Shown here: positions 1 through 64,000 of the stretch, one piece after another | Layout of the letters: the number at the start of each line of letters is the position of its first letter | Numbering within the stretch: the first letter of the stretch is position 1 | Assembly (NCBI GenBank): GCA_029258795.1 | Contig: JAPDKB010000007.1 | Coordinates: 192,001 to 256,000 of the forward strand | DNA length: 64,000 nt | Direction of reading: 5' to 3' | Origin: an archaeon | GTDB taxonomy: Archaea > EX4484-52 > WAPT01 | Translations under genes and position numbers: made by a program | Notes under the pieces: model-generated | Told to the model about the DNA's origin: nothing | The model's database searches: none | What the model saw: the letters and a program-made list of their open reading frames with translations, nothing else

Positions 1-5
1 AGGTT

Positions 6-1247
6 GTGATATTCGATATGGGTTATTCAATGGAGAAGATAGTTGCGATGGAGGATGAGGAGAGGGAAGCTTCAACTTCTACCATGATAGAGATGGGCGC
101 CATACCCGATGACTCGGTGCTGAAGGGCAAGAAAGTTGTGGGTATCGTTGTTAACCACGGCCATCTTGACCACTGTGGAGCCATTCCTAAACTTGCGGAA
201 AAATACGGATGCAAAATTTACGCAACTCCGTACACCCACGAGGTGATTAAGAAACTGCTGGATGATGAAGGTAAGGGATACATGAGGAGCTTGCTTTACC
301 CGATGGAAGCCGGTGAGACCGTTGAGCTCAGCCAGAACATCCAGCTGGAGTTCGTGCACATAACCCACAGCATCCCGCAAACGGTGCTTTCCGTACTCCA
401 CACAAAGGAAGGAGCGGTGGTTTACGCGAACGATTACAAGCTGGATGATGAGCCCACGCTTGAGAAGAAGCCGGACTACAGAAGGATAAAAGCCCTAGGC
501 AAAGAGGGTGTAAAGCTCCTGATTTCGGAATGTGTGCGCGTCACCGAGCCATCCATAACTCCTCCGGAGAGAGTGGCTAAAAATCTCGTGAGATATGCGC
601 TCAACAAAGCTTATGATTATGAAAAGTCTGCCGTGATAATCACAACGTTCGCATCCCACATCGCGAGGTTGAGAAGCATAATAGAGGAGAACAAGGGAAG
701 AAGAAAGATTGTAATGGTTGGTAGATCCCTCGATAACTACGTGGTGCCGGCAGCACAGCTCGGTTTGATTGATGCAAGCGGGATAAGGATTTTTGGGAGG
801 AAGAGAGGAATCAAGAAAACCATGAAAAAAGTTGCCGAAAATCCGGAAGAGTATCTTGTGATATGCACAGGCAATCAGGGTGAGGAGAACTCCGTGCTGT
901 GGAGGATGGCAAGGAAGCAGTACGAGTTCCGCATAAGGAAGGATGATGTCGTCATTTTTGCCTCGGAAACCATACCCCATCCGATAAACAGGGCAAGCAA
1001 GTACATGGTGGTTGAACTTCTCAAGGAGCAGGGTGCAAAGATAATAGATGGGGTTCATGTTTCAGGACATGCGAGAAGAGAAGACCATCGCGAGCTCCTC
1101 AAAATGCTCAGTCCTGAGTACGTCATACCGAGCCACGGAGAAACGGAAAGACTTGCAAGCTATGCTGCCATGGCGCTGGAAGAGGGATACAAAATAGGGG
1201 ATACTGTCAGGATTCTGTATAATGGGGCAATTACCGAAATAAAATAA
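6..1247 (+). CDS. rnj: Ribonuclease J-type beta-CASP metallo-beta-lactamase (probably 5'-truncated by window edge)
   Basis: HGHLDHCG MBL motif, THSIP, D-YK-D, TTFASH, GNQGE, HVSGHA and PSHG motifs. Confidence 0.9.
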   Translation: MIFDMGYSMEKIVAMEDEEREASTSTMIEMGAIPDDSVLKGKKVVGIVVNHGHLDHCGAIPKLAEKYGCKIYATPYTHEVIKKLLDDEGKGYMRSLLYPMEAGETVELSQNIQLEFVHITHSIPQTVLSVLHTKEGAVVYANDYKLDDEPTLEKKPDYRRIKALGKEGVKLLISECVRVTEPSITPPERVAKNLVRYALNKAYDYEKSAVIITTFASHIARLRSIIEENKGRRKIVMVGRSLDNYVVPAAQLGLIDASGIRIFGRKRGIKKTMKKVAENPEEYLVICTGNQGEENSVLWRMARKQYEFRIRKDDVVIFASETIPHPINRASKYMVVELLKEQGAKIIDGVHVSGHARREDHRELLKMLSPEYVIPSHGETERLASYAAMALEEGYKIGDTVRILYNGAITEIK

Positions 1248-1276
1248 TGTAAAGAACGAAGGAAAAGGTCTCTGGA

Positions 1277-1498
1277 TTACCACTCTTCATCCTCTTCATC
1301 GAAGAAGTCCTCGTCCTCCTCTCCAAAGCCGAGTTCGTCTTCATCCAGCTCTTCATCCCATTCCTCGCTTGTCTCGAAGATGCAGTCCTCACAGAGCTCC
1401 TGCTCAAAGTCCCCGCAATCCTGGCAGAAGAGCACACCGCACATCTTGCACTCCTTAACCTCGCTTACTTCTTCCCCACAAATTTCACAAACAGGCAT
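1277..1498 (-). CDS. Small Cys-rich zinc-finger protein with very acidic tail
   Basis: Four CxxC pairs followed by a D/E-rich C-terminus; GGTGAGG SD-like motif upstream. Confidence 0.7.
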   Translation of the reverse strand: MPVCEICGEEVSEVKECKMCGVLFCQDCGDFEQELCEDCIFETSEEWDEELDEDELGFGEEDEDFFDEEDEEW

Positions 1499-1667
1499 GT
1501 AACCTCACCCGCGCACCTGCGTGGTTGATATAAAGCATGAGCAAACATTTTTAAAGGTTTCTTTATGTGTGAAGATGGGCTTCGGCAATGAATGAACTTT
1601 CCATATATTTTTAACGGCATGCTGGTGACATTTAAATTTAAAAGTTAACCAACAACACCTCATTTAT

Positions 1668-2429
1668 ATGGCAAGTGAGATCAACTTCCGCTTCTTGAGG
1701 GAGCTTCAAAGAAAGGAGAGGGAGAACGCTGAGCTTCAGAAGCTTCCTGATGATTTTCTTGATCAGCTCAGAACTTACATAAAGAGGAAGGTTGATCTCC
1801 TTTCCAAACCCGAAATGCTAACCTTCACTGAAAAGAAGGAGATAGAGAATTTGAAGCCGGTCATAAAGTACATCTTTGACAAAAGAGAACAGAAGATTGT
1901 GATTTCTGCACTGCGTGCCGCGAGGACGGGAATAAAGCCGAAGAACATGCTGCCACATGAGGAAGCTCTGTTCAACGCGCTTAAGACGGAGATAGTCAAA
2001 AACCGTCTTCTGCTGGATGATCTTCTGATGTTAATAGATCCCGCACACCGGAGTGTGGTCCATATCGAAATAACGGAGGAAAAAAGGGTGGAGGAGGAAA
2101 TTGAGAAGAGTGAGGAGGAAAAAGGTGAGAGTGTTGCAAAAGAGGTTGAAATGGAGAAGAAAGTAAGCGAGGTGGAGAAGGAGAAAAAGGAAGCGTATGA
2201 AGTAAAAGAAGAAAAAAAGGAAAGCGAGGTAGAGGAGAAAGAGCAGAAGGGAGAAATTGCTGTTGGAGATGTTGTGGTGAGGGTTGAGATAATCAAGGAT
2301 GTTCCTGCATTCATTGGAATAGACCTCAACAAGTATGGCCCATGGAAAAAGGGGCAGGTGGTTGCGCTTCCTGAAAAAATAGCAAAAGCGCTAATAAAAA
2401 CGGGTAGAGCCAAGGAGCCGGAAGGTTGA
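1668..2429 (+). CDS. DNA replication factor GINS (Gins15/Gins51 type)
   Basis: N-terminal LRELQRKERE..LQKLPDDF A-domain, C-terminal beta-rich B-domain (KDVPAFIGIDLNKYGPWKKG), charged linker; usual position upstream of rpl44e-rps27e. Confidence 0.85.
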   Translation: MASEINFRFLRELQRKERENAELQKLPDDFLDQLRTYIKRKVDLLSKPEMLTFTEKKEIENLKPVIKYIFDKREQKIVISALRAARTGIKPKNMLPHEEALFNALKTEIVKNRLLLDDLLMLIDPAHRSVVHIEITEEKRVEEEIEKSEEEKGESVAKEVEMEKKVSEVEKEKKEAYEVKEEKKESEVEEKEQKGEIAVGDVVVRVEIIKDVPAFIGIDLNKYGPWKKGQVVALPEKIAKALIKTGRAKEPEG

Positions 2430-2518
2430 GCTGTTGGTAGGGTGTAACACTTTTTGAGTGGGCCCTCCAAAAAACTTATAAAATTTAGCAATTAGGATTA
2501 GGTTATTGTTGTTCTGGG

Positions 2519-2836
2519 GTGGTTAAAATTAAGATGCCTAAGGAAATTAAGAGGCACTGCCCGTACTGTAAGAAGCACACAGTCCACAAAGTGGAGGTTG
2601 TGAAAACCGCTGGTAGAAGGAAGACATCCTCGCTGAAAGCAGGTACAAGATATAGAAAGAAGAAGCTGGAGAAGGGTTATGGTAGCTCTCCTTATCCCGT
2701 CATAGAACACGGAAGAAAACACGGCTCCAAAACAACAAGGAAGGTGTGTCTCAAGTTCAAATGCTCTGAATGTGGAAAAGCCCACATGATAAAGAATGCA
2801 CAGCGCTTCAAGAAGTTTGAGGTAGCTACCCAATAA
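2519..2836 (+). CDS. rpl44e: 50S ribosomal protein L44e
   Basis: KMPKEIKRHCPYCKKHTVHKV...KTTRKVCLKFKCSECGKAH. Confidence 0.95.
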   Translation: MVKIKMPKEIKRHCPYCKKHTVHKVEVVKTAGRRKTSSLKAGTRYRKKKLEKGYGSSPYPVIEHGRKHGSKTTRKVCLKFKCSECGKAHMIKNAQRFKKFEVATQ

Positions 2837-2850
2837 ATTGGTGATGCCGG

Positions 2851-3036
2851 ATGGTCGGCAGGTTTTTGAGGGTGAAATGCTACAAGTGCAATAACGAGCA
2901 GAACATATTTAGCAAGCCAGCAATGGAGGTGAGATGCCTTGTGTGCAATGCAGTGATAATGCAAAACACAGGAGGCAAGGGTAAGCTTCAGAACGCCAGG
3001 GTGCTTGAAGTGCTGGACAAGGATGTGCTGGGGTGA
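2851..3036 (+). CDS. rps27e: 30S ribosomal protein S27e
   Basis: [18 protein letters not shown]...VRCLVC...TGGKG. Confidence 0.95.
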
Positions 3037-3074
3037 TGTGAGCTCCTTCTCTTAAACCAATCTTATGGTGGAAC

Positions 3075-3605
3075 ATGCCTGTCTATGAGCCACGTGAGGA
3101 CTCTTTTTTCATGGCAGAGTTTCTGAAAAAGAACGGAAAGCTTGGCACAATATGTGTGGATGTTGGAACCGGGAGCGGGATTCTTACGGAAACTCTGGCT
3201 GAGAAATGCGATGTTGTGGTGGCAAGCGATATCAGTAGGGAAGCGTTGAGTTATGCAAAAGCGCGGATGAGGAAAAATAACGTTTTCTTTGTGCTCGGAA
3301 ATCTGATGGATTTTGTGAAGCGCTGCGATGCGGTGGTTTTCAATGCTCCGTATCTTAGCAGAGAGGAAGGGGAGGGATACGATATTGCTACCCACCACCA
3401 GATGCCTGATGGGAGAGATGTGCTTGAGGAATTCATAAAATCGCTCTCCTGCACAGATTTTAAGCGAGCATATCTCCTCACATCCACCCAGACGGATAGA
3501 ACACGCATGGAGAATGCAATTCATGCTCACAAGATGAAGGCAAAGGTGGTTGCGAGGAAGCGCATCTTTTTTGAGGAGTTGGTGATTGAGGAGATAACAA
3601 AATAA
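3075..3605 (+). CDS. HemK2/PrmC-related SAM-dependent methyltransferase
   Basis: VYEPREDS start, DVGTGSG motif I, NAPY variant of NPPY, IFFEEL C-terminus. Confidence 0.85.
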   Translation: MPVYEPREDSFFMAEFLKKNGKLGTICVDVGTGSGILTETLAEKCDVVVASDISREALSYAKARMRKNNVFFVLGNLMDFVKRCDAVVFNAPYLSREEGEGYDIATHHQMPDGRDVLEEFIKSLSCTDFKRAYLLTSTQTDRTRMENAIHAHKMKAKVVARKRIFFEELVIEEITK

Positions 3606-3670
3606 ATAAATTGACCATTTTAAATTCACCTGAACACAGCACTGTTCTAACTGCTTGCTGCGTGATGCTC

Positions 3671-4795
3671 ATGAGCTCGCTTGAGGAAAGGATAAAACAG
3701 GTGGAGGAGGAAATAAAGAAAACTCCTGTGAACAAAGCTACTGAAGCGCATCTTGCAAAGCTGAAGGCAAAGCTTGCAAGATTGAGGGAGGAGCTGGAGC
3801 TCAATAAAGCAAAGAAAAAGGCGTCGAGAGCCAGAGAGGGTGTGAAGAAAACCGGGGATGCCACTGTCGTTCTTGTGGGTCCTCCCTCAGTCGGAAAGAG
3901 CAGTTTGCTCAACAAGCTTACGGATGCGGAGTCAAAAACAGGAGATTACGCTTTCACAACCACAACCATCATTCCCGGTATGATGGAGTATAAGGGTGCC
4001 AAAATCCAGTTTCTGGATATACCCGGACTTATAAGCAATGCTGCCAGCGGAGTGGGTGGTGGTAAAGAAATCCTCTCCTATGTCAGGATGGGAGACATAC
4101 TTCTGATCATGGTGGACGTCTACACCTACACCATGATCAACGAGATCATGAAGGAGTTGTACGCTGCGGGCATCAGAATAAACGAATCACCGCCGAAGGT
4201 CAAGGTTGTCAAAAAGGATGGGGGGTCCATTCAGATTTATTCCCGGGTTAATTTAACAAACATCAGCGAGGAAATGATAAAATCCGTGCTCCATGAGTTC
4301 AAGATACACAATGCTGAGGTGGTGGTGGAGGAAGACATAACTGTTGAGAGGTTTATAGATGCTCTTGCAAGAAACAGAGCTTATCTCAAGGGGCTTGTGG
4401 TGGTGAATAAAATAGATATGGTTGGAAGAGAAGAAAGGGCTGAGATTGAGGAATGGCTGAAAAAGAAGTTTGATGGTGGGATGGATTACATCCTTGTTTC
4501 TGTGGAGACGGGCGAAGGGCTTGAGAAACTCAAGGAAATGGTATACAAGCTATGCGACTTCATAAGGATATATACCAAAAAGCCGGGTGAAGCACCAAAC
4601 CTGAAGGAAGCAATGATAATGAAGCGTGGCTCCACAGTTAGAGATGTGTGCGAGAAGATAAGGAGCGATTATGTTGAAAGGTTTAAATTTGCGCGGGTTT
4701 TCGGTAGCTCTGTTAAGTTTGATGGGCAGCGCGTGGGGCTTGACCACGTGCTGGAAGATGGAGACATAGTTGAGTTAAACGTCAGCCGTGTATGA
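3671..4795 (+). CDS. drg: DRG/OBG-family GTPase with TGS domain
   Basis: TPVNKATEAHLAKLKAKLA, GPPSVGKS, YAFTT, DIPG, NKID, C-terminal GQRVGLDHVLEDGDIV; start moved to ATG 3671 (3665 also possible). Confidence 0.93.
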   Translation: MSSLEERIKQVEEEIKKTPVNKATEAHLAKLKAKLARLREELELNKAKKKASRAREGVKKTGDATVVLVGPPSVGKSSLLNKLTDAESKTGDYAFTTTTIIPGMMEYKGAKIQFLDIPGLISNAASGVGGGKEILSYVRMGDILLIMVDVYTYTMINEIMKELYAAGIRINESPPKVKVVKKDGGSIQIYSRVNLTNISEEMIKSVLHEFKIHNAEVVVEEDITVERFIDALARNRAYLKGLVVVNKIDMVGREERAEIEEWLKKKFDGGMDYILVSVETGEGLEKLKEMVYKLCDFIRIYTKKPGEAPNLKEAMIMKRGSTVRDVCEKIRSDYVERFKFARVFGSSVKFDGQRVGLDHVLEDGDIVELNVSRV

Positions 4796-4798
4796 TCG

Positions 4799-5221
4799 CT
4801 AATCCTCTTCACTGTCCTTGCTTTTTTTCTTTTTCTCTTTTTTGTAGTTCTTATCGCGCTTCTCCCCACCCCCCTTGATTAATCTGCTCGCTGATTTGAT
4901 AACTGAAGCGATAATCCTGAAGGGCAACAACACCAGCTTTAGCGTGAGAGCTCCAGCTTTGATGACAGTAACCGTGGTTTTGAAAAGGAGGTAAATGAGG
5001 TATAAGCTTCCAGCAAGAATTGCATAGTACAGTATTGTCTGAATGCTTATAACGACATTCATGTGCATCACATATTTGAGGAAGAATGGGAACATGGCTC
5101 CAAGGAACATGAATATGATTGCTCTGGATACCACTTTGAAGATAACATACGCTGCTATCAGAAACAGGAGGAAAAACAGTAAAAGAGCTGGTTCTATCGA
5201 ATTGAAAATCTCCGGAATCAT
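4799..5221 (-). CDS. Small multi-pass membrane protein of unknown function
   Basis: Several hydrophobic helices and a basic C-terminal tail. Confidence 0.65.
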   Translation of the reverse strand: MIPEIFNSIEPALLLFFLLFLIAAYVIFKVVSRAIIFMFLGAMFPFFLKYVMHMNVVISIQTILYYAILAGSLYLIYLLFKTTVTVIKAGALTLKLVLLPFRIIASVIKSASRLIKGGGEKRDKNYKKEKKKKSKDSEED

Positions 5222-5245
5222 GGCGCCTGTACCTCTAATTCACCT

Positions 5246-5971
5246 TTACCCTCCTATGTTCGGCATTATAAGCAAGTTGGGTCTGTAGGTGGCCTTGCCC
5301 TCCAGAATTATGCGCGTGCCATTTATGATCATATCGCCCTCAAATCTGTCAAGAGTGATTTTTCTCGGGCCCTCTATTCTGTGCGTGATGGATTCCTTCT
5401 CCCATGAAAGAACCACAGTTCCCTCAACATTCTGGAGATTCAGGTTGGTGATGGTGACGTTTTTCATCTGGATGTAAAGGAATGGTAAGGAATAAGCTTC
5501 AAGCCGGATCGGGTTTTTCTTTGATTTGAAAGATATTGTTGTTGAGCTTATCTCTTCCGCTGTGCCGTCCAACTCCACACCATCACTAATCATCAGGTTT
5601 CCTGTATAGCTTTTCAATTCAACCTGACTGAACGGGTGGAGTTCCAGCTGGAACGGATTTCCGATGAGCTGGCTCACCTCCATACTTCCCTGCTCTCCGC
5701 CAATAAGGATTGTGATGGCAGTGGAAGACGCGATTTGAAGCTCCTGCACACTGCTCATCCTTGTTGTTAGATTGGTCTGAATGTAAGATTTGGACGGGTT
5801 TGATAAGTAATGGGTGAACAACCCGGTAAACTTTCCGAACAGTCCGGAGACTGAGCCAGAGGGGAGAGAAGGTAAGCTGAATGATGGAGCATGCTGAAGA
5901 ACGACATTAAACACACCTGCAAGCATGAATATTAATCCAAGGAAAAGAAATGCAATGGATTTTGAATTCAT
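5246..5971 (-). CDS. N-terminally anchored/secreted beta-rich hypothetical protein
   Basis: Hydrophobic N-terminus (IAFLFLGLIFMLAGVF), S/T-rich beta-like remainder; start at ATG 5971 assumed. Confidence 0.6.
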   Translation of the reverse strand: MNSKSIAFLFLGLIFMLAGVFNVVLQHAPSFSLPSLPSGSVSGLFGKFTGLFTHYLSNPSKSYIQTNLTTRMSSVQELQIASSTAITILIGGEQGSMEVSQLIGNPFQLELHPFSQVELKSYTGNLMISDGVELDGTAEEISSTTISFKSKKNPIRLEAYSLPFLYIQMKNVTITNLNLQNVEGTVVLSWEKESITHRIEGPRKITLDRFEGDMIINGTRIILEGKATYRPNLLIMPNIGG

Positions 5972-6158
5972 GACATCACGCCCCTTAGCCACTTTATCTT
6001 TCTCTTCTCCTTTTTATTTGAGGTTTAAATGCTTAAATAAATTTTATCACGCATTCGAAACAACGCTTTGAATGTATCAGAAGTTTTTGCTCTGGCTAAT
6101 TCTTAAAAAGTTATCTGCATCCTATAAGTGTAGTTAAGTAACTGGAGTGTGATGTGAA

Positions 6159-7367
6159 ATGTTTGAAAAGGTTTCCTTCCTTTTCGGGAACAATGATTTA
6201 CTTTCCTTCTTGCTACTCATACTGTTTTTTTATTTCTACCCGCGTATCTACATCTGGCAGATGGTAAGCAAGCTGGAGACGGAGCTGGTCAAACTGGAGG
6301 AATACTCGAAAGAAGTGCAGAACGAGGTAACGAAAAAAATAAAGAGCACTCACAAGAGAAAGAAAGTGAACATCAGAATGTTAAAGAAAAGGGTTGGTGA
6401 ATTCATGGATTTTTTTGTTGTTTCTCCCGTGGATACTGATCCTTACGGGATACTGAAAAAGATTGAGCACATAACCAAGATTTCTGAAAGCAGGATAGAA
6501 AGGTTCCTGGACAGGATCGGAGGAACAGCAAACAGGGATGAGAAAAAGAACATAAAGTACGGGCTGGTAGGCGCGATGGGTGTGACCATGATCTACAAAA
6601 TCATGAGGCACTACATAGAGTTAATAAAGAAAACGAACAATCTCCAGCTCGCTATGGTACTGCAGATGATGCTTCCAGACATATTGAAAACAGCAAAAGC
6701 CAACGTCAAGGCCACAAAGGCATTTCTGGACGGTATACCGATAGGGGATGGTGTGGGACCGCTTGTGGCTGCCAAGCTCAAGAGTAAGGTGGGTGATGAG
6801 ATAGAGCGGGATGTTGTGGTTAGTGCTGAAAAGTTGGGGAAAAAGAAGGTTTTTGTGATGAAAGCAAAGGGAAAAGGAGCTGAAATCTCACAAGCCAAGA
6901 TGTGGCATGCTATAGAGAAGCTTGTGAAAAAGGAGAAAATAAAGCACATAATTTCCATAGATGCTAGTGTTAAACTTGAGGGTGAAAAAACGGGCAGTGT
7001 GGCTGAGGGTGTTGGTTTTGTCATGTCTCCTCACGGTGTGGACCGACCATTTGTGGAAGAGCTGGCAACGAAGCATGGTATAGAGCTGGATGGTGTGATA
7101 ATCAAAATGTCCGATTATGAGGCATCAATACCCATGAAGAAGGAAATATATGATGCAGTACCTGCCGCAATTGAGAAGGTGAGGGAGCTTGTGGAGCTGA
7201 GCCCTCACAATAGAATATTGGTTGTTGGTGTGGGCAATACATGCGGAATAGGTAATTCGGCAAAAGAGGTTGAAAATCTGGAAAAGGTGCTTAGACCCGT
7301 ATGGAGGAAGCTGAAGAAGGAAGAGGAGGAAGAAAAGAAGAGAAAGTGGTCTCTGCTTCCTGCATGA
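6159..7367 (+). CDS. DUF1512-family archaeal protein
   Basis: N-terminal TM, PVDTDPYGI, GIPIGDGVGPLVA, IDASVKLEGEKTGSVAEGVG, GVGNTCGIG. Confidence 0.85.
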   Translation: MFEKVSFLFGNNDLLSFLLLILFFYFYPRIYIWQMVSKLETELVKLEEYSKEVQNEVTKKIKSTHKRKKVNIRMLKKRVGEFMDFFVVSPVDTDPYGILKKIEHITKISESRIERFLDRIGGTANRDEKKNIKYGLVGAMGVTMIYKIMRHYIELIKKTNNLQLAMVLQMMLPDILKTAKANVKATKAFLDGIPIGDGVGPLVAAKLKSKVGDEIERDVVVSAEKLGKKKVFVMKAKGKGAEISQAKMWHAIEKLVKKEKIKHIISIDASVKLEGEKTGSVAEGVGFVMSPHGVDRPFVEELATKHGIELDGVIIKMSDYEASIPMKKEIYDAVPAAIEKVRELVELSPHNRILVVGVGNTCGIGNSAKEVENLEKVLRPVWRKLKKEEEEEKKRKWSLLPA

Positions 7368-7405
7368 TGATAATCTGGAATAATTATGCTCTGGGTTGAG
7401 GAGTC

Positions 7406-7915
7406 ATGAGTGAGGACAAAAAAAGTGAGAATATGGCTCAAGAAGAGGGCTTTCGGAAGAAGAGGATCAGCTTGGATGAATACTTTGCAAAGATGACCTG
7501 GGTTGTTGCTGAAAGGTCAACCTGCATAATCCCCGGAAGACAGTACGGAGCCATTGTTGTGAAAAACAAGCAGGTGTTATCCACCGGCTACAACGGCGCG
7601 CCGAGAGGCATGACCGACTGCCTTGAACTGGGTTACTGTCCAAAAAGAGCAAAGGGCGGAACAAGCGGAACGATGCATGAGGAATGTATAGCAGTGCATG
7701 CCGAGATGAACGCCCTGATTCAAGCCGGCAGGAATGCAGAGGGTGCAACTCTTTACGTTAATGGATTTCCGTGCAAGCTCTGCGCGAGGTTGATAGTTAA
7801 CGCTGGCATAAAACGGGTTGTAGTTTGCGGGGAGTACAGCGATAGAGAGGGGTTGAAGATTCTGGAGGATGCAGGAATTCAGGTAGATTACATCGATGTA
7901 TCTCACCTGCTCTGA
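7406..7915 (+). CDS. dCMP deaminase (ComEB/DCTD family)
   Basis: DEYF...AERSTC, STGYNGAPRG, HAEMNAL and PCKLC zinc motifs. Confidence 0.9.
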   Translation: MSEDKKSENMAQEEGFRKKRISLDEYFAKMTWVVAERSTCIIPGRQYGAIVVKNKQVLSTGYNGAPRGMTDCLELGYCPKRAKGGTSGTMHEECIAVHAEMNALIQAGRNAEGATLYVNGFPCKLCARLIVNAGIKRVVVCGEYSDREGLKILEDAGIQVDYIDVSHLL

Positions 7916-7951
7916 ACACATCTCTCCTTGCTTACGGAGGAGGAGTATATC

Positions 7952-8560
7952 ATGAAAAAATGGCCGGTGTTCGTTGGAGACTTCAAGGTTGGAAACTTTG
8001 AGGGCTGGATTGCCATAGCCACGTTAAACACACCGTGGGAAGATATGCAGGAACTTCTCGGAATCGAGGGTGTGGCGATAATCGGAAGCGTGAAGACGGA
8101 AAATCTCGGTGTGGAGAAGATAGTTGCAAACGTGATAAGCAATCCAAATATAAGGGTCCTTGTTCTTTGTGGAAGAGAGTCGAAAGGTCATTATCCCGGA
8201 GATGCGCTTATATGCCTTCTCAAGAATGGTGTTGATGAAGAGGGGAGGATAATTGATGCGAGGGGTGCAATTCCCTATCTGGAGAATTTGAGCAGGACGC
8301 ATGTGGAACATTTCAGGAAGCAGATAGTTGAAATTATGGATTTGCGTGAGATTGAGGATGTGGAAATAATAAAGAAGGAGCTGGAGAAATTGAAGGAAAA
8401 AGAGGTTCGACCTTATGAAGGTGGGGCGGTTTATGTTGAGATTGAGGAAAAGAAGGGTGGCGGGCTGCAACATTTTGAAGGAGATGTTGTTTTCATTAAT
8501 GAGGCGGCGCAGATCGACACCTCAACATTTAAAGTTGAGCTGGTAAATCAGCAGGGGTGA
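7952..8560 (+). CDS. mtrA: Soluble MtrA-like corrinoid protein
   Basis: WPVFVGDF, KTENLGVEKIVANVISNPNIR..LCGRESKGH (cobalt-ligand His), GAIPYLENL, FRKQI; no C-terminal TM; GGAGGAGG SD before ATG 7952. Confidence 0.9.
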   Translation: MKKWPVFVGDFKVGNFEGWIAIATLNTPWEDMQELLGIEGVAIIGSVKTENLGVEKIVANVISNPNIRVLVLCGRESKGHYPGDALICLLKNGVDEEGRIIDARGAIPYLENLSRTHVEHFRKQIVEIMDLREIEDVEIIKKELEKLKEKEVRPYEGGAVYVEIEEKKGGGLQHFEGDVVFINEAAQIDTSTFKVELVNQQG

Positions 8561-8564
8561 TTTT

Positions 8565-9452
8565 GTGTTCATCTTTCCGGAGCAGAAGAAGATAAAGATA
8601 GGGACTGTGGAGCTGGGCGGACAGCCGGGAGAGTTGCCTGCGGTGATGGTCAGCACGATGTTTTATGAGGGGCATAAAATTGTGAAAAGTGATGGTGGTT
8701 TTGACAGGGAGAAAGCTGAAGAACTCCTGAACCTCCAGCAGGAGAAGAGCGATGAAACAAAACTGCCATACATAACCAACGTTTATGGGAATGATGCTTC
8801 CTCCCTCATCAAGAGGGTGGAATTCGTGGCTGAAAATGACGAAAATCCCATCATGATTGATTCTCCCAGCTATTCTGCCAGAGTTGAAGCCATGAAATAT
8901 GCTAAGGATTGTGGACTGATTGACAGATGCGTGTACAACTCTCTCAACATCACACTGAATAAAGATGAGAAGGATAAACTTGCTGAGCTCAGCGCGAGGA
9001 ACGTGCTTGTGCTTGCTCATGCTATCAATGAGCAGAGTGTTGAGGATAAGATATCGTGCCTTGAAAAGGATGGTGCGATGGGGAAGGGCTTGCTTGATCA
9101 CGCTAAGGAGATAGGAGCAAGTAACGTGCTGATAGATACTGCGACAACACCCCTGCAGCAAGGAGCATCTCTATCCTTAACTTCTCTGGTCACCTTGAAA
9201 GCCAAATATGGCCTGCCTGTTGGATGTGGAATACACAATGCTGTGAGTTCGTGGGAATGGATAAAGAAAAGAGAAAGCTATAAAGTTGTGGATGCTGCCT
9301 CCGCACTACTGCCTGTGATCCTTGGAGCGGACTTCGTGCTCTACGGACCCATAGAGAATGCAAGATACGTTTTTGATGTTGCTGCGTTTGCTGAAATTCT
9401 GGTAGAGGAAAACGTTTCTCGTTTCACTTCCACATTCGGACTGAGCCTGTGA
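8565..9452 (+). CDS. mtrH: MtrH-like methyl-pterin:corrinoid methyltransferase
   Basis: GGQPGELPAV..TMFYEGHKIV, FDREKAEEL, IDS, YNSL, LIDTA, GLPVGCGIHN, GADFVLYGPIENA. Confidence 0.92.
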   Translation: MFIFPEQKKIKIGTVELGGQPGELPAVMVSTMFYEGHKIVKSDGGFDREKAEELLNLQQEKSDETKLPYITNVYGNDASSLIKRVEFVAENDENPIMIDSPSYSARVEAMKYAKDCGLIDRCVYNSLNITLNKDEKDKLAELSARNVLVLAHAINEQSVEDKISCLEKDGAMGKGLLDHAKEIGASNVLIDTATTPLQQGASLSLTSLVTLKAKYGLPVGCGIHNAVSSWEWIKKRESYKVVDAASALLPVILGADFVLYGPIENARYVFDVAAFAEILVEENVSRFTSTFGLSL

Positions 9453-9465
9453 GGGCATGCACTTT

Positions 9466-12400
9466 TCAGTCACACCTCAAGCATCTCCCGTTAACGAGCC
9501 TCATGCCACATGATGGGCATCTTTCCTTGCTTTCTATGGCCTTCTTGAGATATGTGAGGTACTCATCTCTCGCTACGGGCTCAGTGAAATAGACCAAATC
9601 GGGTCTTCCTGCTGGCTCTGGTTGTTGCGTGGTTCTGGCCACTGTTACCGGCACATTCCCTGCCATAAGTGGAGGAGTTGCGGGGAGTGTTGGCGATTTA
9701 TACGTGGTGACACCTTTCGATTTTTCTGCATGAGTTCTTGCACGTGCGAAGGGGAGCAAGGAAGGTATGCTGAGCTTGCGCTTTCCGTAGGAGTAGGTGG
9801 TGGAAGAGCTCATCCTCGTGTAGTACATCAGTCCAAACAATCCGAGCAGTCCTAAGCTCACGATAACGATCAGCATCGTTTTCCATGGTTTGGCGGGCTT
9901 TTCTTTTGATTCAATAAGATAGCTCTCCATCTGGTTGAGGTAATTTGATGCTCTCGCTATTTTTTGCTGTGCCGCTTCATAATTTCCGCTCATGACGTCA
10001 TCTCTCGCTGATGCCAAAAGGGAGGAAGCTTCATCGTACAGCTGCTGGAGTTCCTGTGGAAGCGACTCTCGATTTATGGCTGTGAGCCTTCCAGCCATGT
10101 TGTCGATGGTGTTCATGAGTGTTTCATATACATCTTCTTGTGTTTCTTCTGATGCCTCTTCACTCACGATGTTTATTTGTGCTGTTGCTGTGGTGCTTAT
10201 CTGGTCAGATGTTATGAGTACGTAGATATCGCTAGAGTAGGAGTAGAGGCACAGGCTATACTCCAGCTCTACACTTTCATTGGGAAGCAGTGTGATCGGA
10301 CTGGATTCAAATGTTATGGAATGTGTGCTTGAAGTAACATCTTTCACCCGTAGATTTGTGATTATTTTCTTGCCCTTATTAGTAACACGAATCGTTCCGA
10401 TTGTGCATCCACCTACCGACACGGACACAGGCGTGGCATAAACGCTCAACTTATACTCATCTTCCTTTTCTGTTGGCTGAGTAACTACTGATGACGTTCC
10501 AGCAATGGAGGTTGTTGGCTCGTAACTCTTGCCATGCGAAGGCGTCGGACAGTAGAAGGACACATATATATCCTTCACTTCCTGATCCGTGAGGTTGAAA
10601 GCTTCCGTCTTAAAGTCGTTACATCTGGGCTTTGTTGCTTTTATCATTACATTTGTGGCTTGTGTTGTTGAGTTCAAAAGGACAAAATTCTCAGCTCCTT
10701 CTTCAGTAATATTTATGGTTTTCACCAGCGTTCCATTGGAATATACGTAAACCATGGTTCCTGCCTGCTGTGAGCTGCTCACAAGGATGTGTAAAATAGC
10801 ATAACCACTTGTCGAGTTTAGCACCAGCGTTAGATTATTACCTGCCTTTTCATTTCCGCCAGCTTTAACCTCAATCCATCTTGGCTCAGCGGGGAAATAT
10901 CCAGCTTTGTAAGCTGATAGCGCATTCATCTCAAGCGTATAGTTGCCGGGAGTCATTTCTCTGAAGAAAACCAGCCCGCTTCCATTTGTTTCTGCACAAG
11001 TCGTCGTGTTGAGGCAGAGCTGAATGTTGCTCAACGGTGTGCCAGTCGTATTAATAACATGGATTGAGTAGCGAGTTTCATTGAAGATTGCAGTTATATT
11101 TGCTATCTTGCCATGTTCATCGAGCTCCACGGCAGTTGGAGCTGAAACCGGGATATACGCATCACTCACAACGTAAGTGATGGTGTAATTACCAAGCGGA
11201 AGCCGTAAGAACTGAACTTTACCGTCTTGAGTCGCGTTTTCAAGCTCAAGTCCAAGCTCCGCATTCCTTATCTTCACCTTTCCATCAAAGCTCTCGTTGA
11301 GATCGTTACTCAAATTAATTATGATAGATGTTGGTTGAAGTTCAATCGTTATTTCCTCAACCTTCCCGCTCTCCATAAAATGATGGACATGGGCTGTGCC
11401 GTAGTTTTCCTCAGTTCCATCAAACACGAAGGTGTAGTTACCCTGACCTAGAAACACAACAGCTTCGCCGTCCTCATTGCTCACCACATGACACAAGTCT
11501 GGCTGTGAGGTTCCAACAAGATAACAAGATATAGAAACGTTTGGGATTGGCATTCGTGTTATGGAATCCACTACTTTTATCCTCATCTCTGACTCGCCGG
11601 CAGTGTAAAGATAAACGCTCTGATTTATGATCTCGTACGTTGTTGACGGAATCTTTATTGGCTGAGGAGCGTTGTATCCTGCAGTCATCACTTCCAAATA
11701 AGACACACCATAATATGGATTAAATCTACCTTCAAGGAGGTTACCTTCCTTCCAGTAAGCTGTGTAAAGAGGAGATCCTACTTCATCAGTTAGCGTGAAG
11801 TTCGCAATTCTGATCTCAACATTTATCGGATCGCCTGTTTTTGCATCGTAAAGATAGATGTAAGATTTTCCAATCGGGACCATTGGAATTATGAAGTTCT
11901 TACTCTCGCCATCTGAAAAGGTTATGAGGTGTGTTTCAGCACTTTCATTATAGTAAGTGTAAGTTTCATAACCCTCCTTGACCACAACGAGCTTGTAGTG
12001 CTGCAGCTCAGCATTTCCCTCCACAGGTGAGCCGAGGGTGTAGGGTGATACTCTTGCATAAAAGTTTCCTGCCGTGTCAGTATGCAATACATATCTTGCC
12101 TGCTGGTCTAATGTTGGGGAAGCATCATAAAGGTAGATGGTGGCGTTGTATATGTTCTTTCTCGAATCAAGGGGATTTATAAAGTAAAGGTCATATACGT
12201 GCCCGCTTATCTCCGCAGTACCGTTCAGATATATTCGGAATGCTGGCTTTATGCCGTAACCGTCCACAACATCATCCAGATAGCTACCTGAAAACCTGAT
12301 TCCCAAATCCTTGGAATTGTAGCTCTCGTAACCTCTAGCGCGTATCAGAACATAATACCGTTTCTGCCCGTCGATACTCAATTTCAAGTGACCGCTTGAA

Positions 12401-15400
12401 GTTGTATTTCCTGCATTCATCTTGAGCCATCCAACCATGAACGCATTTTCTATTATCAACACACCGTAACCCATGGATGTGCCATTAATCACAACATCAA
12501 ACGCATCGGAGGTAACATTGAACGTTGCTTTTCCGCTTGAGTTGGTGTAATTAACATATTCATTTCCTGTAAGGTGAGATATTAGCTTTACAGTGACGTT
12601 TTCAAAAACATTATTTCCTTCTTCATCAACCACAGTTATGGTAATTATAAATCTGTCGTCACTTATGTTCATCGGTTCGAAGGGTGATGATCCCTCCACA
12701 ACATCTGGATCTAGAGCCACAATTTTATGCTCTCCGGTATCGATGTCAATTAGGGTCCAATTTATGGTTCCGCTCTTGTTTACAGTTAAATTACAGTTAT
12801 TGCAGGGGAGCAACCTTCTGAAAATCACCCTACCATTGCTGTCAGTTGTACCATTTACATAGTTGCCGAGAGCGTCTTTTGCAACTCTCCACTCCCCACT
12901 AACATTTTCAAACAGAGTGACCAATGCCCCACTTACGGGATCTCCTTCTGGAGTGTGTACAGTAACGTTCAGCGTCGTGATATTCAGTTTAACATTTAGC
13001 ACGCCTCCCCAGACAACGTTGTAATCATCAAAATTGGCATTCCCGTATCCTTTGTCTTCTCCGATGACTGTTATATCGTATTTTGTATTGTTTTTGAGGT
13101 CCGTGAATCTCGCAATACCGGTAGTGGTGTTTTTCTCTGTCTGATAGTCCGTGCCAGTTACTATAACTGTGATGTTATCGAGAGGATTACCATTCTCGTC
13201 AGTGACATTAACTGTAAAGGTGCTGTCCACTATAGTGAAGGTGTAATTAACCTCCGTGGTGCAGTTTTTGTTTAGATCGCATATGGTTATGTTCCATCTC
13301 CAATTACCGCAACTGAATAGCATAGATGCGGTGTGATTTGTAGAAAATACATTAGAGGTCCATTTGTATGAATTGCTGCCGTTGTAGAACACTACAGAGA
13401 TATTGGTAGATTCGCTTGTAGAGATATTTATTTTGAGACTTATCGGTCCCCTTGAACATGGAGCGCCCAGTACTGTATTGTTCTCCGGCTCAACGGATGT
13501 AACGGACGGAAGCCTGTAATCAACTTTGATGTAATTGTTTCCCGAAAACACGAGAACAGTATTATTGACATCAGGATATCCCAATTTGGTTATAGTGAGT
13601 GTATAGAGTGTTGGTATGACGCCTGAGAATTCCACCTTACCTTCGGTGTCAGTGAGATCCGTTAGCGGTGCACCCGTTTGGTTAAAAGCAATACCGCTTT
13701 CATTCCAGAAAGTAACATTTGCATTGCTTATCTTAGTTGTGCCGTTCACAACTTCAACCAGTACATCTGTAGTGCTATTTGCAAGGATAAAGAAGACCAC
13801 ACTGTTGTTACAGTTGTTGGATTCATCGCACACTTTTATTTTCCATTTCCATGTACCGCAGATAAGTGCTATTTTACGTGTGTGGTTGGTGCGGAGTTCC
13901 GTATCATTGAAGTAATTTAACGGTGTGCTCTCCTGATCCTTGTAGAATTCTGAATAGAGAGTCGTGTTCTCATTTGTTGCGACCCAGTAGGTCATTTTCT
14001 CTGGAGAGTCTTGATTACAGTCAATGATTACGAAGGAATTGTTTTTGGGGTTGGTGCCCACTATCAATGGAGGGTATATATCTAAAGTCACGTTATTCTC
14101 GCCTTCACGAACGGTAATAGATTTTTCGTAGTGATGCTGTGTGGGGGAATAAACATCAACAGTGAGCTTGTAAGTGTATGGTTGAAGCATATCGAAAAGC
14201 ACGCTTCCGTCTGATGATGTAAGTGATGTTAGTGGAGTCCCAGCAGTGTTCCTTGCTATAGATGAGCCGTTCCAGAGTGTGACATTTGCGTTTGCTATGG
14301 GTTTGACACCATTCGTGATTACGACTTTCAGATAGGTTCGAACGAAGTTAATCGTGTAGTTGTTCTTCTTACCCGCCATATCGGTAGTGAGCGTGTAGGT
14401 ATCATATTTTATTCCACATCCCTGCGATACAGCGTCCACTTTTATTCTGTATGCGCCGACTGGTACGAACTTGAACATGACTGATCCATTATCATTTGTT
14501 GTTGCTGTGAATCTGCACAGATTTCTTGTTGCTTGTGCTGGGGTGCATCCGTCTGTCTTGTTCATCTCCACCAAAATTCCGCTGTGAGAACACCCGGTGG
14601 TGTTAATAGTTAGATTCAGTGTTGTTATGTTGAGGCCCTGAGTTTCGTATTCTCCCTTTTCATCAGTTCTGAAGAACAAAATTACTTCAGCGTTTGGAAT
14701 AGGTTTGTTGTTATAATAATCGTAAACGAACGTCTCAAAGTAAGCTTTCAATTTTATTGAATTTTCTCCTGTAAAATTGTAGTTGGGTGGGTAAACCTTA
14801 CTATAACCGTCCCATGCAAGGTATCCGTGTTGATAAGCTCTGATCTTGTACTGTGTGGTGTTGTCAACGTGAATGGTGAAGCTTCCGTCGATGTTCTTTT
14901 TCTGATATATGAGTTCACCGGTATCCGGCAGATAGAGCTCAACCGTGGCGTTGTGCAGCGGCTCTCCTGAGTATGCATCCACCAAGCTACCTTTTATGGT
15001 GCCTGCACCTCTCAGCTTATGAACTGTCCACATGTTTATGAATGCTGTACCGGTCTCGTTTTTCGTTAGATAACCTTCTTTACTGAAATTGATGATATAA
15101 TTCGAGGTAACACCCAGATAGGCATCGAAATAACCATCTCCATCCGTCATAAAGACATAGCGCAATATCGTGGTGTTACTGGAGTTTTCCTTTATTTCAA
15201 TTCTAACGTTGGAGAGGGGCCGATCATTTTCTTCATCTATTACATATCCGTGAAAATGAGTGTATCCTCTCAAAACAAAGTTCTTAGTTACGGTATCTCT
15301 ATCGATTATTAAATCGTAATAGGGACTGCTATTGTAACCGAGTCGAGAAGCTTGAATACGAATCATTTTATCCTTAGGCACCCTTATGGAATATGCTCCG

Positions 15401-18400
15401 TTTTTATCTCCCACCACTACAGGATAAATTTCTTTACCGTTTATATTGAATTCAACTTTAATTTTCGGATTTGGTATATTACAGGGATTAACATAAAGTA
15501 TTCTGGAATCGCTACAAGCTTCGTCCCTAACAACTCCTTTAATAACTGATCTTCCCTCCAGAACAAGATCCACACTCAAGAAATCGGTTCCCCTACCATC
15601 CACAGAAATGGTGGTGTGGTTGTAACCTTCCTCGGTTCCATTAGCTGTTATCTTGTATATCTCGTTGCCTTTAACATAAAGCGAGAAATTACCTCCGTAA
15701 CTTGAGGTTACATCATAGCAGTATGCTAATCCTGAGGATGGGCAAAGTTTAATCGGTATCAATGGGAGAGTTATTGTGGCATTGTTTTCATCTCTATTAA
15801 CGTCCAGCACTCTACCGGATATGTAGAGTGTGCCCTCTAGGTAGTATGTGCCATTGATATCCCCAACTGCATACAGTTGTAACGGTTTGTAACCACTGTC
15901 CGAACCCCCTACTATTAGTGTATAATAGTTGTTTTCACGGATGTAAGCATCCACAAAACCTTCCGAATCAGTATAGAAATTGTATGTTGCGTATTGAGGA
16001 TAATTGAATCCGAAATTATCCAGTTCCTCGATTTTAACATTAATTCCTGGAACTGGTTTATTGCTGTAAAAATCCAACAATTTAATTTTAACATGAATGG
16101 CACCTCTCATGAAAAATGGTGGTAAATATCTCGTGCCGTTTTCCGATATCGTGTAACCAGAACCTTCATTCGTAAAGTTCGCTGCAAAATAACCATCTCT
16201 CTGCGCTTCAATTACGAATCCGTGTTCATCAAGCATGTACGGAGGAACATATATTTCCCAGTCGCCGCTATCGTTTGAAATGGTGGAGTAATTGTACCCA
16301 TATTCTTCTCCCACAAAACCTCCTATGCCGTTAGGAGTCCACTTTCTGAGCGTAACATGTGCTCCGCTAACTCCTAAATCTGTATTAAACTCATCAACAA
16401 GCCGACCCCTCATGAGATAATTTCCTTTCAAGGTTATACTACCCAAATCCTTCTCTTCGCCTTCCATAACACAGTAACTTGTAAATGTTTCATTCCTTGT
16501 TCTGTAACCGTATCTCTCAACAACCAATCTGTAGCAGTATGGAAATCCTTCATCCACATACCCGCCTCTAACAAAAATCCAGGCAAAGCCGCTACTGTTC
16601 GTTACTGTAGTGAAGTTCGTGCTTTCAGACAGTACAAAAGTGACCGTGGCATTGTCCAGAGGCATTCCATTCTGGTAATCCACAACTCTCATTTTGAAAC
16701 TTGCGAGTCCGCGTTTGTAAACATAAAAGGTGTAATTGTTCAGTTCTGTGGAGGCGGTGAAATTCCATCTTCTCATGATGAAGTTCGTTCCCGCGTCCAC
16801 CTCAAGGGTGTAATCGAACGTGCCCCTTATGCGCAAGGAGAAATATCCTTCATCATCCGTCTGAAGAACGTACTCCACCATGCCTGTCTGGTTGTTTATT
16901 ATTCTGACTGTGGCGTTGGAGATTGTCAAAAATCCGTACTCGCTAATACCTATAACTTTCCCGTTGATTGTTGTGTTTCCAAAAATCGGCACTGTGAGAT
17001 TATTCGTTGTGGAAAGATTGATATTCGTCAAAACGGTCGTTATATACCCTTCCTTATCTGCGTATATGTTGTAGAGGAGAGTTTTGTCTACAAAAACGGT
17101 GGTTTTTCCGTCCGCATTGGTGGGTTGGGTTATTGATAATCCAAATGGGTATCCTGTGACAGTCACACTCACCCCACTTACAGGTTGGAGGTTCTCGCCA
17201 TCAATAACAGTGATGTTTAACGGTGTTGTTGACACATCAAAGACGAGGAAACTCGAGTTGGTCCAGCCAGCTGAATCAACAGCATAGACTGTTATGTTGT
17301 GGATACCGTCATTAAAAGTTAGAGTAGTTGTTCCTCCAAAACAATTTGTGCAAAGGGTGAAGACGGTGCCATTGCTGTCTATTTCGTAAGTTATGTTGGC
17401 CGGAGTTGTGTCTGAAATTGAGATGTTTAAGTCGAGGACATTTGTGGTGTATATAGTGGTGTTTTGTGGTGAGAGGATATCAATAACGGGGGGTGTTGTG
17501 TCAACAGTTACTGTTATGGTGCTTGAGTTCACCCATCCTGCTGAATCTGTGGCATAAACCGTTATGGTGTGAGTACCATCTTGCAATGTCAAGGTTGTTG
17601 CTGCATTAGAACAGTCATTACAAAGGGTGAAAATTGTACCGTTGTTATCGATTTCGTAGGTTATGTTAGTGGATGTCAGGTCTGAGACCGAAACATTGAG
17701 CATAATGTTACTGGTGTTCACAACAGAATTATTTTGAGGAGAATTAATGTGGATTACGGGCGGGGTAGTATCAACCGTCACCACCATAGTTCCTGTTGTG
17801 TTAAGGGTGGTGGAATTGTCCTCCACCCATATAGCAAATGTGTGAGTTCCATCACTCAGGTTGAAAGGAATAATAAGATACTCCCATCGAGTTGTGTTTA
17901 ATTTTGCAAGATAGCTTAAGGAAAATATCTTTATTATTTCATCCTCACTCAAAGTTCGATTATATATACGGAGTTCATCCACAATACCGTTAGCAGCATC
18001 CGTGCCTGCAAGCCGTCTGCCTATCCTTAAAGGATCGTTTGAAACGTCCATAAGCCCTCTGTTAGGCGCTGTAATTACAAAGAGTTGCGGAGCATCTTCC
18101 TCCAGAATAATCAATTTGGTTGTTGTTGAGTTTCGCGAAATTGCTACGAAATACGCGTCATGAAAGAGATTTAATGGGTACTGTATCTCCTTATCAAACT
18201 CCCCACTTACATATGTGTAGAATGTCAGATAGCCGTTCGAATCTACAAAGAGGTAATATGACCCATTTTTTTCAACGATAGTATGGTTTAAACCCGTTTC
18301 ACCAACGGAAATCCATGCCATAATGGTAAGCTCATCAGTAATATGTAAACTTGGCGAATCATCAATCTCTATATAATCATCTACTCCATCAAACTCAACT

Positions 18401-18774
18401 CCTCTGAGTACTACATCAACATAGTTCGGACATGTTCCCGCCGTTGCATTACACGTACCGTTGTTTCCATAAAGAGAAATGTCTACAAACTTACTATTAT
18501 TCTCACCTATGGCGGAGATGTTGTTGAAGCCCAGATAGAGCACAAGGGAAGCATCATAGATGGAGTAATTCGCGCCATCCAGCGTGAGATTCAGCTGCGT
18601 CATGTTCACTGCCTCAACACTTGAGTTGACCTCGAACCACGAGTGGTTCAGTATCGAGTTGTTGGAAGGAGTTGGTGGGACGAAAGTTGCAACCGGCAGC
18701 GCTAATGCTGCTTCTGCAGAGATCAACAGGAGTAATAGCAGTATCGCCGCGCCTCCTGCTCGCTTTCTACTCAT
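9466..18774 (-). CDS. Giant (~3100 aa) cell-surface protein: signal peptide, LamG/ConA-like domain, tandem Ig-like and carboxypeptidase-regulatory-like beta-sandwich repeats, C-terminal TM and Cys4 tail
   Basis: FDGVDDYI...VDELRIYNRTLS (LamG); VDTTPPVI repeats; many 'P+.NA.V...TD..G.F' repeats; abundant NxS/T; TM TMLIVIVSLGLLGLFGLMYY; terminal CPSC...CLRC; start at ATG 18774 assumed. Confidence 0.85.
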   Translation of the reverse strand: MSRKRAGGAAILLLLLLISAEAALALPVATFVPPTPSNNSILNHSWFEVNSSVEAVNMTQLNLTLDGANYSIYDASLVLYLGFNNISAIGENNSKFVDISLYGNNGTCNATAGTCPNYVDVVLRGVEFDGVDDYIEIDDSPSLHITDELTIMAWISVGETGLNHTIVEKNGSYYLFVDSNGYLTFYTYVSGEFDKEIQYPLNLFHDAYFVAISRNSTTTKLIILEEDAPQLFVITAPNRGLMDVSNDPLRIGRRLAGTDAANGIVDELRIYNRTLSEDEIIKIFSLSYLAKLNTTRWEYLIIPFNLSDGTHTFAIWVEDNSTTLNTTGTMVVTVDTTPPVIHINSPQNNSVVNTSNIMLNVSVSDLTSTNITYEIDNNGTIFTLCNDCSNAATTLTLQDGTHTITVYATDSAGWVNSSTITVTVDTTPPVIDILSPQNTTIYTTNVLDLNISISDTTPANITYEIDSNGTVFTLCTNCFGGTTTLTFNDGIHNITVYAVDSAGWTNSSFLVFDVSTTPLNITVIDGENLQPVSGVSVTVTGYPFGLSITQPTNADGKTTVFVDKTLLYNIYADKEGYITTVLTNINLSTTNNLTVPIFGNTTINGKVIGISEYGFLTISNATVRIINNQTGMVEYVLQTDDEGYFSLRIRGTFDYTLEVDAGTNFIMRRWNFTASTELNNYTFYVYKRGLASFKMRVVDYQNGMPLDNATVTFVLSESTNFTTVTNSSGFAWIFVRGGYVDEGFPYCYRLVVERYGYRTRNETFTSYCVMEGEEKDLGSITLKGNYLMRGRLVDEFNTDLGVSGAHVTLRKWTPNGIGGFVGEEYGYNYSTISNDSGDWEIYVPPYMLDEHGFVIEAQRDGYFAANFTNEGSGYTISENGTRYLPPFFMRGAIHVKIKLLDFYSNKPVPGINVKIEELDNFGFNYPQYATYNFYTDSEGFVDAYIRENNYYTLIVGGSDSGYKPLQLYAVGDINGTYYLEGTLYISGRVLDVNRDENNATITLPLIPIKLCPSSGLAYCYDVTSSYGGNFSLYVKGNEIYKITANGTEEGYNHTTISVDGRGTDFLSVDLVLEGRSVIKGVVRDEACSDSRILYVNPCNIPNPKIKVEFNINGKEIYPVVVGDKNGAYSIRVPKDKMIRIQASRLGYNSSPYYDLIIDRDTVTKNFVLRGYTHFHGYVIDEENDRPLSNVRIEIKENSSNTTILRYVFMTDGDGYFDAYLGVTSNYIINFSKEGYLTKNETGTAFINMWTVHKLRGAGTIKGSLVDAYSGEPLHNATVELYLPDTGELIYQKKNIDGSFTIHVDNTTQYKIRAYQHGYLAWDGYSKVYPPNYNFTGENSIKLKAYFETFVYDYYNNKPIPNAEVILFFRTDEKGEYETQGLNITTLNLTINTTGCSHSGILVEMNKTDGCTPAQATRNLCRFTATTNDNGSVMFKFVPVGAYRIKVDAVSQGCGIKYDTYTLTTDMAGKKNNYTINFVRTYLKVVITNGVKPIANANVTLWNGSSIARNTAGTPLTSLTSSDGSVLFDMLQPYTYKLTVDVYSPTQHHYEKSITVREGENNVTLDIYPPLIVGTNPKNNSFVIIDCNQDSPEKMTYWVATNENTTLYSEFYKDQESTPLNYFNDTELRTNHTRKIALICGTWKWKIKVCDESNNCNNSVVFFILANSTTDVLVEVVNGTTKISNANVTFWNESGIAFNQTGAPLTDLTDTEGKVEFSGVIPTLYTLTITKLGYPDVNNTVLVFSGNNYIKVDYRLPSVTSVEPENNTVLGAPCSRGPISLKINISTSESTNISVVFYNGSNSYKWTSNVFSTNHTASMLFSCGNWRWNITICDLNKNCTTEVNYTFTIVDSTFTVNVTDENGNPLDNITVIVTGTDYQTEKNTTTGIARFTDLKNNTKYDITVIGEDKGYGNANFDDYNVVWGGVLNVKLNITTLNVTVHTPEGDPVSGALVTLFENVSGEWRVAKDALGNYVNGTTDSNGRVIFRRLLPCNNCNLTVNKSGTINWTLIDIDTGEHKIVALDPDVVEGSSPFEPMNISDDRFIITITVVDEEGNNVFENVTVKLISHLTGNEYVNYTNSSGKATFNVTSDAFDVVINGTSMGYGVLIIENAFMVGWLKMNAGNTTSSGHLKLSIDGQKRYYVLIRARGYESYNSKDLGIRFSGSYLDDVVDGYGIKPAFRIYLNGTAEISGHVYDLYFINPLDSRKNIYNATIYLYDASPTLDQQARYVLHTDTAGNFYARVSPYTLGSPVEGNAELQHYKLVVVKEGYETYTYYNESAETHLITFSDGESKNFIIPMVPIGKSYIYLYDAKTGDPINVEIRIANFTLTDEVGSPLYTAYWKEGNLLEGRFNPYYGVSYLEVMTAGYNAPQPIKIPSTTYEIINQSVYLYTAGESEMRIKVVDSITRMPIPNVSISCYLVGTSQPDLCHVVSNEDGEAVVFLGQGNYTFVFDGTEENYGTAHVHHFMESGKVEEITIELQPTSIIINLSNDLNESFDGKVKIRNAELGLELENATQDGKVQFLRLPLGNYTITYVVSDAYIPVSAPTAVELDEHGKIANITAIFNETRYSIHVINTTGTPLSNIQLCLNTTTCAETNGSGLVFFREMTPGNYTLEMNALSAYKAGYFPAEPRWIEVKAGGNEKAGNNLTLVLNSTSGYAILHILVSSSQQAGTMVYVYSNGTLVKTINITEEGAENFVLLNSTTQATNVMIKATKPRCNDFKTEAFNLTDQEVKDIYVSFYCPTPSHGKSYEPTTSIAGTSSVVTQPTEKEDEYKLSVYATPVSVSVGGCTIGTIRVTNKGKKIITNLRVKDVTSSTHSITFESSPITLLPNESVELEYSLCLYSYSSDIYVLITSDQISTTATAQINIVSEEASEETQEDVYETLMNTIDNMAGRLTAINRESLPQELQQLYDEASSLLASARDDVMSGNYEAAQQKIARASNYLNQMESYLIESKEKPAKPWKTMLIVIVSLGLLGLFGLMYYTRMSSSTTYSYGKRKLSIPSLLPFARARTHAEKSKGVTTYKSPTLPATPPLMAGNVPVTVARTTQQPEPAGRPDLVYFTEPVARDEYLTYLKKAIESKERCPSCGMRLVNGRCLRCD

Positions 18775-18781
18775 GAACTCT

Positions 18782-19006
18782 CTACTCTTCTTCCTCCTCA
18801 TTCACCACACCAACACCACTCACAACATGTTTCGGCAAGTAAACATGCGCTCTGCCAACCACCACCCTCTCAAGCAGTCCCTGCTGCCTCATTGCTTCCA
18901 GATACCCCGTCAAGAATTCTCTTCTAAGCTTGAGACGTTTGGCTAGTTCAGAAACAGACATGGGCTTCCTTGAGAGCTCTTCCATTATCCTCTCATGAAT
19001 CTCCAT
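18782..19006 (-). CDS. Small winged-helix DNA-binding protein
   Basis: IMEELSRKPMSVSELAKRLKLRREFLTGYLEAMRQQGLLER..VGRAHVY pattern; ends 7 nt before the giant gene start. Confidence 0.75.
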   Translation of the reverse strand: MEIHERIMEELSRKPMSVSELAKRLKLRREFLTGYLEAMRQQGLLERVVVGRAHVYLPKHVVSGVGVVNEEEEE

Positions 19007-19179
19007 CCAACATCACAAAACCGCACTTGTTCTCTTTATCTCTATACCTCAAGCACTCGAGTTAATGAGTTAAAGGACAAAAAGCCCTATATAAAGATTT
19101 CCATATTGCCGTCAATATGATGTGCAAGCTTTGCGACAAATTCGCTTATAATAAAAATTTTACCCACGAAGGTCTTATC

Positions 19180-19872
19180 ATGCTAATAATAGGCACGAAC
19201 ACGGAAGACGCTTGGAGAAAGGCCGTTAAAGCTGTGATGGAACACGGCAGAACCATAGTTAGTGAAGATGGTGATGAAACTAAGGAGATAATAGGGCTTG
19301 CGGTGAGGATACTCAAACCCACCATAAGCATAGATAAAGCTCCACCCGAATACCCATTCCATGGAAAAGCTCTGCAGGATTATGTTGATCAGCTCATGAC
19401 ACCTGAAAACAGATGGGGCTTTGAGTACACTTATGGTGAGCGTATATGGAACTGGAACAATCAGGTCAATCAGGTTGAAGCGATAATTGAGCGGCTTGCT
19501 AAGAGTCCTTTCAGCAGGCGTGCGGTCATTGACCTCACCATTCCCACCATGGACCACTTTCCCGAAAAGATAAGAGATCCTCCCTGCCTCAGAGTTATCT
19601 GCTTTAACATAAGGGAGGAGAAGGAAGCGCCAATGCTGCCTGCGGTAAAGAAACTTCACACGGACGTGCTCTTCAGAAGCCACGATATATTTGGAGCAAG
19701 CTATGCGAACTGGGTGGCGCTCGCTCACCTTCAAAAACATGTTGCTGATGAAGTTGGAAGACGGAGAGGAGAGCGGATATTCATGGGAGAGCTGCACAGC
19801 TATTCCGTCTCAGCCCATATTTATGGCAGGGATTTTGAGATGGCCGATAGGGTTGCAAGGTCAACTAATTGA
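19180..19872 (+). CDS. thyA: Archaeal-type thymidylate synthase (ThyA-like)
   Basis: FEYTYGERI, SRRAV, PPCL (catalytic Cys), FRSHD, AN (dUMP-selecting Asn), SAHIY; start at ATG 19180 assumed. Confidence 0.9.
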   Translation: MLIIGTNTEDAWRKAVKAVMEHGRTIVSEDGDETKEIIGLAVRILKPTISIDKAPPEYPFHGKALQDYVDQLMTPENRWGFEYTYGERIWNWNNQVNQVEAIIERLAKSPFSRRAVIDLTIPTMDHFPEKIRDPPCLRVICFNIREEKEAPMLPAVKKLHTDVLFRSHDIFGASYANWVALAHLQKHVADEVGRRRGERIFMGELHSYSVSAHIYGRDFEMADRVARSTN

Positions 19873-20007
19873 ATTCTTTAGCTCAAACTGGATTAACTTA
19901 AGGTGAAATGATGGCTGGTCATACTGTGGAAGTGCTGGCAAAAAAATGGAGAGATATCGAGAAGATACTTTACAGAAGTTATATATGGAGTTACGTGTGC
20001 TGAAGTC

Positions 20008-20463
20008 GTGAAAGCAATCTATTTTCAGCAATTGGAAGAAGCAAAAAAGTTCAAGTACCCGGCCATCCATACATCGGAAACTCTGGGAAAACTGGTGAGG
20101 TCCATCAGAAAGGTCGACGCGAAAGAGGACGAGAGACATGACGTAAAACTCGGGAAAAGGGTGCTGAAGTGTTTGAGAAATATCGAGTATCTGTGCAATT
20201 CAGGAAAACCCGTTCTCTCTGATTACGACATAACACTTGAAATAAACACCTACAGGATGCACGATCTGCTGATGGATGTTTGTGAAGATTGTGAATTTAT
20301 GATAAATCCAAGAACCTGTTACAGGGAAGGTTTCTGTGGTGCTGAAAAAATCCAAGAGAGGATTCTCGAAGTTGTTCGAAAGAATTATGGAAAGAAGGGT
20401 GTCAAACCTCAAATACACGAAATAAGCGTGAGCGCAGAGTTCTATAGTCTCCTCCGAAAGTAA
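20008..20463 (+). CDS. Hypothetical Cys-motif protein (paralog 1; true start uncertain)
   Basis: CEDC-x8-CYREGFC; aligns along its length with the next ORF. Confidence 0.6.
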   Translation: MKAIYFQQLEEAKKFKYPAIHTSETLGKLVRSIRKVDAKEDERHDVKLGKRVLKCLRNIEYLCNSGKPVLSDYDITLEINTYRMHDLLMDVCEDCEFMINPRTCYREGFCGAEKIQERILEVVRKNYGKKGVKPQIHEISVSAEFYSLLRK

Positions 20464-20550
20464 TGCTGATTCAGTTTAAACTAAATAGAGATATGTTTAA
20501 ATTTCATCGAATAAAAATTTAAAAATATTTGTTATGATTATTACTTATTA

Positions 20551-21018
20551 GTGGTTACCATGATCGAAGATGCGCGCAGGCTGGAAAAAAGAAAGGAAAA
20601 GGTGTTGAGAAACAAACCCGGTGGTGTAAAAGTAGAGGAGTTCTTAAAAAGACTTTCCGAAATGCAGAAAGGGTATGAGCCTCTGTACACACGGGAAGAC
20701 ATCCATAAAATCATGAAAAGTTTCAATCCGGAGGTTCCTCCTCACTCAGTTAATTGTATGCTTGAATATATTAAAGAGCTCTCCAGATTAAATGGACACG
20801 GCAATGGAATAAAGGTGGAAATAGAAACAAATTATCTATGGAATGTTATAGAGAGGTACTGCCGCAGATGTCCGGGCGAACAAAGACTCTCGTGCTACAG
20901 AAAGGGTGAGTGCACACTCAATATATTACCAAAGAGTGTAGTGGAGCTATACAAGGAAAAGATGCCCTGTGCAGAAGGAAGAAAGACTCGAGTTTATAAT
21001 ATTAGGGTCACGATGTGA
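20551..21018 (+). CDS. Hypothetical Cys-motif protein (paralog 2)
   Basis: CRRC-x7-CYRKGEC; TTTAAA TATA-like motif upstream. Confidence 0.6.
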   Translation: MVTMIEDARRLEKRKEKVLRNKPGGVKVEEFLKRLSEMQKGYEPLYTREDIHKIMKSFNPEVPPHSVNCMLEYIKELSRLNGHGNGIKVEIETNYLWNVIERYCRRCPGEQRLSCYRKGECTLNILPKSVVELYKEKMPCAEGRKTRVYNIRVTM

Positions 21019-21056
21019 AGATTCATATAAAAATTCTGGTGCTGTATGAATAAACT

Positions 21057-21545
21057 ATGCGCATCTCCCAGCAAATATGGCCGAGAAGCGTTGTGCTCGT
21101 GTGCAGCGTGGATGAAGATGGTAAAGCAAATGTTATGACCGCGAGCTTTGTCATGCCTGTAAGCTTTAACCCAAAATACATAGCTGTTTCCATCTCTCCC
21201 AAACGTCACACCTTCTCCAACCTTCAGAAAGTTAGAGAGATGACCATCAACGTTTGCGATGTGAACATGAAGAAAGCTGCTGATATCTGCGGTACTTACT
21301 CGGGCAAGAATGTGGATAAGTTCGAGCTAGCAAACCTCACTGAGGAGAAATCAAGAAAGATCAGGGTACCGTGTATAAAGGAAGCACCAATCAGTTTTGA
21401 ATGTGTGGTTGAAGGTATGCATGAATACGGAGACCATTTTATCGTTGTGGGGAGGGTTGTGGAGGAGCACGTGAGGAAAGCTGAGTTCGAGCCGCTGCTT
21501 CATGGAAGTGGGGATGATTACTTCACCGCAAGAAAGATCGACTGA
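21057..21545 (+). CDS. Flavin reductase-like FMN-binding protein (flavoredoxin family)
   Basis: PRSVVLV, GKANVMTAS, SFNP, HTFSN, CGTYSGKNVDKF, P.IKEA..FEC, GDH..VGRV. Confidence 0.9.
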   Translation: MRISQQIWPRSVVLVCSVDEDGKANVMTASFVMPVSFNPKYIAVSISPKRHTFSNLQKVREMTINVCDVNMKKAADICGTYSGKNVDKFELANLTEEKSRKIRVPCIKEAPISFECVVEGMHEYGDHFIVVGRVVEEHVRKAEFEPLLHGSGDDYFTARKID

Positions 21546-22557
21546 GGATTTCATCCAGCAGCTCATATTTATTGAAGCACATGAGGTGTACACCCCTGAA
21601 GTCAAGTTCTCTGCTCAATTTGATCATTTCCCTCGTTCTTTCAATTCCGGCAGCTTCGCCTTCTTTTTTTACCGCTTTGATGAGCTCTTCATCTATTCTC
21701 ATACCCGGCACTCTTTTCAGCTCTTCAACCATTTCAGCCGAGATCAAGGGTAACACGCCCACGATCACCTTTCTTCTGAACTCTTCATCCAGTTTCCTGG
21801 CCAGCTCTTCGAGAACTGTAAAGCTGAACACTGCCTGTGTCTGGGCAAAATCAGCGTACCTCATCTTCTTTCTGAACTTGAGCAACTCATTCTCAAGCGG
21901 GACTGCGTTTGGGTTAAGAGCGACACCCACGCTTAGCGTGCGGAACCTCTCATTCTCGTCCTTCTTGAGCTTCCATGCAAGATAGGTTGAATCCACAAAG
22001 AAGTGTGCTTTCCTCCCTTTAGAGTAATCTCCAGTCAGCAGGAGCACGTGGTTTATGCCAGCAATTCTTGCAGCGAGCAGCTTTGAAGTTATCACTTCCA
22101 TACTCTTGTTCCTGCAGACCACCTGCAGAATCGGGATGATATGTTTTTCCATGAGCCAGCATGCAACCATAAGATTGTCAGCATGTTCTTTTCCCATCGG
22201 GTTGTCCGTCACATTTACTGCATCGATAAGGTGAGATCTTTTTTGTAACTTTTCCATCAGTTCAGCTATTTTTTCCTTTTCACCGAACGGAGCAAGCTCG
22301 GTTGTGACTACAAAATCCTTGGAAAAAAATGATGGCTCAACTCTCGGTGGCGTGAAATCCTCAAGCTTCTGCCCTTCATGAAAAATGGAAATGATTTCGT
22401 TTTCCATGCCCGCGTTTCTCAGCTCGTTCATGATTTCAGCCCATGCACACCTGCCGCCAAGCTCACAAATCCCATCATGGCTTCCGCCACATGGCCCATT
22501 CCACATTTGTTTCGGGCAGCGATCGTGTGCTTCTACAACCAGTTTGAAAATATTCAT
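21523..22557 (-). CDS. metF: Methylenetetrahydrofolate reductase (MetF) with N-terminal Cys-rich MetV/MTHFR_C-like segment
   Basis: CPKQMWNGPCGG..GICE...CAW followed by VTTELAP, DAVNVTDNP, QVVCRNKS, LLLTGD, ADFAQTQ, GVHLM; start ATG 22557 with AAGGTG SD. Confidence 0.88.
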   Translation of the reverse strand: MNIFKLVVEAHDRCPKQMWNGPCGGSHDGICELGGRCAWAEIMNELRNAGMENEIISIFHEGQKLEDFTPPRVEPSFFSKDFVVTTELAPFGEKEKIAELMEKLQKRSHLIDAVNVTDNPMGKEHADNLMVACWLMEKHIIPILQVVCRNKSMEVITSKLLAARIAGINHVLLLTGDYSKGRKAHFFVDSTYLAWKLKKDENERFRTLSVGVALNPNAVPLENELLKFRKKMRYADFAQTQAVFSFTVLEELARKLDEEFRRKVIVGVLPLISAEMVEELKRVPGMRIDEELIKAVKKEGEAAGIERTREMIKLSRELDFRGVHLMCFNKYELLDEILSRSFLR

Positions 22558-22682
22558 TAAAGCCACCTTCAATCCCGTTTTTCTTACCACTTTCAAGCAC
22601 TTCAAGATAGATATGGATGTTAGATGTTAAAATTGTTGTGTTGTTTCGCTCTCTCAAAAAATGCCACTTCCTGTTCATCATT

Positions 22683-22856
22683 TCATCCTGACACAAACTT
22701 TTCCATATCTTTCAGGTCGAAGCACCATACTTTCCTGCTCTCAAACTCATCAATTCTTTTGCTGAAGCTCTTGGCAAAAATGGCAAAGCTTTCCTTTCTC
22801 TCATCGCTGTGCCAGTCAACGTGCTTTGATTTTTCGGCAAGTTCTTTAACAATCTT
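22683..22856 (-). pseudogene. Remnant of the C-terminus of an archaeal ATPase/DUF234-type protein
   Basis: My translation: KIVKELAEKSKHVDWHSDERKESFAIFAKSFSKRIDEFESRKVWCFDLKDMEKFVSG*; in-frame stop directly upstream and no start codon; family call from recalled motif. Confidence 0.5.
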
Positions 22857-22962
22857 TCAGCAAATTCAATCATTTCAAGATTCTGTGGCTCATGCGTGAC
22901 TGCTCACCCAGCTGCATCAGAGCAACACATTTTAATTAATTACCGTCCAACACCATTCTGTG

Positions 22963-24210
22963 ATGAGGATGAACCCTGATGAAATTATTGGAGAGGTTGT
23001 ACATCTTACCAGGCTCCACGATCTCTGGCGCAAATACGAGTGCATAAATTTGATAGCTTCTGAAAACATTATGTCCCCGAAAGCAGAAGAGCTTTATATC
23101 AACGACATGATGCACCGCTATGCTGAAGGACTGCCGTTCAAGCGGTACTATCAGGGTCACAAGTATCTCGATGAAGTGGAGGTAAAAGCGCAGCAGCTCA
23201 TGGCCGGGCTTTTCAATGCCGCACATGTTGATTTGCGCCCCTTAAGCGGCACGATAGCTAACCTTGCTGTCTTTGTCGCGTTTCTGGAAAACGGGAATAA
23301 GGTTGCTGCGCTTGACGTCCCTCACGGCGCTCACGTCTCTCACACGATTCATGGCGCGTTGGGATTGAGGGATGTGGAGGTGCTGCAGCTGCCGTTTGAT
23401 AAGGAAAGAATGAACATAGATGTTGATAAGGCGGTAAAGCTTGTGGAGCAGGAAAAGCCAGATATGATTATTCTGGGGGCGTCGCTATTCCTTTTCCCGC
23501 ATCCAGTAAAAGAGATAAGCGATGCCGCCAAGAGTTATGGAGGGCTTGTTGTGTATGATGCCGCCCATGTACTCGGATTGATAGCGGGTAAGCAGTTCCA
23601 GCAGCCATTTGAGGAGGGAGCAGATGTGGTCACGAGCTCAACCCACAAAACCTTCCCCGGCCCGCAGGGCGGCGTGATAATGGCTGCTGAGCATGTTGAT
23701 TTCGAGAGGGTGCAGAAGGCGATATTTCCAAAACTTGTGTGCAATCACCACATCCACCGGCTCCCTGCTTTGGCTCAGACCGCCTGGGAGATGTGGAGGT
23801 ATGGTGAAGCTTACGCCAGACAAACAATAAAGAACGCCAAAGCGTTGGCTGAGAAGCTGTCTGAGCTGGGCTTTAAAGTGCTGGCTGAAGAGCATGGATT
23901 TACCGAAAGCCATCAGGTTGTGATAGATGTGAGGGAGTACGGTGGCGGAAAGGTTAACGCTGAGAAGCTGGAAGCAAACAACATCATAGCCAATAAAAAC
24001 ATGATTCCGGGAGATGAGGCAAGCAGCGAGACCATGAAGAATCCTTCCGGCATAAGGATCGGCACGCAGGAGATGACGAGATGGGGCTGCAAGGAGAAGG
24101 ACATGGAGGCAATAGCGGAGTTCATACATCGTGTTGTGGTCAAGGAAGAGAATGTGAAGGATGATGTAATGGAGTTCAGAAAGAGTTTTAGGGAGGTGCG
24201 CTACTGCTGA
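22963..24210 (+). CDS. glyA: Serine hydroxymethyltransferase (archaeal type)
   Basis: INLIASEN, RYAEGLPFKRYYQG, SGTIAN, HGAHVSH, YDAAHVLGLIAG, SSTHKTFPGPQGG (PLP Lys), PSGIRIGTQE. Confidence 0.96.
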   Translation: MRMNPDEIIGEVVHLTRLHDLWRKYECINLIASENIMSPKAEELYINDMMHRYAEGLPFKRYYQGHKYLDEVEVKAQQLMAGLFNAAHVDLRPLSGTIANLAVFVAFLENGNKVAALDVPHGAHVSHTIHGALGLRDVEVLQLPFDKERMNIDVDKAVKLVEQEKPDMIILGASLFLFPHPVKEISDAAKSYGGLVVYDAAHVLGLIAGKQFQQPFEEGADVVTSSTHKTFPGPQGGVIMAAEHVDFERVQKAIFPKLVCNHHIHRLPALAQTAWEMWRYGEAYARQTIKNAKALAEKLSELGFKVLAEEHGFTESHQVVIDVREYGGGKVNAEKLEANNIIANKNMIPGDEASSETMKNPSGIRIGTQEMTRWGCKEKDMEAIAEFIHRVVVKEENVKDDVMEFRKSFREVRYC

Positions 24211-24542
24211 TGCTTCCCCACAAGATATTTGAGATAAAAGCTGAGAAGCACAGCGAGGCAGAAATAAAGCTGGACAAGCATTTCTTCGTTATAAACGTTG
24301 ATCATGAATCAAAGGAAATCGTGGTTGAAGCTTATGAATATCTGGGCACGGAAACAAGACCGGGGAGTGGAAAGCTGAAGTTCATCTTCAGGGGGAAGAA
24401 TGGTATAGATCTTTTTCGCACAATACTTAAGTATGACCTCGTGAGCATGCTGGATCATGCTGCATATCTGGGCTATGAGCTTGCCAGAGCCGAGGAATGC
24501 CTGAAATCCGGCAAAAAGTACGTGCAGGACGAGAACGGATAA
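24210..24542 (+). CDS. DUF4346-family protein
   Basis: LD..FFVINVD...EIVVE...FRGK....L...I....LVSMLDHAAYLGYELARAE.CL..GKKYVQD; TGATG overlap with glyA. Confidence 0.85.
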   Translation: MLPHKIFEIKAEKHSEAEIKLDKHFFVINVDHESKEIVVEAYEYLGTETRPGSGKLKFIFRGKNGIDLFRTILKYDLVSMLDHAAYLGYELARAEECLKSGKKYVQDENG

Positions 24543-24575
24543 TGCTAAACATTTCTCTTCAGCAATTTTGCTCGA

Positions 24576-24935
24576 TCACTGCTTCACTCTAAAAACATGG
24601 GCGGTTCCATTCTCCTTGTATATGAGTTCCTTGAATCTCGCTCCTGACGGCACGAGATAGATGCGAAGGAAGTAGTCCTTCACCCTGTCAAACTCAACCT
24701 CCCTGCCGTTTGAAAGCGCGCTTTCTATCACGGGCCATAAAGTTTCTTTGTCGTAGAGAGAAAGCCATTGAGCCAAGGTGCCCCGCACTACCTTTCCATT
24801 CTTTTGGGCTTCATATTTCAGCTCAAGATATATCTCTCCCGCCAAGACGCCCACTTCCATTTTGGATGAACCACAATATATAATTTTCCTTTCAGAAAGC
24901 AAGTCTGCTGTGCATTCGTCGAATTGAAAAATCAA
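24576..24935 (-). CDS. Hypothetical protein
   Basis: 119-aa ORF with coding-like composition; no motif recognised. Confidence 0.45.
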   Translation of the reverse strand: MIFQFDECTADLLSERKIIYCGSSKMEVGVLAGEIYLELKYEAQKNGKVVRGTLAQWLSLYDKETLWPVIESALSNGREVEFDRVKDYFLRIYLVPSGARFKELIYKENGTAHVFRVKQ

Positions 24936-25010
24936 GGGAAAGAAGAATACACGCCAGAATACAAATTTTTATATATGGCGGAGTAAGCACTTTTTAGTGA
25001 GGTGTTGCTT

Positions 25011-25109
25011 ATGATAAGGAAGGTGAAGCCGGAGGAGGAGGAGTTCATAAAGGAATGTATCTGGAACTGGGATAAGGCGAGCGAGCTTATGGAAAAATTG
25101 AAGGAGTGA
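25011..25109 (+). CDS. Very small ORF (32 aa), possible gene or fragment
   Basis: GAGGTG SD upstream; MIRKVKPEEEEFIKECIWNWDKASELMEKLKE; not in ORF track. Confidence 0.3.
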   Translation: MIRKVKPEEEEFIKECIWNWDKASELMEKLKE

Positions 25110-25152
25110 TCCCTCCTATCGCCTACCCGTTCCATTATTTTAGGTGTTGGTC

Positions 25153-25278
25153 ATGTCGCGTGTTGAGGAAGTGGGGCAGAAGTTCAGATGCAATATATGC
25201 GGGAATGTGGTGGAAGTTGTTGAGGTAGGCGGCGGCACGCTTGTCTGCTGTGATGAAGAAATGGAGCTTGTGGACTAG
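25153..25278 (+). CDS. Desulforedoxin-type Fe(Cys)4 protein (41 aa)
   Basis: [41 protein letters not shown]: CxxC-x15-CC signature; AGGTG SD; not in ORF track. Confidence 0.9.
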
Positions 25279-25466
25279 TTTTTAATTTTCCTGTGATTAA
25301 ACACAGATTTCTCCGAAAAGGTTAGAGAAAATTTTATATAAATTAACTCACTATAAATTACACCTGTTGGAAAATATTATTTTTCAGTGTTGGTAAAAAA
25401 ACTCAGAAATTTTTTGTGTTTTTCCTCAAAATTACACAAAAGGGGTGAGATTTATGGGTGATAGCG

Positions 25467-25898
25467 ATGACGAAGGGCATGCACGTAATCATGGAGCTTT
25501 ACGGATGCCCTTCAGAGGCAATAGCTACGGTTTCTTCTGTAAAAGAGTTAGTGGATACTATAATTAAAGAGTCGGGAGTTAACAGGATAAGCGAGTTCTA
25601 CCATCAGTTTAGGCCCCATGGTGTTACTGGCATAGTTCTGCTTGCTGAATCGCACATATCCGTACATACATGGCCAGAGAAGGGTTATGTTGCTCTGGAT
25701 ATTTATACATGTGGAAGTGCAACCAAAGCCCTCAAAGCTGCCGAGGTAGCCGTGGAGGTTTTCAGACCGAAAAAGGTTGTGAGAAAGGACATGATGCGCG
25801 GCTTGGAGCATGAGACAGAGGTGGGAAAAGCGGTGGAAGTGCAGAAGCCCGTGCTAATAAGCTCTGTTGATGGTGCGAGAATGGAGGAAGGAATTTAA
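25467..25898 (+). CDS. speD: S-adenosylmethionine decarboxylase proenzyme
   Basis: GMHVIMELYGC, HQFRPHGVTGIVLLAESHISVHTWPE..YVALDIYTCG (ESH self-cleavage site). Confidence 0.95.
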   Translation: MTKGMHVIMELYGCPSEAIATVSSVKELVDTIIKESGVNRISEFYHQFRPHGVTGIVLLAESHISVHTWPEKGYVALDIYTCGSATKALKAAEVAVEVFRPKKVVRKDMMRGLEHETEVGKAVEVQKPVLISSVDGARMEEGI

Positions 25899-25904
25899 AT
25901 TAAG

Positions 25905-26603
25905 ATGTTGAATTTTCTTGATATGATGGTCGACATCACGCTGACGCCCGAGAGCATATACAGCTCTGTTCTTTCCGAACTTAGGAAAGAGAAAAAGGAA
26001 GTTAGCGATGTGGTGGAAAATGTTTATCTCGATTATCTTTTGCCTGATGTTGCTCCCTCCGTTATAGGTTACGTTCCCGACATTGGAATCAGAGGTAACA
26101 TTGACAGGTGGTGCAGGTATTTTTATTCAGGTTATGAAAAACCTGCGTCACCACCCATGTTCTTGAATCCCGTTGCTCCCTATATGCTTGATGTCTATGA
26201 CCTTAAAGCAGCGGTGTATCACGAAGCGGTGCATCAAAAACAAATGCTTGCGGAACTAACCATGGATAGAAATCCGCTGGAGGAAGTGATAGAGAGGTAT
26301 GTGGAGTTTGAAAATGAAAAGGAGAAGGAGATGTTCTACAGGGTGAGAGATGCGCTTTGCAGAACTCCCGAGCTGAGGCATGTGATTCTGGAGGGGGAAG
26401 CGCAGTATTTGATGAGTAGGGCATTTCCGTATGCAAGCAAGTCCATCAAGCCGTATTGGAAAGAAGAGGTTATTTACCGCTCGATGCTGGAGATGGTCAG
26501 GGGTGCTGTCAGAAAGGGTGGGAGCCCGAAAGATGTGAAGAAATACGTTGCCTTCCTCACCTATTTGTTTAAGCCAAGAACTCTTTACAGGCATGCTTCC
26601 TGA
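25905..26603 (+). CDS. Hypothetical zincin-like protein
   Basis: YHEAVH (HExxH) with distal EGEA third-ligand-like motif. Confidence 0.55.
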   Translation: MLNFLDMMVDITLTPESIYSSVLSELRKEKKEVSDVVENVYLDYLLPDVAPSVIGYVPDIGIRGNIDRWCRYFYSGYEKPASPPMFLNPVAPYMLDVYDLKAAVYHEAVHQKQMLAELTMDRNPLEEVIERYVEFENEKEKEMFYRVRDALCRTPELRHVILEGEAQYLMSRAFPYASKSIKPYWKEEVIYRSMLEMVRGAVRKGGSPKDVKKYVAFLTYLFKPRTLYRHAS

Positions 26604-26697
26604 CAAATTTTTCTCTAACCCGGATTTTCTTCACCACGTGTTGATGAAAAACCGATAACCCTTAGCTTTATATAGATTGATTGCGATGATTGTATTC

Positions 26698-29154
26698 ATG
26701 CCGGTGCTGAAAAAAATGAGGAAGAAGGACAAAAGCAAGGCATTCATTCTGTGGTTCGACGAGATAAATCACAAGGATGTGCCTCTTGTTGGCGGAAAAA
26801 ACGCGTCTCTTGGAGAGATGTATAGTGAGCTCTCCAAACAGGGTGTGAACGTACCCTACGGATTTGCGATAACTGCTTATGCTTACGACTTCTTTGTGGA
26901 GAGAACAGGAATAAAGGACAAAATCTACGAGCTTCTGGACGGGCTTGACACGAGAAATGTGGAGGATCTCGCAAGAAGGGGTAAGGCCATAAGGGAGCTT
27001 TTCCTTCATGCAGAATTTCCGGAAGAGCTCAAAAAGGAGGTGGTGGATGCTTATCTCAAGCTCAGCCAAAGGTATGGCACGGATGCTGTCGATGTTGCCG
27101 TGAGGAGCTCGGCAACAGCGGAAGATTTGCCGGATGCAAGCTTTGCAGGGCAGCAGGAAACCTATCTAAATGTGGTTGGGGTGGATGCGCTGCTTGACGC
27201 ATGCAAGAAGTGTTTTGCCTCGCTCTTCACCGATAGGGCCATCTCCTACAGGGTGGATAAGGGGTTCGATCACTTCAAGGTTAAGCTTTCCATAGGCGTG
27301 CAGAAGATGGTCAGGAGCGATCTCGGTGCAAGCGGAGTGATGTTCACGCTTGATACGGAAACAGGCTTCAGGAATGTGGTGCTGATAAACGGAAGCTATG
27401 GCTTGGGGGAGTATGTGGTGCAGGGCAAGGTTACGCCGGATCAATTCTACGTTTTCAAGCCCACGGTGGAGAAGGGTTACAGGCCAATTATTTCCAAAAA
27501 GCTCGGCGACAAGCGGGTTAAGCTGGTTTATGCTGAAGGTGGCGGAACAAGAGAGGAAGAGGTTAGCGAGGAGGAAAGAAAGCGATTCTGTCTGAGTGAT
27601 GATGAGATCCTGCAGCTTGCGAGATGGGGTGTGATAATCGAAAAGCATTATTCTAAAAAGCTCGGCAGGGCGCAGCCGATGGACATAGAGTGGGCCAAAG
27701 ATGGCATTACAGGAGAATTATTTATAGTGCAGGCAAGGCCGGAGACCGTGCACTCGCAGAAGGACGTGAACGTGATAGAATATTATCATCTTGATGAAAG
27801 CGGGAAAGTGCTTGTTGAGGGTCTTGCCGTAGGATCGAAGATAGCCACAGGAAGAGTTCGTGTGATTGAGGATGTAAGCAGGATGCATGAGTTTCAGGAA
27901 GGAGAAATACTTGTGACAGACATAACTGATCCTGACTGGGAGCCGATAATGAAGATCGCCTCAGCCATAGTGACCAACAGAGGTGGAAGAACCAGCCATG
28001 CGGCCATAGTGGCTAGAGAGCTTGGCATTCCGGCCGTGGTTGGTACGGGAATAGCCACGCAGGTGCTCAAGACCGGGCAGGAAGTGACGGTGAGCTGTGC
28101 AGAGGGAGAGAAAGGAAAGGTGTATGAGGGCAAGCTGAAATATGAAGTTAGGCGCATCCATGTGGATAAGATCCCGAACACCCGCACGATGATAACTCTG
28201 AACGTCGGCGAGCCGGAGAAAGCTTTTGCGTATTCCTTTTTGCCGAATGATGGGGTGGGGCTTGCAAGAGAGGAGTTCATAATAAACGACTGGATCAAGA
28301 TTCATCCGAACGCATTGCTGGAATTTGACAGGCTGAGAGAGCTGGGAGCTGATGAGGAAACGATAAGAAAGATTGAAGAGCTGACCGCTGGCTATGAGGA
28401 TAAGAAACAGTACTTTGTGGACAAGCTTGCTGAAGGCATAGGCATGATCGCTGCAGCATTTTATCCGAAAGAGGTCATCGTGCGCTTCTCCGACTTCAAG
28501 AGTAATGAGTATGCAAGGCTTATTGGCGGGCATCTCTTCGAGCCGAAGGAAGAGAACCCCATGCTGGGGTGGAGGGGGGCATCGCGCTACTACTCCGAAA
28601 AGTTCAGATTTGCTTTTGCTCTTGAGTGTAAAGCTATAAAGAAGGTGCGCGACGAATTCGGCCTAAAGAATGTGAGCGTTATGATACCCTTCTGCCGCAC
28701 GGTGTATGAAGCTGAACGTGTAATTCAGGAGCTCAAGCTGAACGGGTTGAAGCGCGGAGAAAATGGCCTGAAAGTTTACGTGATGTGTGAGATTCCATCC
28801 AACGTTGTTCTGGCTGAGAAGTTCTTGGAATACTTTGACGGCTTTTCAATAGGCACGAACGATCTAACACAGCTCACGCTCGGTCTTGACAGGGATTCGG
28901 AGCTCGTCTCCTATCTCTACGATGAGAGGAATGAAGCGGTTAAAAAGCTGGTGGAGATTGCGATAAAGAAAGCTCACAAGATGGGCAAGAAGATCGGGAT
29001 ATGCGGAGATGCTCCATCCACCCATCCCGATTTTGCGAGATTTCTGGTGGACTGCGGCATAGATTACATTTCCGTTAGCCCTGACGTCGTGCTGAAGACG
29101 AGGATGATAGTGGCTAAGGAGGAGAAAACGCTGGGGAAACGGGTTAAGCGTTGA
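26698..29154 (+). CDS. ppsA: Phosphoenolpyruvate synthase (pyruvate, water dikinase)
   Basis: VGGKNASLGEM, VAVRSSATAEDLPDASFAGQQET, QARPET, TSHAAIVARE, ENPMLGWRG, FSIGTNDL; start 26698 or 26716. Confidence 0.97.
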   Translation: MPVLKKMRKKDKSKAFILWFDEINHKDVPLVGGKNASLGEMYSELSKQGVNVPYGFAITAYAYDFFVERTGIKDKIYELLDGLDTRNVEDLARRGKAIRELFLHAEFPEELKKEVVDAYLKLSQRYGTDAVDVAVRSSATAEDLPDASFAGQQETYLNVVGVDALLDACKKCFASLFTDRAISYRVDKGFDHFKVKLSIGVQKMVRSDLGASGVMFTLDTETGFRNVVLINGSYGLGEYVVQGKVTPDQFYVFKPTVEKGYRPIISKKLGDKRVKLVYAEGGGTREEEVSEEERKRFCLSDDEILQLARWGVIIEKHYSKKLGRAQPMDIEWAKDGITGELFIVQARPETVHSQKDVNVIEYYHLDESGKVLVEGLAVGSKIATGRVRVIEDVSRMHEFQEGEILVTDITDPDWEPIMKIASAIVTNRGGRTSHAAIVARELGIPAVVGTGIATQVLKTGQEVTVSCAEGEKGKVYEGKLKYEVRRIHVDKIPNTRTMITLNVGEPEKAFAYSFLPNDGVGLAREEFIINDWIKIHPNALLEFDRLRELGADEETIRKIEELTAGYEDKKQYFVDKLAEGIGMIAAAFYPKEVIVRFSDFKSNEYARLIGGHLFEPKEENPMLGWRGASRYYSEKFRFAFALECKAIKKVRDEFGLKNVSVMIPFCRTVYEAERVIQELKLNGLKRGENGLKVYVMCEIPSNVVLAEKFLEYFDGFSIGTNDLTQLTLGLDRDSELVSYLYDERNEAVKKLVEIAIKKAHKMGKKIGICGDAPSTHPDFARFLVDCGIDYISVSPDVVLKTRMIVAKEEKTLGKRVKR

Positions 29155-29160
29155 GATCTA

Positions 29161-29497
29161 TCACGCCACCACAAAATGATCCTCCTCGCTCCACGGAGGT
29201 ATGCTTATCACGTAAAGTTTGAGTGGTGTGCCGTCCTTGATTTTGTGCTTTATTCCGGGCTTGATGTGTGCCACCATGCCCCCCCTTCAGCTTGAATTCC
29301 CTATCATCGAGAATGAGTGTGCCCTCACCACCAACCACCAGGTAAATTTCCTGTGTGCTGTTGTGGTAATGAAGCTTCGATTCCTTAACTTCCGCATAAG
29401 CAAGCCCAAAACTCCTGAAATCTCCGAGCTCCCAGATTTTCTCGCTGCCGAGATCCACAAAATTCCCATCTTTGTTGTGATACACGCAATCTTTCAT
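29161..29497 (-). pseudogene. Cupin-domain gene frameshifted in a G7 tract
   Basis: First cupin motif (LHYH..TQEIYLVVGGEG) is in the annotated frame; second motif (MVAHIKPGIKHKI...LYVISIPPWSEEDH) is in another frame after the C7 run at 29279-29285. Confidence 0.8.
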
Positions 29498-29591
29498 GAG
29501 AATTAGGAAGATGTTAAAAATTTAATCATTTTTTATTCACACGAGCTAAAAATCGAGTTCAGATCTAACCTGTGGTGCAAGCTGTGAGCGA

Positions 29592-30167
29592 TTACTGTTG
29601 TTTTCTATATTTTAGTTGTTCCATGGTTTCTTTAGCATCTTTAACAACATTCAGACCTTCTTTTATGATAGGTTGGTGTTCTCTGTGAATTTCTTGCCTA
29701 TAAAACAAATCCAACGATCTGTACTGCAATTTCAACCGACCCACGTAACTTTTTAGATCTCTCATCTGAGCATCGCTCAGTTTCTTCCCCCTATTTTCTT
29801 TGATGTATTCCATAACCTTAGATACATTCCGTTTCAAATCTTCATAAGTACGCTGGATATTTTCTGCGTTTTCACCCTTTGGATTGTTCAATTTGCTATG
29901 GACGTATTTAGCCAGCGGTCGTGTTCTTTCTTGTGCTTCTTGAGGCGATAAGGTACCTTCTCCAGCCAGCTTATCGAGTATGCCGTATGCCATCGTTAAA
30001 GTGCCGGAAATTTCATTTAGAGAATACTTCTCCCCCGCACCATACTGCTCACTCGCTCTTTTTTCCTTAGAACTATCTCTATAACTCATAACACCCACGG
30101 CCAGAATCGCTCCGCAAAATGCCAAGCAGTAACTCATGACCATGAGAAGAATATTTATGCCGATCAT
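29592..30167 (-). CDS. Membrane-anchored helical hypothetical protein
   Basis: N-terminal hydrophobic stretch followed by helical charged domain; start ATG 30167 assumed. Confidence 0.55.
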   Translation of the reverse strand: MIGINILLMVMSYCLAFCGAILAVGVMSYRDSSKEKRASEQYGAGEKYSLNEISGTLTMAYGILDKLAGEGTLSPQEAQERTRPLAKYVHSKLNNPKGENAENIQRTYEDLKRNVSKVMEYIKENRGKKLSDAQMRDLKSYVGRLKLQYRSLDLFYRQEIHREHQPIIKEGLNVVKDAKETMEQLKYRKQQ

Positions 30168-30296
30168 ATGCTCGATGCTTAGAACGGGATTGTTTTTATG
30201 AATTTGTTTACTGTAAAATCTACATTTTAACACACAAATTTCTTGGAAAAGGAAGGATTACGCTGAAAAATACTAAAAAGGGAAACAAGAAAAAGT

Positions 30297-30491
30297 TCAG
30301 CTCTCCATCTCTGCTTCCATTTCCTTCTTGCTGGGCTTGTAGCCGTACATCATCAGTATCTTGTTTATCCTCTCAACCTCTTTCCAGTTACCCCTGGCGA
30401 AAGCATCAGCTTTATTCCTGAGCCACTGCTGAATAAGTCTTTTCCTTTCCTCCTCACTAATCTTGACCGGAATAACCTTTTTTCTACCCAT
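30297..30491 (-). CDS. Small basic hypothetical protein
   Basis: GAGGTGA SD before ATG 30491 (MGRKKVIPV...). Confidence 0.55.
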   Translation of the reverse strand: MGRKKVIPVKISEEERKRLIQQWLRNKADAFARGNWKEVERINKILMMYGYKPSKKEMEAEMES

Positions 30492-30537
30492 AACCATCAC
30501 CTCATAAACACTAACTTTTAAAAATTTTACGGAAATT

Positions 30538-30708
30538 TCACTCCATTTCCTTTTGGTATGCTCTAGCCATCTCGATGATGGCCTCGCTTGTTGTGACACG
30601 TTTTCCTCCATTTTTGATCTGCAAATGGGAAATCACGCGGAGGAGCTGAGCATAAGCTTCACACGTTATCTTGAGGGTCTTGTAGTTGTTGTTGGCGTCC
30701 TGACTCAT
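30538..30708 (-). CDS. Ribbon-helix-helix-like small DNA-binding protein (56 aa)
   Basis: MSQDANNNYKTLKITCEAYAQLLRVISHLQIKNGGKRVTTSEAIIEMARAYQKEME: KT+K+..EAY..L...T.SEAI pattern; GGTGGTG SD; not in ORF track. Confidence 0.65.
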   Translation of the reverse strand: MSQDANNNYKTLKITCEAYAQLLRVISHLQIKNGGKRVTTSEAIIEMARAYQKEME

Positions 30709-30721
30709 CACACCACCGGAT

Positions 30722-30760
30722 GAAATTTAGTAAATTTCTTCCCGTTAGTAATTTTAGTAA
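30722..30760. promoter_or_regulatory. Putative operator: palindrome GAAATTTA-G-TAAATTTC plus three TTAGTAA copies
   Basis: Palindrome 30722-30738; TTAGTAA at 30727, 30745, 30754; lies between a TTTAAATA (minus-strand) TATA-like box and the RHH-like gene. Confidence 0.45.
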
Positions 30761-30801
30761 GCAAAGTATTTAAATGTTTCAGCAGTTGCTGAACATCAAT
30801 G

Positions 30802-31038
30802 TTAAGGAATGTAACGATAAGCACTCACTTCTCCTTTTTCACTCTGAACCGGCTCGAATTTTCCCGTGTCTTCGAGCTTGCTCACAACGATTGCGTAGAG
30901 CTCTTTGGGACTCACTCCATGACAAACCTCATTGACATAGTTCTGGATGGTTCTTGCTGGAATCATGCCCTCTTCTTCTCCAAGTGCCAGCAACCTCTCA
31001 ACTATGTAGTTCGCAAGCTCCTCCACATACTCGTCCAT
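30802..31038 (-). CDS. Small acidic hypothetical protein, possibly winged-helix-like
   Basis: 78-aa ORF, TATA-like box upstream. Confidence 0.5.
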   Translation of the reverse strand: MDEYVEELANYIVERLLALGEEEGMIPARTIQNYVNEVCHGVSPKELYAIVVSKLEDTGKFEPVQSEKGEVSAYRYIP

Positions 31039-31150
31039 ATTTTACTACTTAATAGTAACATATTTAAATTGTTGTTCTCCCTACCCTCTTTAATTCGACT
31101 ATCAACGAACTTACAACCAAATTTAAAGCTTCTGAGCGATGTTTTTCATC

Positions 31151-31732
31151 ATGCAGGTAAAGCGTGAGATACGGGTCGTAGGGATTGATGATGCTCCGTT
31201 CAGCTTCAAGAAGGACAAGGAGTGTTTGGTTGTTGGGGTGGTTGTGCGCGGGAAGGAATATCTGGATGGTGTGCTCTCCTGCAGAATAAAAGTTGATGGG
31301 ATGGACGCAACAGAGAAATTTGCGGACATGATCAACTACTCCCATTTCAAGGACCAGCTACGTGCCATCTTTCTGGATGGAATTTCCTATGCTGGATTCA
31401 ACATGGTGAACATAAAGGAGCTCTATGAGATGACAGGCATTCCTGTGATAGTGATAATAAGGAAGATGCCAAACAAGCATGAGTTCATTGAAGCGATGAA
31501 GCGGCTGGATGACTGGGAGGAAAGGGTTAAAGCGGTGGAGGTTGCCGGGGAGATTAAAAAGATGGTCAACAAGAAAGGTACGATCTACTTTCAGCACCAC
31601 GGCTGTGATGAGAAGAAGGCGAGAGAGTTGATAAAGAAGAGCATAAAAAGGGCAGCAATACCGGAATGCTTGAGAATGGCTCATCTTATAGCGAGAGGAA
31701 TCGTGGAAGGGGAGAGCGGGAGAGGAAGGTGA
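31151..31732 (+). CDS. DUF99/UPF0215 endonuclease V-like protein
   Basis: REIRVVGIDDAPF, VDGMDAT, LDGISYAGFNMV, IPECLRMAHLIA. Confidence 0.9.
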   Translation: MQVKREIRVVGIDDAPFSFKKDKECLVVGVVVRGKEYLDGVLSCRIKVDGMDATEKFADMINYSHFKDQLRAIFLDGISYAGFNMVNIKELYEMTGIPVIVIIRKMPNKHEFIEAMKRLDDWEERVKAVEVAGEIKKMVNKKGTIYFQHHGCDEKKARELIKKSIKRAAIPECLRMAHLIARGIVEGESGRGR

Positions 31733-31741
31733 AGGTCTGAG

Positions 31742-32278
31742 TTATTCCTCATTCTTGAAGTAATTCTCCACGATTTTCCTTATTTTGCAGAATTCGAATC
31801 TATTTTTGTATCCAGCTAAGCCCTCTCTGCCATCTATCATACATTCTCCATAGCTGATGCAATTGAGGGGATCGCCACTCACCACAAAATTTTTCGATTC
31901 GGGAGTTTTCTTCACGAAGATTGTACAGGTGTACCTCTTTCTTCTTGTCTTCTGTATTGGATCAACATCAAGATTAACATCTGCTATAGCTTCTGCAGCG
32001 TTGCAGAGACCTTCCAGAAATCTGTTCATCATTCTCTCAACAATCCCTCCATTTTCTCCATGGATCTCTTCCAAATAAACATCCATACTCATACTCTTGG
32101 TCTCGTAACCCTCTCCTTTTTCCTGCAACACACTCTTTCCAACAGGGTTGGCGTATTTGTTTTCTATTTTGCTACGCAGCACAAGATTGCAATAACTTCT
32201 GCATCTCTGCACGTACTCATTCTCTATGATTTCCTTCAGAATTCTGTAAAGATCCTCCTTGCTTACCTCGAGCTTCAT
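31742..32278 (-). CDS. Hypothetical Cys-containing protein
   Basis: 178-aa ORF with coding-like composition. Confidence 0.55.
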   Translation of the reverse strand: MKLEVSKEDLYRILKEIIENEYVQRCRSYCNLVLRSKIENKYANPVGKSVLQEKGEGYETKSMSMDVYLEEIHGENGGIVERMMNRFLEGLCNAAEAIADVNLDVDPIQKTRRKRYTCTIFVKKTPESKNFVVSGDPLNCISYGECMIDGREGLAGYKNRFEFCKIRKIVENYFKNEE

Positions 32279-32329
32279 GAGCGTTATTTCGCATCAAATT
32301 TTAATTTTTCATCGCAAAACTCCGGAAAC

Positions 32330-33649
32330 ATGGAAAGGGAGAAGAGCGAAGCCAGAATTTACGTGGAAACATACGGATGCGCTGTTAACAGGAGCGATGC
32401 GGAGATAATGAAGGGCTTGCTAGTCAAAGCTGGCTTTAAGCTCGTGGATAGCTGGCAAAGTGCTGATGTTGTCATCATCAACACATGTATAGTCAAGCAA
32501 GCGACGATGAGCAGAATGCTTGCCCGTATAAGATTCTTCACCCAAAACTTCAGGCCGGAGAGAGTGGTGGTTGCCGGCTGCATATCCAAACCTTTCGGCA
32601 AGAAGGTAAAGGAAATAAATCCGAGAGCTTCTCTTGTGGGCACTGAAGCGGTAAGTAGGATTGTGGATGCTGTGAGGGCTGTGCTTGAGGGCAAAAGAGT
32701 TGAATTTCTGGAAGGAGAGGACGTTAAGCTCAAAATGCCGCGCGTGAGAAGCAATAAGAACATAGCCATAGTGCAGATAAGTTCTGGATGTCTAGGAGCT
32801 TGCGCTTTCTGCGCTACCAGATTTGCGAGAGGGAAATTAAGGAGCTACCCTCCGGAAGATGTGGTGGAGGATGTGAAGCAGGCCATTGAGCAGGGATGCG
32901 TGGAAATCTGGCTCACCAGTCAGGATAACGGGTGTTACGGCATGGACATAGGCACCAACTTGGCTGAGCTGTTGAAGATGATAACCTCTCAAGTTAGAGG
33001 CAGATACATGATCCGTGTGGGCATGATGAATCCTCACTTCGCAAAGCACATAATTAAAGATTTGATTCAGGCCTATCGCTCCAGAAAGATATACAAGTTC
33101 ATACACGTTCCTGTGCAATCCGGCTCTGACAGAGTGCTGAGAATAATGAAAAGACAACACACTGTACAAGATTTTGTGGATGTTGTGAATGCGTTCCGCA
33201 GAGTTTTTCCCCGCGTTTCCGTGTGGACTGATATCATTGTGGGTCATCCGGGCGAGGAGGAAGATGATTTCCGTAGGACGGTTGAGCTTATGAAAAGGGT
33301 CAAGCTAGATTTTATAAATGTTTCGCGCTTTTCAAGCCACGGCATAACCGAGGCAAGCAAGCTTGTTCAGCCACCAAGTCAGGTGAAGAAGGAGAGAAGC
33401 AGAATTATGACCAAGCTGATGAGACAGCTCTCATATGAGAGAAACAGGGAGTGGGTTGGGTGGAAAGGCGTTGTGCTCGTGACGGATTACGACACGAGCA
33501 AGAAGAACTGGATAGCCCACAACTACGCCTACAAGCAGGTGATCATAAAGGATGAAAATAAGGAGCTTAAGCTGGATGGAAAGTTCGTGAAGGTGAAGAT
33601 TGTGGATGCGGGGCACGCACATCTTGAGGGGGTGATCGTGAATGAGTGA
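32330..33649 (+). CDS. tRNA methylthiotransferase (MtaB/CDKAL1-like radical SAM)
   Basis: ETYGCAVN, INTCIVK, VAGC, CLGACAFC (CxxxCxxC), SQDNGCYG, PVQSGSD, TDIIVGHPGE, TRAM domain; true start ATG 32330. Confidence 0.93.
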   Translation: MEREKSEARIYVETYGCAVNRSDAEIMKGLLVKAGFKLVDSWQSADVVIINTCIVKQATMSRMLARIRFFTQNFRPERVVVAGCISKPFGKKVKEINPRASLVGTEAVSRIVDAVRAVLEGKRVEFLEGEDVKLKMPRVRSNKNIAIVQISSGCLGACAFCATRFARGKLRSYPPEDVVEDVKQAIEQGCVEIWLTSQDNGCYGMDIGTNLAELLKMITSQVRGRYMIRVGMMNPHFAKHIIKDLIQAYRSRKIYKFIHVPVQSGSDRVLRIMKRQHTVQDFVDVVNAFRRVFPRVSVWTDIIVGHPGEEEDDFRRTVELMKRVKLDFINVSRFSSHGITEASKLVQPPSQVKKERSRIMTKLMRQLSYERNREWVGWKGVVLVTDYDTSKKNWIAHNYAYKQVIIKDENKELKLDGKFVKVKIVDAGHAHLEGVIVNE

Positions 33650-34052
33650 GAATTGTGATGGAAAATGTGTCTTCTGCACCATCCTGAAAGAGAGGAGAGA
33701 TGAAATTGTGGTTGAAAACGAGCACTGCTTTGCAATCTTTGACAAATATCCTGCTTCTGCAGGTCACATGCTGGTAGTGCCAAAAAGGCACGTTTCATCC
33801 TTCTTCGAGCTGGATGAAAGGGAGGTTGTGGATGCTTATAACCTCACCAAACGGGTTAAAGCTCTGCTGGACGAGAAATACAGACCGGATGGCTATAACG
33901 TCGGTGTCAACGTTGGTGGCGCAGCAGGCCAGACCATCTGGCATGTGCACATTCACGTCATTCCCCGCTACCTCGAAGATGTTAATAACCCAACTGGTGG
34001 TGTGAGAAACGTGATTCCGGGGAAGGGAGATTATACGAGGCTGCGAGATTAA
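33642..34052 (+). CDS. HIT-family hydrolase
   Basis: CVFC, DKYP..GHMLVVPKRH, GQTIWHVHIHVIPR. Confidence 0.93.
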   Translation: MSENCDGKCVFCTILKERRDEIVVENEHCFAIFDKYPASAGHMLVVPKRHVSSFFELDEREVVDAYNLTKRVKALLDEKYRPDGYNVGVNVGGAAGQTIWHVHIHVIPRYLEDVNNPTGGVRNVIPGKGDYTRLRD

Positions 34053-34984
34053 CTATTGGCTGGCTTAGGCAGATTTTTCACCCATTCATCCAGCTTTTCC
34101 AGCACGCTTCGAGGGGTTTGATTTTGCAGATATTGCACAATATCTTCATCTTCAAGCATCTCCCTGGTTAAGGGCAGGGCAATGCCGTCAACTGTCCTCG
34201 CATCCTTCATGTGCAGCGAGAAGGGACATCTTGCAAGCTTACCGCTTGGTGTCTGGCTCGGATCAACGACTATGCGATCATGTCCCTTCTCGTGCCCACC
34301 AATCACAGGCAGTCCCGTTCTCTCCCGAACCTTTCTGACCCACGGGTTGAGAAGGTTGAAGAGAGAGGGGGTGGTTTTGGAATAGCTCAAATACTTGTCG
34401 TAGAAAGAGTGGTCAAGCTGCCTTTCAGGAAAGATGTAGAGATGGAAGGACGAGCCGGTCCACATCGCAAAAAGTTTAAAATCACCCACAAGCTTCCTGA
34501 AATTTTCATCGCTTTCCACTTCCTCCCACAGGGCAATAGCAACCTTCCTCGCATCTTCCGCTGCTATCCCCTTACCCCTGTCTATATCTATGAAGATCCT
34601 TTCTATCGGCTTGTCCTTGCCCTCGCCGTTTGTGGCATAATAATAATCCGCGAGCTTCCTCGGAGGAAAGTAGCTCCAAGCTTTAGCTTCTGCCTCACTC
34701 AACCTTTCCTTCACCTCTCCTAGGTGCTTCTCCCTCAGCCTCAAGAAATTGATATTGCTTGAGAGAGATGCCATCTCCTCCACACTTAACTTCGGGAGCT
34801 TGGAGCCCCTCTTCAGTATGAGCGGTCCATCAGGTATCCATATTTTGGATGCGAGCTCCTTTCCAGAAAGGAAATTCTCCAGCCGGGTTGAAACCACAGC
34901 ATAATAAGGCAGGACATCCAGAAATCCAAATGGTCTGAGCACATCCTCGCTCTCCAATAAAATTTCAAGCAACTCATCCGTCAT
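34049..34984 (-). CDS. Archaeo-eukaryotic primase superfamily protein (LigD polymerase-like)
   Basis: IFIDIDRG (motif I DxD), TGSSFHLY (motif II), IVVD (motif III), ARCPFSL. Confidence 0.7.
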   Translation of the reverse strand: MTDELLEILLESEDVLRPFGFLDVLPYYAVVSTRLENFLSGKELASKIWIPDGPLILKRGSKLPKLSVEEMASLSSNINFLRLREKHLGEVKERLSEAEAKAWSYFPPRKLADYYYATNGEGKDKPIERIFIDIDRGKGIAAEDARKVAIALWEEVESDENFRKLVGDFKLFAMWTGSSFHLYIFPERQLDHSFYDKYLSYSKTTPSLFNLLNPWVRKVRERTGLPVIGGHEKGHDRIVVDPSQTPSGKLARCPFSLHMKDARTVDGIALPLTREMLEDEDIVQYLQNQTPRSVLEKLDEWVKNLPKPANS

Positions 34985-35020
34985 TACCCATATATTTGTT
35001 TCTATTCAAATTTATGTGTT

Positions 35021-35707
35021 ATGAACACTCAGGCAATGCAGCTTGTGAATGTCTGGAAGATCTACGAGCCCAGCAGCAGAGTAAGAGTTGAAGCGCTGAG
35101 AGGCGTTAACCTGTCCATAAAGCGGGGAGAGATGCTTGCCATAATGGGTCCGAGTGGCTCGGGCAAGAGCACGCTCATGTACATAATGGGGTGTCTGGAC
35201 AGACCCACTAAAGGGAAGGTGCTGATTAAAGGAAAGGATGTGTCAAAGCTGGATGATGATGCTCTCTCCCAAATAAGGCGCGAGTACATCGGCTTCGTGT
35301 TTCAGGCGTACAATCTCATCGCTAACCTTACTGCTCTGGAAAACGTCATGCTGCCGATGGCTTTCAGGGGGGTGGTCGGGGAAGAAGCGGAGAAGAAAGC
35401 GCTCGAGCTGCTCAGAATGGTTGGTATGGAAAAGCGTGCAAACCACAGGCCAAAAGAGCTGAGTGGTGGTGAGCAGCAGCGTGTGGCAATAGCTAGAGCT
35501 CTGGCTAACGATCCGGAAGTGATACTTGCGGATGAACCCACTGGCAACCTTGACAGCAAGAACACAGAGCAGATTATGGAGCTCTTTGAAAAGTTAAATA
35601 AAGAAAAAAACAAAACAATAGTTGTGGTAACACACGATGAAGCATGGGAAGAACATGTTGAAAGGGTGCTGAGAATAAAAGACGGTAAGATAGTTGAGGA
35701 GGTGTGA
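35021..35707 (+). CDS. ABC transporter ATP-binding protein (LolD/MacB type)
   Basis: [34 protein letters not shown]. Confidence 0.95.
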
Positions 35708-35710
35708 AAG

Positions 35711-36937
35711 ATGAGAAATGTGCTTTTAATTTTGGCGTTTATGGGAATGGTGTTGGCTTTTGTTCCATGCTCAGCGGCGCAGAGCAGCGTTGCTCTTGAA
35801 GTTAGCGTGACCAAATACGAGCCATATCCCGCTGTGCCCGGCAACTACGTTGATGTGTGGATAAGTGTGAAAAATGTTGGAATGGCGGCTGCTCCTGATG
35901 CTGAGCTTGAGGTATTGGAAGCGTTTCCCTTCTCGAAGCTTGAAGGTTATGAATACACATGGCATGTTGGTAGGCTCAGTCCGGGGGAAAGCGCGGTTAA
36001 GATGTTCCGGCTGGCTGTTGACAGGAATGCTGTAGCGGGAGCGAACAAGCTGAAGGTTAAGTACACTTCTGACACTTCCTCCGATGTCTGGGTGGTTAAA
36101 GAGTTGGATGTGGAGGTACAGCCCTACCAGTCCTTCATCTCCATCGAGGAGGTTAAGGTGAATGGCACGCCTTATCCCGGCACCACGTCGGAGCTCGTTT
36201 TGAAAGTAAAGAATGGCGCGTCAGCATACCTGAAAAATGTTAGGCTTACTCTCTCTCCCCTTGTGGAGGAAAATGCTAGGATAGTGCCTTTGGGTGCTTC
36301 AACAAAGGTCATTGATGTTATGGCTCCGCTTGAGGAGAAGGAATTGGTTTTCTCCCTTGCAATCGATTCGGGAACAAAAGCAGGGGTGTATGTGCTCCCG
36401 CTTTCCATATCATATTATGATGAAGCAGGCACGATTTACACACAGAACGAGAATGTGGGGGTGGTGGTTAATGGAAAACCTCAGCTCAAGGTGGTGGTTG
36501 AAAGCTCAAACGATTATGTTGTGAGAGGCAGGATAAACGATTTGCGCGTATCCGTCATAAACACTGGCACAGTTGATGCGGAGTTCGTTGAGGTGAGGGT
36601 TGGAAACTCTGAGGATTTCGTGGTTCTCGGAGAGAGCGAAAAGTATATCGGCAGTGTGGAAAGTGACGATAAGGAGACGTTTGTGGTAAATTCCTATGTC
36701 TATCCTAATGCCCATAAGAACATGGTGGTGCCTATCCATCTAGAATACATGGACGTTATGGGCTCAAAATATGTGGAAGATAGGAATGTAGTTGTCAAAA
36801 CCTATTCCATGGAAGAGCTTGTGAAGTATGGTGCCACCAATGAAACCCACTCCAAGTACATATATCTAGTCATCTTTCTCCTCGTGCTCTACTTTGCATG
36901 GAGGAAGGGCTGGCTAACTAAAAAGAAGAGAAAGTGA
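35711..36937 (+). CDS. COG1361-type S-layer-domain protein
   Basis: Signal peptide, [14 protein letters not shown], repeated beta-sandwich modules, C-terminal TM; usual ABC context. Confidence 0.8.
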
Positions 36938-36947
36938 TGATAACAAA

Positions 36948-38174
36948 GTGGATAGCATGCTGAGAACGCTTTTCACGATAGCTCTCAGGAACCTTTTCAC
37001 CAGAAGAAAGAGGAGTTTTCTCACAATCATAGGGATCTTCATAGGCATAACTGCCGTTGTCGCCCTCATTTCCCTGGGAAAAGGTATGGAGGAAGCCATA
37101 TTAGGTCAGTTTGAAAGGATGGGTTCTGATGTCATAACTGTAATTGCTCTTTCTGGTGGAGCGGCAACACCTATGGCATCGCTTATATCACCCACACCTC
37201 TAACTGATAAAGATGCGAAACTCATAGAATCCATAAATGGCGTGGAAAGGGTGAGCAGATGGGCTCTCATGCCGGATGCCGTGTTCATTGATGGGGAGCG
37301 TGTCGACACATTTGTGACAGGGGTGGATCCAGAAAACATAGATTTGCTGATAGGCGAGACCAAATGGAAAATAATAGCGGGGAGGAATCTTGAGAAGGGT
37401 GATAAGTATAGAGCTATTATGGGTTATGATTTTTATTCCGGCTTTGGTGTGCCGAAGCTCGAGATATACGACAAGATTGTGATAAGAGGACACGAGTTCC
37501 GTGTTGTGGGCTTCATCGAAAAAGTCGGTAACAGGCAGGATGACAGAAGTATAATCATTCCGCTTGACACGATGAGGGAGATGTACGGGATGGAGGACAG
37601 GCTCAGCCTGATATACATAAAGGTTATGGATGGGTATGATGTGGATGAGGTTGCTGAGAGAATAAGAGAAGAGTTGCGCGATAAGAGAAATGAAAAGGAA
37701 GGTCATGAAACGTTTCAGGTGTCAACCGCCAAAGAGCTGCTGGAAATTGTGGGTAGAGTCCTTGCAATAGTGCAGGCGGTTCTTGTGGGTATAGCAGCCA
37801 TTTCCCTCCTTGTTGGAGGAGTGGGTATAATGAATACCATGTATACTTCAACACTGGAGAGAACGAAAGACATAGGTATAATGAAAGCTGTAGGGGCAAG
37901 GAAACGGGATATCCTGCTCATCTTTTTATTCGAATCCGGGCTGCTGGGGTTACTTGGTGGGGTGATTGGTGTGATAGCCGGACTTTTCTTGGCCAAGGTA
38001 GTGGAAATTGGCGCAGCAGCCTATTATGGCTTTGAGCTGATAAAAGCATCCTACAATCCCTTTTTGATAGGTGGGGCTCTGCTCTTCTCCTTCTTCGTGG
38101 GAGCAATAGCGGGGTTCATCCCCGCCAAAAACGCTGCAGAGCTTGACCCCGTTGAGGCTTTGAGGTATGAGTGA
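36948..38174 (+). CDS. ABC permease (MacB/FtsX type)
   Basis: RSFLTIIGIFIGI, GGVGIMNTMYTSTLERTKDIGIMKAVGA, LDPVEALRYE. Confidence 0.95.
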   Translation: MDSMLRTLFTIALRNLFTRRKRSFLTIIGIFIGITAVVALISLGKGMEEAILGQFERMGSDVITVIALSGGAATPMASLISPTPLTDKDAKLIESINGVERVSRWALMPDAVFIDGERVDTFVTGVDPENIDLLIGETKWKIIAGRNLEKGDKYRAIMGYDFYSGFGVPKLEIYDKIVIRGHEFRVVGFIEKVGNRQDDRSIIIPLDTMREMYGMEDRLSLIYIKVMDGYDVDEVAERIREELRDKRNEKEGHETFQVSTAKELLEIVGRVLAIVQAVLVGIAAISLLVGGVGIMNTMYTSTLERTKDIGIMKAVGARKRDILLIFLFESGLLGLLGGVIGVIAGLFLAKVVEIGAAAYYGFELIKASYNPFLIGGALLFSFFVGAIAGFIPAKNAAELDPVEALRYE

Positions 38175-39141
38175 GCCATTAAAAAATCTTTCCTCCCAAC
38201 AGAAATGCATGTTCTTTCGGAAAAAGAAGAGGAGAATCGTGCTGGAAACTCGGAAACTGAGGTATGGATACAGAGATAAAGACGTGCTGAAGGGCATTGA
38301 TTTGAGTGTGAAAGCAGGTACAATTCTTGCTCTCATAGGGCCGAGCGGTTCTGGCAAGAGCACCCTGCTGAAAATACTTACCGGAGAACTGAAAAAGAGA
38401 AAAGGTGTGGTGAAGAAAAAAAGGCGCTTTCTCTTCCCGCTTCCCATCGGTTATGTTCCGCAGGAGCTGGCGCTCCTTCCAAACTTAACACTGCGCGAGA
38501 ATGTGAGGATTTTTGGAAACTTGTATGGGTTGAGTGGAAAGGAAGCGGAAAAAAGAGGGATTAAGCTGGCAAGCATGCTGAACATGCGAGATTTGATGGA
38601 TAGGAGGATAAAAAACATGTCCGGAGGGCAGAGGGTGAGAGCCAACGTCATGTGCTCTGTCTTGCATGACCCTACAATCATCCTTGCTGATGAACCGTTT
38701 ACCGGGCTTGACTTCAACAACAGAATCTTGCTGTGGAAATTTTTGCTCAAGATGAAGAAGAAAGGCAAGGCGATAGTGCTTACTACCCACAACCTGAATG
38801 AAGCTGAGAAATTCTGCGATGAGATTGTGATTCTCAAGCAGGGCAGGGTGCTTGTGAAGGGCAAACCTTCCTTCATCAGAGAGAAGTTGCGCGCGGGTCT
38901 GTGGCTGGAAATCGTGGTTAAAGGAAGTATTGGAAAGTTTGTGGGTGAGCTCCAGAAAATTTGTGAGAAAAACGACATGGTTCTGGTTGTTTACGATTCC
39001 TCACGATTTGCAGTGATGATGAAGGATGAAAATGAGAGGAAGAAAGTTGAATCGGTGCTGAGAAAAGCGGGCGTGGAGTTTGAGATTGTTGAGGCGAGAG
39101 TGCCGACGCTGGATGAAATATTCCTGAAGGTGGGTTCGTGA
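38167..39141 (+). CDS. ABC-2 type ATP-binding protein
   Basis: [37 protein letters not shown]; start may be 38209. Confidence 0.9.
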   Translation: MSEPLKNLSSQQKCMFFRKKKRRIVLETRKLRYGYRDKDVLKGIDLSVKAGTILALIGPSGSGKSTLLKILTGELKKRKGVVKKKRRFLFPLPIGYVPQELALLPNLTLRENVRIFGNLYGLSGKEAEKRGIKLASMLNMRDLMDRRIKNMSGGQRVRANVMCSVLHDPTIILADEPFTGLDFNNRILLWKFLLKMKKKGKAIVLTTHNLNEAEKFCDEIVILKQGRVLVKGKPSFIREKLRAGLWLEIVVKGSIGKFVGELQKICEKNDMVLVVYDSSRFAVMMKDENERKKVESVLRKAGVEFEIVEARVPTLDEIFLKVGS

Positions 39142-40391
39142 TGCTCCACTACAAGATAGCCGGCCTCGTGAAGAAGGACTGGAAACTGCTTCTGCAGGGT
39201 AAAAGCTATCTTGCTGTTGCAGCACTCCTCCCTCTTATTCTGGGAGTTGTGTTTGTCGCTTCCACCAAGTATAATGTAAGCAACTTGAGAATTGGTGTAT
39301 GTGCCGAGGATGAAAAGCAAGACATCTCCATGCTATTTCACAATGCTGAAAATGTTGGTGAGATAAGGGTTGTGCACGGAGAGAATGAGAGTTGTTCTGC
39401 GGTGCTGGAAGAGATGATAAAAAGTGGTGAGATTCATGTTGGCATAGCAGTACCACGCGGCTTTTTTGAGAACGTCAGCTCATACAGGAAAAGCAAGCTG
39501 GTCCTTATGGTGGATAACACCAAACCCGTTATGGCACGACTTGCCGAAATGGTGAGCGAGGAAATCGTTGAAAGCTCAGCTTATCAACTAAGGCAGGAGG
39601 CAAGGACCGAGCTATCCACCAGAATCGAGCTGGTAAAAGATGCGATGGAGCTGGTGGAAAGTGCGGCTCGCAATTATCCTGCAATCGTGCTGTTGCTTGA
39701 AACTATGAAGAGGAAGGTTGAAAGTGTTGAAAATGTGGACCTGGAGTTTTTCGTCACACCTGCGGAGGTTGAGGTTCATTATCTCCACCCCGAAATCGAT
39801 TTGAAGGGCTCCGTGTTCATTTACCTCCTTTCCATCCTGCTCTTCTTCACAGTAGTTATGCTCTCAGCTCTTACCGTGGTGTTTGAAAGAAACAATGGCT
39901 TTTTCAGCAGGATGAGAAATGCATCCATACCTTACGCGCTCTACCTTTTAAGCAAGATGCTCGTGTTTTTCCTTTTCTCAGCGCTTCAGCTGGTGGTGCT
40001 TTTAGCTGTGTTCTTGCTTGCCGGTGCTTCCCTTCCGTTGTGGAACCTCGCCTCCTTCACAAATATGATTGCTGCGATAGCATTCATATCATTTATATAC
40101 GCTCTTATTGGCGTTATCATAGGCAATGTGGTGAAGGAGAGTGGGGAAGCTGTGCTCGCAACGCTTTTACTTGCGCTTCCCATGACCTTCATGACTCACC
40201 TCTTTTATCCCCTTGATCTTCTCTCACCAAAAGTGTACAAGTTCGTCATGCTCATGCCCATAAACTATAGTAACTACCTGCTGAACAGCGCGCTCACAGC
40301 TGTCAAGCTCCCGCTTGAAAGTGTTATGTGGATGTTGATTGTTCTCTTTCTTGCAGCACATGTGAGCTGTGCTCTCTCAAGGAAGACGTGA
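39138..40391 (+). CDS. ABC-2 type permease
   Basis: N-terminal TM, large extracellular loop, ERNNGFFSR, multiple C-terminal TMs. Confidence 0.85.
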   Translation: MMLHYKIAGLVKKDWKLLLQGKSYLAVAALLPLILGVVFVASTKYNVSNLRIGVCAEDEKQDISMLFHNAENVGEIRVVHGENESCSAVLEEMIKSGEIHVGIAVPRGFFENVSSYRKSKLVLMVDNTKPVMARLAEMVSEEIVESSAYQLRQEARTELSTRIELVKDAMELVESAARNYPAIVLLLETMKRKVESVENVDLEFFVTPAEVEVHYLHPEIDLKGSVFIYLLSILLFFTVVMLSALTVVFERNNGFFSRMRNASIPYALYLLSKMLVFFLFSALQLVVLLAVFLLAGASLPLWNLASFTNMIAAIAFISFIYALIGVIIGNVVKESGEAVLATLLLALPMTFMTHLFYPLDLLSPKVYKFVMLMPINYSNYLLNSALTAVKLPLESVMWMLIVLFLAAHVSCALSRKT

Positions 40392-40413
40392 AGGAGCTGA
40401 AGGGTGGTGAAGC

Positions 40414-41022
40414 TTGAAACCAAAACTCAAGCTGATTGTGGAGCACCTCGAGCCCAAGCTCACGGAATGGCTATTGCTGGAGTACAGGCATGCTTCGAAG
40501 TGGTGGTATCCTGATCTAATTTTCACGAATGTGAAGAGCGGTGAAGATGCGGAAAAGCTCGGGCAGCTGGGTGAGGTGATGAGGGAGAGATTCTATGAAG
40601 TTGTGGAAGAGAGTGACAAGATTGTGGTGCTCGACCCTTTTGGGGAAAAGGTGCTTGAGCCCGAAGATTTGAAGGATGCGAGCTTTGTTGTGATAGGAGG
40701 GATATGCGGAGATGTGGAATTTGATGGCAGAACAAGGAAGATGGTGACCGCGCAAGCTTTGTCCTGCTTGAGGAATGTCGTGGTGCGAAACCTCGGCAGG
40801 GTTCATTTCCCCATAGATCAGGCAGCGATAATTGCAAAGCTGGTGGCCGAGGGGAGGAAGCTGGATGAAATAGAGGTGAGGGAAGGCATGGACATCGTGC
40901 TGGAGGAAAGCCGGGGGTTTAAGCGGGTGGTTCACCTTCCTTACGGGTACGTCGTGATCAACGACAGGGTTCAGCTCGCCGATGGCTTCACAGAATTCCT
41001 CAAAAAGGGGTGGGAACTCTGA
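40414..41022 (+). CDS. SPOUT methyltransferase, Sfm1/COG2428-like
   Basis: IVEHLEP...WLLLEY, LDP...LEPED, VIGGICGD...RT, RNLG..HFPIDQA, V.LPY. Confidence 0.85.
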   Translation: MKPKLKLIVEHLEPKLTEWLLLEYRHASKWWYPDLIFTNVKSGEDAEKLGQLGEVMRERFYEVVEESDKIVVLDPFGEKVLEPEDLKDASFVVIGGICGDVEFDGRTRKMVTAQALSCLRNVVVRNLGRVHFPIDQAAIIAKLVAEGRKLDEIEVREGMDIVLEESRGFKRVVHLPYGYVVINDRVQLADGFTEFLKKGWEL

Positions 41023-41561
41023 AGGAGTTCAGGATCGTGATAACCGGCAGGCCGGGGGTTGGAAAGAGCACGATGGTTAAGCTTGCGGTGGAGCTTTTGA
41101 AGGAGCATGGCGCAAGAGTGGTTGGCTTTTACACTGAGGAGATCAGGGATGAGAGCGGGAGACGTGTTGGGTTTGATGTTGTGGACGTTGAATCTCAGGA
41201 AAGATTTGCGCTGGCGAGAAAAGGGAAGGATGCCGAGAGAAAGCTCGGAAGTTATGGCGTAATGGTGAAGGAATTTGAGAGTTATCTTACGGGTCTGGAG
41301 AAAAGGATTGACAGCGCTGAAGTTGTGGTGGTGGATGAGCTCGGTCCGATGGAGTTCTTCAGCAGGAAGTTCGTGGAGCTCATGAAAAGAGTTGCAGAAA
41401 TGAAACGCTGGATTATTACGCACCACTTCCGTGCCAAGAATTACCAGGTTGTCAGAAATTTCTTGGAGCGTGCAACATGGAAATGCGCGCTTACTCCAGA
41501 AAACAGAGATGAGAAAATGGAGGTACTGCTTAAACTACTCCAAACATCTTTAGAAATATAG
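41010..41561 (+). CDS. THEP1-family nucleoside-triphosphatase
   Basis: ITGRPGVGKST, GFYTEEIR..GRRVGF, VVDELGPME, ENRD. Confidence 0.92.
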   Translation: MGTLKEFRIVITGRPGVGKSTMVKLAVELLKEHGARVVGFYTEEIRDESGRRVGFDVVDVESQERFALARKGKDAERKLGSYGVMVKEFESYLTGLEKRIDSAEVVVVDELGPMEFFSRKFVELMKRVAEMKRWIITHHFRAKNYQVVRNFLERATWKCALTPENRDEKMEVLLKLLQTSLEI

Positions 41562-42876
41562 CTCCTATGCCCAGAAAGCTCAGAAATCCAAAGATATCGG
41601 TGAATGTCGTCAAGATAACTGTGGAGGATGAAGCAGGATCACTCCCTAACTTTTCGAGCAGGAGCGGGATGGTCGCTCCAGCCAGAGCAGCAACCACCAT
41701 GTTCACAAGCATGGCCAGAAGCAAAGCCAGCGCTATGAGCATACTTCCTTTCCAGAGGAATGCAAAGGCCGCACCCACAACTCCTACCACCATTCCATTA
41801 ACCAGGGCTACCGCAAGCTCCTTCTTCACGACCCTGAAAAAATCTGCTGTGCTTATCTCTCTAAGAGCGAGGGATCTAACCACTATCGCCATGGTTTGGG
41901 TAGTAGCATTACCTCCCTCTCCAGCAACAACAGGCATGAAAACAGCGAACAGCACGAAGGTCTTGATAACATCCTCAAAAACATTCACAACGCTTGCAGC
42001 GAGAAATGCCGTGAAGAGGTTTATGATGAGCCACGGCATTCTGTTCCTTATGGACTTGCGCACGGGATCGAAAACGCGCTCCTCCTTCTCAAGCGAGAAC
42101 ATCTTGAATATATCCTCTGCATGCTCCTCTTCCATTATCTTCAGCGCTTCATCGATAGTTATTACGCCCACAAGTTTTCCATTTTCAATCACCGGGATGG
42201 ACATGCATTTGTGCTTTTTGAAGAGGTTCGCCACCTCCTCCCTGTCGGTGGTGATGCCAACCTTGACTTTCGGTTTTTTCATAATACTCTTTATTTTGGA
42301 ATTGAGTTGTGCTGTGATAAGCTTCTCCAACTTCACCCTGCCCACAAGCTTTCCATCCTCATCCACCACATAAACTTCCTTGGTGTACGTTGACTTCCCT
42401 GCTTTCTTCAGTTTCTTCACCACTTTTCCGACCCTCTCATCAGGATGTGCTGTTATGATTTCCCTTTGCATTATTCCTCCTGCAACTTCCTTGGAATAGC
42501 GAAGCTGTCTGAGTATGCTCTGCCTCTTTCTTTGAGGGAGGTAGGAGAGCACAGCATCCACCCTTCTCTCATCTTTAATAGCGCGGAGAATCCTACACGC
42601 GTCATCTGATGCAAGTTCCTCAAGTATGGATGCTATTTCGCTATCGGAAAGGGAGGAAAGAGCATGCTCTCGCTCCTCCTCTGTCATGAGCAGAAGAACG
42701 TCCCTCTTTTTTTCAGCATCAATCATTTCAAACAATTGGTGCCATTTCTCCCTTTTAATCCTTCTCAGAATGTGCACTATTTCAGCAGGGCTCATGTGGG
42801 TGAGAATGGACGATGCTTCTTTTTTCAAGCCCTTCTCCAGCAGCTGTGCAAGTTTTGAAATAATCCTCTGCATCAA
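41530..42876 (-). CDS. mgtE: Magnesium transporter MgtE
   Basis: N domain, CBS pair, RMPWLIINL, PVVAGEGGN, DPA, TTFTD. Confidence 0.95.
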   Translation of the reverse strand: MMQRIISKLAQLLEKGLKKEASSILTHMSPAEIVHILRRIKREKWHQLFEMIDAEKKRDVLLLMTEEEREHALSSLSDSEIASILEELASDDACRILRAIKDERRVDAVLSYLPQRKRQSILRQLRYSKEVAGGIMQREIITAHPDERVGKVVKKLKKAGKSTYTKEVYVVDEDGKLVGRVKLEKLITAQLNSKIKSIMKKPKVKVGITTDREEVANLFKKHKCMSIPVIENGKLVGVITIDEALKIMEEEHAEDIFKMFSLEKEERVFDPVRKSIRNRMPWLIINLFTAFLAASVVNVFEDVIKTFVLFAVFMPVVAGEGGNATTQTMAIVVRSLALREISTADFFRVVKKELAVALVNGMVVGVVGAAFAFLWKGSMLIALALLLAMLVNMVVAALAGATIPLLLEKLGSDPASSSTVILTTFTDIFGFLSFLGIGAIFLKMFGVV

Positions 42877-42914
42877 GAAATTACTTCTTCAAGGGTGCAT
42901 ATATGCTTTTGGGT

Positions 42915-45900
42915 TCATCCCGTATCTTCTCCCTCTTTTTTCCTCCTCTTTGCCAGCAGGAAGAACAGCAGAAGGGCTGCAAGCAACAGGAAGAGCAGTG
43001 CACCTCTTGTGCTCTTGAGCCATGCCAATCCCGTTATTCCAGAAGGTGGCAGTTTCTCTTTACTCAGGAGTTCCTCCACTATCGTTGAGGGTGAACTCAC
43101 CACTTTAACATCAATGGTGAAGCTTGCGTAAGGCACCCCATCCCTGAACAACTTCCATCTTGTGGTAAAGGTTCCTTCCTCCTCTGGCACCACGACAAAA
43201 GAGTATGTTTCGCCATCACCAAGAGTAAAGCTATCCTCGATGCTCATCCATTCGGGGCCAGTTATACTAATCGTGTAATTACCGCCCTCCGCAAAGCTCA
43301 CCATCACCTCGTTCTCCTCCATGTAGTACAGTACGAGCTCTCCATCCTTCAGGTTGTGGATTGTGATGGAAGATGGTAAGCCTTCAACCACAAACACTTT
43401 GCTATAGAGCGTCTTCCCCTCGTGCTTTATTTCAAGCAAGTGCTGACCTGGTTCCAGCCCTACCAGAGTAAAAGTGGCAAAGCCGTTCTTATCCGTTGTG
43501 ATTGTTGTGTAGATATTGCCATCTACATAAACATCCATCTCTGCATTTGGTGTGGCTTCCACATTTACCACGTAGGGAAGCTGGATGAAATCATCAATCA
43601 CAACGTTTTCCACTTCCGGAGTTTCTTCTTTAATAGTGGGTGGTGCTACATAATACGTTCCGCCTCCGCCACCTCCACCGCCTCCTGACGGCTTCTTGAT
43701 AACATTTACTTCTATCCTTTCGGAGGTAAAGCTGTTGCCTGCGTTATCATAAGCCACCAGATAATAAACTAATGTGGATGGAGTGGTGATGGTGAAGGTG
43801 CAGCTCGAGCTGTTGCAGGTTGATTTAAGCGCGTCGTTAACGTAAAGTTCTATTCTTTCCACCCCACTGAGATTATCTGTTGCGTTAGCCGAGATTGTCA
43901 GCTGCTCACCCTCCTCCGGCTCCTGTGGGCTGTGCTGAATCGCTTCGAACAGCGGAGATTCCATATCAATCTTTATCTCCACACTCTTGATTTCCTCGAC
44001 ATTTCCAGCATTATCAACTGAGTAGAAGCGCACATACCACACGTTGCTTTCATTTATCAGCTGTTCCTGCTGGAAAACGTTTTCTGGATTGCAGGTGTTG
44101 ATTGTGTCAACGCAAAAGTATGTTGCGTTACATCCGCTACTGTCATCAGTACAGGTGAGATTGAAGCTCACGCTTGTTGTGTACCATCCATTGTTGCCGT
44201 TCGGAGCTGGTGGATTTAGCGTAATGGTTGTTGTAGGAGGTGTTGTGTCCTCTCCTTCTGACTCTCTAACGGTGAAGCTTCCCTCGGGGGTGGTGAAAGT
44301 GTTGCCAGCTTTGTCGTAGATCTTGGCGTAGTAGGTTATGGTTGTGCCTGCAGAATAAGGTCCGCTAGTATAACTGCAATCCGCAACATCATCACATGTC
44401 TTCTCCAGCGTTCCATTCACATAGATCTCTATTTTCTCTATTCCAGACCCCTCATCGGAAGCCTGAGCAGTAAAGCTGACCTCGTCAACATCCGTTGGGT
44501 TTTGTGGAGAATGTGTTATGCTGCCCGAAGGTATTGCCTTGTCGATATAGAATGGGTTACTTTCCTTTATGCTTTCTGTGTTGCCTGCAACATCAACACT
44601 GTAATAACAAACCTTCTTGATGCAGACGTTTCCTGTTGAACATGTTACTGTTCCGCTCTGTCCAGAAGTATAGCCGGTTGTTCCGCATTCAGCTGTATTA
44701 TCCACAACCTTGTAATAAGTATTCTGGCATCCGCTTTTGTCGTCATTGCATGTAAGGGTGAAGCTAACATTCTGATTGGTCCAGTCGTGGCCGTTTGGAG
44801 AGATGGTTGTGGTGGGAGGTGTTGTGTCCTCTCCTTCTGACTCTCTAACGGTGAAGCTTCCCTCGGGGGTGGTGAAAGTGTTGCCAGCTTTGTCGTAGAT
44901 CTTGGCGTAGTAGGTTATGGTTGTGCCTGCTGGAAAGCTTCCTGCATTGTAGGAGCATGAAGTTGTGGAGGTGCATGTGGTTGCGAGATTACCATCAACA
45001 TAAATCTCGATTTTGTCTATGCCCGAGCCATCATCGCTGGCTGTTGTGGAAATGGTCACAGCATCCTCATCTGTTGGGTTCTGGGGGGAGTGAGTCACAC
45101 TTCCGGTTGGCGCTTTCTTGTCGATGTAAAATGGGTTGCTCTCCTTAACGCTTTCCTTGTTTCCTTCGTTATCAACGGAGTAGAAGCAAACCTTCTTGAT
45201 GCAAACACTTCCGTCAGCACACGTTACCGTGCCGCTCTGTCCACTAGTATATCCACTTGATGGACACGTCTGGTCGTTGTTGATAATAGTGTAGTATGTG
45301 GCGCTACACCCCGAATAATCGTCAACACAAGTGAGGGTAAAGCCCACATCTTCATTCGTCCAGCTGTGTCCGTTTGGAGAGATGGTTGTGGTGGGAGGAG
45401 TGGTGTCAGTAACAACGATATTCACCACCACCGTGTCTTTTCCTTCCAGACCCTTATCATCAGCAACAACCAGTTCTATCGTGTAGCTTCCCTCCTCGCT
45501 GAATGTGAGCTGTATGCTCTGTGCTGTCGAATCAGCAACACCATCACCGTCCGTGTCCCAGCGATAGGTTATCGGATCTCCGTCCGGATCGTAGCTTGGT
45601 GAGCCATCAAAGGTGAGGGTTGTTCCCGGCTCAACCGTTACGCTGTTTACATCCTCTCCGTTGGTGAGGATAATGGCTACGGGGGCTGTGTTTTTTGGCT
45701 TCTCAAGCACAGTAACCTTCCAGCTTGCTGAGACGGATGATTTACCGTCTGTGACCTTAACCTCGATGGTGTAAAGGCCGGCTGAGCTTCCCTCAAACAG
45801 GAAGGATGATGTGGCTGTGCTTGAGAGTGTCTCGCGCTTGGATTCCGCTCCATCAACCCTCCAGATGAACGTCAACGGGTCTCCATCGGGATCCGTGGCT

Positions 45901-47813
45901 TTTACGAAAAATGCCATGCTCTCTCCAACATAGATAGAGTAGTCGCTCCCGGCAGTTTTGTCAACTATAACAGGCGGATCATTCTGCACGAATGTGAAGC
46001 TTATCGAATCTGACGCGCTTGCACCATCAGGATCCGTGGCTGTGAATGTGACTGTAGCACTGCCTTCCTGCGATGCGGTTATGGTTGCCGCCCCGTTGTT
46101 TATGGTCACGGTGACAAAGCTTTTGGAAGGTGTTGCTTGTATGCTCAAACTGTCGAAAGCATCGTCGGGATCATAAATGTAATTCTTCAAGTTTATGGTA
46201 TATGCGGTTCCAACATCTACACTTACAGGCTGGTCTATGGATGAGAAATCAACAACCGGCGGGATGTTCACCTTTCTGAGGTATATTACCTTTGTGATGT
46301 CAGTATTAACGCTGAGCACATCCGATTCAGTGTGGTATCCGGATTTTGAAGCTTCGTAATGATACTCTCCTTCCGGCACGGAGGTGAATGTTGCTTTTCC
46401 ATCCGAGCCCGTATAGAGAGTTTTGTCATAGTTTCCAACGTCATCCCACAATCTGATCTGCGCATTTTCAAGAGGGGATTTCGTTTCATCATCATAAACG
46501 GTGAATGTTACCGTGTGAGTTTTTTTCAGCACGTTAACATTCGCTTCCTGCACCTCCACCTCATTGCTCAACCCATCGCACATGCTGCTTGAAGCCACAC
46601 CTTCCACTCTCAGCGTGTAGGAAGCTGGTGGATATGCTCCGATCACATCTTCATAGCTCTTGTAGGTGAGAGTTTGAGGAGCGCTTGAGGTGAACGTGGT
46701 GGAGTAAGCAGCTGAGCCTGTGGAAGAGTCCACCAGAGTTATGGTGAGCTTGGTGTCAACCGGTATCACCGTGCTTTCATCTATGTAGAGAGCACTCAAA
46801 TAATTAAAAGCGACCTTTATCGCTTCACCTTCCACTATCTCATAATCTCCATGCTCATCCGTCACAGCCAGATTCTGTATTCTGGTGTAACAGTAAGATG
46901 ATGAAGGATCCCTCACATAAGTTGTGGTGCTCTCATAATCATCCACGGGATTTCTTATCTGGCTGTCCACTATTTTGGATATAACCTTGATTGTGTACTT
47001 GCCTGTGGCATCGGGCGTCCACGTGAACTTGTCCTGGAAGGCGCATTCATCAGCGGGCACGCTTGTCTGTAACGAGTCCGTATAAACAAGGTTTCCGCTA
47101 GCATCTCTCACCTCGAGCACAAGCTGTGTATCCACACTGTAATCTATGTACACTCCATCTTCTGGAGGATAGTAGCCCACTATGTTCGTTTTCTTGAAGG
47201 CACTGCACACCTCGTTTGAAATGCTGGCGGGCACGCCAATCTCAAGCGGAAGATTCACATCGTTTATGTTGGTCACTTCCAGCTTCTGAATTTCAGCTAT
47301 ACCTCCATCTTTTTTGATGAGGGTTGCTATGTAGGGATTTGAAGGATTGTTGTTTGTAGGATCTCCACATGCGAAATGTTGATATGATGATTCACAGTAA
47401 GGGCGTGCTACATCAGCGTAGCCTATGTAATCCTTTCCGAAGTAGTAAGTTGCATATTTCTTGCTTTTAACATTAGGAACGTTCTGATAGCGCACTACTA
47501 TTGGCTCATTCGTGTTCACAATACTTACTTTATATGATGACAGACAACTCTCTAGCAAGTCCTTGTCGTAATAATATTTGAGCACGCATGCATTCCATGC
47601 TTCTCCCTTGTAAAAAAGCACAGGATTGTTAAAGTTCATGGACGAACATGTCGCATCAGCACACTCCCAACCGAGAAGCTTTACCTGCGTGCTGCCACCA
47701 TCGTCCGTAACTACCTTCCACACCTCGAAATAATCTTTAGCTATAGCTGAAGCCGGTAAAATAAGAATGAGTGCTACCACCCACGCCAAAATCGTGAACA
47801 ACTTTCGCATCAT
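42915..47813 (-). CDS. Large (1632 aa) surface protein with PKD/Ig-like domains, tandem ~193-aa repeats and C-terminal TM
   Basis: Signal peptide; DPDGD..Y.WD PKD motif; three DTTPPTTTI-started repeats; poly-Gly linker; GITGLA + TM + KRRKK. Confidence 0.85.
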   Translation of the reverse strand: MMRKLFTILAWVVALILILPASAIAKDYFEVWKVVTDDGGSTQVKLLGWECADATCSSMNFNNPVLFYKGEAWNACVLKYYYDKDLLESCLSSYKVSIVNTNEPIVVRYQNVPNVKSKKYATYYFGKDYIGYADVARPYCESSYQHFACGDPTNNNPSNPYIATLIKKDGGIAEIQKLEVTNINDVNLPLEIGVPASISNEVCSAFKKTNIVGYYPPEDGVYIDYSVDTQLVLEVRDASGNLVYTDSLQTSVPADECAFQDKFTWTPDATGKYTIKVISKIVDSQIRNPVDDYESTTTYVRDPSSSYCYTRIQNLAVTDEHGDYEIVEGEAIKVAFNYLSALYIDESTVIPVDTKLTITLVDSSTGSAAYSTTFTSSAPQTLTYKSYEDVIGAYPPASYTLRVEGVASSSMCDGLSNEVEVQEANVNVLKKTHTVTFTVYDDETKSPLENAQIRLWDDVGNYDKTLYTGSDGKATFTSVPEGEYHYEASKSGYHTESDVLSVNTDITKVIYLRKVNIPPVVDFSSIDQPVSVDVGTAYTINLKNYIYDPDDAFDSLSIQATPSKSFVTVTINNGAATITASQEGSATVTFTATDPDGASASDSISFTFVQNDPPVIVDKTAGSDYSIYVGESMAFFVKATDPDGDPLTFIWRVDGAESKRETLSSTATSSFLFEGSSAGLYTIEVKVTDGKSSVSASWKVTVLEKPKNTAPVAIILTNGEDVNSVTVEPGTTLTFDGSPSYDPDGDPITYRWDTDGDGVADSTAQSIQLTFSEEGSYTIELVVADDKGLEGKDTVVVNIVVTDTTPPTTTISPNGHSWTNEDVGFTLTCVDDYSGCSATYYTIINNDQTCPSSGYTSGQSGTVTCADGSVCIKKVCFYSVDNEGNKESVKESNPFYIDKKAPTGSVTHSPQNPTDEDAVTISTTASDDGSGIDKIEIYVDGNLATTCTSTTSCSYNAGSFPAGTTITYYAKIYDKAGNTFTTPEGSFTVRESEGEDTTPPTTTISPNGHDWTNQNVSFTLTCNDDKSGCQNTYYKVVDNTAECGTTGYTSGQSGTVTCSTGNVCIKKVCYYSVDVAGNTESIKESNPFYIDKAIPSGSITHSPQNPTDVDEVSFTAQASDEGSGIEKIEIYVNGTLEKTCDDVADCSYTSGPYSAGTTITYYAKIYDKAGNTFTTPEGSFTVRESEGEDTTPPTTTITLNPPAPNGNNGWYTTSVSFNLTCTDDSSGCNATYFCVDTINTCNPENVFQQEQLINESNVWYVRFYSVDNAGNVEEIKSVEIKIDMESPLFEAIQHSPQEPEEGEQLTISANATDNLSGVERIELYVNDALKSTCNSSSCTFTITTPSTLVYYLVAYDNAGNSFTSERIEVNVIKKPSGGGGGGGGGTYYVAPPTIKEETPEVENVVIDDFIQLPYVVNVEATPNAEMDVYVDGNIYTTITTDKNGFATFTLVGLEPGQHLLEIKHEGKTLYSKVFVVEGLPSSITIHNLKDGELVLYYMEENEVMVSFAEGGNYTISITGPEWMSIEDSFTLGDGETYSFVVVPEEEGTFTTRWKLFRDGVPYASFTIDVKVVSSPSTIVEELLSKEKLPPSGITGLAWLKSTRGALLFLLLAALLLFFLLAKRRKKEGEDTG
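44236..44930. repeat. Identical 116-bp direct repeat (44236-44351 and 44815-44930) within 579-bp tandem units
   Basis: Base-by-base comparison; a further identical 29-bp block at 44791-44819 and 45370-45398 has the same 579-bp offset. Confidence 0.9.
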
Positions 47814-47816
47814 ACC

Positions 47817-50057
47817 TCACCCTAACAAGTTACCTCCTCCGTGATCGGAGCCACCTCCGCCAAAACCTCCGCCTGAAGGCGGTTTTGTTCCTCCACCACC
47901 TCCGCCTCCACATGAAACATCCAATATGGCCTGTCTGTCTCCCGCATACAACCTAGAGCACCTTTCTCTGACCGTGGCTTCATCGATAAAGTTTGGATCG
48001 GTTGAAATGGCAACGATGGTATTGGCACCTTTTATTGCGTATATCCCAACACTTTCTCCGTTGCGGGACGCGTTGACCATGAAATCAAGGAAGTATTTTT
48101 CGGGTTCGGAAGGAGTCTTGTTCAATTCCTCCGCTTCCGCTCCTCCTTCCTCATCCACACTCAAGTCCACAACCACACCATAACTTCCCGTCTCATTGGC
48201 CTTTCCTCCCGGCAGCCAGTTTGCCAAGCTGCAGATGTACTGCTTGATCTTGCCCGGAATTTCCGCCAGCCTGAGTTTGCCAGCCTTAACATCAGCTTTC
48301 AGCGTTGTGCTCTGCTCAAGACACTCAGTCACATTCCCGCTTTTGACTTCTTTCCACACTATATCAGATATGCTGATCTCTTTCAGCGCTGTGAGGTTGG
48401 TCTGCTGGCCAGCTTCACCATTTCTCATCAGCAGCGCAGTCCAATCGTCTAGATAGAGCCTCTTTTTGCTTTTACCTGAGTCCACCAGCTTCGTGGCAGC
48501 ATCCTCCTCACTCTTTCCATAATTCAGCACAAAAATCTTCGCTTCGGCTTCCTTTCCATCCCCCTTTTTGAGCTTGACCTTCCCTTCGGCAATGGAGTAG
48601 TACGGAAGCTTGCTCTCGTTTACTCTCGCCATGTTCTTGGCTTCAAGCACAATCTTATAAAGATCCTGAAGAGACATTGCTGTTGTTTCTATTTTCTCTT
48701 TGGTTGTGGTGTTGTGCATAACAACATCAACAGGATATATGTCACTTGTAGGCACGAGATAGGTGTCATTGCCAAGGGATATTGCATTCTTGCTTTTCTC
48801 AAGCTTCTCCTTGACTTTCTCAGCAGCAAACTTTTCAATCGAGCTCTCATTGCCTGCCACCACAGCAACATTACCATTAACTTCTGCTCCGAACATGCTG
48901 TTTATTTTAACTGATTTGTACACCGTAGAACCATCCTTTTCCAAGCTAAAGTTCAGTGCAACAACTTTCACTTCTTCAGGAGTGAAGAGAGCCACACCCT
49001 CCTTTTCCTTTCCGTCCACAACCGCTGAGACTTTCAGCCAGTAACTTTCACCCGGCTTGAGTTTCTCTGTTATTTCTTTGTATATCTCATCTACACTCTT
49101 CGTCCCATTTTTTGGGAACTCCTCTCCTACAATAGCATTCACAATATCCAATGGAACCGAGAAAATGGTCTTGTTCTCCTGAACATCAAGCTCCTCTTTT
49201 GGCACAGTTGTCTCGTAAATAACATTCTTTCCGTCGGTTATGGATATCTTCACTTCTTTAGCCATGCCCAGAATCTCGCTCGTGATGTTAACTTCCTGCT
49301 TGAGAGGATTATACGCCACAGAGACCTCCACATCCTCATGCCCAACCTTATACTTTTCCTTTATAACTTCATAGGTGCCAACAACTTTCTCGCCCACATG
49401 CCCAGCTTCATCCTCAGCACAAACCACAAGCTTGTAATGATCCACACCCATCTTCTCGAGCTTTTCAACCACATTCTTCAGATTTGCATGCCCAATCTCG
49501 TGTGATGAATCATACGCCCCGTCCATCGGCTCAAGCGGGATTTTTTCAATCAGATTGCCATTAGCATCGTAAACTTCCACCCTCATATTAACTATCCTAT
49601 CCGCAAAAAAGTCAGCATCATCCTCTGCTTTCACAACAAGATCTCCACTTTCCTTGCCATACACTGCCTGCTTGATGACGGGCGGTTTCTGCTTATCTTC
49701 GTTGTATTTCTCCCATGTTAGATACCCTCCCACACCGAGCAACAGGGTAGCAAGAGCGGCAGCCACGCCCCTTTTTCCACCACCATCCAGCGGCTTCGGT
49801 TTGCCACCTATCGAGTCGGGTATTATCCCGCCCGGGCGTTTGTCCGGGTTTGCCAGATCAGCTATGTCTTTACCGGGTCCACCGTAGAATCTTTTGAGAA
49901 AAGGCCCGAGCCATGAAGGTAATTTTTCAAGAGCATTTTCCAGATCGCCAAACGCTTTCACCACTTCGTTAACAATGGCTCTGTTCTCCAACTCTCTGGG
50001 ATCAAGAACCTGATCAGGAGAGTAAACTCCCCTCCAGTTCACCCTGTACTCGCTCAT
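47817..50057 (-). CDS. Membrane-anchored hypothetical protein (746 aa) with Gly-rich C-terminus
   Basis: Single TM (GVAAALATLLLGVGGYLTW) after ~95 aa; ends 3 nt before the surface-protein start. Confidence 0.7.
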   Translation of the reverse strand: MSEYRVNWRGVYSPDQVLDPRELENRAIVNEVVKAFGDLENALEKLPSWLGPFLKRFYGGPGKDIADLANPDKRPGGIIPDSIGGKPKPLDGGGKRGVAAALATLLLGVGGYLTWEKYNEDKQKPPVIKQAVYGKESGDLVVKAEDDADFFADRIVNMRVEVYDANGNLIEKIPLEPMDGAYDSSHEIGHANLKNVVEKLEKMGVDHYKLVVCAEDEAGHVGEKVVGTYEVIKEKYKVGHEDVEVSVAYNPLKQEVNITSEILGMAKEVKISITDGKNVIYETTVPKEELDVQENKTIFSVPLDIVNAIVGEEFPKNGTKSVDEIYKEITEKLKPGESYWLKVSAVVDGKEKEGVALFTPEEVKVVALNFSLEKDGSTVYKSVKINSMFGAEVNGNVAVVAGNESSIEKFAAEKVKEKLEKSKNAISLGNDTYLVPTSDIYPVDVVMHNTTTKEKIETTAMSLQDLYKIVLEAKNMARVNESKLPYYSIAEGKVKLKKGDGKEAEAKIFVLNYGKSEEDAATKLVDSGKSKKRLYLDDWTALLMRNGEAGQQTNLTALKEISISDIVWKEVKSGNVTECLEQSTTLKADVKAGKLRLAEIPGKIKQYICSLANWLPGGKANETGSYGVVVDLSVDEEGGAEAEELNKTPSEPEKYFLDFMVNASRNGESVGIYAIKGANTIVAISTDPNFIDEATVRERCSRLYAGDRQAILDVSCGGGGGGGTKPPSGGGFGGGGSDHGGGNLLG

Positions 50058-50206
50058 CCACTACACCCTCGACGATTATCCACAATAATTTAATGCAAAG
50101 ATTTAAATTACTATCTCATGGTAGTAATCAAAACCAATAATCAGAAAAAGATTCGACAAAAGACGACAGAAAACTTTTTAAATTTTTGTTCAGGATGTTT
50201 AAAAAT

Positions 50207-50223
50207 CGCGAAAGATTTATAAA
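50207..50223 (+). promoter_or_regulatory. BRE + TATA box upstream of tfb
   Basis: CGCGAAAGA-TTTATAAA about 20 nt before GTG 50244. Confidence 0.6.
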
Positions 50224-50243
50224 CTTTTTCCCGGGTGGTGCTC

Positions 50244-51260
50244 GTGGTCGAAAAACTCAAGTGTCCCGAATGTGGCGGGGAGGAGTTCATAGAGGATGAG
50301 AGCAGAGGAGAACTTGTTTGTAAGAAGTGCGGATACGTGCTGGAAGATGAGTACATAGACACCAGCCCCGAATGGAGGGCTTTTGATTCTGAGCAGCAGG
50401 CCTCAAGGACCAGAACCGGAGCCCCCATAACATTCACCAAGCATGATAAGGGTATAAGCACCGAAATTGGTATAAGCTCTGCTGAACTTTACAAGGTGCC
50501 TGCAAGAAAGAGAGCGCAATACTACAGAATGATTAAATGGAATAAGAGGCTCACAAAATCTAAGGACAGAAACCTCTCTTACTCTCTTTCGGAGCTCGCG
50601 AGGCAGATAAGCTATCTCGGATTGCCAAAATCCGTGCATGAGGAGGTGGCAAGACTTTACGAGAAAGCTGTTGATATGGGATTGGTGAGAGGCAGAAGCA
50701 TGGAGAGCATAATTACAGCTCTCATCTATGCTGTTGCCAGAGAGAAGGGCACACCAAGAACTCTTTCTGAGCTGAGTGCTGCTTCAGGTATAGAGAAGAG
50801 AGAGATAGGCAGGGCTTACAGATACATAGCCAGAGAGCTCGGCATAAAGATACTGCCTGCCAAGCCGGAAGATTACATACCCAGATTCGCTTCACTCCTT
50901 GGTTTGAGCGGAAGGGTGCAGGCAAAAGCAAGGGAGATTCTGGAAAAAGCTCTGGATGAGGATATAGTTTCCGGAAAGGGTCCAACTGGTATAGCTGCCG
51001 CAGCTCTATACATAGCAGCTGTGCTTGAAGGCGAGAAGAGAACTCAGCGCGACATAGCTGACATAGTTGGCGTTACAGAGGTGACCATAAGAAACAGGTA
51101 CAAGGATCTGGTGGAGAAGCTGGGCATAGAGGAGGAAGTGGAAAGAAAAGCTCAGGAAGGTGTGAAGCCAAAGGAGGAAGAAGAGGCGGCAGAGGAAAAA
51201 GAGAGTGAAGAGAAAAATGAAAAAACGGAAGGAGAAAAGAAGAAGATCGTGCTGGAGTAA
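50244..51260 (+). CDS. tfb: Transcription initiation factor IIB
   Basis: CPECG zinc ribbon, DTSPEWRAF B-reader, RGRS, GKGPTGIAAAALY, VTEVTIRNRYK; start GTG 50235-50244. Confidence 0.97.
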   Translation: MVEKLKCPECGGEEFIEDESRGELVCKKCGYVLEDEYIDTSPEWRAFDSEQQASRTRTGAPITFTKHDKGISTEIGISSAELYKVPARKRAQYYRMIKWNKRLTKSKDRNLSYSLSELARQISYLGLPKSVHEEVARLYEKAVDMGLVRGRSMESIITALIYAVAREKGTPRTLSELSAASGIEKREIGRAYRYIARELGIKILPAKPEDYIPRFASLLGLSGRVQAKAREILEKALDEDIVSGKGPTGIAAAALYIAAVLEGEKRTQRDIADIVGVTEVTIRNRYKDLVEKLGIEEEVERKAQEGVKPKEEEEAAEEKESEEKNEKTEGEKKKIVLE

Positions 51261-51294
51261 AAATCTACCCTCTTTTCCCTTTTTATTTCCTTCT

Positions 51295-52464
51295 TCAAAG
51301 CACCTCGATGTTTCTCATCAGCTCCGCTATCTCATCGATTCTCGCGTCAGTTTTGATGGCTGTTGCATTCAGATGGGTTCTCGATGCCCGATATCCGTGT
51401 GCCTTTAACTCTTCAATAACGCGTTCAAGTGGGGGAACGTGCTTGATCTTCCACTTCTTGCAGATGAAGTGTGTATCGTAAACCAGCCCACCTCTCACCT
51501 TCGATTCCTCAGCCATCACGCTCAGGAGTTTTATACTCTTCTCATTTATCCAATCCTCCTCTTTTTCCGCAATTTTCAGCATATCATTGCATAGTTTATC
51601 ATCGATAAGCTCTCCCGTCCACAAGGGTCCGAGTGTTTTTATTTTCTCATTCTTGCAGACTTCACAAATGTCATGCTTTTCATCCACAATCTCTCGATGT
51701 CCGCATTTCTCGCAGTAAGCAATGTATCCGATATGATTTAAGAGGAGGTCGTCCACAATCTTCAGTTTCCTTTCAACCTCCCCCTGTACCCTAAAGAAAT
51801 GCTCCATACCAAAGCAGAGGACAGGTTTGAAAGCTTTTTCGTGCTTTGCAAAGCTTCTTATGATAAATCCCGACAGTATTCTAAGACCTGCTTCATACAT
51901 ACCATCGTACCTGTAAGATTTTGCAAGATATTTCCTATAACATGCAATAGGATACGTGCCGCAGAGCGGAGCGGTGTCTGTGGCGGTAACACCAAGCATG
52001 GAAATCTTGGTGAGGGATTCTGCGCTGCAGTCGATGTATTTGGAAGGAGAGCCGAACGGATCTATGTCCACAAGAGCACAAGCATTGCGCAGCTTTATCA
52101 TTGCCACCCTCGCGTCTTCCCGCATCAGCTCAACCTTGCTTTTGTCAATTCCGTTGAGCTTGAGGTTGTGCTTTATCCATTCCAGAGCTTTGGGATTCAG
52201 GTCGTTGAAAACCACTTTGGATACATGATCCTCACACTCAAGGAGATAGCGTATCCCCCTTATGCCTGATGCGGCAAAGGCATCCAGCACAACAGCGTTC
52301 TTCATGTTGTGCCTTTCAAAAAAGCTCAGAGCCGATAAAACGCTCAAATCCCTGCACACGAGCATGCGCGGATTGTAGAACACCTCATCGCTTTTGCTCA
52401 CCTTCCCTGCTGGCACTTCCAGTTTGACAAGGCCTTCCCGCACCTCCACAACCTCCCCTTTCAT
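51295..52464 (-). CDS. trm1: tRNA (guanine26-N2)-dimethyltransferase
   Basis: VFYNPRM..CRDLSV, DAFAASGIRGIRY, NDLNP, DIDPFGSP, TATDTAPLCG, GPLWTG, RTH....IKTDA; start ATG 52464. Confidence 0.95.
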   Translation of the reverse strand: MKGEVVEVREGLVKLEVPAGKVSKSDEVFYNPRMLVCRDLSVLSALSFFERHNMKNAVVLDAFAASGIRGIRYLLECEDHVSKVVFNDLNPKALEWIKHNLKLNGIDKSKVELMREDARVAMIKLRNACALVDIDPFGSPSKYIDCSAESLTKISMLGVTATDTAPLCGTYPIACYRKYLAKSYRYDGMYEAGLRILSGFIIRSFAKHEKAFKPVLCFGMEHFFRVQGEVERKLKIVDDLLLNHIGYIAYCEKCGHREIVDEKHDICEVCKNEKIKTLGPLWTGELIDDKLCNDMLKIAEKEEDWINEKSIKLLSVMAEESKVRGGLVYDTHFICKKWKIKHVPPLERVIEELKAHGYRASRTHLNATAIKTDARIDEIAELMRNIEVL

Positions 52465-52552
52465 GATAAGTGGTTTGTATGCCAAGCTTTTAATTTTAAA
52501 AATCAGCAAAAAACAAGATAAGTTACTGGCTGAACCGGGCCCAGGCAAACGA

Positions 52553-52615
52553 GTGATGAGCGCTAGCACTTCTGACCTGCGTGCCTGCAGGAATGATGAG
52601 CGACCTACGGGCTGA
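52553..52615 (+). ncRNA. Box C/D guide sRNA
   Basis: C GTGATGA 52553-59; 12-nt guide; D' CTGA 52572-75; hairpin CCTGC..GCAGG; C' ATGATGA 52593-99; 12-nt guide; D CTGA 52612-15; intergenic. Confidence 0.85.
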
Positions 52616-52634
52616 ACGCAGAAAGAAAATGTTA

Positions 52635-53141
52635 TCACATCCTCTCAAACTTTTTGAGGTATTCGTCCACTATTTTACACAGCTTGTTTCTGCATGCGCC
52701 ACGTATCCCCTTCAGATCCTCGGCAATCTCACGGCATATTTCTGCTTGTCTGAGGTCTCTCTCCAGCTCTACTCTTTGTCCATCCTCCAAGTATCTCAGC
52801 TTTTCTTTACAATACATGATGTGATCTTCGAGCATTCCTTTCGACTCTTCCACCCAAGGAGAAAGGAAATCCTTTCCGAGCTTGTAAGCTTCATTCCTGA
52901 AGTCGTGCGTCATATGTTTGAATCGATCCACAAGCTCTTCGTTTTTTCCCGTGTTTTTACATTCTCCACATATCTCGCTGATATTCACTCTTATTCTATC
53001 GGTAAGGTCGGAGATGTAAGGGTGTGGTTTTTGTCGGTAAATGTTGAAGGTTTTGGTTGTCGAACTAACCATACTTTTGTTTATCTTACATGAAAAATAA
53101 AAATCCTGCCTTTTCAGTTTCGTGGAGCTTTTCTTTTTCAA
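52635..53141 (-). CDS. Hypothetical helical Cys-containing protein
   Basis: 168-aa ORF; start uncertain (TTG 53141 or ATG near 53072). Confidence 0.5.
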   Translation of the reverse strand: MKKKSSTKLKRQDFYFSCKINKSMVSSTTKTFNIYRQKPHPYISDLTDRIRVNISEICGECKNTGKNEELVDRFKHMTHDFRNEAYKLGKDFLSPWVEESKGMLEDHIMYCKEKLRYLEDGQRVELERDLRQAEICREIAEDLKGIRGACRNKLCKIVDEYLKKFERM

Positions 53142-53184
53142 TGATTGATTTTTTCTAGGAGAGAAAGGCGAGTGTGTAACGTTG

Positions 53185-53365
53185 GCTGAGGGTCCGGCTC
53201 TTGCTTTGCTGTTAGCATATGCCGTGAAACAAGCTTGAGCTTGCCGAACATGCTCGTAATTAGGAAAGTTCTGGGAACCAAGAAAACAGCAGTTTACGTT
53301 ATGCTTATTGTTGTTTACTCCACAATTTGTGGTGTTTGTTTGGGAGGGTTTGAGAATAAGAAAAA
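53185..53365 (+). pseudogene. Remnant of the C-terminus of an ArsP/DUF318-type permease
   Basis: My translation: AEGPALALLLA / frameshift / SLSLPNMLVIRKVLGTKKTAVYVMLIVVYSTICG; no upstream portion. Confidence 0.7.
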
Positions 53366-54331
53366 TTATGTATAATTGTCATTTTTTTCCGAGCAATATT
53401 CAACTAATGAAGCATTTTCTACTTTTTTCAAAGTTATTTCTTTTTCTTCTATTTTTTTTGGATCTGAAGGAATCATAAATACTTTTTTTATTTTTTCCCA
53501 ATCTTTATCTCTAATTGTGACTATTTTTCCAAGGTATATACTCACATAGCAATCATTAATTTTAGTAGGTCTGGTGTGCTCTAATTTTCTTTTTGTTATT
53601 TCCACATATTTGGGGTCTATATCTATCGCTATATATTTTCTTCCCAATCTTTTCGCAGCAACCGCTGTTGTTCCGGTCCCCACAAATGGGTCAAGAACAA
53701 CATCACCTTCATCCGTCGTCATTAAAATTAATCTTTCTAATAACGGGACGGGCAATTGGCAAGGATGTTCGTCTCTTCTTTTTTTATGTCTTATTCTATG
53801 AATATCTGTCCAGACATCAGAAATTAAAGGGCCATATGGGTGCATTTGATTTTTCTTTCCCCCGTAGTCTTGTAAGACAACCCCACACTTCCTACATCTC
53901 GGATGTCTTCCGCGAATGTCATAGAATTTGAATCCTTTTGGTTGTTTTGTATACCATAAAATACCATAATGAGTAGGTAATAATGTCTTTCCTAAAGGTG
54001 CGCCCATTGCATTCCATGCTATCCAGTGCCTAAAATGAGCTATTTCATTGAGATATGATGCAAAATAAGTAAGCCATCTAGGGATATTATGAACAAATAT
54101 AGAGCCTGTCGGTTTAGTGATCCTTACCATTTCCTTTAACCATAATTTGCACCATTCTATGTATTCATCAACATCTTTTTTATCATAATAGCTATTGTAT
54201 TTTTTACCCAAATTGAATGGTGGGTCGGCGAAAGTCATATCTACCGAATTATCTGGAATTTGTCGCATTACCTCTATTGCATCCCCTTCTATTACCTTAT
54301 TAATGAACTCATCTATATTTTCAGATCCCAT
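53366..54331 (-). CDS. Site-specific DNA methyltransferase (N4-C/N6-A, beta class)
   Basis: FADPPFN (motif IV) before HPCQLP and LDPFVGTGTT (motif I). Confidence 0.93.
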   Translation of the reverse strand: MGSENIDEFINKVIEGDAIEVMRQIPDNSVDMTFADPPFNLGKKYNSYYDKKDVDEYIEWCKLWLKEMVRITKPTGSIFVHNIPRWLTYFASYLNEIAHFRHWIAWNAMGAPLGKTLLPTHYGILWYTKQPKGFKFYDIRGRHPRCRKCGVVLQDYGGKKNQMHPYGPLISDVWTDIHRIRHKKRRDEHPCQLPVPLLERLILMTTDEGDVVLDPFVGTGTTAVAAKRLGRKYIAIDIDPKYVEITKRKLEHTRPTKINDCYVSIYLGKIVTIRDKDWEKIKKVFMIPSDPKKIEEKEITLKKVENASLVEYCSEKNDNYT

Positions 54332-55968
54332 ATTTTTATCGCCCTTCCCGCGAATTCTTTTTGTCGTTCTTCTATTTCAGAAGGTGTCCAATCGTCATAC
54401 TTTGCTAGATCCCGAGTAATTACTAGTTCAGAGTTTATGTAAATTGATTTTTTATTCTTAAAAGGGCCATTACCTATATCGCTATTCATCGTTTTATCTA
54501 ATAGAGTAAGATTCCCGATTTTACGATAATATGTTTTATGTAAATTTTCATCAAAACTTGGCCAATCTCTTTGTAAATCAGTCGGATTTACTGGCAATAT
54601 ATGTTCCAAATTAGCTTTTTCTGGATTTTTAATAGGTTCGAGTTCTGCGGTAGTTCTATATGTTTGTTCCAGTTTTCTTAAATAGTACCGCGCGATGTAG
54701 GCTTTGGAAACCGTAGCTATTTCGAAAGCTGTTTTAAATTCCTCATCTGTAGGTATTAAGTGTTTTATGGAATTTAGTAATTTTTTTGCACTGTTTATCT
54801 CTCCTTCATTAATGAGTTTTGCCTGTTTTGAAAATTCTTTCTCAAGCGTACCTGATCCAATCTTACCAGTTATAAGATTTCTAACTGACCAAGACACTAT
54901 AAGTTTTAATGCTTTTTTCACTTCTTCAGGTTTATCTTTCCATATCTCAAGCAAGGCAATTAAAAGTGGTCTATTTTGGACCAGTCTCAATTCCAATAAC
55001 TCTGATATGTATTCGGAACATTCAGGCGGAAAATTATTCCAAAGAGGATGATTTGGATTTAAGATTGCAAGGTAGACTTCAGAATTCTTCTCTAAATTAC
55101 TGAGAAATGTGATAGATTGATTCTTATTTTTTATTTTTTCTTTTATATTTTTATAAAGTTCTTTTTCACGAGTTAATCCGTATTTTGAAGACCAATAATA
55201 TCGTATATAGTTCAAAATCTCTTCCTCATTTATTCCTGATTCTATAGCTCCTGTAAATCTTGTCCATTTGTCTTTAGCTTCCTCAATTCTATCTCCTGCT
55301 TTGTTAAATAAATAATTTTTTATAAGATCGGTTTGTGATAAAATCAATCCTCGGTCATTTAATGTTTCAAAAACAGTAAAAGCGTTTACATCATCAGACA
55401 CAGTAACGGTTATTATCAATAATTTATCCTTCAAAAAATCAACTAAGTCTAATAAACCATTGAGATTTTCACTTTTGTACTTATTCTCAATATGCACTTT
55501 CAAAAAATTGTAAGCATCCATAAGTCTATTATGTGAGGCTCTTAAGGGTTCTATGGACTCATTACCTATTAATGCTCTTACATAAAATTCGTTATCTACA
55601 TCATTAAGGGTTAATTTTTGCTTTATTTCTTTATCGCGGTAACTTCGCTTGAATATAAATTCTCTTTCAATTTCAGTTGCTCTATCTTCTTCACCTATTT
55701 CTTTAAGAAAATCTCTTACTGCAATAAAAAACAAACTTACTGTGGCTAATCTTTGCTGCCCGTCTACGATTTCCAAATAATCGCCTCTGTCTGTAACTAC
55801 TATTGTGCCTATGAAATATTCATCTGGATATGAATTCGTAATGTCATCAAAAAGTTCCTTAACATTCTCCACTTCCCAAGCAAACGATCTTTGGTAAAGA
55901 GGGACTTTTAAAAAGTTGTCCGACAAAAAATGCCCTATTCCATCATGCTTAAAGTCTATTTTAGACAT
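54313..55968 (-). CDS. GmrSD-family (DUF262 + DUF1524 HNH) modification-dependent nuclease
   Basis: VPLYQRSFAW, VDGQQRL, FETLNDRG, LEHILP, IGNLTLL...N. Confidence 0.9.
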   Translation of the reverse strand: MSKIDFKHDGIGHFLSDNFLKVPLYQRSFAWEVENVKELFDDITNSYPDEYFIGTIVVTDRGDYLEIVDGQQRLATVSLFFIAVRDFLKEIGEEDRATEIEREFIFKRSYRDKEIKQKLTLNDVDNEFYVRALIGNESIEPLRASHNRLMDAYNFLKVHIENKYKSENLNGLLDLVDFLKDKLLIITVTVSDDVNAFTVFETLNDRGLILSQTDLIKNYLFNKAGDRIEEAKDKWTRFTGAIESGINEEEILNYIRYYWSSKYGLTREKELYKNIKEKIKNKNQSITFLSNLEKNSEVYLAILNPNHPLWNNFPPECSEYISELLELRLVQNRPLLIALLEIWKDKPEEVKKALKLIVSWSVRNLITGKIGSGTLEKEFSKQAKLINEGEINSAKKLLNSIKHLIPTDEEFKTAFEIATVSKAYIARYYLRKLEQTYRTTAELEPIKNPEKANLEHILPVNPTDLQRDWPSFDENLHKTYYRKIGNLTLLDKTMNSDIGNGPFKNKKSIYINSELVITRDLAKYDDWTPSEIEERQKEFAGRAIKIWDLKI

Positions 55969-56938
55969 CTTCTTCTACCTCCATGATATTTCTCAACAAA
56001 GCTTTAAATTTACTGAGTTCGTCTGCTCTAAAAGTAAAAACAAAATCGTATGCCTCGACCATTCTTCTCAAGTCTCCTCTCCTTACGTACCATCCAATTC
56101 CGTCTACAAAGCCTACAAATATCGAATTTGGATAATGTTTTTTGATTGCTTCAGCCACTCTCTGTTCAGTTTTAGCTTTGTCACCCATTCCCGAGCTCGT
56201 AGTAACGACATAAGAGCACTCAATGATTACTTTTGGTGAACGTTTACTCGGGATTATGAAATCAAGCGTTCGTGGAACATTATCCAGTTCTCCTTTTTCA
56301 AACGGATAGCGTAACTCGTTCAGGATTTTCTCAATAACAACTTCAGGGTTATTTCCTTTACTTGCTGAATAAGAACCCTTAGTTTTATATCGTATTATTG
56401 TGTCTATCAAAGATTCTATAGAGAAACTAAGCTTATTTATATCCAGTTTCTTAAATTCAAAAAGTGGGATAACCCTTCTCAAAATTGGAACTGTTGAACC
56501 TTTGAAAAATAAATTGACTATGCCTTCTGCGAATTTTCTGTTGCTTCTCACATATGACTTGATTTTTTCCAATGTCCATTCTTTTTCAAAATCTTCGTTT
56601 GGCCAATATTCTTTATTAACAATCTTGTTTAATTCCTCATCATCTATAACTCGAATGAACGTTATTAAACGTAACAAACTCTCTTTTGAAAATCCTGTAA
56701 GAGTTAATAACGCATCTAGTCCATTCTCCAGATTCATGATATGCTCTACGAAAATTTCTTCTTTCAAACCTTCTTGTTCAACCCTCTTTTTGAGAATAAA
56801 GAGATTCTGTGCTAATGAGGAAATATATGCTTCATATTCCTCTTCAAATTCTACATTTTGGAAATAAAATGTATTTTTTTCTATCACTGTATTAAATTTT
56901 GTCTCATCATCCGGGAATTGTAAGTTAGTCATTCTCAC
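55961..56938 (-). CDS. DpnII-like type II restriction endonuclease
   Basis: GNNPE, LDFIIP, IIECSY..T.SSGMGDK, FVGFVDGIGW; adjacent MTase. Confidence 0.75.
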   Translation of the reverse strand: MRMTNLQFPDDETKFNTVIEKNTFYFQNVEFEEEYEAYISSLAQNLFILKKRVEQEGLKEEIFVEHIMNLENGLDALLTLTGFSKESLLRLITFIRVIDDEELNKIVNKEYWPNEDFEKEWTLEKIKSYVRSNRKFAEGIVNLFFKGSTVPILRRVIPLFEFKKLDINKLSFSIESLIDTIIRYKTKGSYSASKGNNPEVVIEKILNELRYPFEKGELDNVPRTLDFIIPSKRSPKVIIECSYVVTTSSGMGDKAKTEQRVAEAIKKHYPNSIFVGFVDGIGWYVRRGDLRRMVEAYDFVFTFRADELSKFKALLRNIMEVEEDV

Positions 56939-56984
56939 ACCTCTTTTCTAAATATCAATACGAATTCCTCATGCATTGTATTTC

Positions 56985-57239
56985 TTATTTCTTTAAAAGA
57001 TTTAATCCGTGTATTTTGCCAAATTCTTTAATTTTGTTTTCAAGTCTTATACCTCCTGTCTGTATATCGTTTGATTCGATTATTATCACCGCATGTTTTG
57101 ATAGGATTTTTGATTCATAATAAGCAAATTCTAATTCAAAAACTTCTGTTACACTAGGTAATAATTCAAACCAATTAGGAAATAACATTTCATGAATTGT
57201 TGGCAAATCTAAAGTAGATATGCGCGTTTCATTACTCAT
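56985..57239 (-). CDS. Small AT-rich hypothetical ORF at the head of the restriction island
   Basis: AAGGTGA SD upstream; no motif recognised. Confidence 0.4.
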   Translation of the reverse strand: MSNETRISTLDLPTIHEMLFPNWFELLPSVTEVFELEFAYYESKILSKHAVIIIESNDIQTGGIRLENKIKEFGKIHGLNLLKK

Positions 57240-57380
57240 CACTTTTCACCTTTTGGTTTGATCCTTCCATTAAAATAATCTATAGCAACTTATTTAATTT
57301 ATCTAATTTTCATTTGACAATTGGCAATATATGCCCCACCAAAACCCTTTTAACTTTCCCGCACTTAATTTTTCAACATC

Positions 57381-57764
57381 ATGATGAGCAGGGACGAGCT
57401 GGAGAGGTTTTTGCTTCTTGTGGAAAAGCTGAGGTGTGATGAGAGGTTGATTATTGTTGAGGGAAAGGAAGACAGGGTGAGTTTGGAGAGAATGGGGATA
57501 GATAGCGCGAGAATAATAGAAGTAAGCAAAAAACCGAGGCATGAGCTGATGGATGTTTTTGAGGAAAAAAACGCAAGAAGTGTGATAAGCTTTCTGGATG
57601 ATGACAAGGCGGGAAAAGCGCTGCTCAAAAGGATGAAAACTTGGTTCCCTCACGTAAGCTTTGATGAAAGCTACTCCTCCAAAATTTACGGCATGCTGCA
57701 TGTCAGCTTTGCGGCAGATATCTCAAAAGCGGTTGAAAGGCACATAACAAACTATTTTTTCTGA
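57381..57764 (+). CDS. Small Toprim-domain protein (UPF0292-like)
   Basis: IIVEGKEDRVSL and LDDDKAG Toprim motifs. Confidence 0.8.
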   Translation: MMSRDELERFLLLVEKLRCDERLIIVEGKEDRVSLERMGIDSARIIEVSKKPRHELMDVFEEKNARSVISFLDDDKAGKALLKRMKTWFPHVSFDESYSSKIYGMLHVSFAADISKAVERHITNYFF

Positions 57765-59383
57765 GATTCATCTTGTGGTGGAGAGGTTTCCTGTGTTTCC
57801 AAATTTTCCCTTGATTGAGTCAGGGTGGGTTTGGAAGGCATATCGCTCTTTCCCTTAACCTTCTTTTTTTCCAGCAATTTCTCCAATGCTTCCACAAACT
57901 CCTTCGTTTTCTCCCTTATCTCGTAAATCTTCTCCTCCGGGATATCCTCTTCCTTGCCCTCCTTGACCATCTCCAGATACTTCATCATGATGTTGAACAG
58001 ATACTCGTGCTGCTCCCTGACCTCTGGAAAGGTGCTGTGCATTACCGCGGGCAAGTCCTTCAGTTCTTCAGGCGGCTCTATGCCAACACGCCTCAGGGCA
58101 ACAACATCCGCCTTCAAAAACATCTTGTAGGTTTCTATCAGCACATTACCCTTGTGGCGCATCCCCATACTGTCTATCAGGCTCTTAATGGCATCAACAA
58201 CCTTTCTTGCTCTCTCTATATATTCATCCACCATCTTCCCTATGTCCTTACTCTCCTCAGGAGGCATGTACTCAACATCTTTTGCAAACTTGTGCACAGC
58301 CCTTATATCATCAACCACGCTCCTGTCAAGCATTCCTCTTGCCACAAGAGTTGCCTCCAAAGCGTCAGCCACCTCCTCCTTGTTCACGGGAAGGCGGCCT
58401 ATCATCATCAACGCTGCATTTCCAGCTGACGCTACCGCTTGCTCAAGGTAGTGAGCTGCCGATTTAACGCGGGAGACAGCATAATCCACAAACTTCGGAG
58501 CAGCTGAAATCTTCTTGTCCACAGCTTCTTTGGTGGTTGGCACCATGCCACGCTGTACCATGCGCTTTGCGGGCATGAAGACGCCAACATCATAGACAGG
58601 GATGCCGTATCTCAAAATGGAGATAAGCACCGGCTCCGCCATTCTCAAATTGTCCCAGAACTCCGTGAGGAACATGAATGCCTGAATGGTTATGCGCTCA
58701 TCAACATCCCTTGCTATTCTCACCAGCTCATCCCATATCTGGTCCTTAATCTGATCCGGAACTTCCTCCTCTATGCCCGTATCATCCATCACCACGAAAA
58801 TGTCAAGATCACTCTTCTCATGATGCGTACCTTTAGCCGTTGAGCCGTAAACCACAACCGCTTTAACCCTCTTCTTGTACTTCTGGATTAACTTGGCTGC
58901 GTACCTCCTTGCTACCTCCATCCTCTTCTCAAAATCCTTCTTTCTCTTCTCCTCCTGCAGTTTTTTGGCCATCTCCTCGATCTTTTTCTCCTCCTGCTTA
59001 GCAATCTTGATTATCTCCTCCGCTCTTTCTTCAGAAATGCCAGCATTCACAAGTTCCTTGAGTTTTGCTGAAGCAAGAGCGTTTATAGTTGTTATGCCTG
59101 CTGCCTTCAACTTTGCCTTCTCCTCCTTGCTCAAGAAATCGAACTTCTCAATAGACCTGCCGTTTGCAGCCAGTTCCTTCAGCTTTTTCTCCTCCCTACT
59201 TACCATGTATTTCTCAATTATCGCTCTCTTCTTCTCATCAACCACCGAGGCACGGATAGCATCCTTACCATTAGAGTTTTTATTTTTCGAGTTTTCTTGT
59301 TTGCCTTTATTATTCTTCACATTATCACCCCTATCGGATTGAGAAGTATTCTCACCAACAACAGCTTCTCTTATCTCCTCCAT
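57752..59383 (-). CDS. Nucleotidyltransferase (MNT/Pol-beta-like) with N-terminal HhH-like and C-terminal helical domains
   Basis: VYGSTAKG.....SDLDIFVVMDD; KLKAAGITTINALA....L..AGIS..RA..II HhH-like; start ATG 59383 assumed. Confidence 0.8.
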   Translation of the reverse strand: MEEIREAVVGENTSQSDRGDNVKNNKGKQENSKNKNSNGKDAIRASVVDEKKRAIIEKYMVSREEKKLKELAANGRSIEKFDFLSKEEKAKLKAAGITTINALASAKLKELVNAGISEERAEEIIKIAKQEEKKIEEMAKKLQEEKRKKDFEKRMEVARRYAAKLIQKYKKRVKAVVVYGSTAKGTHHEKSDLDIFVVMDDTGIEEEVPDQIKDQIWDELVRIARDVDERITIQAFMFLTEFWDNLRMAEPVLISILRYGIPVYDVGVFMPAKRMVQRGMVPTTKEAVDKKISAAPKFVDYAVSRVKSAAHYLEQAVASAGNAALMMIGRLPVNKEEVADALEATLVARGMLDRSVVDDIRAVHKFAKDVEYMPPEESKDIGKMVDEYIERARKVVDAIKSLIDSMGMRHKGNVLIETYKMFLKADVVALRRVGIEPPEELKDLPAVMHSTFPEVREQHEYLFNIMMKYLEMVKEGKEEDIPEEKIYEIREKTKEFVEALEKLLEKKKVKGKSDMPSKPTLTQSRENLETQETSPPQDESQKK

Positions 59384-59477
59384 GCCACCGCTGTTGCCCA
59401 CAAAAATCACCAAAGAAATGTTGTGTTCTCACATTTATATAAATGAGCCAACCACAATTTTGAAATTCAGAGCCAAA

Positions 59478-62036
59478 TCACCACCTGAACTTGTTCCTGA
59501 TCCACTGGGCAAGGCGGTTCATTTCCTTGGCTCTCTCTCCCAAGAACGTGTAGCTGTGCTCCGGAAGTGTCAGCAAGCCCTCTATCGGGTCCATTGCATG
59601 CATTTTCACCGCCTGATACTGTGCGGCTTCAAACTCCGGCCCGAGTCCGTAGAAGTCTGGAGGTAGCTTGTCGGGAGGTACTTCTTCCTCAAGATGCTTT
59701 ACCATCAGCCTCAAAGCTACAGCGCTGTCTTCTGGTGGTCCTGCAGCACCCCACTCCCAAATCATATACGCGTCCTTCATACCTTTCTTTCTTAACAACC
59801 ATAACCATTTATAAAGTATGTACATGTCCAAGCTGAAGAGCTGAATCTGTCCGTGCAAGCCACCATAAGGGCGTGGCGCATTTATATGCACCATCCTCAC
59901 ATATTTGGCATCCCCCTCCCTTATGTTCTCCTCCACATCCTTGATGGGGTCAATGAGGTTGGTGGTGAGGTGCTCAAAATCAATGGTGTATGATATGTGC
60001 TCGCCTTTCTCTATGCTTTTAACCAGAGCTATGTGGTGGTGTGCATGCATTACTCTAAGCTGACCTTCAAGTCCCGGAGCCGGTTGCTCAGTCTCCACAA
60101 AAATGTGGATTTTGTTTTTCTTGCAGTACTCGTAGATGGAAAGATCCATTTCGTCATTTTCCAGATCCCTCAGAATTCTGCTGTCCATTACACTACCCTT
60201 ATCCTGCTCTTTTTCTATTCTCCACTCTCTGACCTGCTCCGGCAATCCACCCATATTCCATGGAGGTGTTTTCACAAGCAAGTGTCCCTGAATGTACTTG
60301 CATGCAACTGCGGTGATTATAAGCTCGATTATCTTCTGCACGGGTATTTTGGCCCTGTTGCCTTTATCATCTTCATAAACGGATTCTCCCTTGTTCGCAC
60401 GGTCTATGGCCACGTCAGGTTTTATTCTACAACCTGCTTCCCTCTCCACTATCTCCTTCCAGAGGAAATCTCCTGTTTCGGACATGTACTTGGCAACCAC
60501 CTCATAGCTTACCCTTTCCTGTGCCTCACTTCCCTGCTGTTTCCACAGTTCAAAAAGCTGGTCGAAATCCATGTTTAGCACAGTTCTAATCACATCACTG
60601 CAAAGCATGAAATGCTTGTAAGCTCTGGAAAGTCCTACCGCACCATTCCCTTTTCTCAACGCTTCTTCGGGAGCTACACCATTGTTCAGCACCCTCGTAA
60701 ATATTCTGTAAACGATGCTATACCTCAAAAGTTCCTCAATTTCTTCCCTCAATTTGTTCTCATCGGGAATCCTGCTTTCATCACACATCTCGACCTTGTG
60801 TTTGATAACATAGTAGTTTTTCAGTTCCTCATTAAGTGCTTGAAAATATCCTGCTTTGCTGGGGTCTCGCTGTCTTTGTTGTGCCTTTTCTTTGATCCCC
60901 TCAGCTTCTATTTGTAGCTCGTTTATTTTTCTTTCATTACTCTCCTTTCTTTCTTCTAGTTTCCTAATTTCGTTAATGATGTTTTCTTTTTCTTCTTCTT
61001 TGCTTACAACTTCAAGTTGATACCCAAGATCCCTGATCATTTTCTCAATTTGCGTTATTTCTGATTTTAACGCAATAATTTGGGCGTTGATTTCAGAAAG
61101 TCTTTTCCTTTCATCAGGAGTAAGATCTAGCAGTTTCTCAGCTTCCTTCGTTTTATTCTCAAGTTCCCTTATCTTCTTATCAAGTTCTTCCAGAATTTTT
61201 GGTCTTGCTAACTTCCAGTACTTTAATTTCATTCTGTTCAGCTCTCTCGCTGCAAACACAACTCTTTCTTTAAAATCCCTACCCGGATATTTGGGCCCTT
61301 CATCAGTCTCTATTTGCTCAGTTGTGCTCAAAAAGTATGAAACCTCGGCGTTTGGCACGCTACCAAGCACTCGGTATAGGACGTTCACGAATCTTGCCTT
61401 GAACCATTCCTTAAACCAGGGTATATGTTTCTTCTTGCCATCTGATGGATCTTTAAATTTCCCTTCAGAGACCTTCTCAATCCACATAGCCAAATTTTCA
61501 CCCGTAAATGAGTACTGTGGAACAGGATACTCATGGGCTGCAAGATAATAGACAAGGCCGGGTCTCGGTTTGTGGGAAGTGTGAAACAGAATAAATTTGG
61601 CACCCGTTTTTTTTGCTATTATCGCTGTTCTCTGCACATTGCGGTGGTGTCTTTCCCATTCATAAGCATTTGCCACACCCAAATCTATGGCAATTTCTCC
61701 AGTTACAGGAGCGTGTATTCCGAATCCAAAGTATGGGCCCTGAGCTTCAATCACCCTTTTTACCTCGTCCTCCACGCCATGCTCATAAGCCTCCGCTATA
61801 CTCTCAAAATCAACTTCCACAAAATCAAAACCCTGTCTTGCTCCAAAAGCAATTTTTCTGGCTATCCCGGAGAGAGCCATTCTCTCTGCTCCCTGCCTGA
61901 ACTGGGCAAATCCAGGGGTAACTCCTATTATATAGCCGATGGGTCTGTTGTGTTCGTCCCACCTTCCCTGCGGCTTCTTTTCCGTTGGATTGGCATTGCT
62001 CTTTTCCTTTGGCTTTTTAAGTTTGTCCAGCACCAT
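59478..62036 (-). CDS. Xylose-isomerase/AP-endonuclease-2-like TIM-barrel protein with large coiled-coil insertion
   Basis: GIHAP, LFHTS, FVETE, TIDFEHL, MVHIN..HGQI, IWEWG metal-site motifs flanking a long charged helical insert. Confidence 0.7.
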   Translation of the reverse strand: MVLDKLKKPKEKSNANPTEKKPQGRWDEHNRPIGYIIGVTPGFAQFRQGAERMALSGIARKIAFGARQGFDFVEVDFESIAEAYEHGVEDEVKRVIEAQGPYFGFGIHAPVTGEIAIDLGVANAYEWERHHRNVQRTAIIAKKTGAKFILFHTSHKPRPGLVYYLAAHEYPVPQYSFTGENLAMWIEKVSEGKFKDPSDGKKKHIPWFKEWFKARFVNVLYRVLGSVPNAEVSYFLSTTEQIETDEGPKYPGRDFKERVVFAARELNRMKLKYWKLARPKILEELDKKIRELENKTKEAEKLLDLTPDERKRLSEINAQIIALKSEITQIEKMIRDLGYQLEVVSKEEEKENIINEIRKLEERKESNERKINELQIEAEGIKEKAQQRQRDPSKAGYFQALNEELKNYYVIKHKVEMCDESRIPDENKLREEIEELLRYSIVYRIFTRVLNNGVAPEEALRKGNGAVGLSRAYKHFMLCSDVIRTVLNMDFDQLFELWKQQGSEAQERVSYEVVAKYMSETGDFLWKEIVEREAGCRIKPDVAIDRANKGESVYEDDKGNRAKIPVQKIIELIITAVACKYIQGHLLVKTPPWNMGGLPEQVREWRIEKEQDKGSVMDSRILRDLENDEMDLSIYEYCKKNKIHIFVETEQPAPGLEGQLRVMHAHHHIALVKSIEKGEHISYTIDFEHLTTNLIDPIKDVEENIREGDAKYVRMVHINAPRPYGGLHGQIQLFSLDMYILYKWLWLLRKKGMKDAYMIWEWGAAGPPEDSAVALRLMVKHLEEEVPPDKLPPDFYGLGPEFEAAQYQAVKMHAMDPIEGLLTLPEHSYTFLGERAKEMNRLAQWIRNKFRW

Positions 62037-62089
62037 GATAACTCACATTCATTTATATAGATGAATGCTCAAAATAAAACTTTGGGTGT

Positions 62090-62779
62090 TTGACAGTGGG
62101 TCTGGCAGATAAGCTGGGAGGAATCACCTCAAAATTCAAGAGGAAATCTCTCGACCAGAAGATAGATGAAGCTCTGAAAAGTCAATCTTCCACTAACAGA
62201 ATGAGCGATTTTTCAAGCACTTTCTCACAGCTAAACAAAAACGCTGCTGAAAGGTTCAGAAGTGAGGTGAGTGGAGCTGGCAAGGCCATGTTCACGAGAG
62301 CTGAGGAGAGATTTGATTCAAACTACCCCGCGATAGAAAAAGCTCCTTTTGGAGATATGACTCAGGAAAGCCCTTTGACCAGGGACTTCGATAAGTTCCC
62401 ATCAGGAGATAACTTTCAAAGCGGTTTTGAAAGAATGGAAACAAAGAGAGAGCCCGCTGCGCCAATGGAAGAGAATCCCTTCATGCATGCAGCAACGTCC
62501 ATGCCCTCCCTACCTGAGGAAAATAATGCTCAACCTCAACCCCCATTTCAGCAGGAAAGCGCACGTTCCTTCTCAACCACTGAGGTCTCTTCTCATCCCG
62601 GTGTTGAGACAAGAGCAAGGGAAAGTTTTGGTGAAACCTCCCTTCCTTTATCATCTCCGCATCCCACAAGCACCACCCAAGCCGATATTTCCGCGGTTCT
62701 GAGGGAGTTGCAGGCCATCAGGGAGCAGAATGCCGTAATTCTTGAAAAGCTGAAAAGAATCGAGGAGCGGTTGAGGTGA
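62090..62779 (+). CDS. Low-complexity protein with C-terminal coiled coil
   Basis: S/P/F/E-rich disordered body; DISAVLRELQAIREQNAVILEKLKRIEERLR. Confidence 0.65.
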   Translation: MTVGLADKLGGITSKFKRKSLDQKIDEALKSQSSTNRMSDFSSTFSQLNKNAAERFRSEVSGAGKAMFTRAEERFDSNYPAIEKAPFGDMTQESPLTRDFDKFPSGDNFQSGFERMETKREPAAPMEENPFMHAATSMPSLPEENNAQPQPPFQQESARSFSTTEVSSHPGVETRARESFGETSLPLSSPHPTSTTQADISAVLRELQAIREQNAVILEKLKRIEERLR

Positions 62780-62828
62780 AGAGCAGGAGCTGAATGGAAA
62801 ACAGAATAATGAGAGTGCACTCAAACAC

Positions 62829-63362
62829 TCAGTAGTTGAATCCTGCTCCTTTGGGCACGGTGACGCGTTCCGTCTTCTGAACCGGTATGCCGAGCATCTC
62901 TCTCAACGCGTTCTCTATCGTCATCAGCATCTTTTTGGAAACTTCGAAATATTTGGTGCGCTGCTTGTTGTAGAATAGGTAGGAATATGTCCACCAGAAG
63001 CTCTTGTGTATGCTGTGAGAATAAGGCACCCTCGTTTCAAGCACACCTCCGTATTTCAGAGTCATGTGTCCCATTTTTTGCGGGTCATCTCCCTGCTGAC
63101 CCCAGGCACGCATCTTGAACTTGAGAGATGTCCATCTGTCAAAAGCTCTGTTTGCCTCAACTTCATAATAAAAGCTGCCATCGGTGGTGTCCCACCTCAC
63201 ATCCTTTTCCCATACATCGGGACTTCCTATCTCCAGCACATGTTTGAGCAGCTCCACCATCTTATCCTTAAAACCCAAGGGATTTGGTCCTCTATAGGTT
63301 ATTTTTTTCATTTCATGCGGTGCGAAGACCATGTCGGAATAGTAAAGCTCTTTGTTAGCCAT
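62829..63362 (-). CDS. Uncharacterised archaeal protein (paralog B)
   Basis: Aligns with the neighbouring ORF (F.PHE...I.Y.GP.P; L.T..P; S....FW...Y). Confidence 0.75.
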   Translation of the reverse strand: MANKELYYSDMVFAPHEMKKITYRGPNPLGFKDKMVELLKHVLEIGSPDVWEKDVRWDTTDGSFYYEVEANRAFDRWTSLKFKMRAWGQQGDDPQKMGHMTLKYGGVLETRVPYSHSIHKSFWWTYSYLFYNKQRTKYFEVSKKMLMTIENALREMLGIPVQKTERVTVPKGAGFNY

Positions 63363-63870
63363 GTTCCCTCAACTCCTCCATATACTTCTTTACTTCTTCT
63401 TCCAGCTTCCTCACTATCCTTCTCCCAATCTGAATGTATTCCATCCTTTTTTTGTGGTAAAACACGGTGTGCCAGAAGCGTCTAGCCATCTCGTAAAAGA
63501 TGGATTGCTGGAGCAGCGTGTCCTGCGGGTACTCGGTTATTAGCGCGGCATCTATGGAGATGGTCACTGGGCCCTTTCCGTTTTTGGAAAAGCCCTTCAT
63601 CTTTATGTCAGCGCGAATGTGGGAATAGACGTCCATCTGCTTTATTACGCGCCACCACACGTTGAATTTTATCTCGTTCTCACTTGGCGTTTCCCATGTA
63701 AAAGCTATCTCCTGAATATGGCTTCTGGGGATGTTGAATATGACCGGCATGAGTTCCTGCATTTTGGAATACAGCCTTTCGGGGTGGGGTCCGGAATAAT
63801 TTATGAATATCTCTTCATGGGGTTCAAAGAGGTCGTCATAAATCACAAGCTTGGTCCTTGCCCATACCAT
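63355..63870 (-). CDS. Uncharacterised archaeal protein (paralog A)
   Basis: Overlaps paralog B start by 8 nt; shared motifs. Confidence 0.75.
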   Translation of the reverse strand: MVWARTKLVIYDDLFEPHEEIFINYSGPHPERLYSKMQELMPVIFNIPRSHIQEIAFTWETPSENEIKFNVWWRVIKQMDVYSHIRADIKMKGFSKNGKGPVTISIDAALITEYPQDTLLQQSIFYEMARRFWHTVFYHKKRMEYIQIGRRIVRKLEEEVKKYMEELREHG

Positions 63871-63925
63871 GATAATAATAAGAGGTAATAGCTATTTATA
63901 TAAATTGCAAGAAAATAGTAAAAGT

Positions 63926-64000
63926 ATGGAGCTGGAAACCCTGGAAGTTATTGTGGGGCTGTTGCTTCTTTTCTTTGGAATATACCTTCTCTACTTTATG
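63926..64000 (+). CDS. Start of a membrane protein (truncated by window)
   Basis: MELETLEVIVGLLLLFFGIYLLYFM...; TTTATATA TATA-like box upstream. Confidence 0.55.
   Translation, partial: MELETLEVIVGLLLLFFGIYLLYFM

Follow-up and report, generated by a model that had tools for sequence, protein, structure and literature searches.

Genomic coupling of a soluble MtrA/MtrH pair to methanogen-type thymidylate synthase points to a possible cobamide-dependent thymidylate module in an archaeon

A dCMP deaminase, a soluble MtrA-family corrinoid protein and an MtrH-family methyltransferase are encoded by three adjoining genes in the 64,000-nucleotide stretch of archaeal DNA analysed here (the window). 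We hypothesize, with about even confidence, that these genes form the opening part of a module for thymidylate synthesis that is cytoplasmic and depends on cobamide. What is established here is which proteins these are, that none of the other known Mtr partners and methyl acceptors for which we searched was found, and that MtrA, MtrH and DUF4346 are coupled genomically to a methanogen-type thymidylate synthase (ThyA-m); probable binding of cobamide, the direction in which the methyl group moves and its putative transfer to dUMP are inferred. An earlier note on this DNA had proposed a methyl shuttle for nucleotide metabolism and named no acceptor enzyme. Comparative data point to ThyA-m at 19180-19872 as that acceptor, and fusions, adjacency and co-occurrence now tie the pair to thymidylate beyond the deaminase neighbour, whereas the shuttling of methyl groups is itself presumed.

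The open reading frames and the gene spacing described earlier were confirmed. The dCMP deaminase gene (7406..7915, plus strand, TGA stop; dCMP to dUMP; PF00383, 1.1e-20) is followed after 36 nt by the mtrA-like gene (7952..8560, plus strand, TGA stop; a soluble protein of 202 aa; PF04208, 1.7e-52), and this after 4 nt by the gene for the MtrH-family methyl-pterin:corrinoid methyltransferase (8565..9452, plus strand; 295 aa; PF02007, 8.2e-81). The 36-nt gap contains GGAGGAGGAG, which ends 6 nt ahead of the mtrA start codon (ATG at 7952), and GGGGTG precedes the 4-nt gap ahead of the GTG start of mtrH at 8565. This three-gene order is found in all 3 genomes of the source genus, conserved at about 50% identity. 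A gene for a DUF1512 membrane protein (6159..7367, plus strand; PF07431 and PF23542) ends 38 nt upstream of the deaminase gene and is possibly the first gene of the transcript, although it may not belong to the module; its position is unchanged in two same-genus genomes, and in G018 it lies near MTHFR. Within the window, the ThyA-m gene (19180..19872, plus strand; TIGR03283) lies 9.7 kb from mtrH, with an opposite-strand gene of 9.3 kb between them. It is followed by genes for a flavin-reductase-like protein (21057..21545, plus strand; PF01613, 7e-37), a MetF-type methylene-pterin reductase with a MetV-like N-terminal domain (21523..22605, minus strand; PF02219, 2.8e-23, and PF12225), the serine hydroxymethyltransferase GlyA (22960..24210, plus strand; PF00464, 2.3e-69; NF000586, 453 bits) and a free-standing DUF4346 protein (24210..24542, plus strand; PF14251, 1.1e-20), whose start shares 1 nt with the glyA stop. 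The glyA-DUF4346 pair is retained in G001 and G007.

The deaminase scores 73.9 bits against PF00383 (cut-off 25), carries the zinc motifs HAE at residue 98 and PCKLC at residue 122, and falls below the ComEB equivalog cut-off (83.8 vs 219). We propose that it would provide dUMP, the substrate of thymidylate synthase. The MtrH-like protein reaches 271.8 bits against PF02007 (cut-off 22.8) and is just below the TIGR01114 equivalog cut-off (270.8 vs 271.4 bits); among PDB entries it matches MtrH (9qtp; 7.1e-61, 209 bits) and the folate-using MtgA (6sj8; 2.3e-42, 148 bits), so that its pterin may be either H4MPT or folate.

The MtrA-like protein matches PF04208 at 178 bits (curated cut-off 25) over profile positions 6-170 of 173, NF002126 at 164.7 bits (cut-off 161) and PDB entry 5laa at 4.4e-40. 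The cobalt site of MtrA, as given in the structural description of Wagner 2016 (PMC4915002), comprises His84, a hydrogen-bonded Glu54 and a GAIPF-Y/F-xEN motif. The KGH motif had been read as a kept cobalt ligand, and H80 does fall on His84, the cobalt ligand in the solved MtrA structures (5laa, 8q3v); the Glu partner E50 and a GAIPYLEN motif are also retained. Intact Glu50, His80 and GxxPYxEN are present in all 12 aligned free-standing or MtrH-fused MtrA proteins, 11 from this phylum and 1 from a second phylum. We propose that the protein is a putative cobamide-binding methyl carrier. It has no transmembrane helix, as the earlier note had it (best 19-residue Kyte-Doolittle mean of 1.08, vs 2.56-2.63 in four canonical MtrA proteins of 244 aa), branches outside the canonical clade, and scores below the equivalog cut-offs of both canonical MtrA (TIGR01111, 167.7 vs 249.15 bits) and MtxA (NF010654, 160.8 vs 279 bits). 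The C-terminal tail, in contrast to what had been suggested, is not novel: it is common to soluble relatives and lines up with the juxtamembrane segment of canonical MtrA, which is reported to stabilise the cofactor (Wagner et al., PMC4915002, in the part on this segment). Its D189 is invariant in an alignment of 18 MtrA proteins that takes in canonical ones, and its hydrophobic/D-P pattern recurs in soluble relatives of ~200 aa, several of which carry the name Methanothrix in their records.

The ThyA-m reading frame opens at 19117, and its homologues begin at M22, that is, at 19180. The protein scores 172.9 bits against TIGR03283, 1.65 bits short of the equivalog cut-off of 174.55, and matches positions 3-200 of 201. 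Residues C136, R166, S167, D169, N177, H213 and Y215 are invariant in 8 relatives, and the predicted model (pLDDT 81) is matched by Foldseek with probability 1.00 to ThyA, dCMP hydroxymethylase and MilA. ThyA-m is thus predicted to have the ThyA-superfamily fold, the catalytic Cys, the dUMP-binding Arg/Ser and the uracil-selecting Asn, residue markers of the family that are given in the relevant section of PMC13326640. The closest fold match of the model is 9iqu, a flavin-dependent dCMP hydroxylase (TM 0.74/0.78), and ThyA-fold enzymes can switch cofactor, as phage 5-hydroxy-dCMP synthases, which use flavin, are described as doing (PMC13326640, same section), a precedent in favour of the relay. 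A predicted complex of two ThyA-m copies with MtrA scored 0.01 against a mark of 0.32, a result that speaks neither for nor against contact between them. A flavin-reductase gene stands directly after thyA in same-genus G001 (L048, 6576-7061) and 1.2 kb downstream in the source genome; its product is a candidate supplier of reductant for corrinoid reactivation, MetF or dihydropterin.

The coupling of MtrA to ThyA is seen in single-chain fusions. MtrA-ThyA (TIGR03283) fusions occur in lineage g3 (6 of 8 genomes by same-frame matches, two confirmed by domain scans), in f2 (4/5 genomes), in both genomes of f8, where the ThyA part is weak, in 5 of the 6 MtrA-positive genomes of a second phylum (151 sampled) and in 5 of 12 longer database matches. 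With such a fusion as the query, 103 of the best 149 representative clusters were fusions of MtrA and ThyA, comprising 91 MtrA-ThyA-DUF4346, 9 MtrA-ThyA and 3 MtrA-DUF4346-ThyA; the domains are found in both orders. Adjacency extends the coupling to MtrH. The mtrH gene adjoins thyA with gaps of 4-38 nt in three loci of sister genus g6 (L049, L057, L058) and, by coordinates, in G027, while G011 has an MtrA-MtrH fusion with a ThyA-like reading frame 8 nt on. A dCTP deaminase gene (PF22769) lies ahead of mtrA in a sister genus (L035, L036; gaps of 9-15 nt), where this non-homologous enzyme stands in for the dCMP deaminase.

Co-occurrence was followed in 41 genomes of the phylum, which comprises 42 genomes in one order. 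MtrA is present in 26 of these, ThyA-m in 27 and both in 22; 10 of the 41 lack MtrA and ThyA-m alike, and 8 of those 10 have ThyX. The 8 genomes with a strong ThyX match (E <= 1e-67) contain no MtrA, MtrH or DUF4346 (0/8 each). Over the whole set of 41, in other words, MtrA goes with ThyA-m and does not occur together with canonical ThyX. The 14 MtrH-positive genomes of the phylum all have ThyA-m, 13 have DUF4346 and 10 have MetF (MTHFR). In other organisms DUF4346 is joined to MtrA and ThyA in one chain, and we propose that the free-standing protein may be an accessory of the MtrAH/ThyA system. Its model (pLDDT 80) has no clear solved relative, with no Foldseek match at E <= 0.001; the best VIA-align hits (Z 6.2 at most) were ribosomal and EVH1/PH-like chains, within the noise described for that tool, and an Atlas search returned DUF4346 clusters only.

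The source is a tiny and uncultured archaeon whose genome, 1.17 Mb long, is 96.3% complete, so absences from it are to be read as "not found" and not as proven. MtrE, McrA, MtxX, CdhC and Mch were searched for there and not found, and the same holds for ThyX and DHFR. The earlier placement of the pair as soluble and outside methanogenesis agrees with this: MtrE (PF04206), the one membrane subunit that was searched for by itself, is found in 0/41 genomes of the phylum, the source included, and neither McrA nor, as had been remarked of the locus itself, MtxX (TIGR03270) appeared in genome-wide searches of the source. Because McrA was not found, coenzyme M is unlikely to be the methyl acceptor.

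Hypothetically, the module would work as follows. The dCMP deaminase would produce dUMP. Serine would serve as the C1 source, with GlyA forming methylene-pterin and MetF converting it to methyl-pterin, from which MtrH would move the methyl group to the Co(I) of a corrinoid on soluble MtrA. Methyl-Co(III)-MtrA would then dock on the methanogen-type ThyA, whose catalytic cysteine would activate C5 of dUMP so that it accepts the methyl group, giving dTMP and Co(I). The pterin would remain reduced throughout, which would make dihydrofolate reductase unnecessary, and the net outcome would be the same as with ThyX.

The main caveat is that most fused forms lack the cobalt-ligating His/Glu and lack MtrH. 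Both the His and the Glu of the MtrA domain are lost in 89/91 MtrA-ThyA-DUF4346 fusions, in 3/3 f2 fusions and in 5/5 fusions of the second phylum, while the same 91 fusions keep C136 of ThyA in 90 cases and N177 in 90, so that ThyA-m evidently functions next to a domain of MtrA type to which the known mode of cobalt ligation is unavailable. Moreover, no MtrH, MTHFR, SHMT or free DUF4346 was found in g3, f2 and f8, and therefore the relay cannot be general. MTHFR was also not found in G001 and G002, of the same genus, or in G011; a divergent tandem ThyX-like gene occupies its place in G001 and G002. Gene position counts against the relay too: thyA and mtrH are 9.7 kb apart in the window, and in four methanogen genomes ThyA-m has no MtrA copy beside it. 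The loss of the His/Glu dyad, with the ThyA catalytic residues left in place, speaks for an alternative that we nevertheless consider unlikely. In it, ThyA-m would be a conventional synthase that uses methylene-pterin, the MtrA-family protein, together with DUF4346, would act as a partner that is non-catalytic, cofactor-holding or reductase-like (the last comparable to DHFR in DHFR-TS fusions), and corrinoid chemistry would be dispensable. GlyA is present and could supply such a ThyA directly, and the flavin reductase beside thyA in G001 could re-reduce the pterin. However, this would leave MtrH and MetF jobless, even though MtrH abuts thyA in g6, and it sits poorly with the fact that MtrH, MtrA and DUF4346 all vanish where ThyX replaces ThyA-m and that the cobalt-ligand residues are retained in all 12 of the aligned MtrA proteins that stand alone or are fused to MtrH. 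SHMT was likewise not found in the lineages whose fusions have degenerated, which leaves them, too, with no evident classical source of methylene groups.

MtrAH might run in reverse, carrying methyl groups from a methylated compound through MtrA and MtrH to the pterin, with MetF oxidising the product to methylene-pterin for a classical ThyA. The MtrH-type MtgA runs in that direction (according to the name of NF047990; PDB 6sj8), MetF lies in the same neighbourhood, and the funnelling of methyl groups into C1 pathways has been proposed in a part of PMC9635834; yet we think this improbable, since MtrA-ThyA fusions would be unexpected if MtrA met only MtrH and a substrate methyltransferase, MTHFR was not found in G001, G002 and G011 although all three have MtrAH, methylene units already come from GlyA, and Pterin_bind is above cut-off in 0/41 genomes. 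A shade more doubtful still is a flavin-dependent ThyA-m, performing ThyX-like chemistry on a ThyA fold with the neighbouring flavin reductase and only loosely associated with MtrAH. The fold match to 9iqu, the position of the flavin reductase in G001 and in the window, and the failure to find DHFR would suit it, but ThyA-m keeps Asp where flavin enzymes carry Asn (the D169N marker, in the section of PMC13326640 that treats it), and the MtrA fusions and mtrH-thyA operons are left unexplained. A further reading makes MtrAH the donor part of a methionine synthase split in two, with MtrA passing the methyl group to a core MetE/MesA, and has a precedent in the prediction that MesA accepts methyl groups from MtrA in methanogens (Price et al., PMC7857596, in part). 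We give this hardly any credence, and the reading was dropped when no acceptor came to light, Meth_synt_2 not being found in the source genome and S-methyl_trans being present in 0/41 genomes. Equally remote in our estimation is an inert remnant of methanogenesis or of the Wood-Ljungdahl methyl branch, although MtrAH "remnants" are discussed in a part of PMC9635834: the genes are intact, their ligand residues and order are conserved, and they are lost together with ThyA-m. This possibility was dropped after the searches for McrA, MtrE, CdhC and Mch found none.

Two enzymes of thymidylate synthesis are known, ThyA and ThyX, and a cobamide-linked route, if true, would be a third solution. We consider it possible, though on balance we lean against it, that ThyA-m, MtrA, MtrH and DUF4346 together make up a thymidylate synthase system of a third kind, dependent on cobamide, in which a methyl rather than a methylene group is moved and the pterin is never oxidised. 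The relay would then be the long-sought job of the soluble MtrA/MtrH (Mtx-type) paralogues, it would give DUF4346 a role, and vitamin B12 would join the dependencies of ultra-small symbiotic archaea. It would also supply a function for MtrAH outside methanogens, which is called unclear in parts of PMC9635834 and PMC11291895. Archaeal ThyA enzymes, in the passages of PMC9931769 and PMC9012536 that concern them, are not yet characterised with purified components, and dTMP was made in cell extracts from formaldehyde and endogenous pterin, as summarised in PMC9931769; the latter result fits the classical methylene route as well. The relay, if true, would explain why archaeal ThyA was never reconstituted with methylene-pterin alone, and this gap becomes testable. 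No publication linking MtrA/corrinoid or DUF4346 to thymidylate synthesis was found among the texts searched, which were mostly open-access main texts without supplements. The earlier warning that mtrA is not a marker of methanogenesis holds for mtrA/mtrH in metagenomes, but is not new, because MtrAH outside methanogens is already in print (PMC9635834, PMC4915002, PMC12978539, each in part).

The proposed module shares components with several known systems. Like the Na+-pumping methyl-H4MPT:coenzyme M methyltransferase MtrA-H (8q3v, 9qtp/9qts), it has an MtrA with a Rossmann-type corrinoid fold, a His/Glu dyad and a GAIPxxEN motif, together with MtrH, which is a methyl-pterin:Co(I) methyltransferase; unlike that complex, its MtrA is without a membrane anchor and outside the canonical clade, MtrE was found in none of the genomes sampled, and the acceptor that we propose is dUMP on ThyA. 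It also resembles the cytoplasmic MtrA/mtxXAH of methanogens (PMC4915002; Harms and Thauer 1997 as cited in PMC12978539, both in part), which are soluble, keep His84 and are partnered by an MtrH homologue, whereas here MtxX was not found and the context is thymidylate synthesis; the window protein also has an extra C-terminal segment of ~40 residues relative to the methanogen MtrA copies of 170-180 aa. In dividing the work between a methyltransferase on the pterin side, a corrinoid carrier and an enzyme on the acceptor side, it parallels the three-component corrinoid systems, MetH and Desulfitobacterium MtgA (6sj8), with the difference that the acceptor would be a ThyA-fold enzyme and the methyl group would go to a carbon of dUMP, not to a thiol or a pterin nitrogen. 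With ThyX it would share the net reaction, with an external reductant, a pterin left reduced and no DHFR, and the two are mutually exclusive within the phylum; the fold and cofactors are unrelated. Finally, ThyA-m matches the methanogen-type ThyA of TIGR03283 over the full model, at a score 1.65 bits below the equivalog cut-off, and keeps its catalytic residues, but in four methanogen genomes ThyA-m adjoins no MtrA copy and no tie to MtrA, MtrH and DUF4346 is seen, whereas in the archaea studied here it is genomically tied to all three.

We propose that the MtrA-family domain is, with high probability, coupled at the genomic level to ThyA-m, the methanogen-type thymidylate synthase (NCBIfam TIGR03283). 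In the window, MtrA stands second of three same-strand ORFs: a dCMP deaminase (7406-7915, +; PF00383, 1.1e-20; motifs HAE and PCKLC), an MtrA-like protein (7952-8560, +; PF04208, 1.7e-52) and an MtrH-like protein (8565-9452, +; PF02007, 8.2e-81), family assignments that are firm on their domain matches. The 36- and 4-nt gaps and SD motifs reported in the earlier note are all present, with GGAGGAGGAG 6 nt 5' of the mtrA ATG and GGGGTG 5' of the mtrH GTG start. A 38-nt gap separates the dCMP deaminase gene from a DUF1512 gene on its upstream side, and an opposite-strand 9.3-kb gene, which encodes a secreted or surface protein of 3111 aa (9466-18801, -) and lies between mtrH and thyA, ends 13 nt downstream of mtrH. 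Two same-genus genomes retain the order DUF1512, dCMP deaminase, MtrA, MtrH and giant gene (there an ORF of 2977-2980 aa), with MtrA identity of about 50%.

The window MtrA aligns to solved MtrA structures (5laa, 4.4e-40; 8q3v) and retains His80, Glu50 and GAIPYLEN, the equivalents of which are the residue that ligates cobalt, the one hydrogen-bonded to it and the family motif, respectively (Wagner et al., PMC4915002). It lacks a membrane helix, as first noticed from the sequence, its maximum 19-residue hydropathy being 1.08 versus 2.56-2.63 in four canonical 244-aa MtrA. The novelty claimed for its C-terminal tail did not survive alignment: D189 is invariant in 18/18 MtrA, canonical membrane forms included, and the surrounding pattern also occurs in soluble relatives of ~200 aa. 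The tail is the counterpart of a juxtamembrane segment whose removal leads to less bound cofactor (Wagner et al., PMC4915002). The earlier note's separation of this protein from the canonical Mtr complex holds up, as MtrE was found in none of the 41 genomes sampled from the phylum, and a 48-row tree places the window MtrA on the non-canonical side of a split with support of 95/85; that side is itself poorly resolved, with several fused rows on long branches. The window's genome (1.17 Mb, 23 contigs, 96.3% complete) has one MtrA and one MtrH, and searches of it did not find McrA, CdhC, Mch, the FolD C-domain, Meth_synt_2, MtxX, ThyX or DHFR. S-methyl_trans and Pterin_bind above cut-off were likewise found in 0/41 genomes of the phylum sample.

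The phylum sample comprises 41 of the 42 genomes in the collection, all of one order. MtrA is found in 26 and ThyA-m in 27, with 22 having both; MtrH and DUF4346 (PF14251) each occur in 14, MTHFR and ThyX each in 12, and SHMT in 20. MtrA without ThyA-m is limited to four genomes (two with divergent fusions, one with its match at the end of a contig and one that is 68% complete), ThyA-m without MtrA occurs in five, and eight of the ten genomes with neither have ThyX. ThyA-m is present in every one of the 14 genomes with MtrH, and DUF4346 in 13 of them. MtrA, MtrH and DUF4346 are absent from all eight genomes with a strong ThyX (E <= 1e-67). These genomes are kin, hence their counts are not independent events, yet the pattern of MtrA/ThyA-m versus ThyX represents no fewer than two clean swaps (family f5 and genus g13).

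Within the same phylum, the two domains also share polypeptides and operons. Domain scans of genus g3 show MtrA joined to a full TIGR03283 domain in one protein of 474-508 aa, a fusion seen by coordinates in 6/8 genomes; family f2 has proteins of ~485 aa in the order MtrA-like, ThyA and a weak DUF4346 part, and family f8 has MtrA proteins of ~600 aa with a weak ThyA-like part. In another genome, an MtrA-MtrH fusion is followed after 8 nt by a ThyA-like ORF. Genus g6 has mtrH adjoining thyA (gaps of 4-38 nt) and, 9-15 nt 5' of mtrA, a dCTP deaminase, which is non-homologous to dCMP deaminase yet likewise supplies the dUMP pool. Because mtrH and thyA adjoin in g6, the giant gene of the window may have split an older mtrH-thyA operon. 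Beyond the phylum, 6 of 151 genomes sampled from a second one (that of a Candidatus Micrarchaeota archaeon record) have an MtrA-family match, in five cases in-frame with ThyA-m and DUF4346, and PF00303 is also present in 5 of 12 longer matches to the window MtrA from a collection of 5.8 billion proteins. A search of a 1.84-billion-protein representative library returned 166 proteins at E <= 1e-30, and 103 of the best 149 new matches combine MtrA-like and ThyA domains, a list enriched by construction since the query was itself an MtrA-ThyA fusion. Both domain orders exist. A family of proteins of 384-419 aa (P0123, P0125 and P0127), matching NF002128, joins a Cys-rich N-terminal domain to MtrA (Glu/His intact) and DUF4346; that N-terminal domain might serve as a redox centre when the corrinoid is reactivated.

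On the far side of the giant gene are ThyA-m (19117 or 19180 to 19872, +; 172.9 bits against the TIGR03283 cut-off of 174.55) and, by family match, a flavin reductase (21057-21545, +), MetF with a MetV-like domain (21523-22605, -), GlyA (22960-24210, +) and a free-standing DUF4346 gene (24210-24542, +), the start of which overlaps the glyA stop. We hypothesize that GlyA and MetF would generate a methyl-pterin, from which MtrH would place the methyl group onto the corrinoid of MtrA; dCMP deaminase would supply dUMP to ThyA-m, where methyl-Co(III) might finally methylate C5 of dUMP. Judged from sequence, the window's parts could form a complete path, with no further outlets found, and ThyA-m is the sole partner of MtrA and MtrH on offer from the comparative data.

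Several other features accompany these genes. Overlapping or abutting glyA and DUF4346 genes occur in three genomes of two families (window 22960-24542; locus L048 of the same-genus genome G001, 329-1917; a relative's locus L050, 3982-5590), and structure comparison found no clear relative of DUF4346 among solved structures. The flavin-reductase-like gene directly follows thyA in G001 (L048 6576-7061) and lies 1.2 kb downstream in the window, where the intervening ORFs (20008-20463 and 20551-21018) had no family match. At the exact position of MetF, G001 (L048 2066-3361) and a second same-genus genome, G002 (G002:C25:4679-5779), encode a protein of ~430 aa carrying a pair of divergent, ThyX-like Thy1 repeats (E 1e-17 and 1e-10); MTHFR was not found in either genome, and this protein could be a non-orthologous MetF replacement or a second thymidylate synthase. 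The window also holds, together with the dUMP/dTMP genes, an endonuclease dU gene (31139-31732, +; PF01949, 4e-62), very large ORFs of 1632 aa and 746 aa (42915-50057, -), the latter with no Pfam match, and an AT-rich segment (53366-56938, -; GC 0.32-0.36 versus about 0.45 elsewhere) with N6/N4 DNA methylase, GmrSD-type nuclease and DpnII-like restriction enzyme genes, which is probably a defence island.

How general the relay might be depends on the cobalt site, read from the alignment at positions equivalent to Glu50 and His80. Both residues are kept in free-standing or MtrH-fused MtrA (12/12), in MtrA-DUF4346-ThyA representatives (3/3) and in MtrA-DUF4346 representatives (26/28). His80 is kept with Glu50 changed to Ala in g3 fusions (5/5) and to Pro in f8 fusions (2/2), and both are lost in the fusions of f2 (3/3) and of the second phylum (5/5) and in 89/91 MtrA-ThyA-DUF4346 representatives. 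The lineages with changed or lost ligands are the same ones that are without MtrH, MTHFR, SHMT and free DUF4346, and ThyA residues are retained across all classes (C136, R166 and N177 each in 90/91 of the MtrA-ThyA-DUF4346 class). These degenerate fusions show that ThyA-m can function without His-ligated cobalt. They imply either that the relay was lost several times over and another C1 supply took its place, or that a second, corrinoid-independent role belongs to the MtrA-like domain. Because both readings weaken the general claim, we give the relay an even chance of operating in the window's genome and a smaller one as a general rule. Residue 133 of ThyA-m, three before Cys136 (about 19576 in the window), is polar in all classes, being Asp in 7/8 close relatives, whereas fusions have N, S, D or H there; aligned by eye, it appears to be the counterpart of Leu143 of E. 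coli ThyA, which keeps water out (PMC13326640).

MtrAH outside methanogens is already known, with a role described as unclear and hypothesised to be feeding of the Wood-Ljungdahl pathway (PMC9635834) or, alternatively, of coenzyme M (PMC11291895), and MtrA is a predicted donor for MesA (Price et al., PMC7857596). Archaeal thymidylate synthesis has been followed in cell extracts, with enzymes that were never purified or identified according to reviews (PMC9931769), and the biochemistry of methanogen ThyA is described as little known (PMC9012536). Our literature search, with supplements excluded, found no paper linking MtrA, DUF4346 or cobamide to thymidylate synthase. A switch from folate to flavin within ThyA-fold enzymes has been published (PMC13326640). 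The net reaction of the relay would match that of ThyX, in keeping with the way the two exclude each other and with the failure to find DHFR. The methyl transfer itself would have a parallel in TsrM, where a carbon nucleophile attacks methylcobalamin by a polar route.

Follow-up and report, generated by a model that had tools for sequence, protein, structure and literature searches.

A soluble MtrA coupled to archaeal-type ThyA in DPANN archaea points to an undescribed route to thymine

Results

A functional coupling between the cobamide protein MtrA and archaeal-type thymidylate synthase (ThyA) is well supported in the phylum of a small DPANN archaeon (genome of 1.17 Mb, 96.3 % complete), because the two proteins are naturally fused, their genes are linked in operons, they co-occur across genomes and they are complementary to ThyX. 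This link points to an undescribed route to thymine. Judged from sequence comparisons, the chances are about even that MtrA, MtrH and archaeal ThyA jointly form the thymidylate synthase of the cell, in which a cobamide-bound methyl group would be transferred to dUMP. No published description of an MtrA–ThyA thymidylate route, and no reported precedent for a cobamide-bound methyl group moving to a carbon atom of a nucleotide, was found in the literature searched.

The locus was analysed in a window of 64,000 nucleotides, in which all the genes named by the first-pass annotation were recovered in place with Pfam and NCBIfam:

6159..7367, + strand: DUF1512 protein (Pfam PF07431 and PF23542)
7406..7915, + strand: dCMP/cytidine-deaminase-family protein (PF00383, 73.9 bits)
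7928..8560, + strand: MtrA, soluble cobamide protein type (PF04208, 178 bits)
8565..9452, + strand: MtrH (PF02007, 271.8 bits)
9466..18801, - strand: Ig-like/CarboxypepD_reg surface protein, 3111 aa
19117..19872, + strand: ThyA, archaeal/methanogen type (PF00303, 49 bits; TIGR03283, 172.9 bits)
20008-20463, 20551-21018 and 22624-22899: small ORFs without a Pfam or NCBIfam family and without a tblastn match in the same-genus loci
21057..21545, + strand: Flavin_Reduct (FMN split-barrel) protein (PF01613, 127 bits)
21523..22605, - strand: MetV-MetF fusion, DUF5981 and MTHFR (PF12225 and PF02219)
22960..24210, + strand: SHMT, GlyA (PF00464, 234 bits; NF000586, 453 bits)
24210..24542, + strand: stand-alone DUF4346 protein (PF14251, 74.6 bits)

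For comparison, 41 genomes of the phylum in 13 genera were surveyed (genomes labelled G, genera g). The genus of the window, g1, comprised three genomes, namely the window's own, G001 and G002.

A deaminase–mtrA–mtrH unit without a known methyl acceptor

The deaminase gene is separated from mtrA by 12 nt and mtrA from mtrH by 4 nt, and the DUF1512 gene, which ends 38 nt upstream of the deaminase gene, may belong to the same transcription unit as the latter. The order DUF1512–deaminase–mtrA–mtrH was conserved in both G001 and G002, and deaminase–mtrA–mtrH was present in 3/3 g1 genomes. The deaminase contains the zinc motif HAE...PCKLC (PCxxC) and its top NCBIfam match was of the ComEB/dCMP-deaminase type, under the cut-off of that model; its product is probably a dCMP deaminase that supplies dUMP. 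In g6, a dCTP deaminase (PF22769/TIGR02274), which is unrelated to dCMP deaminase, precedes mtrA instead, and mtrA is thus located behind either of two unrelated dUMP-forming deaminases, depending on the lineage.

MtrA, whose true start is likely ATG 7952, preceded by a GGAGG run, has no hydrophobic anchor (KD19 maximum 1.08) and matched the PDB MtrA structures 5LAA, 5L8X and 8Q3V (E 3e-40). It retains equivalents of Glu54, Asn55, Gly57, Asn64 and His84 and the GAIPYxEN segment, which are named as cobalamin contacts of MtrA in PMC4915002. MtrH, a methyl-pterin:cob(I)amide methyltransferase of the MtrH type, scored 270.8 bits with TIGR01114 (cut-off 271.4) and 186 bits with MtgA (NCBIfam); the same paper describes methylation of the MtrA cobamide by MtrH with methyl-H4MPT as the donor.

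The whole genome encodes one MtrA and one MtrH. Profile searches of the genome found no gene for DHFR, ThyX, MetE/MesA, a MetH-type or MtaA-type protein, CdhD or MtrE, with zero matches for PF01717, PF02574, PF02310, PF01208, PF03599 and MtrE. The lack of folA and thyX that had been noted for the window therefore extends to the genome (PF00186 and PF02511 without a match), as does the lack of metE/metH and, within the mtr operon, that of MtrE (PF04206), the subunit covered by an individual search. The single MtrA and MtrH of the genome are therefore left without any known methyl acceptor.

ThyA of the window

TIGR03283, the methanogen-type family, was the best family match of the window ThyA, which scored 172.9 bits (cut-off 174.55). 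The true start of this ThyA is likely ATG 19180, since the model shows disorder at residues 1-17 and the relatives are ~230 aa long. The AF2 model (pLDDT 88.6) has the thymidylate-synthase fold (Foldseek E 2.5e-13 to 1e-10). Invariant residues include the catalytic Cys157, SRR, YTYG, R187-S-H-D190, N198 and H234-x-Y236. N198, at +8 from the Asp of R-S-x-D, occupies what we take to be the position of dUMP-type specificity. A whole-genome search found neither ThyX nor a second ThyA, which leaves the window ThyA as the sole candidate thymidylate synthase detected.

Natural fusions of MtrA and ThyA

MtrA and ThyA were encoded in one open frame of 419-517 aa in six genomes of g3 (PF04208, 1.6e-41; PF00303, 1.1e-14; TIGR03283, 8.6e-22), and a seventh copy of this type, in G032, was interrupted by a contig end. 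Among 70 proteins from a search with the fusion as query, 42 carried PF00303 and PF04208, and eight carried PF14251, PF00303 and PF04208, in the domain order MtrA-ThyA-DUF4346. Metagenome contigs contributed nine more full-length fusions; on two metagenome contigs a second thymidylate-synthase-like paralogue was located upstream of the fusion. In two genomes of g8, proteins of 594-611 aa joined MtrA to a ThyA-like part with insertions (hhalign 83 %, E 8.8e-6 for the copy in G014). Atlas clusters of ~500 aa with ThyA and DUF4346 were mostly bacterial, and in one of them MtrA was recognised in 18 % of the members.

The MtrA-ThyA fusions retain His84, Thr53, Asn55, Gly57, Asn64 and Tyr18, but Glu54 is replaced by Ala in all those examined, which counts against direct methyl transfer. 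In the MtrA-ThyA-DUF4346 fusions the equivalents of His84 and Glu54 are lost and, judged by eye, those of Thr53 and Asn64 as well. Because these ligand residues are lost and MtrA is recognised in so few members of that Atlas cluster, cobamide binding is doubtful for the triple-fusion branch.

ThyX was found in 0/13 fusion-bearing genomes, in which the fusion is therefore the only candidate thymidylate synthase. MtrH was also found in 0/13, which counts against direct transfer at the methyl-loading step. SHMT and MTHFR were likewise found in none of the 13, so the fused enzyme would work without a detected methylene-pterin source; SHMT was present in all eight genomes from g5 and g13 that have ThyX, as well as in the classical-ThyA genome.

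Gene order and phyletic pattern

The mtrH gene adjoins thyA in G033, G007, G027 and G025. It also does so in 4/11 DPANN thyA loci and lies ~0.7 kb away in a fifth; in g6 the two share one operon. In G011 a gene that fuses MtrA to MtrH precedes a ThyA-like ORF (hhalign 98.6 %, 1e-15; TIGR03283, 84 bits), with thymidylate kinase close by. In g11, mtrA, mtrH and thyA were unlinked. The first-pass view that MtrA, MtrH and DUF4346 belong with archaeal ThyA was borne out across the phylum by natural fusions (MtrA-ThyA and MtrA-ThyA-DUF4346) and by recurrent gene orders (mtrH-thyA operons and deaminase-mtrA). MtrA, MtrH and DUF4346 were absent within 10 kb of thyA in 69/69 Methanosarcinales loci, and ThyA or MtrH was nearby in 0/71 other metagenome loci with a stand-alone MtrA. 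MtrA homologues elsewhere adjoin MtmB, URO-D and SAM-MTase/ars genes, and such varied methyltransferase partners are expected of a modular methyl carrier.

Archaeal-type ThyA and MtrA occurred together in 20/41 genomes, ThyA without MtrA in three, and MtrA without a PF00303 ThyA in six. Three of these six carry a ThyA-like part that escapes PF00303, and in one a contig end truncates the fusion. Neither was found in the remaining 12, nine of which have ThyX and one a classical ThyA (327 bits). By genus, MtrA and ThyA were both present in 8/13, neither in 4/13 and ThyA only in 1/13, a pattern that rests on a handful of lineages, as related genomes are not independent. MtrA was found in 0/10 genomes whose ThyX match was strong (at least 84 bits), so that the predicted anti-correlation with thyX was observed, and MtrA is complementary to classical ThyA too. 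A 431-aa tandem ThyX-like gene occurs in G001 and G002 besides ThyA and MtrAH, which counts against direct transfer.

Genes of one-carbon metabolism and accessory genes

The flavin-reductase gene lies directly 3' of thyA in G001 and G002, and its product could deliver electrons for cobamide re-reduction or else reduce a dihydropterin or flavin. The MetV-MetF fusion (PF12225 at residues 28-73, PF02219 at 95-356) is a methylene-pterin reductase. MTHFR was found in 12/41 relatives, including 5/7 g6 and 4/4 g11 genomes, and co-occurs with MtrH in these two genera; the survey recovered none from G001, from G002 or from the fusion-bearing genomes. The DUF4346 gene overlaps the glyA stop by 1 nt and is translationally coupled to glyA, its neighbour in both g1 and g6. 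The DUF4346 domain is elsewhere joined to MtrA-ThyA, to MtrA and to ThyA, and it was present in 13/14 MtrH-positive genomes. Given these associations, the DUF4346 protein probably serves the pterin/MtrA/ThyA set as an adaptor or accessory component.

Proposed route and alternatives

Direct transfer of the cobamide methyl group to dUMP is the simplest reading, and one we would accept or reject with equal readiness. GlyA would form methylene-pterin from serine, MetVF would reduce it to methyl-pterin, and MtrH would pass the methyl group to Co(I) of MtrA. The ThyA cysteine would then attack C6 of dUMP, supplied by the deaminase encoded upstream of mtrA, and the resulting C5 carbanion would take the methyl group of CH3-Co(III), yielding dTMP and Co(I). 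The pterin would remain in the tetrahydro state and DHFR would be dispensable. Compared with three-part corrinoid methyltransferase systems (methyltransferase 1, carrier and methyltransferase 2), the ThyA fold would here be methyltransferase 2. The two steps at ThyA are inferred, as are the identity of the pterin, the parts played by DUF4346 and the flavin reductase, and the way in which Co(II) would be reactivated. The serine-to-dTMP relay of the first-pass annotation stood in its link to ThyA, through fusions and operons, but GlyA, MetF and MtrH were found in 0/13 fusion-bearing genomes and MTHFR was not found in G001 and G002. Neither a RACo-type activase nor the pterin-synthesis enzyme DHPS was found in the window's genome, and both absences count against direct transfer.

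A conventional ThyA that uses methylene-pterin from GlyA is in our view unlikely; an enzyme other than DHFR, for instance the flavin reductase, would then re-reduce the dihydropterin, and MtrA would be attached to ThyA as scaffold, regulator, pterin helper or reductant and not as the methyl donor. The fold is kept, as is the invariant Asp of R-S-x-D, presumably the pterin-contacting Asp of classical ThyA, so pterin may still be bound, which counts against direct transfer. Nyce and White reportedly observed in 1996 that Methanosarcina extracts formed dTMP from formaldehyde-derived methylene-pterin, which also counts against it. Methylene-H4MPT is assumed as the donor of archaeal ThyA in PMC9723798 and PMC11362671. 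GlyA and DUF4346 are present and adjacent, thyA adjoins the flavin-reductase gene in G001 and G002, the triple fusions lack the cobalamin ligands, and the top structural matches include PDB 9iqu and 9iqc, which show that an enzyme of this fold can use a flavin. However, ~55 C-terminal residues of classical ThyA have no counterpart here, and the cobalamin contacts are kept in the window MtrA and the MtrA-ThyA fusions. The fusion-bearing genomes lack SHMT and MTHFR, whereas SHMT was found in every well-covered ThyX or classical-ThyA lineage, and MtrH would be left without a role despite the g6 thyA operon and the MtrA-MtrH fusion beside a thyA-like gene in G011. The reverse relay considered by the first-pass annotation, in which methyl groups pass from a methylated compound through MtrA and MtrH to pterin and are oxidised by MetVF for a conventional ThyA, is very unlikely. 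The genome has MtrH, MetVF and GlyA, both MtrH and MTHFR are present in g6 and g11, and PMC9635834 offers the guess that MtrAH channels methyl groups to C1 metabolism. Nevertheless, the reverse relay fits poorly with MtrA-ThyA fusions in genomes that yielded neither MtrH nor MTHFR (0/13) and with the deaminase-mtrA-mtrH unit of G001 and G002, where MTHFR was not found; GlyA already makes methylene-pterin available, and no Mta/Mtt-type substrate methyltransferase or B12-binding protein was found (PF02310 and PF01208 absent).

Even less probable is incidental clustering, in which ThyA works independently and MtrAH serves an unrelated acceptor, be it methionine, a cofactor or a metal or metalloid. 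The window thyA lies ~10 kb from mtrAH, beyond the giant gene, the genes are unlinked in g11 and in Methanosarcinales loci, and MtrA homologues occur in clusters of the ars-like and methylamine types. A link is favoured by the fusions and operons, by the phyletic complementarity, by the two unrelated deaminases before mtrA and by the lack of known acceptor enzymes in the genome. We give the lowest probability to a ThyA-like protein that makes another C5-modified pyrimidine nucleotide, with thymidine nucleotides salvaged from a host. Phage hydroxymethylases and hydroxylases that make such nucleotides share the ThyA fold, and host dependence, common among DPANN archaea, counts for this reading, as does the second thymidylate-synthase-like paralogue that precedes the fusion on two metagenome contigs. 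The best PDB sequence match of the window ThyA was T4 dCMP hydroxymethylase (E 0.0018), and among its top fold matches were a dCMP hydroxylase as well as a CMP hydroxymethylase. Against it stand the Asn at +8, presumably as in dUMP-using enzymes, the best family match to TIGR03283, the lack of another thymidylate synthase in the genomes with the ThyA-like protein, and the dUMP-forming deaminases and thymidylate kinase encoded as neighbours.

MtrA, MtrH and ThyA in the window

Pfam and NCBIfam searches located every gene named in the first-pass annotation at its coordinates in the window. The genes considered here are as follows (window positions).

7406-7915: dCMP-deaminase-family gene, 12 nt before mtrA (Pfam/NCBIfam)
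7928-8560: mtrA, soluble form, likely start ATG 7952 (PF04208)
8565-9452: mtrH, 4 nt after mtrA (PF02007)
9466-18801: giant surface or secreted protein of 3111 aa (minus strand)
19117-19872: archaeal-type thyA, beyond the gene for the 3111-aa surface protein
Downstream of thyA, in order: Flavin_Reduct gene; MetV-MetF fusion gene (minus strand); SHMT gene (glyA); DUF4346 gene
42918-47813: giant surface or secreted protein of 1632 aa (minus strand)

The two giant proteins jointly contain CarboxypepD_reg, Ig-like, PKD and Laminin_G_3 domains. The gene for the larger one splits mtrAH from thyA in the window and is missing at that place in the two relatives of the same genus (G001 and G002, genus g1). 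The start of the DUF4346 gene overlaps the glyA stop codon.

The window MtrA scored 178.4 bits against PF04208 (cut-off 25) and matched the solved MtrA structure in the PDB (5LAA) with an E-value of 3e-40. PMC4915002 puts Glu54, the axial ligand His84 and the GAIPF/YxEN segment at the centre of cobalamin binding in MtrA, and the equivalents of all three are kept in the window protein (KTENLG, SKGH and GAIPYLEN aligned to 5LAA). With these cobalamin-contact residues kept, it is a predicted corrinoid carrier. The protein has no hydrophobic stretch or C-terminal membrane helix (maximum KD19 1.08), the genome has no MtrE match, and mtrA adjoins a deaminase gene and mtrH, all of which marks the protein as a soluble homologue outside any Mtr complex. 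MtrH is essentially full length (PF02007, 271.8 bits, profile positions 2-290 of 299), and its TIGR01114 score of 270.8 bits falls 0.6 bit short of the equivalog cut-off of 271.4.

TIGR03283, the methanogen-type ThyA family, is the best family for the window ThyA, yet the score of 172.9 bits (profile positions 3-200 of 201) lies below the curated cut-off of 174.55; identity to the ThyA of Methanosarcinales is 33-39 %. The AF2 model (pLDDT 88.6, pTM 0.86) has the thymidylate-synthase fold, with 396 PDB matches in Foldseek at E <= 0.001, and among the matches listed all were thymidylate synthases or same-fold relatives. No solved structure of an archaeal-type ThyA was found in the PDB, where the best sequence match was T4 dCMP hydroxymethylase (E 0.0018). 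The catalytic Cys, SRR, YTYG, R-S-H-D, the Asn eight residues on and H-x-Y are invariant across stand-alone and fused ThyA. The invariant columns in alignments A1 and A2 are C157, R187, D190, N198, H234, Y236 and Y104, which we take, from classical ThyA, to have catalytic and dUMP-binding roles.

Compared with classical ThyA (EC 2.1.1.45), the fold (Foldseek E about 1e-12, TM 0.6-0.68) and the catalytic Cys, SRR, R-S-x-D, Asn and H-x-Y are shared, whereas the window ThyA is only 14-21 % identical, and no DHFR partner for it was found in the genome. The window ThyA and the MtrA-ThyA fusions described below stop 0-17 residues past H-x-Y, whereas a classical ThyA (P0070) runs about 55 residues further. 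In classical ThyA, the C-terminal segment closes over the folate. A complex prediction of the window ThyA with MtrA, made from separate alignments and without control runs, reached a score of 0.00 (mark, 0.32), which bears neither way on whether the two bind.

Among the best structural matches to the modelled ThyA are PDB 9iqu and 9iqc, by their titles recent thymidylate-synthase-fold, flavin-dependent dCMP hydroxylases (phage AfhB), so that the cofactor site of this fold accepts a non-folate. AfhB differs in its substrate, dCMP, in its flavin cofactor and in having no cobamide protein. These neighbours are of note because a flavin reductase gene is a conserved neighbour of thyA in genus g1.

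Two other features were observed in the window. Endonuclease dU (PF01949, 209 bits) is encoded at 31139-31729 (+), 7 kb from the thymidylate genes, which places a uracil-in-DNA repair function in the region. A low-GC island (0.32-0.36) at 53369-56938 (-) encodes an N6/N4 DNA methylase, a GmrSD-type endonuclease and a DpnII/BanI-like endonuclease, and was probably acquired, as a unit for restriction-modification or defence.

Candidate methyl acceptors in the rest of the genome

The window genome comprises 1.17 Mb on 23 contigs and is 96.3 % complete. Searches of the whole genome gave no match to DHFR, ThyX, MetE or core-MetE, the MetH homocysteine-binding domain, the PF02310 B12-binding domain, a URO-D/MtaA-type methyltransferase, CdhD, MtrE, a RACo-type reductive activase (PF14574) or a DHPS-type pterin-binding protein, while MtrA, MtrH and ThyA are each present in a single copy. 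Since every known acceptor family searched was without a match, a methyl group bound to MtrA has no known acceptor in this genome, and since there is one ThyA and no ThyX, ThyA is the sole candidate for thymidylate synthase. The lack of a DHPS-type match suggests that the pterin is probably not synthesised by the cell. The flavin reductase may stand in for a Co(II) reductive activase.

Gene order in relatives

Gene order in the relatives joins the same partners in at least five ways beyond MtrA-ThyA fusions. The order DUF1512-deaminase-mtrA-mtrH is present in 3/3 genomes of genus g1, and in genus g6 mtrA follows a dCTP deaminase, whose fold differs from that of dCMP deaminase and whose product is likewise dUMP. 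The mtrH gene adjoins thyA in four genomes (G033, G007, G027 and G025). Among public DPANN thyA loci, the two genes are adjacent in 4/11 and about 0.7 kb apart in a fifth; in four of the remaining six the contig ends too near thyA for adjacency to be judged. Downstream of the MtrA-MtrH fusion of genome G011 comes a 454-aa ORF in which residues 1-220 resemble ThyA (hhalign 98.6 %, E 1e-15; TIGR03283 84 bits); a thymidylate kinase gene lies 2 kb away. Adjacency of glyA and DUF4346 is kept in g1 and g6, and that of thyA and the flavin reductase in G001 and G002.

Two further genes were seen at these loci. In G001 (L127:2066-3358, +), and likewise in G002, a 431-aa protein with two tandem ThyX (PF02511) domains, scoring 102.9 bits in all and 47 bits against TIGR02170 (below cut-off), is encoded between glyA and thyA, at the place of the MetV-MetF gene in the window genome. 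Methanogenesis marker 14 (TIGR03285, 295 bits, above cut-off) is encoded by the non-methanogen G011 at L045:1535-2872 (-), divergently upstream of the MtrA-MtrH/ThyA-like operon. We rejected it as a general fourth component, as it exceeded the cut-off in 1/41 genomes, namely G011.

MtrA, ThyA and DUF4346 fused in one polypeptide

The window MtrA was searched against the 41 related genomes, and matches were found inside open frames of about 486-620 aa. Six genomes of genus g3 have frames of 419-517 aa in which MtrA (PF04208, 1.6e-41) is followed by ThyA (PF00303, 1.1e-14; TIGR03283, 8.6e-22) with no stop between them, and in G032 a seventh copy runs off the end of its contig. Proteins of 594-611 aa in genus g8 consist of MtrA and a ThyA-like part with insertions. 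With an MtrA-ThyA fusion as query, 70 proteins were obtained, 42 with PF00303 and PF04208 (331-475 aa) and 8 with PF14251 in addition (480-490 aa), the latter in the order MtrA-ThyA-DUF4346. MtrA-DUF4346, MtrA-FeS and MtrA-MtrH architectures were also present. HMMER over 1.84 billion representatives gave 847 matches at E <= 0.001, including about a dozen full-length clusters, and 9 more full-length fusions were found on metagenome contigs. Atlas clusters of about 500-aa ThyA+DUF4346 proteins are mostly bacterial. Overall, MtrA, ThyA and DUF4346, which are separate in the window, are one polypeptide elsewhere.

The source labels of the fusion proteins were DPANN, Aenigmarchaeota, Nanohaloarchaea and Nanoarchaeia, with one contig labelled Methanoperedens and one Staskawiczbacteria. 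The latter, bacterial contig carries the long MtrA form, and the fusions are otherwise mainly from DPANN, as judged by few source labels. In a ThyA-domain tree of 44 rows, with five long type-C proteins left out and the classical outgroup on a long branch, the triple fusions formed a clade (96/87) that was joined weakly with the MtrA-ThyA fusions (66/74), a picture compatible with a single origin of the fusions or with several. The MtrA-ThyA fusions keep His84, Thr53, Asn55, Gly57, Asn64 and Tyr18 of MtrA, with Ala always at position 54; in the triple fusions His84 and Glu54 are missing, as are Thr53 and Asn64 on inspection by eye.

No conserved cobamide loader was found beside the fusions, whose neighbours vary by locus: a RimK-like pair with TFIIB and MscS at the g3 loci, a paralogue resembling thymidylate synthase on two metagenome contigs, and an SAH-hydrolase-like gene on one. 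The g3 pair consists of two RimK-family ATP-grasp genes that adjoin the fusion divergently (L039:7870-9616 and L044:9964-11722). One of them scored 144 bits against the tetrahydromethanopterin:glutamate ligase MptN, below cut-off, and the pair may have to do with the tailoring of the pterin or a cofactor. On the two metagenome contigs (L140:6745-7995, +; L145:53-1135, +), an ORF lies directly upstream of the fusion and overlaps its start. The two ORFs are related (34 % identity, E 1e-44), have no Pfam match and show, by eye, thymidylate-synthase-like motifs (LRSVDLYDG.PFNLYF, LHAY), and may represent another, highly diverged paralogue with the thymidylate-synthase fold. A phage link hinted at by an Atlas cluster was not upheld: by tblastn, MtrA had no counterpart among 50,697 phage records, and of 112 stretches that fit a pattern in an IMG/VR scan, 0 were confirmed.

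Phyletic distribution of MtrA, ThyA and ThyX

The phylum is represented by 42 genomes in the collection, and counts refer to the 41 searched with all families. MtrA and archaeal-type ThyA were both present in 20/41. ThyA without MtrA was found in three, which are 78-86 % complete, and MtrA without a PF00303 match in six, comprising two long fusions, one adjacent ThyA-like ORF, one cut fusion and two others at 68-80 % completeness. The 12 genomes with neither had ThyX (nine), classical ThyA (one, 327 bits) or nothing (two). Strong ThyX matches (84 bits or more) occurred in 10 genomes, none of which carried MtrA or MtrH; the exceptions to this exclusion are G001 and G002 with their tandem ThyX-like gene.

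Of the 14 genomes with MtrH, 13 had a stand-alone DUF4346. The fusion-bearing genomes had MtrH, MTHFR, SHMT and ThyX in 0/13 each, and SHMT was present in 8/8 ThyX genomes of g5 and g13 and in the genome with classical ThyA. By genus, 8/13 had MtrA and ThyA, 4/13 neither and 1/13 ThyA only. Since the genomes are related, perhaps four or five lineages contribute independently to the pattern.

Readings of the MtrA-ThyA association

The first-pass annotation had proposed a relay from serine through methylene-pterin and methyl-pterin to the MtrA cobamide and on to C5 of dUMP via archaeal-type ThyA. The coupling of MtrA and ThyA within this proposal was supported by the fusions, the operons and the phyletic pattern, and the methyl-transfer chemistry is hypothetical; the proposal as a whole is partly supported. 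It amounts to an enzyme of the ThyA fold with a corrinoid protein of the MtrA type as its partner. A functional coupling is very likely, because fusions, operons, two unrelated dUMP-forming neighbours, complementarity with ThyX and the lack of another acceptor all point to it. Coincidental clustering is unlikely; it would be compatible with the 3111-aa surface gene lying between mtrAH and thyA in the window, and has to be set against the occurrence of both domains in one polypeptide.

For the chemistry, direct methyl transfer to dUMP, with a putative cobamide role, is the simplest synthesis, and we give it roughly even chances. MtrH would load the methyl group from methyl-pterin onto MtrA, which would carry it; ThyA would make a carbon nucleophile at C5 of dUMP, to which the cobamide-bound methyl would go directly. 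This is simplest because MtrA is only known as a methyl carrier and MtrH as its methyl-pterin loader, and ThyA makes the C5 nucleophile. Direct transfer would account for the missing DHFR, for the truncated C-terminus of ThyA and for the persistence of the fused enzyme in genomes with no SHMT match. It leaves two things unaccounted for: the loading of the cobamide where MtrH is absent, and the degeneration of MtrA in the triple fusions. Less likely rivals are a ThyA of the conventional kind that uses methylene-pterin, with MtrA as its helper or reductant, which would fit the ThyA fold and the window SHMT gene, and the relay running in reverse to supply methylene-pterin, which would fit the window SHMT and MetV-MetF genes; against both stand the fusions in genomes in which MTHFR was not found. 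A ThyA product other than dTMP is a further, unlikely rival; the dCMP hydroxylases of this fold offer a precedent, and the sole-candidate status of ThyA in the window genome speaks for dTMP.

In the direct-transfer reading, the components can be compared with known systems. Unlike classical ThyA, the window-type enzyme has a cobamide protein as a linked or fused partner, and its proposed donor is methyl-cobamide and not methylene-folate. Relative to the methanogen Mtr complex (methyl-H4MPT:CoM methyltransferase), the cobalamin contacts of MtrA and a full-length MtrH are shared, whereas the membrane anchor, MtrE and an mtr operon are missing and the proposed partner is ThyA instead of MtrE/CoM. 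In three-component systems (MtaB/MtaC/MtaA), MT1 loads a corrinoid protein that MT2 unloads onto a nucleophile, as is proposed here, and MT1 and corrinoid protein are likewise encoded together, with mtrA and mtrH 4 nt apart in the window and fused in G011. ThyA is the only candidate MT2, judged by fusion, synteny and co-occurrence, the known MT2 families being absent. The differences are that the carrier is of MtrA type and not PF02310, that the proposed acceptor is a dUMP carbon on a thymidylate-synthase fold, and that no RACo/RamA-type activase was found in the window genome. The methylcobalamin:homocysteine methyltransferase of methanogens, to which PMC9723798 refers, is a MetE homologue, and resembles the present proposal in that a folate-type enzyme family would be re-used with a corrinoid protein as donor. 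ThyX occupies the same place in metabolism with no need of DHFR, and is the enzyme of lineages of the phylum without MtrA, but its fold is unrelated and it uses methylene-folate and FADH2.

Archaeal dTMP synthesis was reportedly addressed by Krone et al. in 1994 and by Nyce and White in 1996. Later papers describe archaeal thymidylate synthases as not characterised further and their cofactor as hard to predict (PMC9931769, PMC9012536), call the role of MtrAH in non-methanogens unclear (PMC9635834, PMC11291895, bioRxiv 10.1101/2025.06.25.661132) and repeatedly term the soluble form a remnant (PMC9635834, PMC11291895). MtrA and MtrH are also cited in support of a last archaeal ancestor that was methanogenic (bioRxiv 10.1101/2025.11.11.687807), and papers naming both systems assume that Mtr and Mer merely supply methylene-H4MPT for ThyA (PMC11362671, PMC9723798). 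Within open PMC papers and bioRxiv, we found no MtrA-thymidylate synthase link and no cobamide-dependent thymidylate synthase.

Which one-carbon donor archaeal ThyA uses is a long-standing question, for which the natural fusions offer a single polypeptide. The soluble "remnant" MtrAH of non-methanogens gains a candidate job in DNA-precursor synthesis, and such a role would change the reading of the evidence for a methanogenic ancestor. If the chemistry holds, it would be a new cobamide-dependent reaction, placing a methyl group on a nucleotide carbon, and a new vitamin requirement for ultra-small archaea that live as symbionts. That all TIGR03283 ThyA, including those of methanogens, ANME and Asgard archaea, which encode MtrA or its soluble paralogues elsewhere in the genome, are methylcobamide:dUMP methyltransferases fed by an MtrA-type protein seems rather doubtful. 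If true, this would be a third dTMP chemistry beside ThyA and ThyX that needs no DHFR, the widespread MtrAH of non-methanogens would be housekeeping, and MtrA and MtrH would be weaker markers of ancestral methanogenesis.

DUF4346

The window DUF4346 (PterinBD-DUF4346, PF14251) scored 74.6 bits against a cut-off of 29.6, and AF2 modelled it with confidence (pLDDT 88.6). No PDB entry matched the model in Foldseek at E <= 0.001, and the best hits in a wide VIA-align search (Z 6.1; ribosomal, EVH1 and PH-like small beta/alpha modules) were within the chance range and pointed to no function. The word DUF4346 occurred in no paper of the library searched. The idea that its invariant His replaces the lost His84 of MtrA was ruled out because MtrA-DUF4346 fusions retain His84.

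The tails of the window MtrA (8400-8560) and of g6 MtrA end in a 'D..(S/T)F.(V/I)' strand, which by eye resembles the first DUF4346 strand in MtrA-DUF4346 fusions. It is conceivable that this strand is a docking site for stand-alone DUF4346.

Other genomic settings of ThyA and MtrA

Methanosarcinales thyA loci differ from the window in having no MtrA or MtrH neighbour; MtrA, MtrH, DUF4346 or a deaminase was found within 10 kb in 0/69. ThyA or MtrH was nearby in 0/71 metagenome loci with other stand-alone MtrA homologues. Ten of these 71 were annotated, and in them MtrA lies within ars-like clusters, behind a split MtmB gene or close to a URO-D gene; such varied neighbours fit a modular methyl carrier serving different partners.

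On six contigs (L150, L158, L167, L200, L155 and L175), stand-alone MtrA lies among an ArsP permease, a low-molecular-weight (ArsC-like) phosphatase and SBF/Acr3-type and MIP transporters, with a SAM methyltransferase, FMN reductase and MerB also near it, which hints at a corrinoid protein of metalloid or metal methylation or detoxification clusters. At L193:6613-8765 and L212:7947-10926, MtrA follows an MtmB gene read in three pieces, which may reflect a pyrrolysine codon or frame breaks, or lies near a URO-D/MtaA-type gene, and MtrA-type carriers thus appear to occur in methylamine-type systems too.
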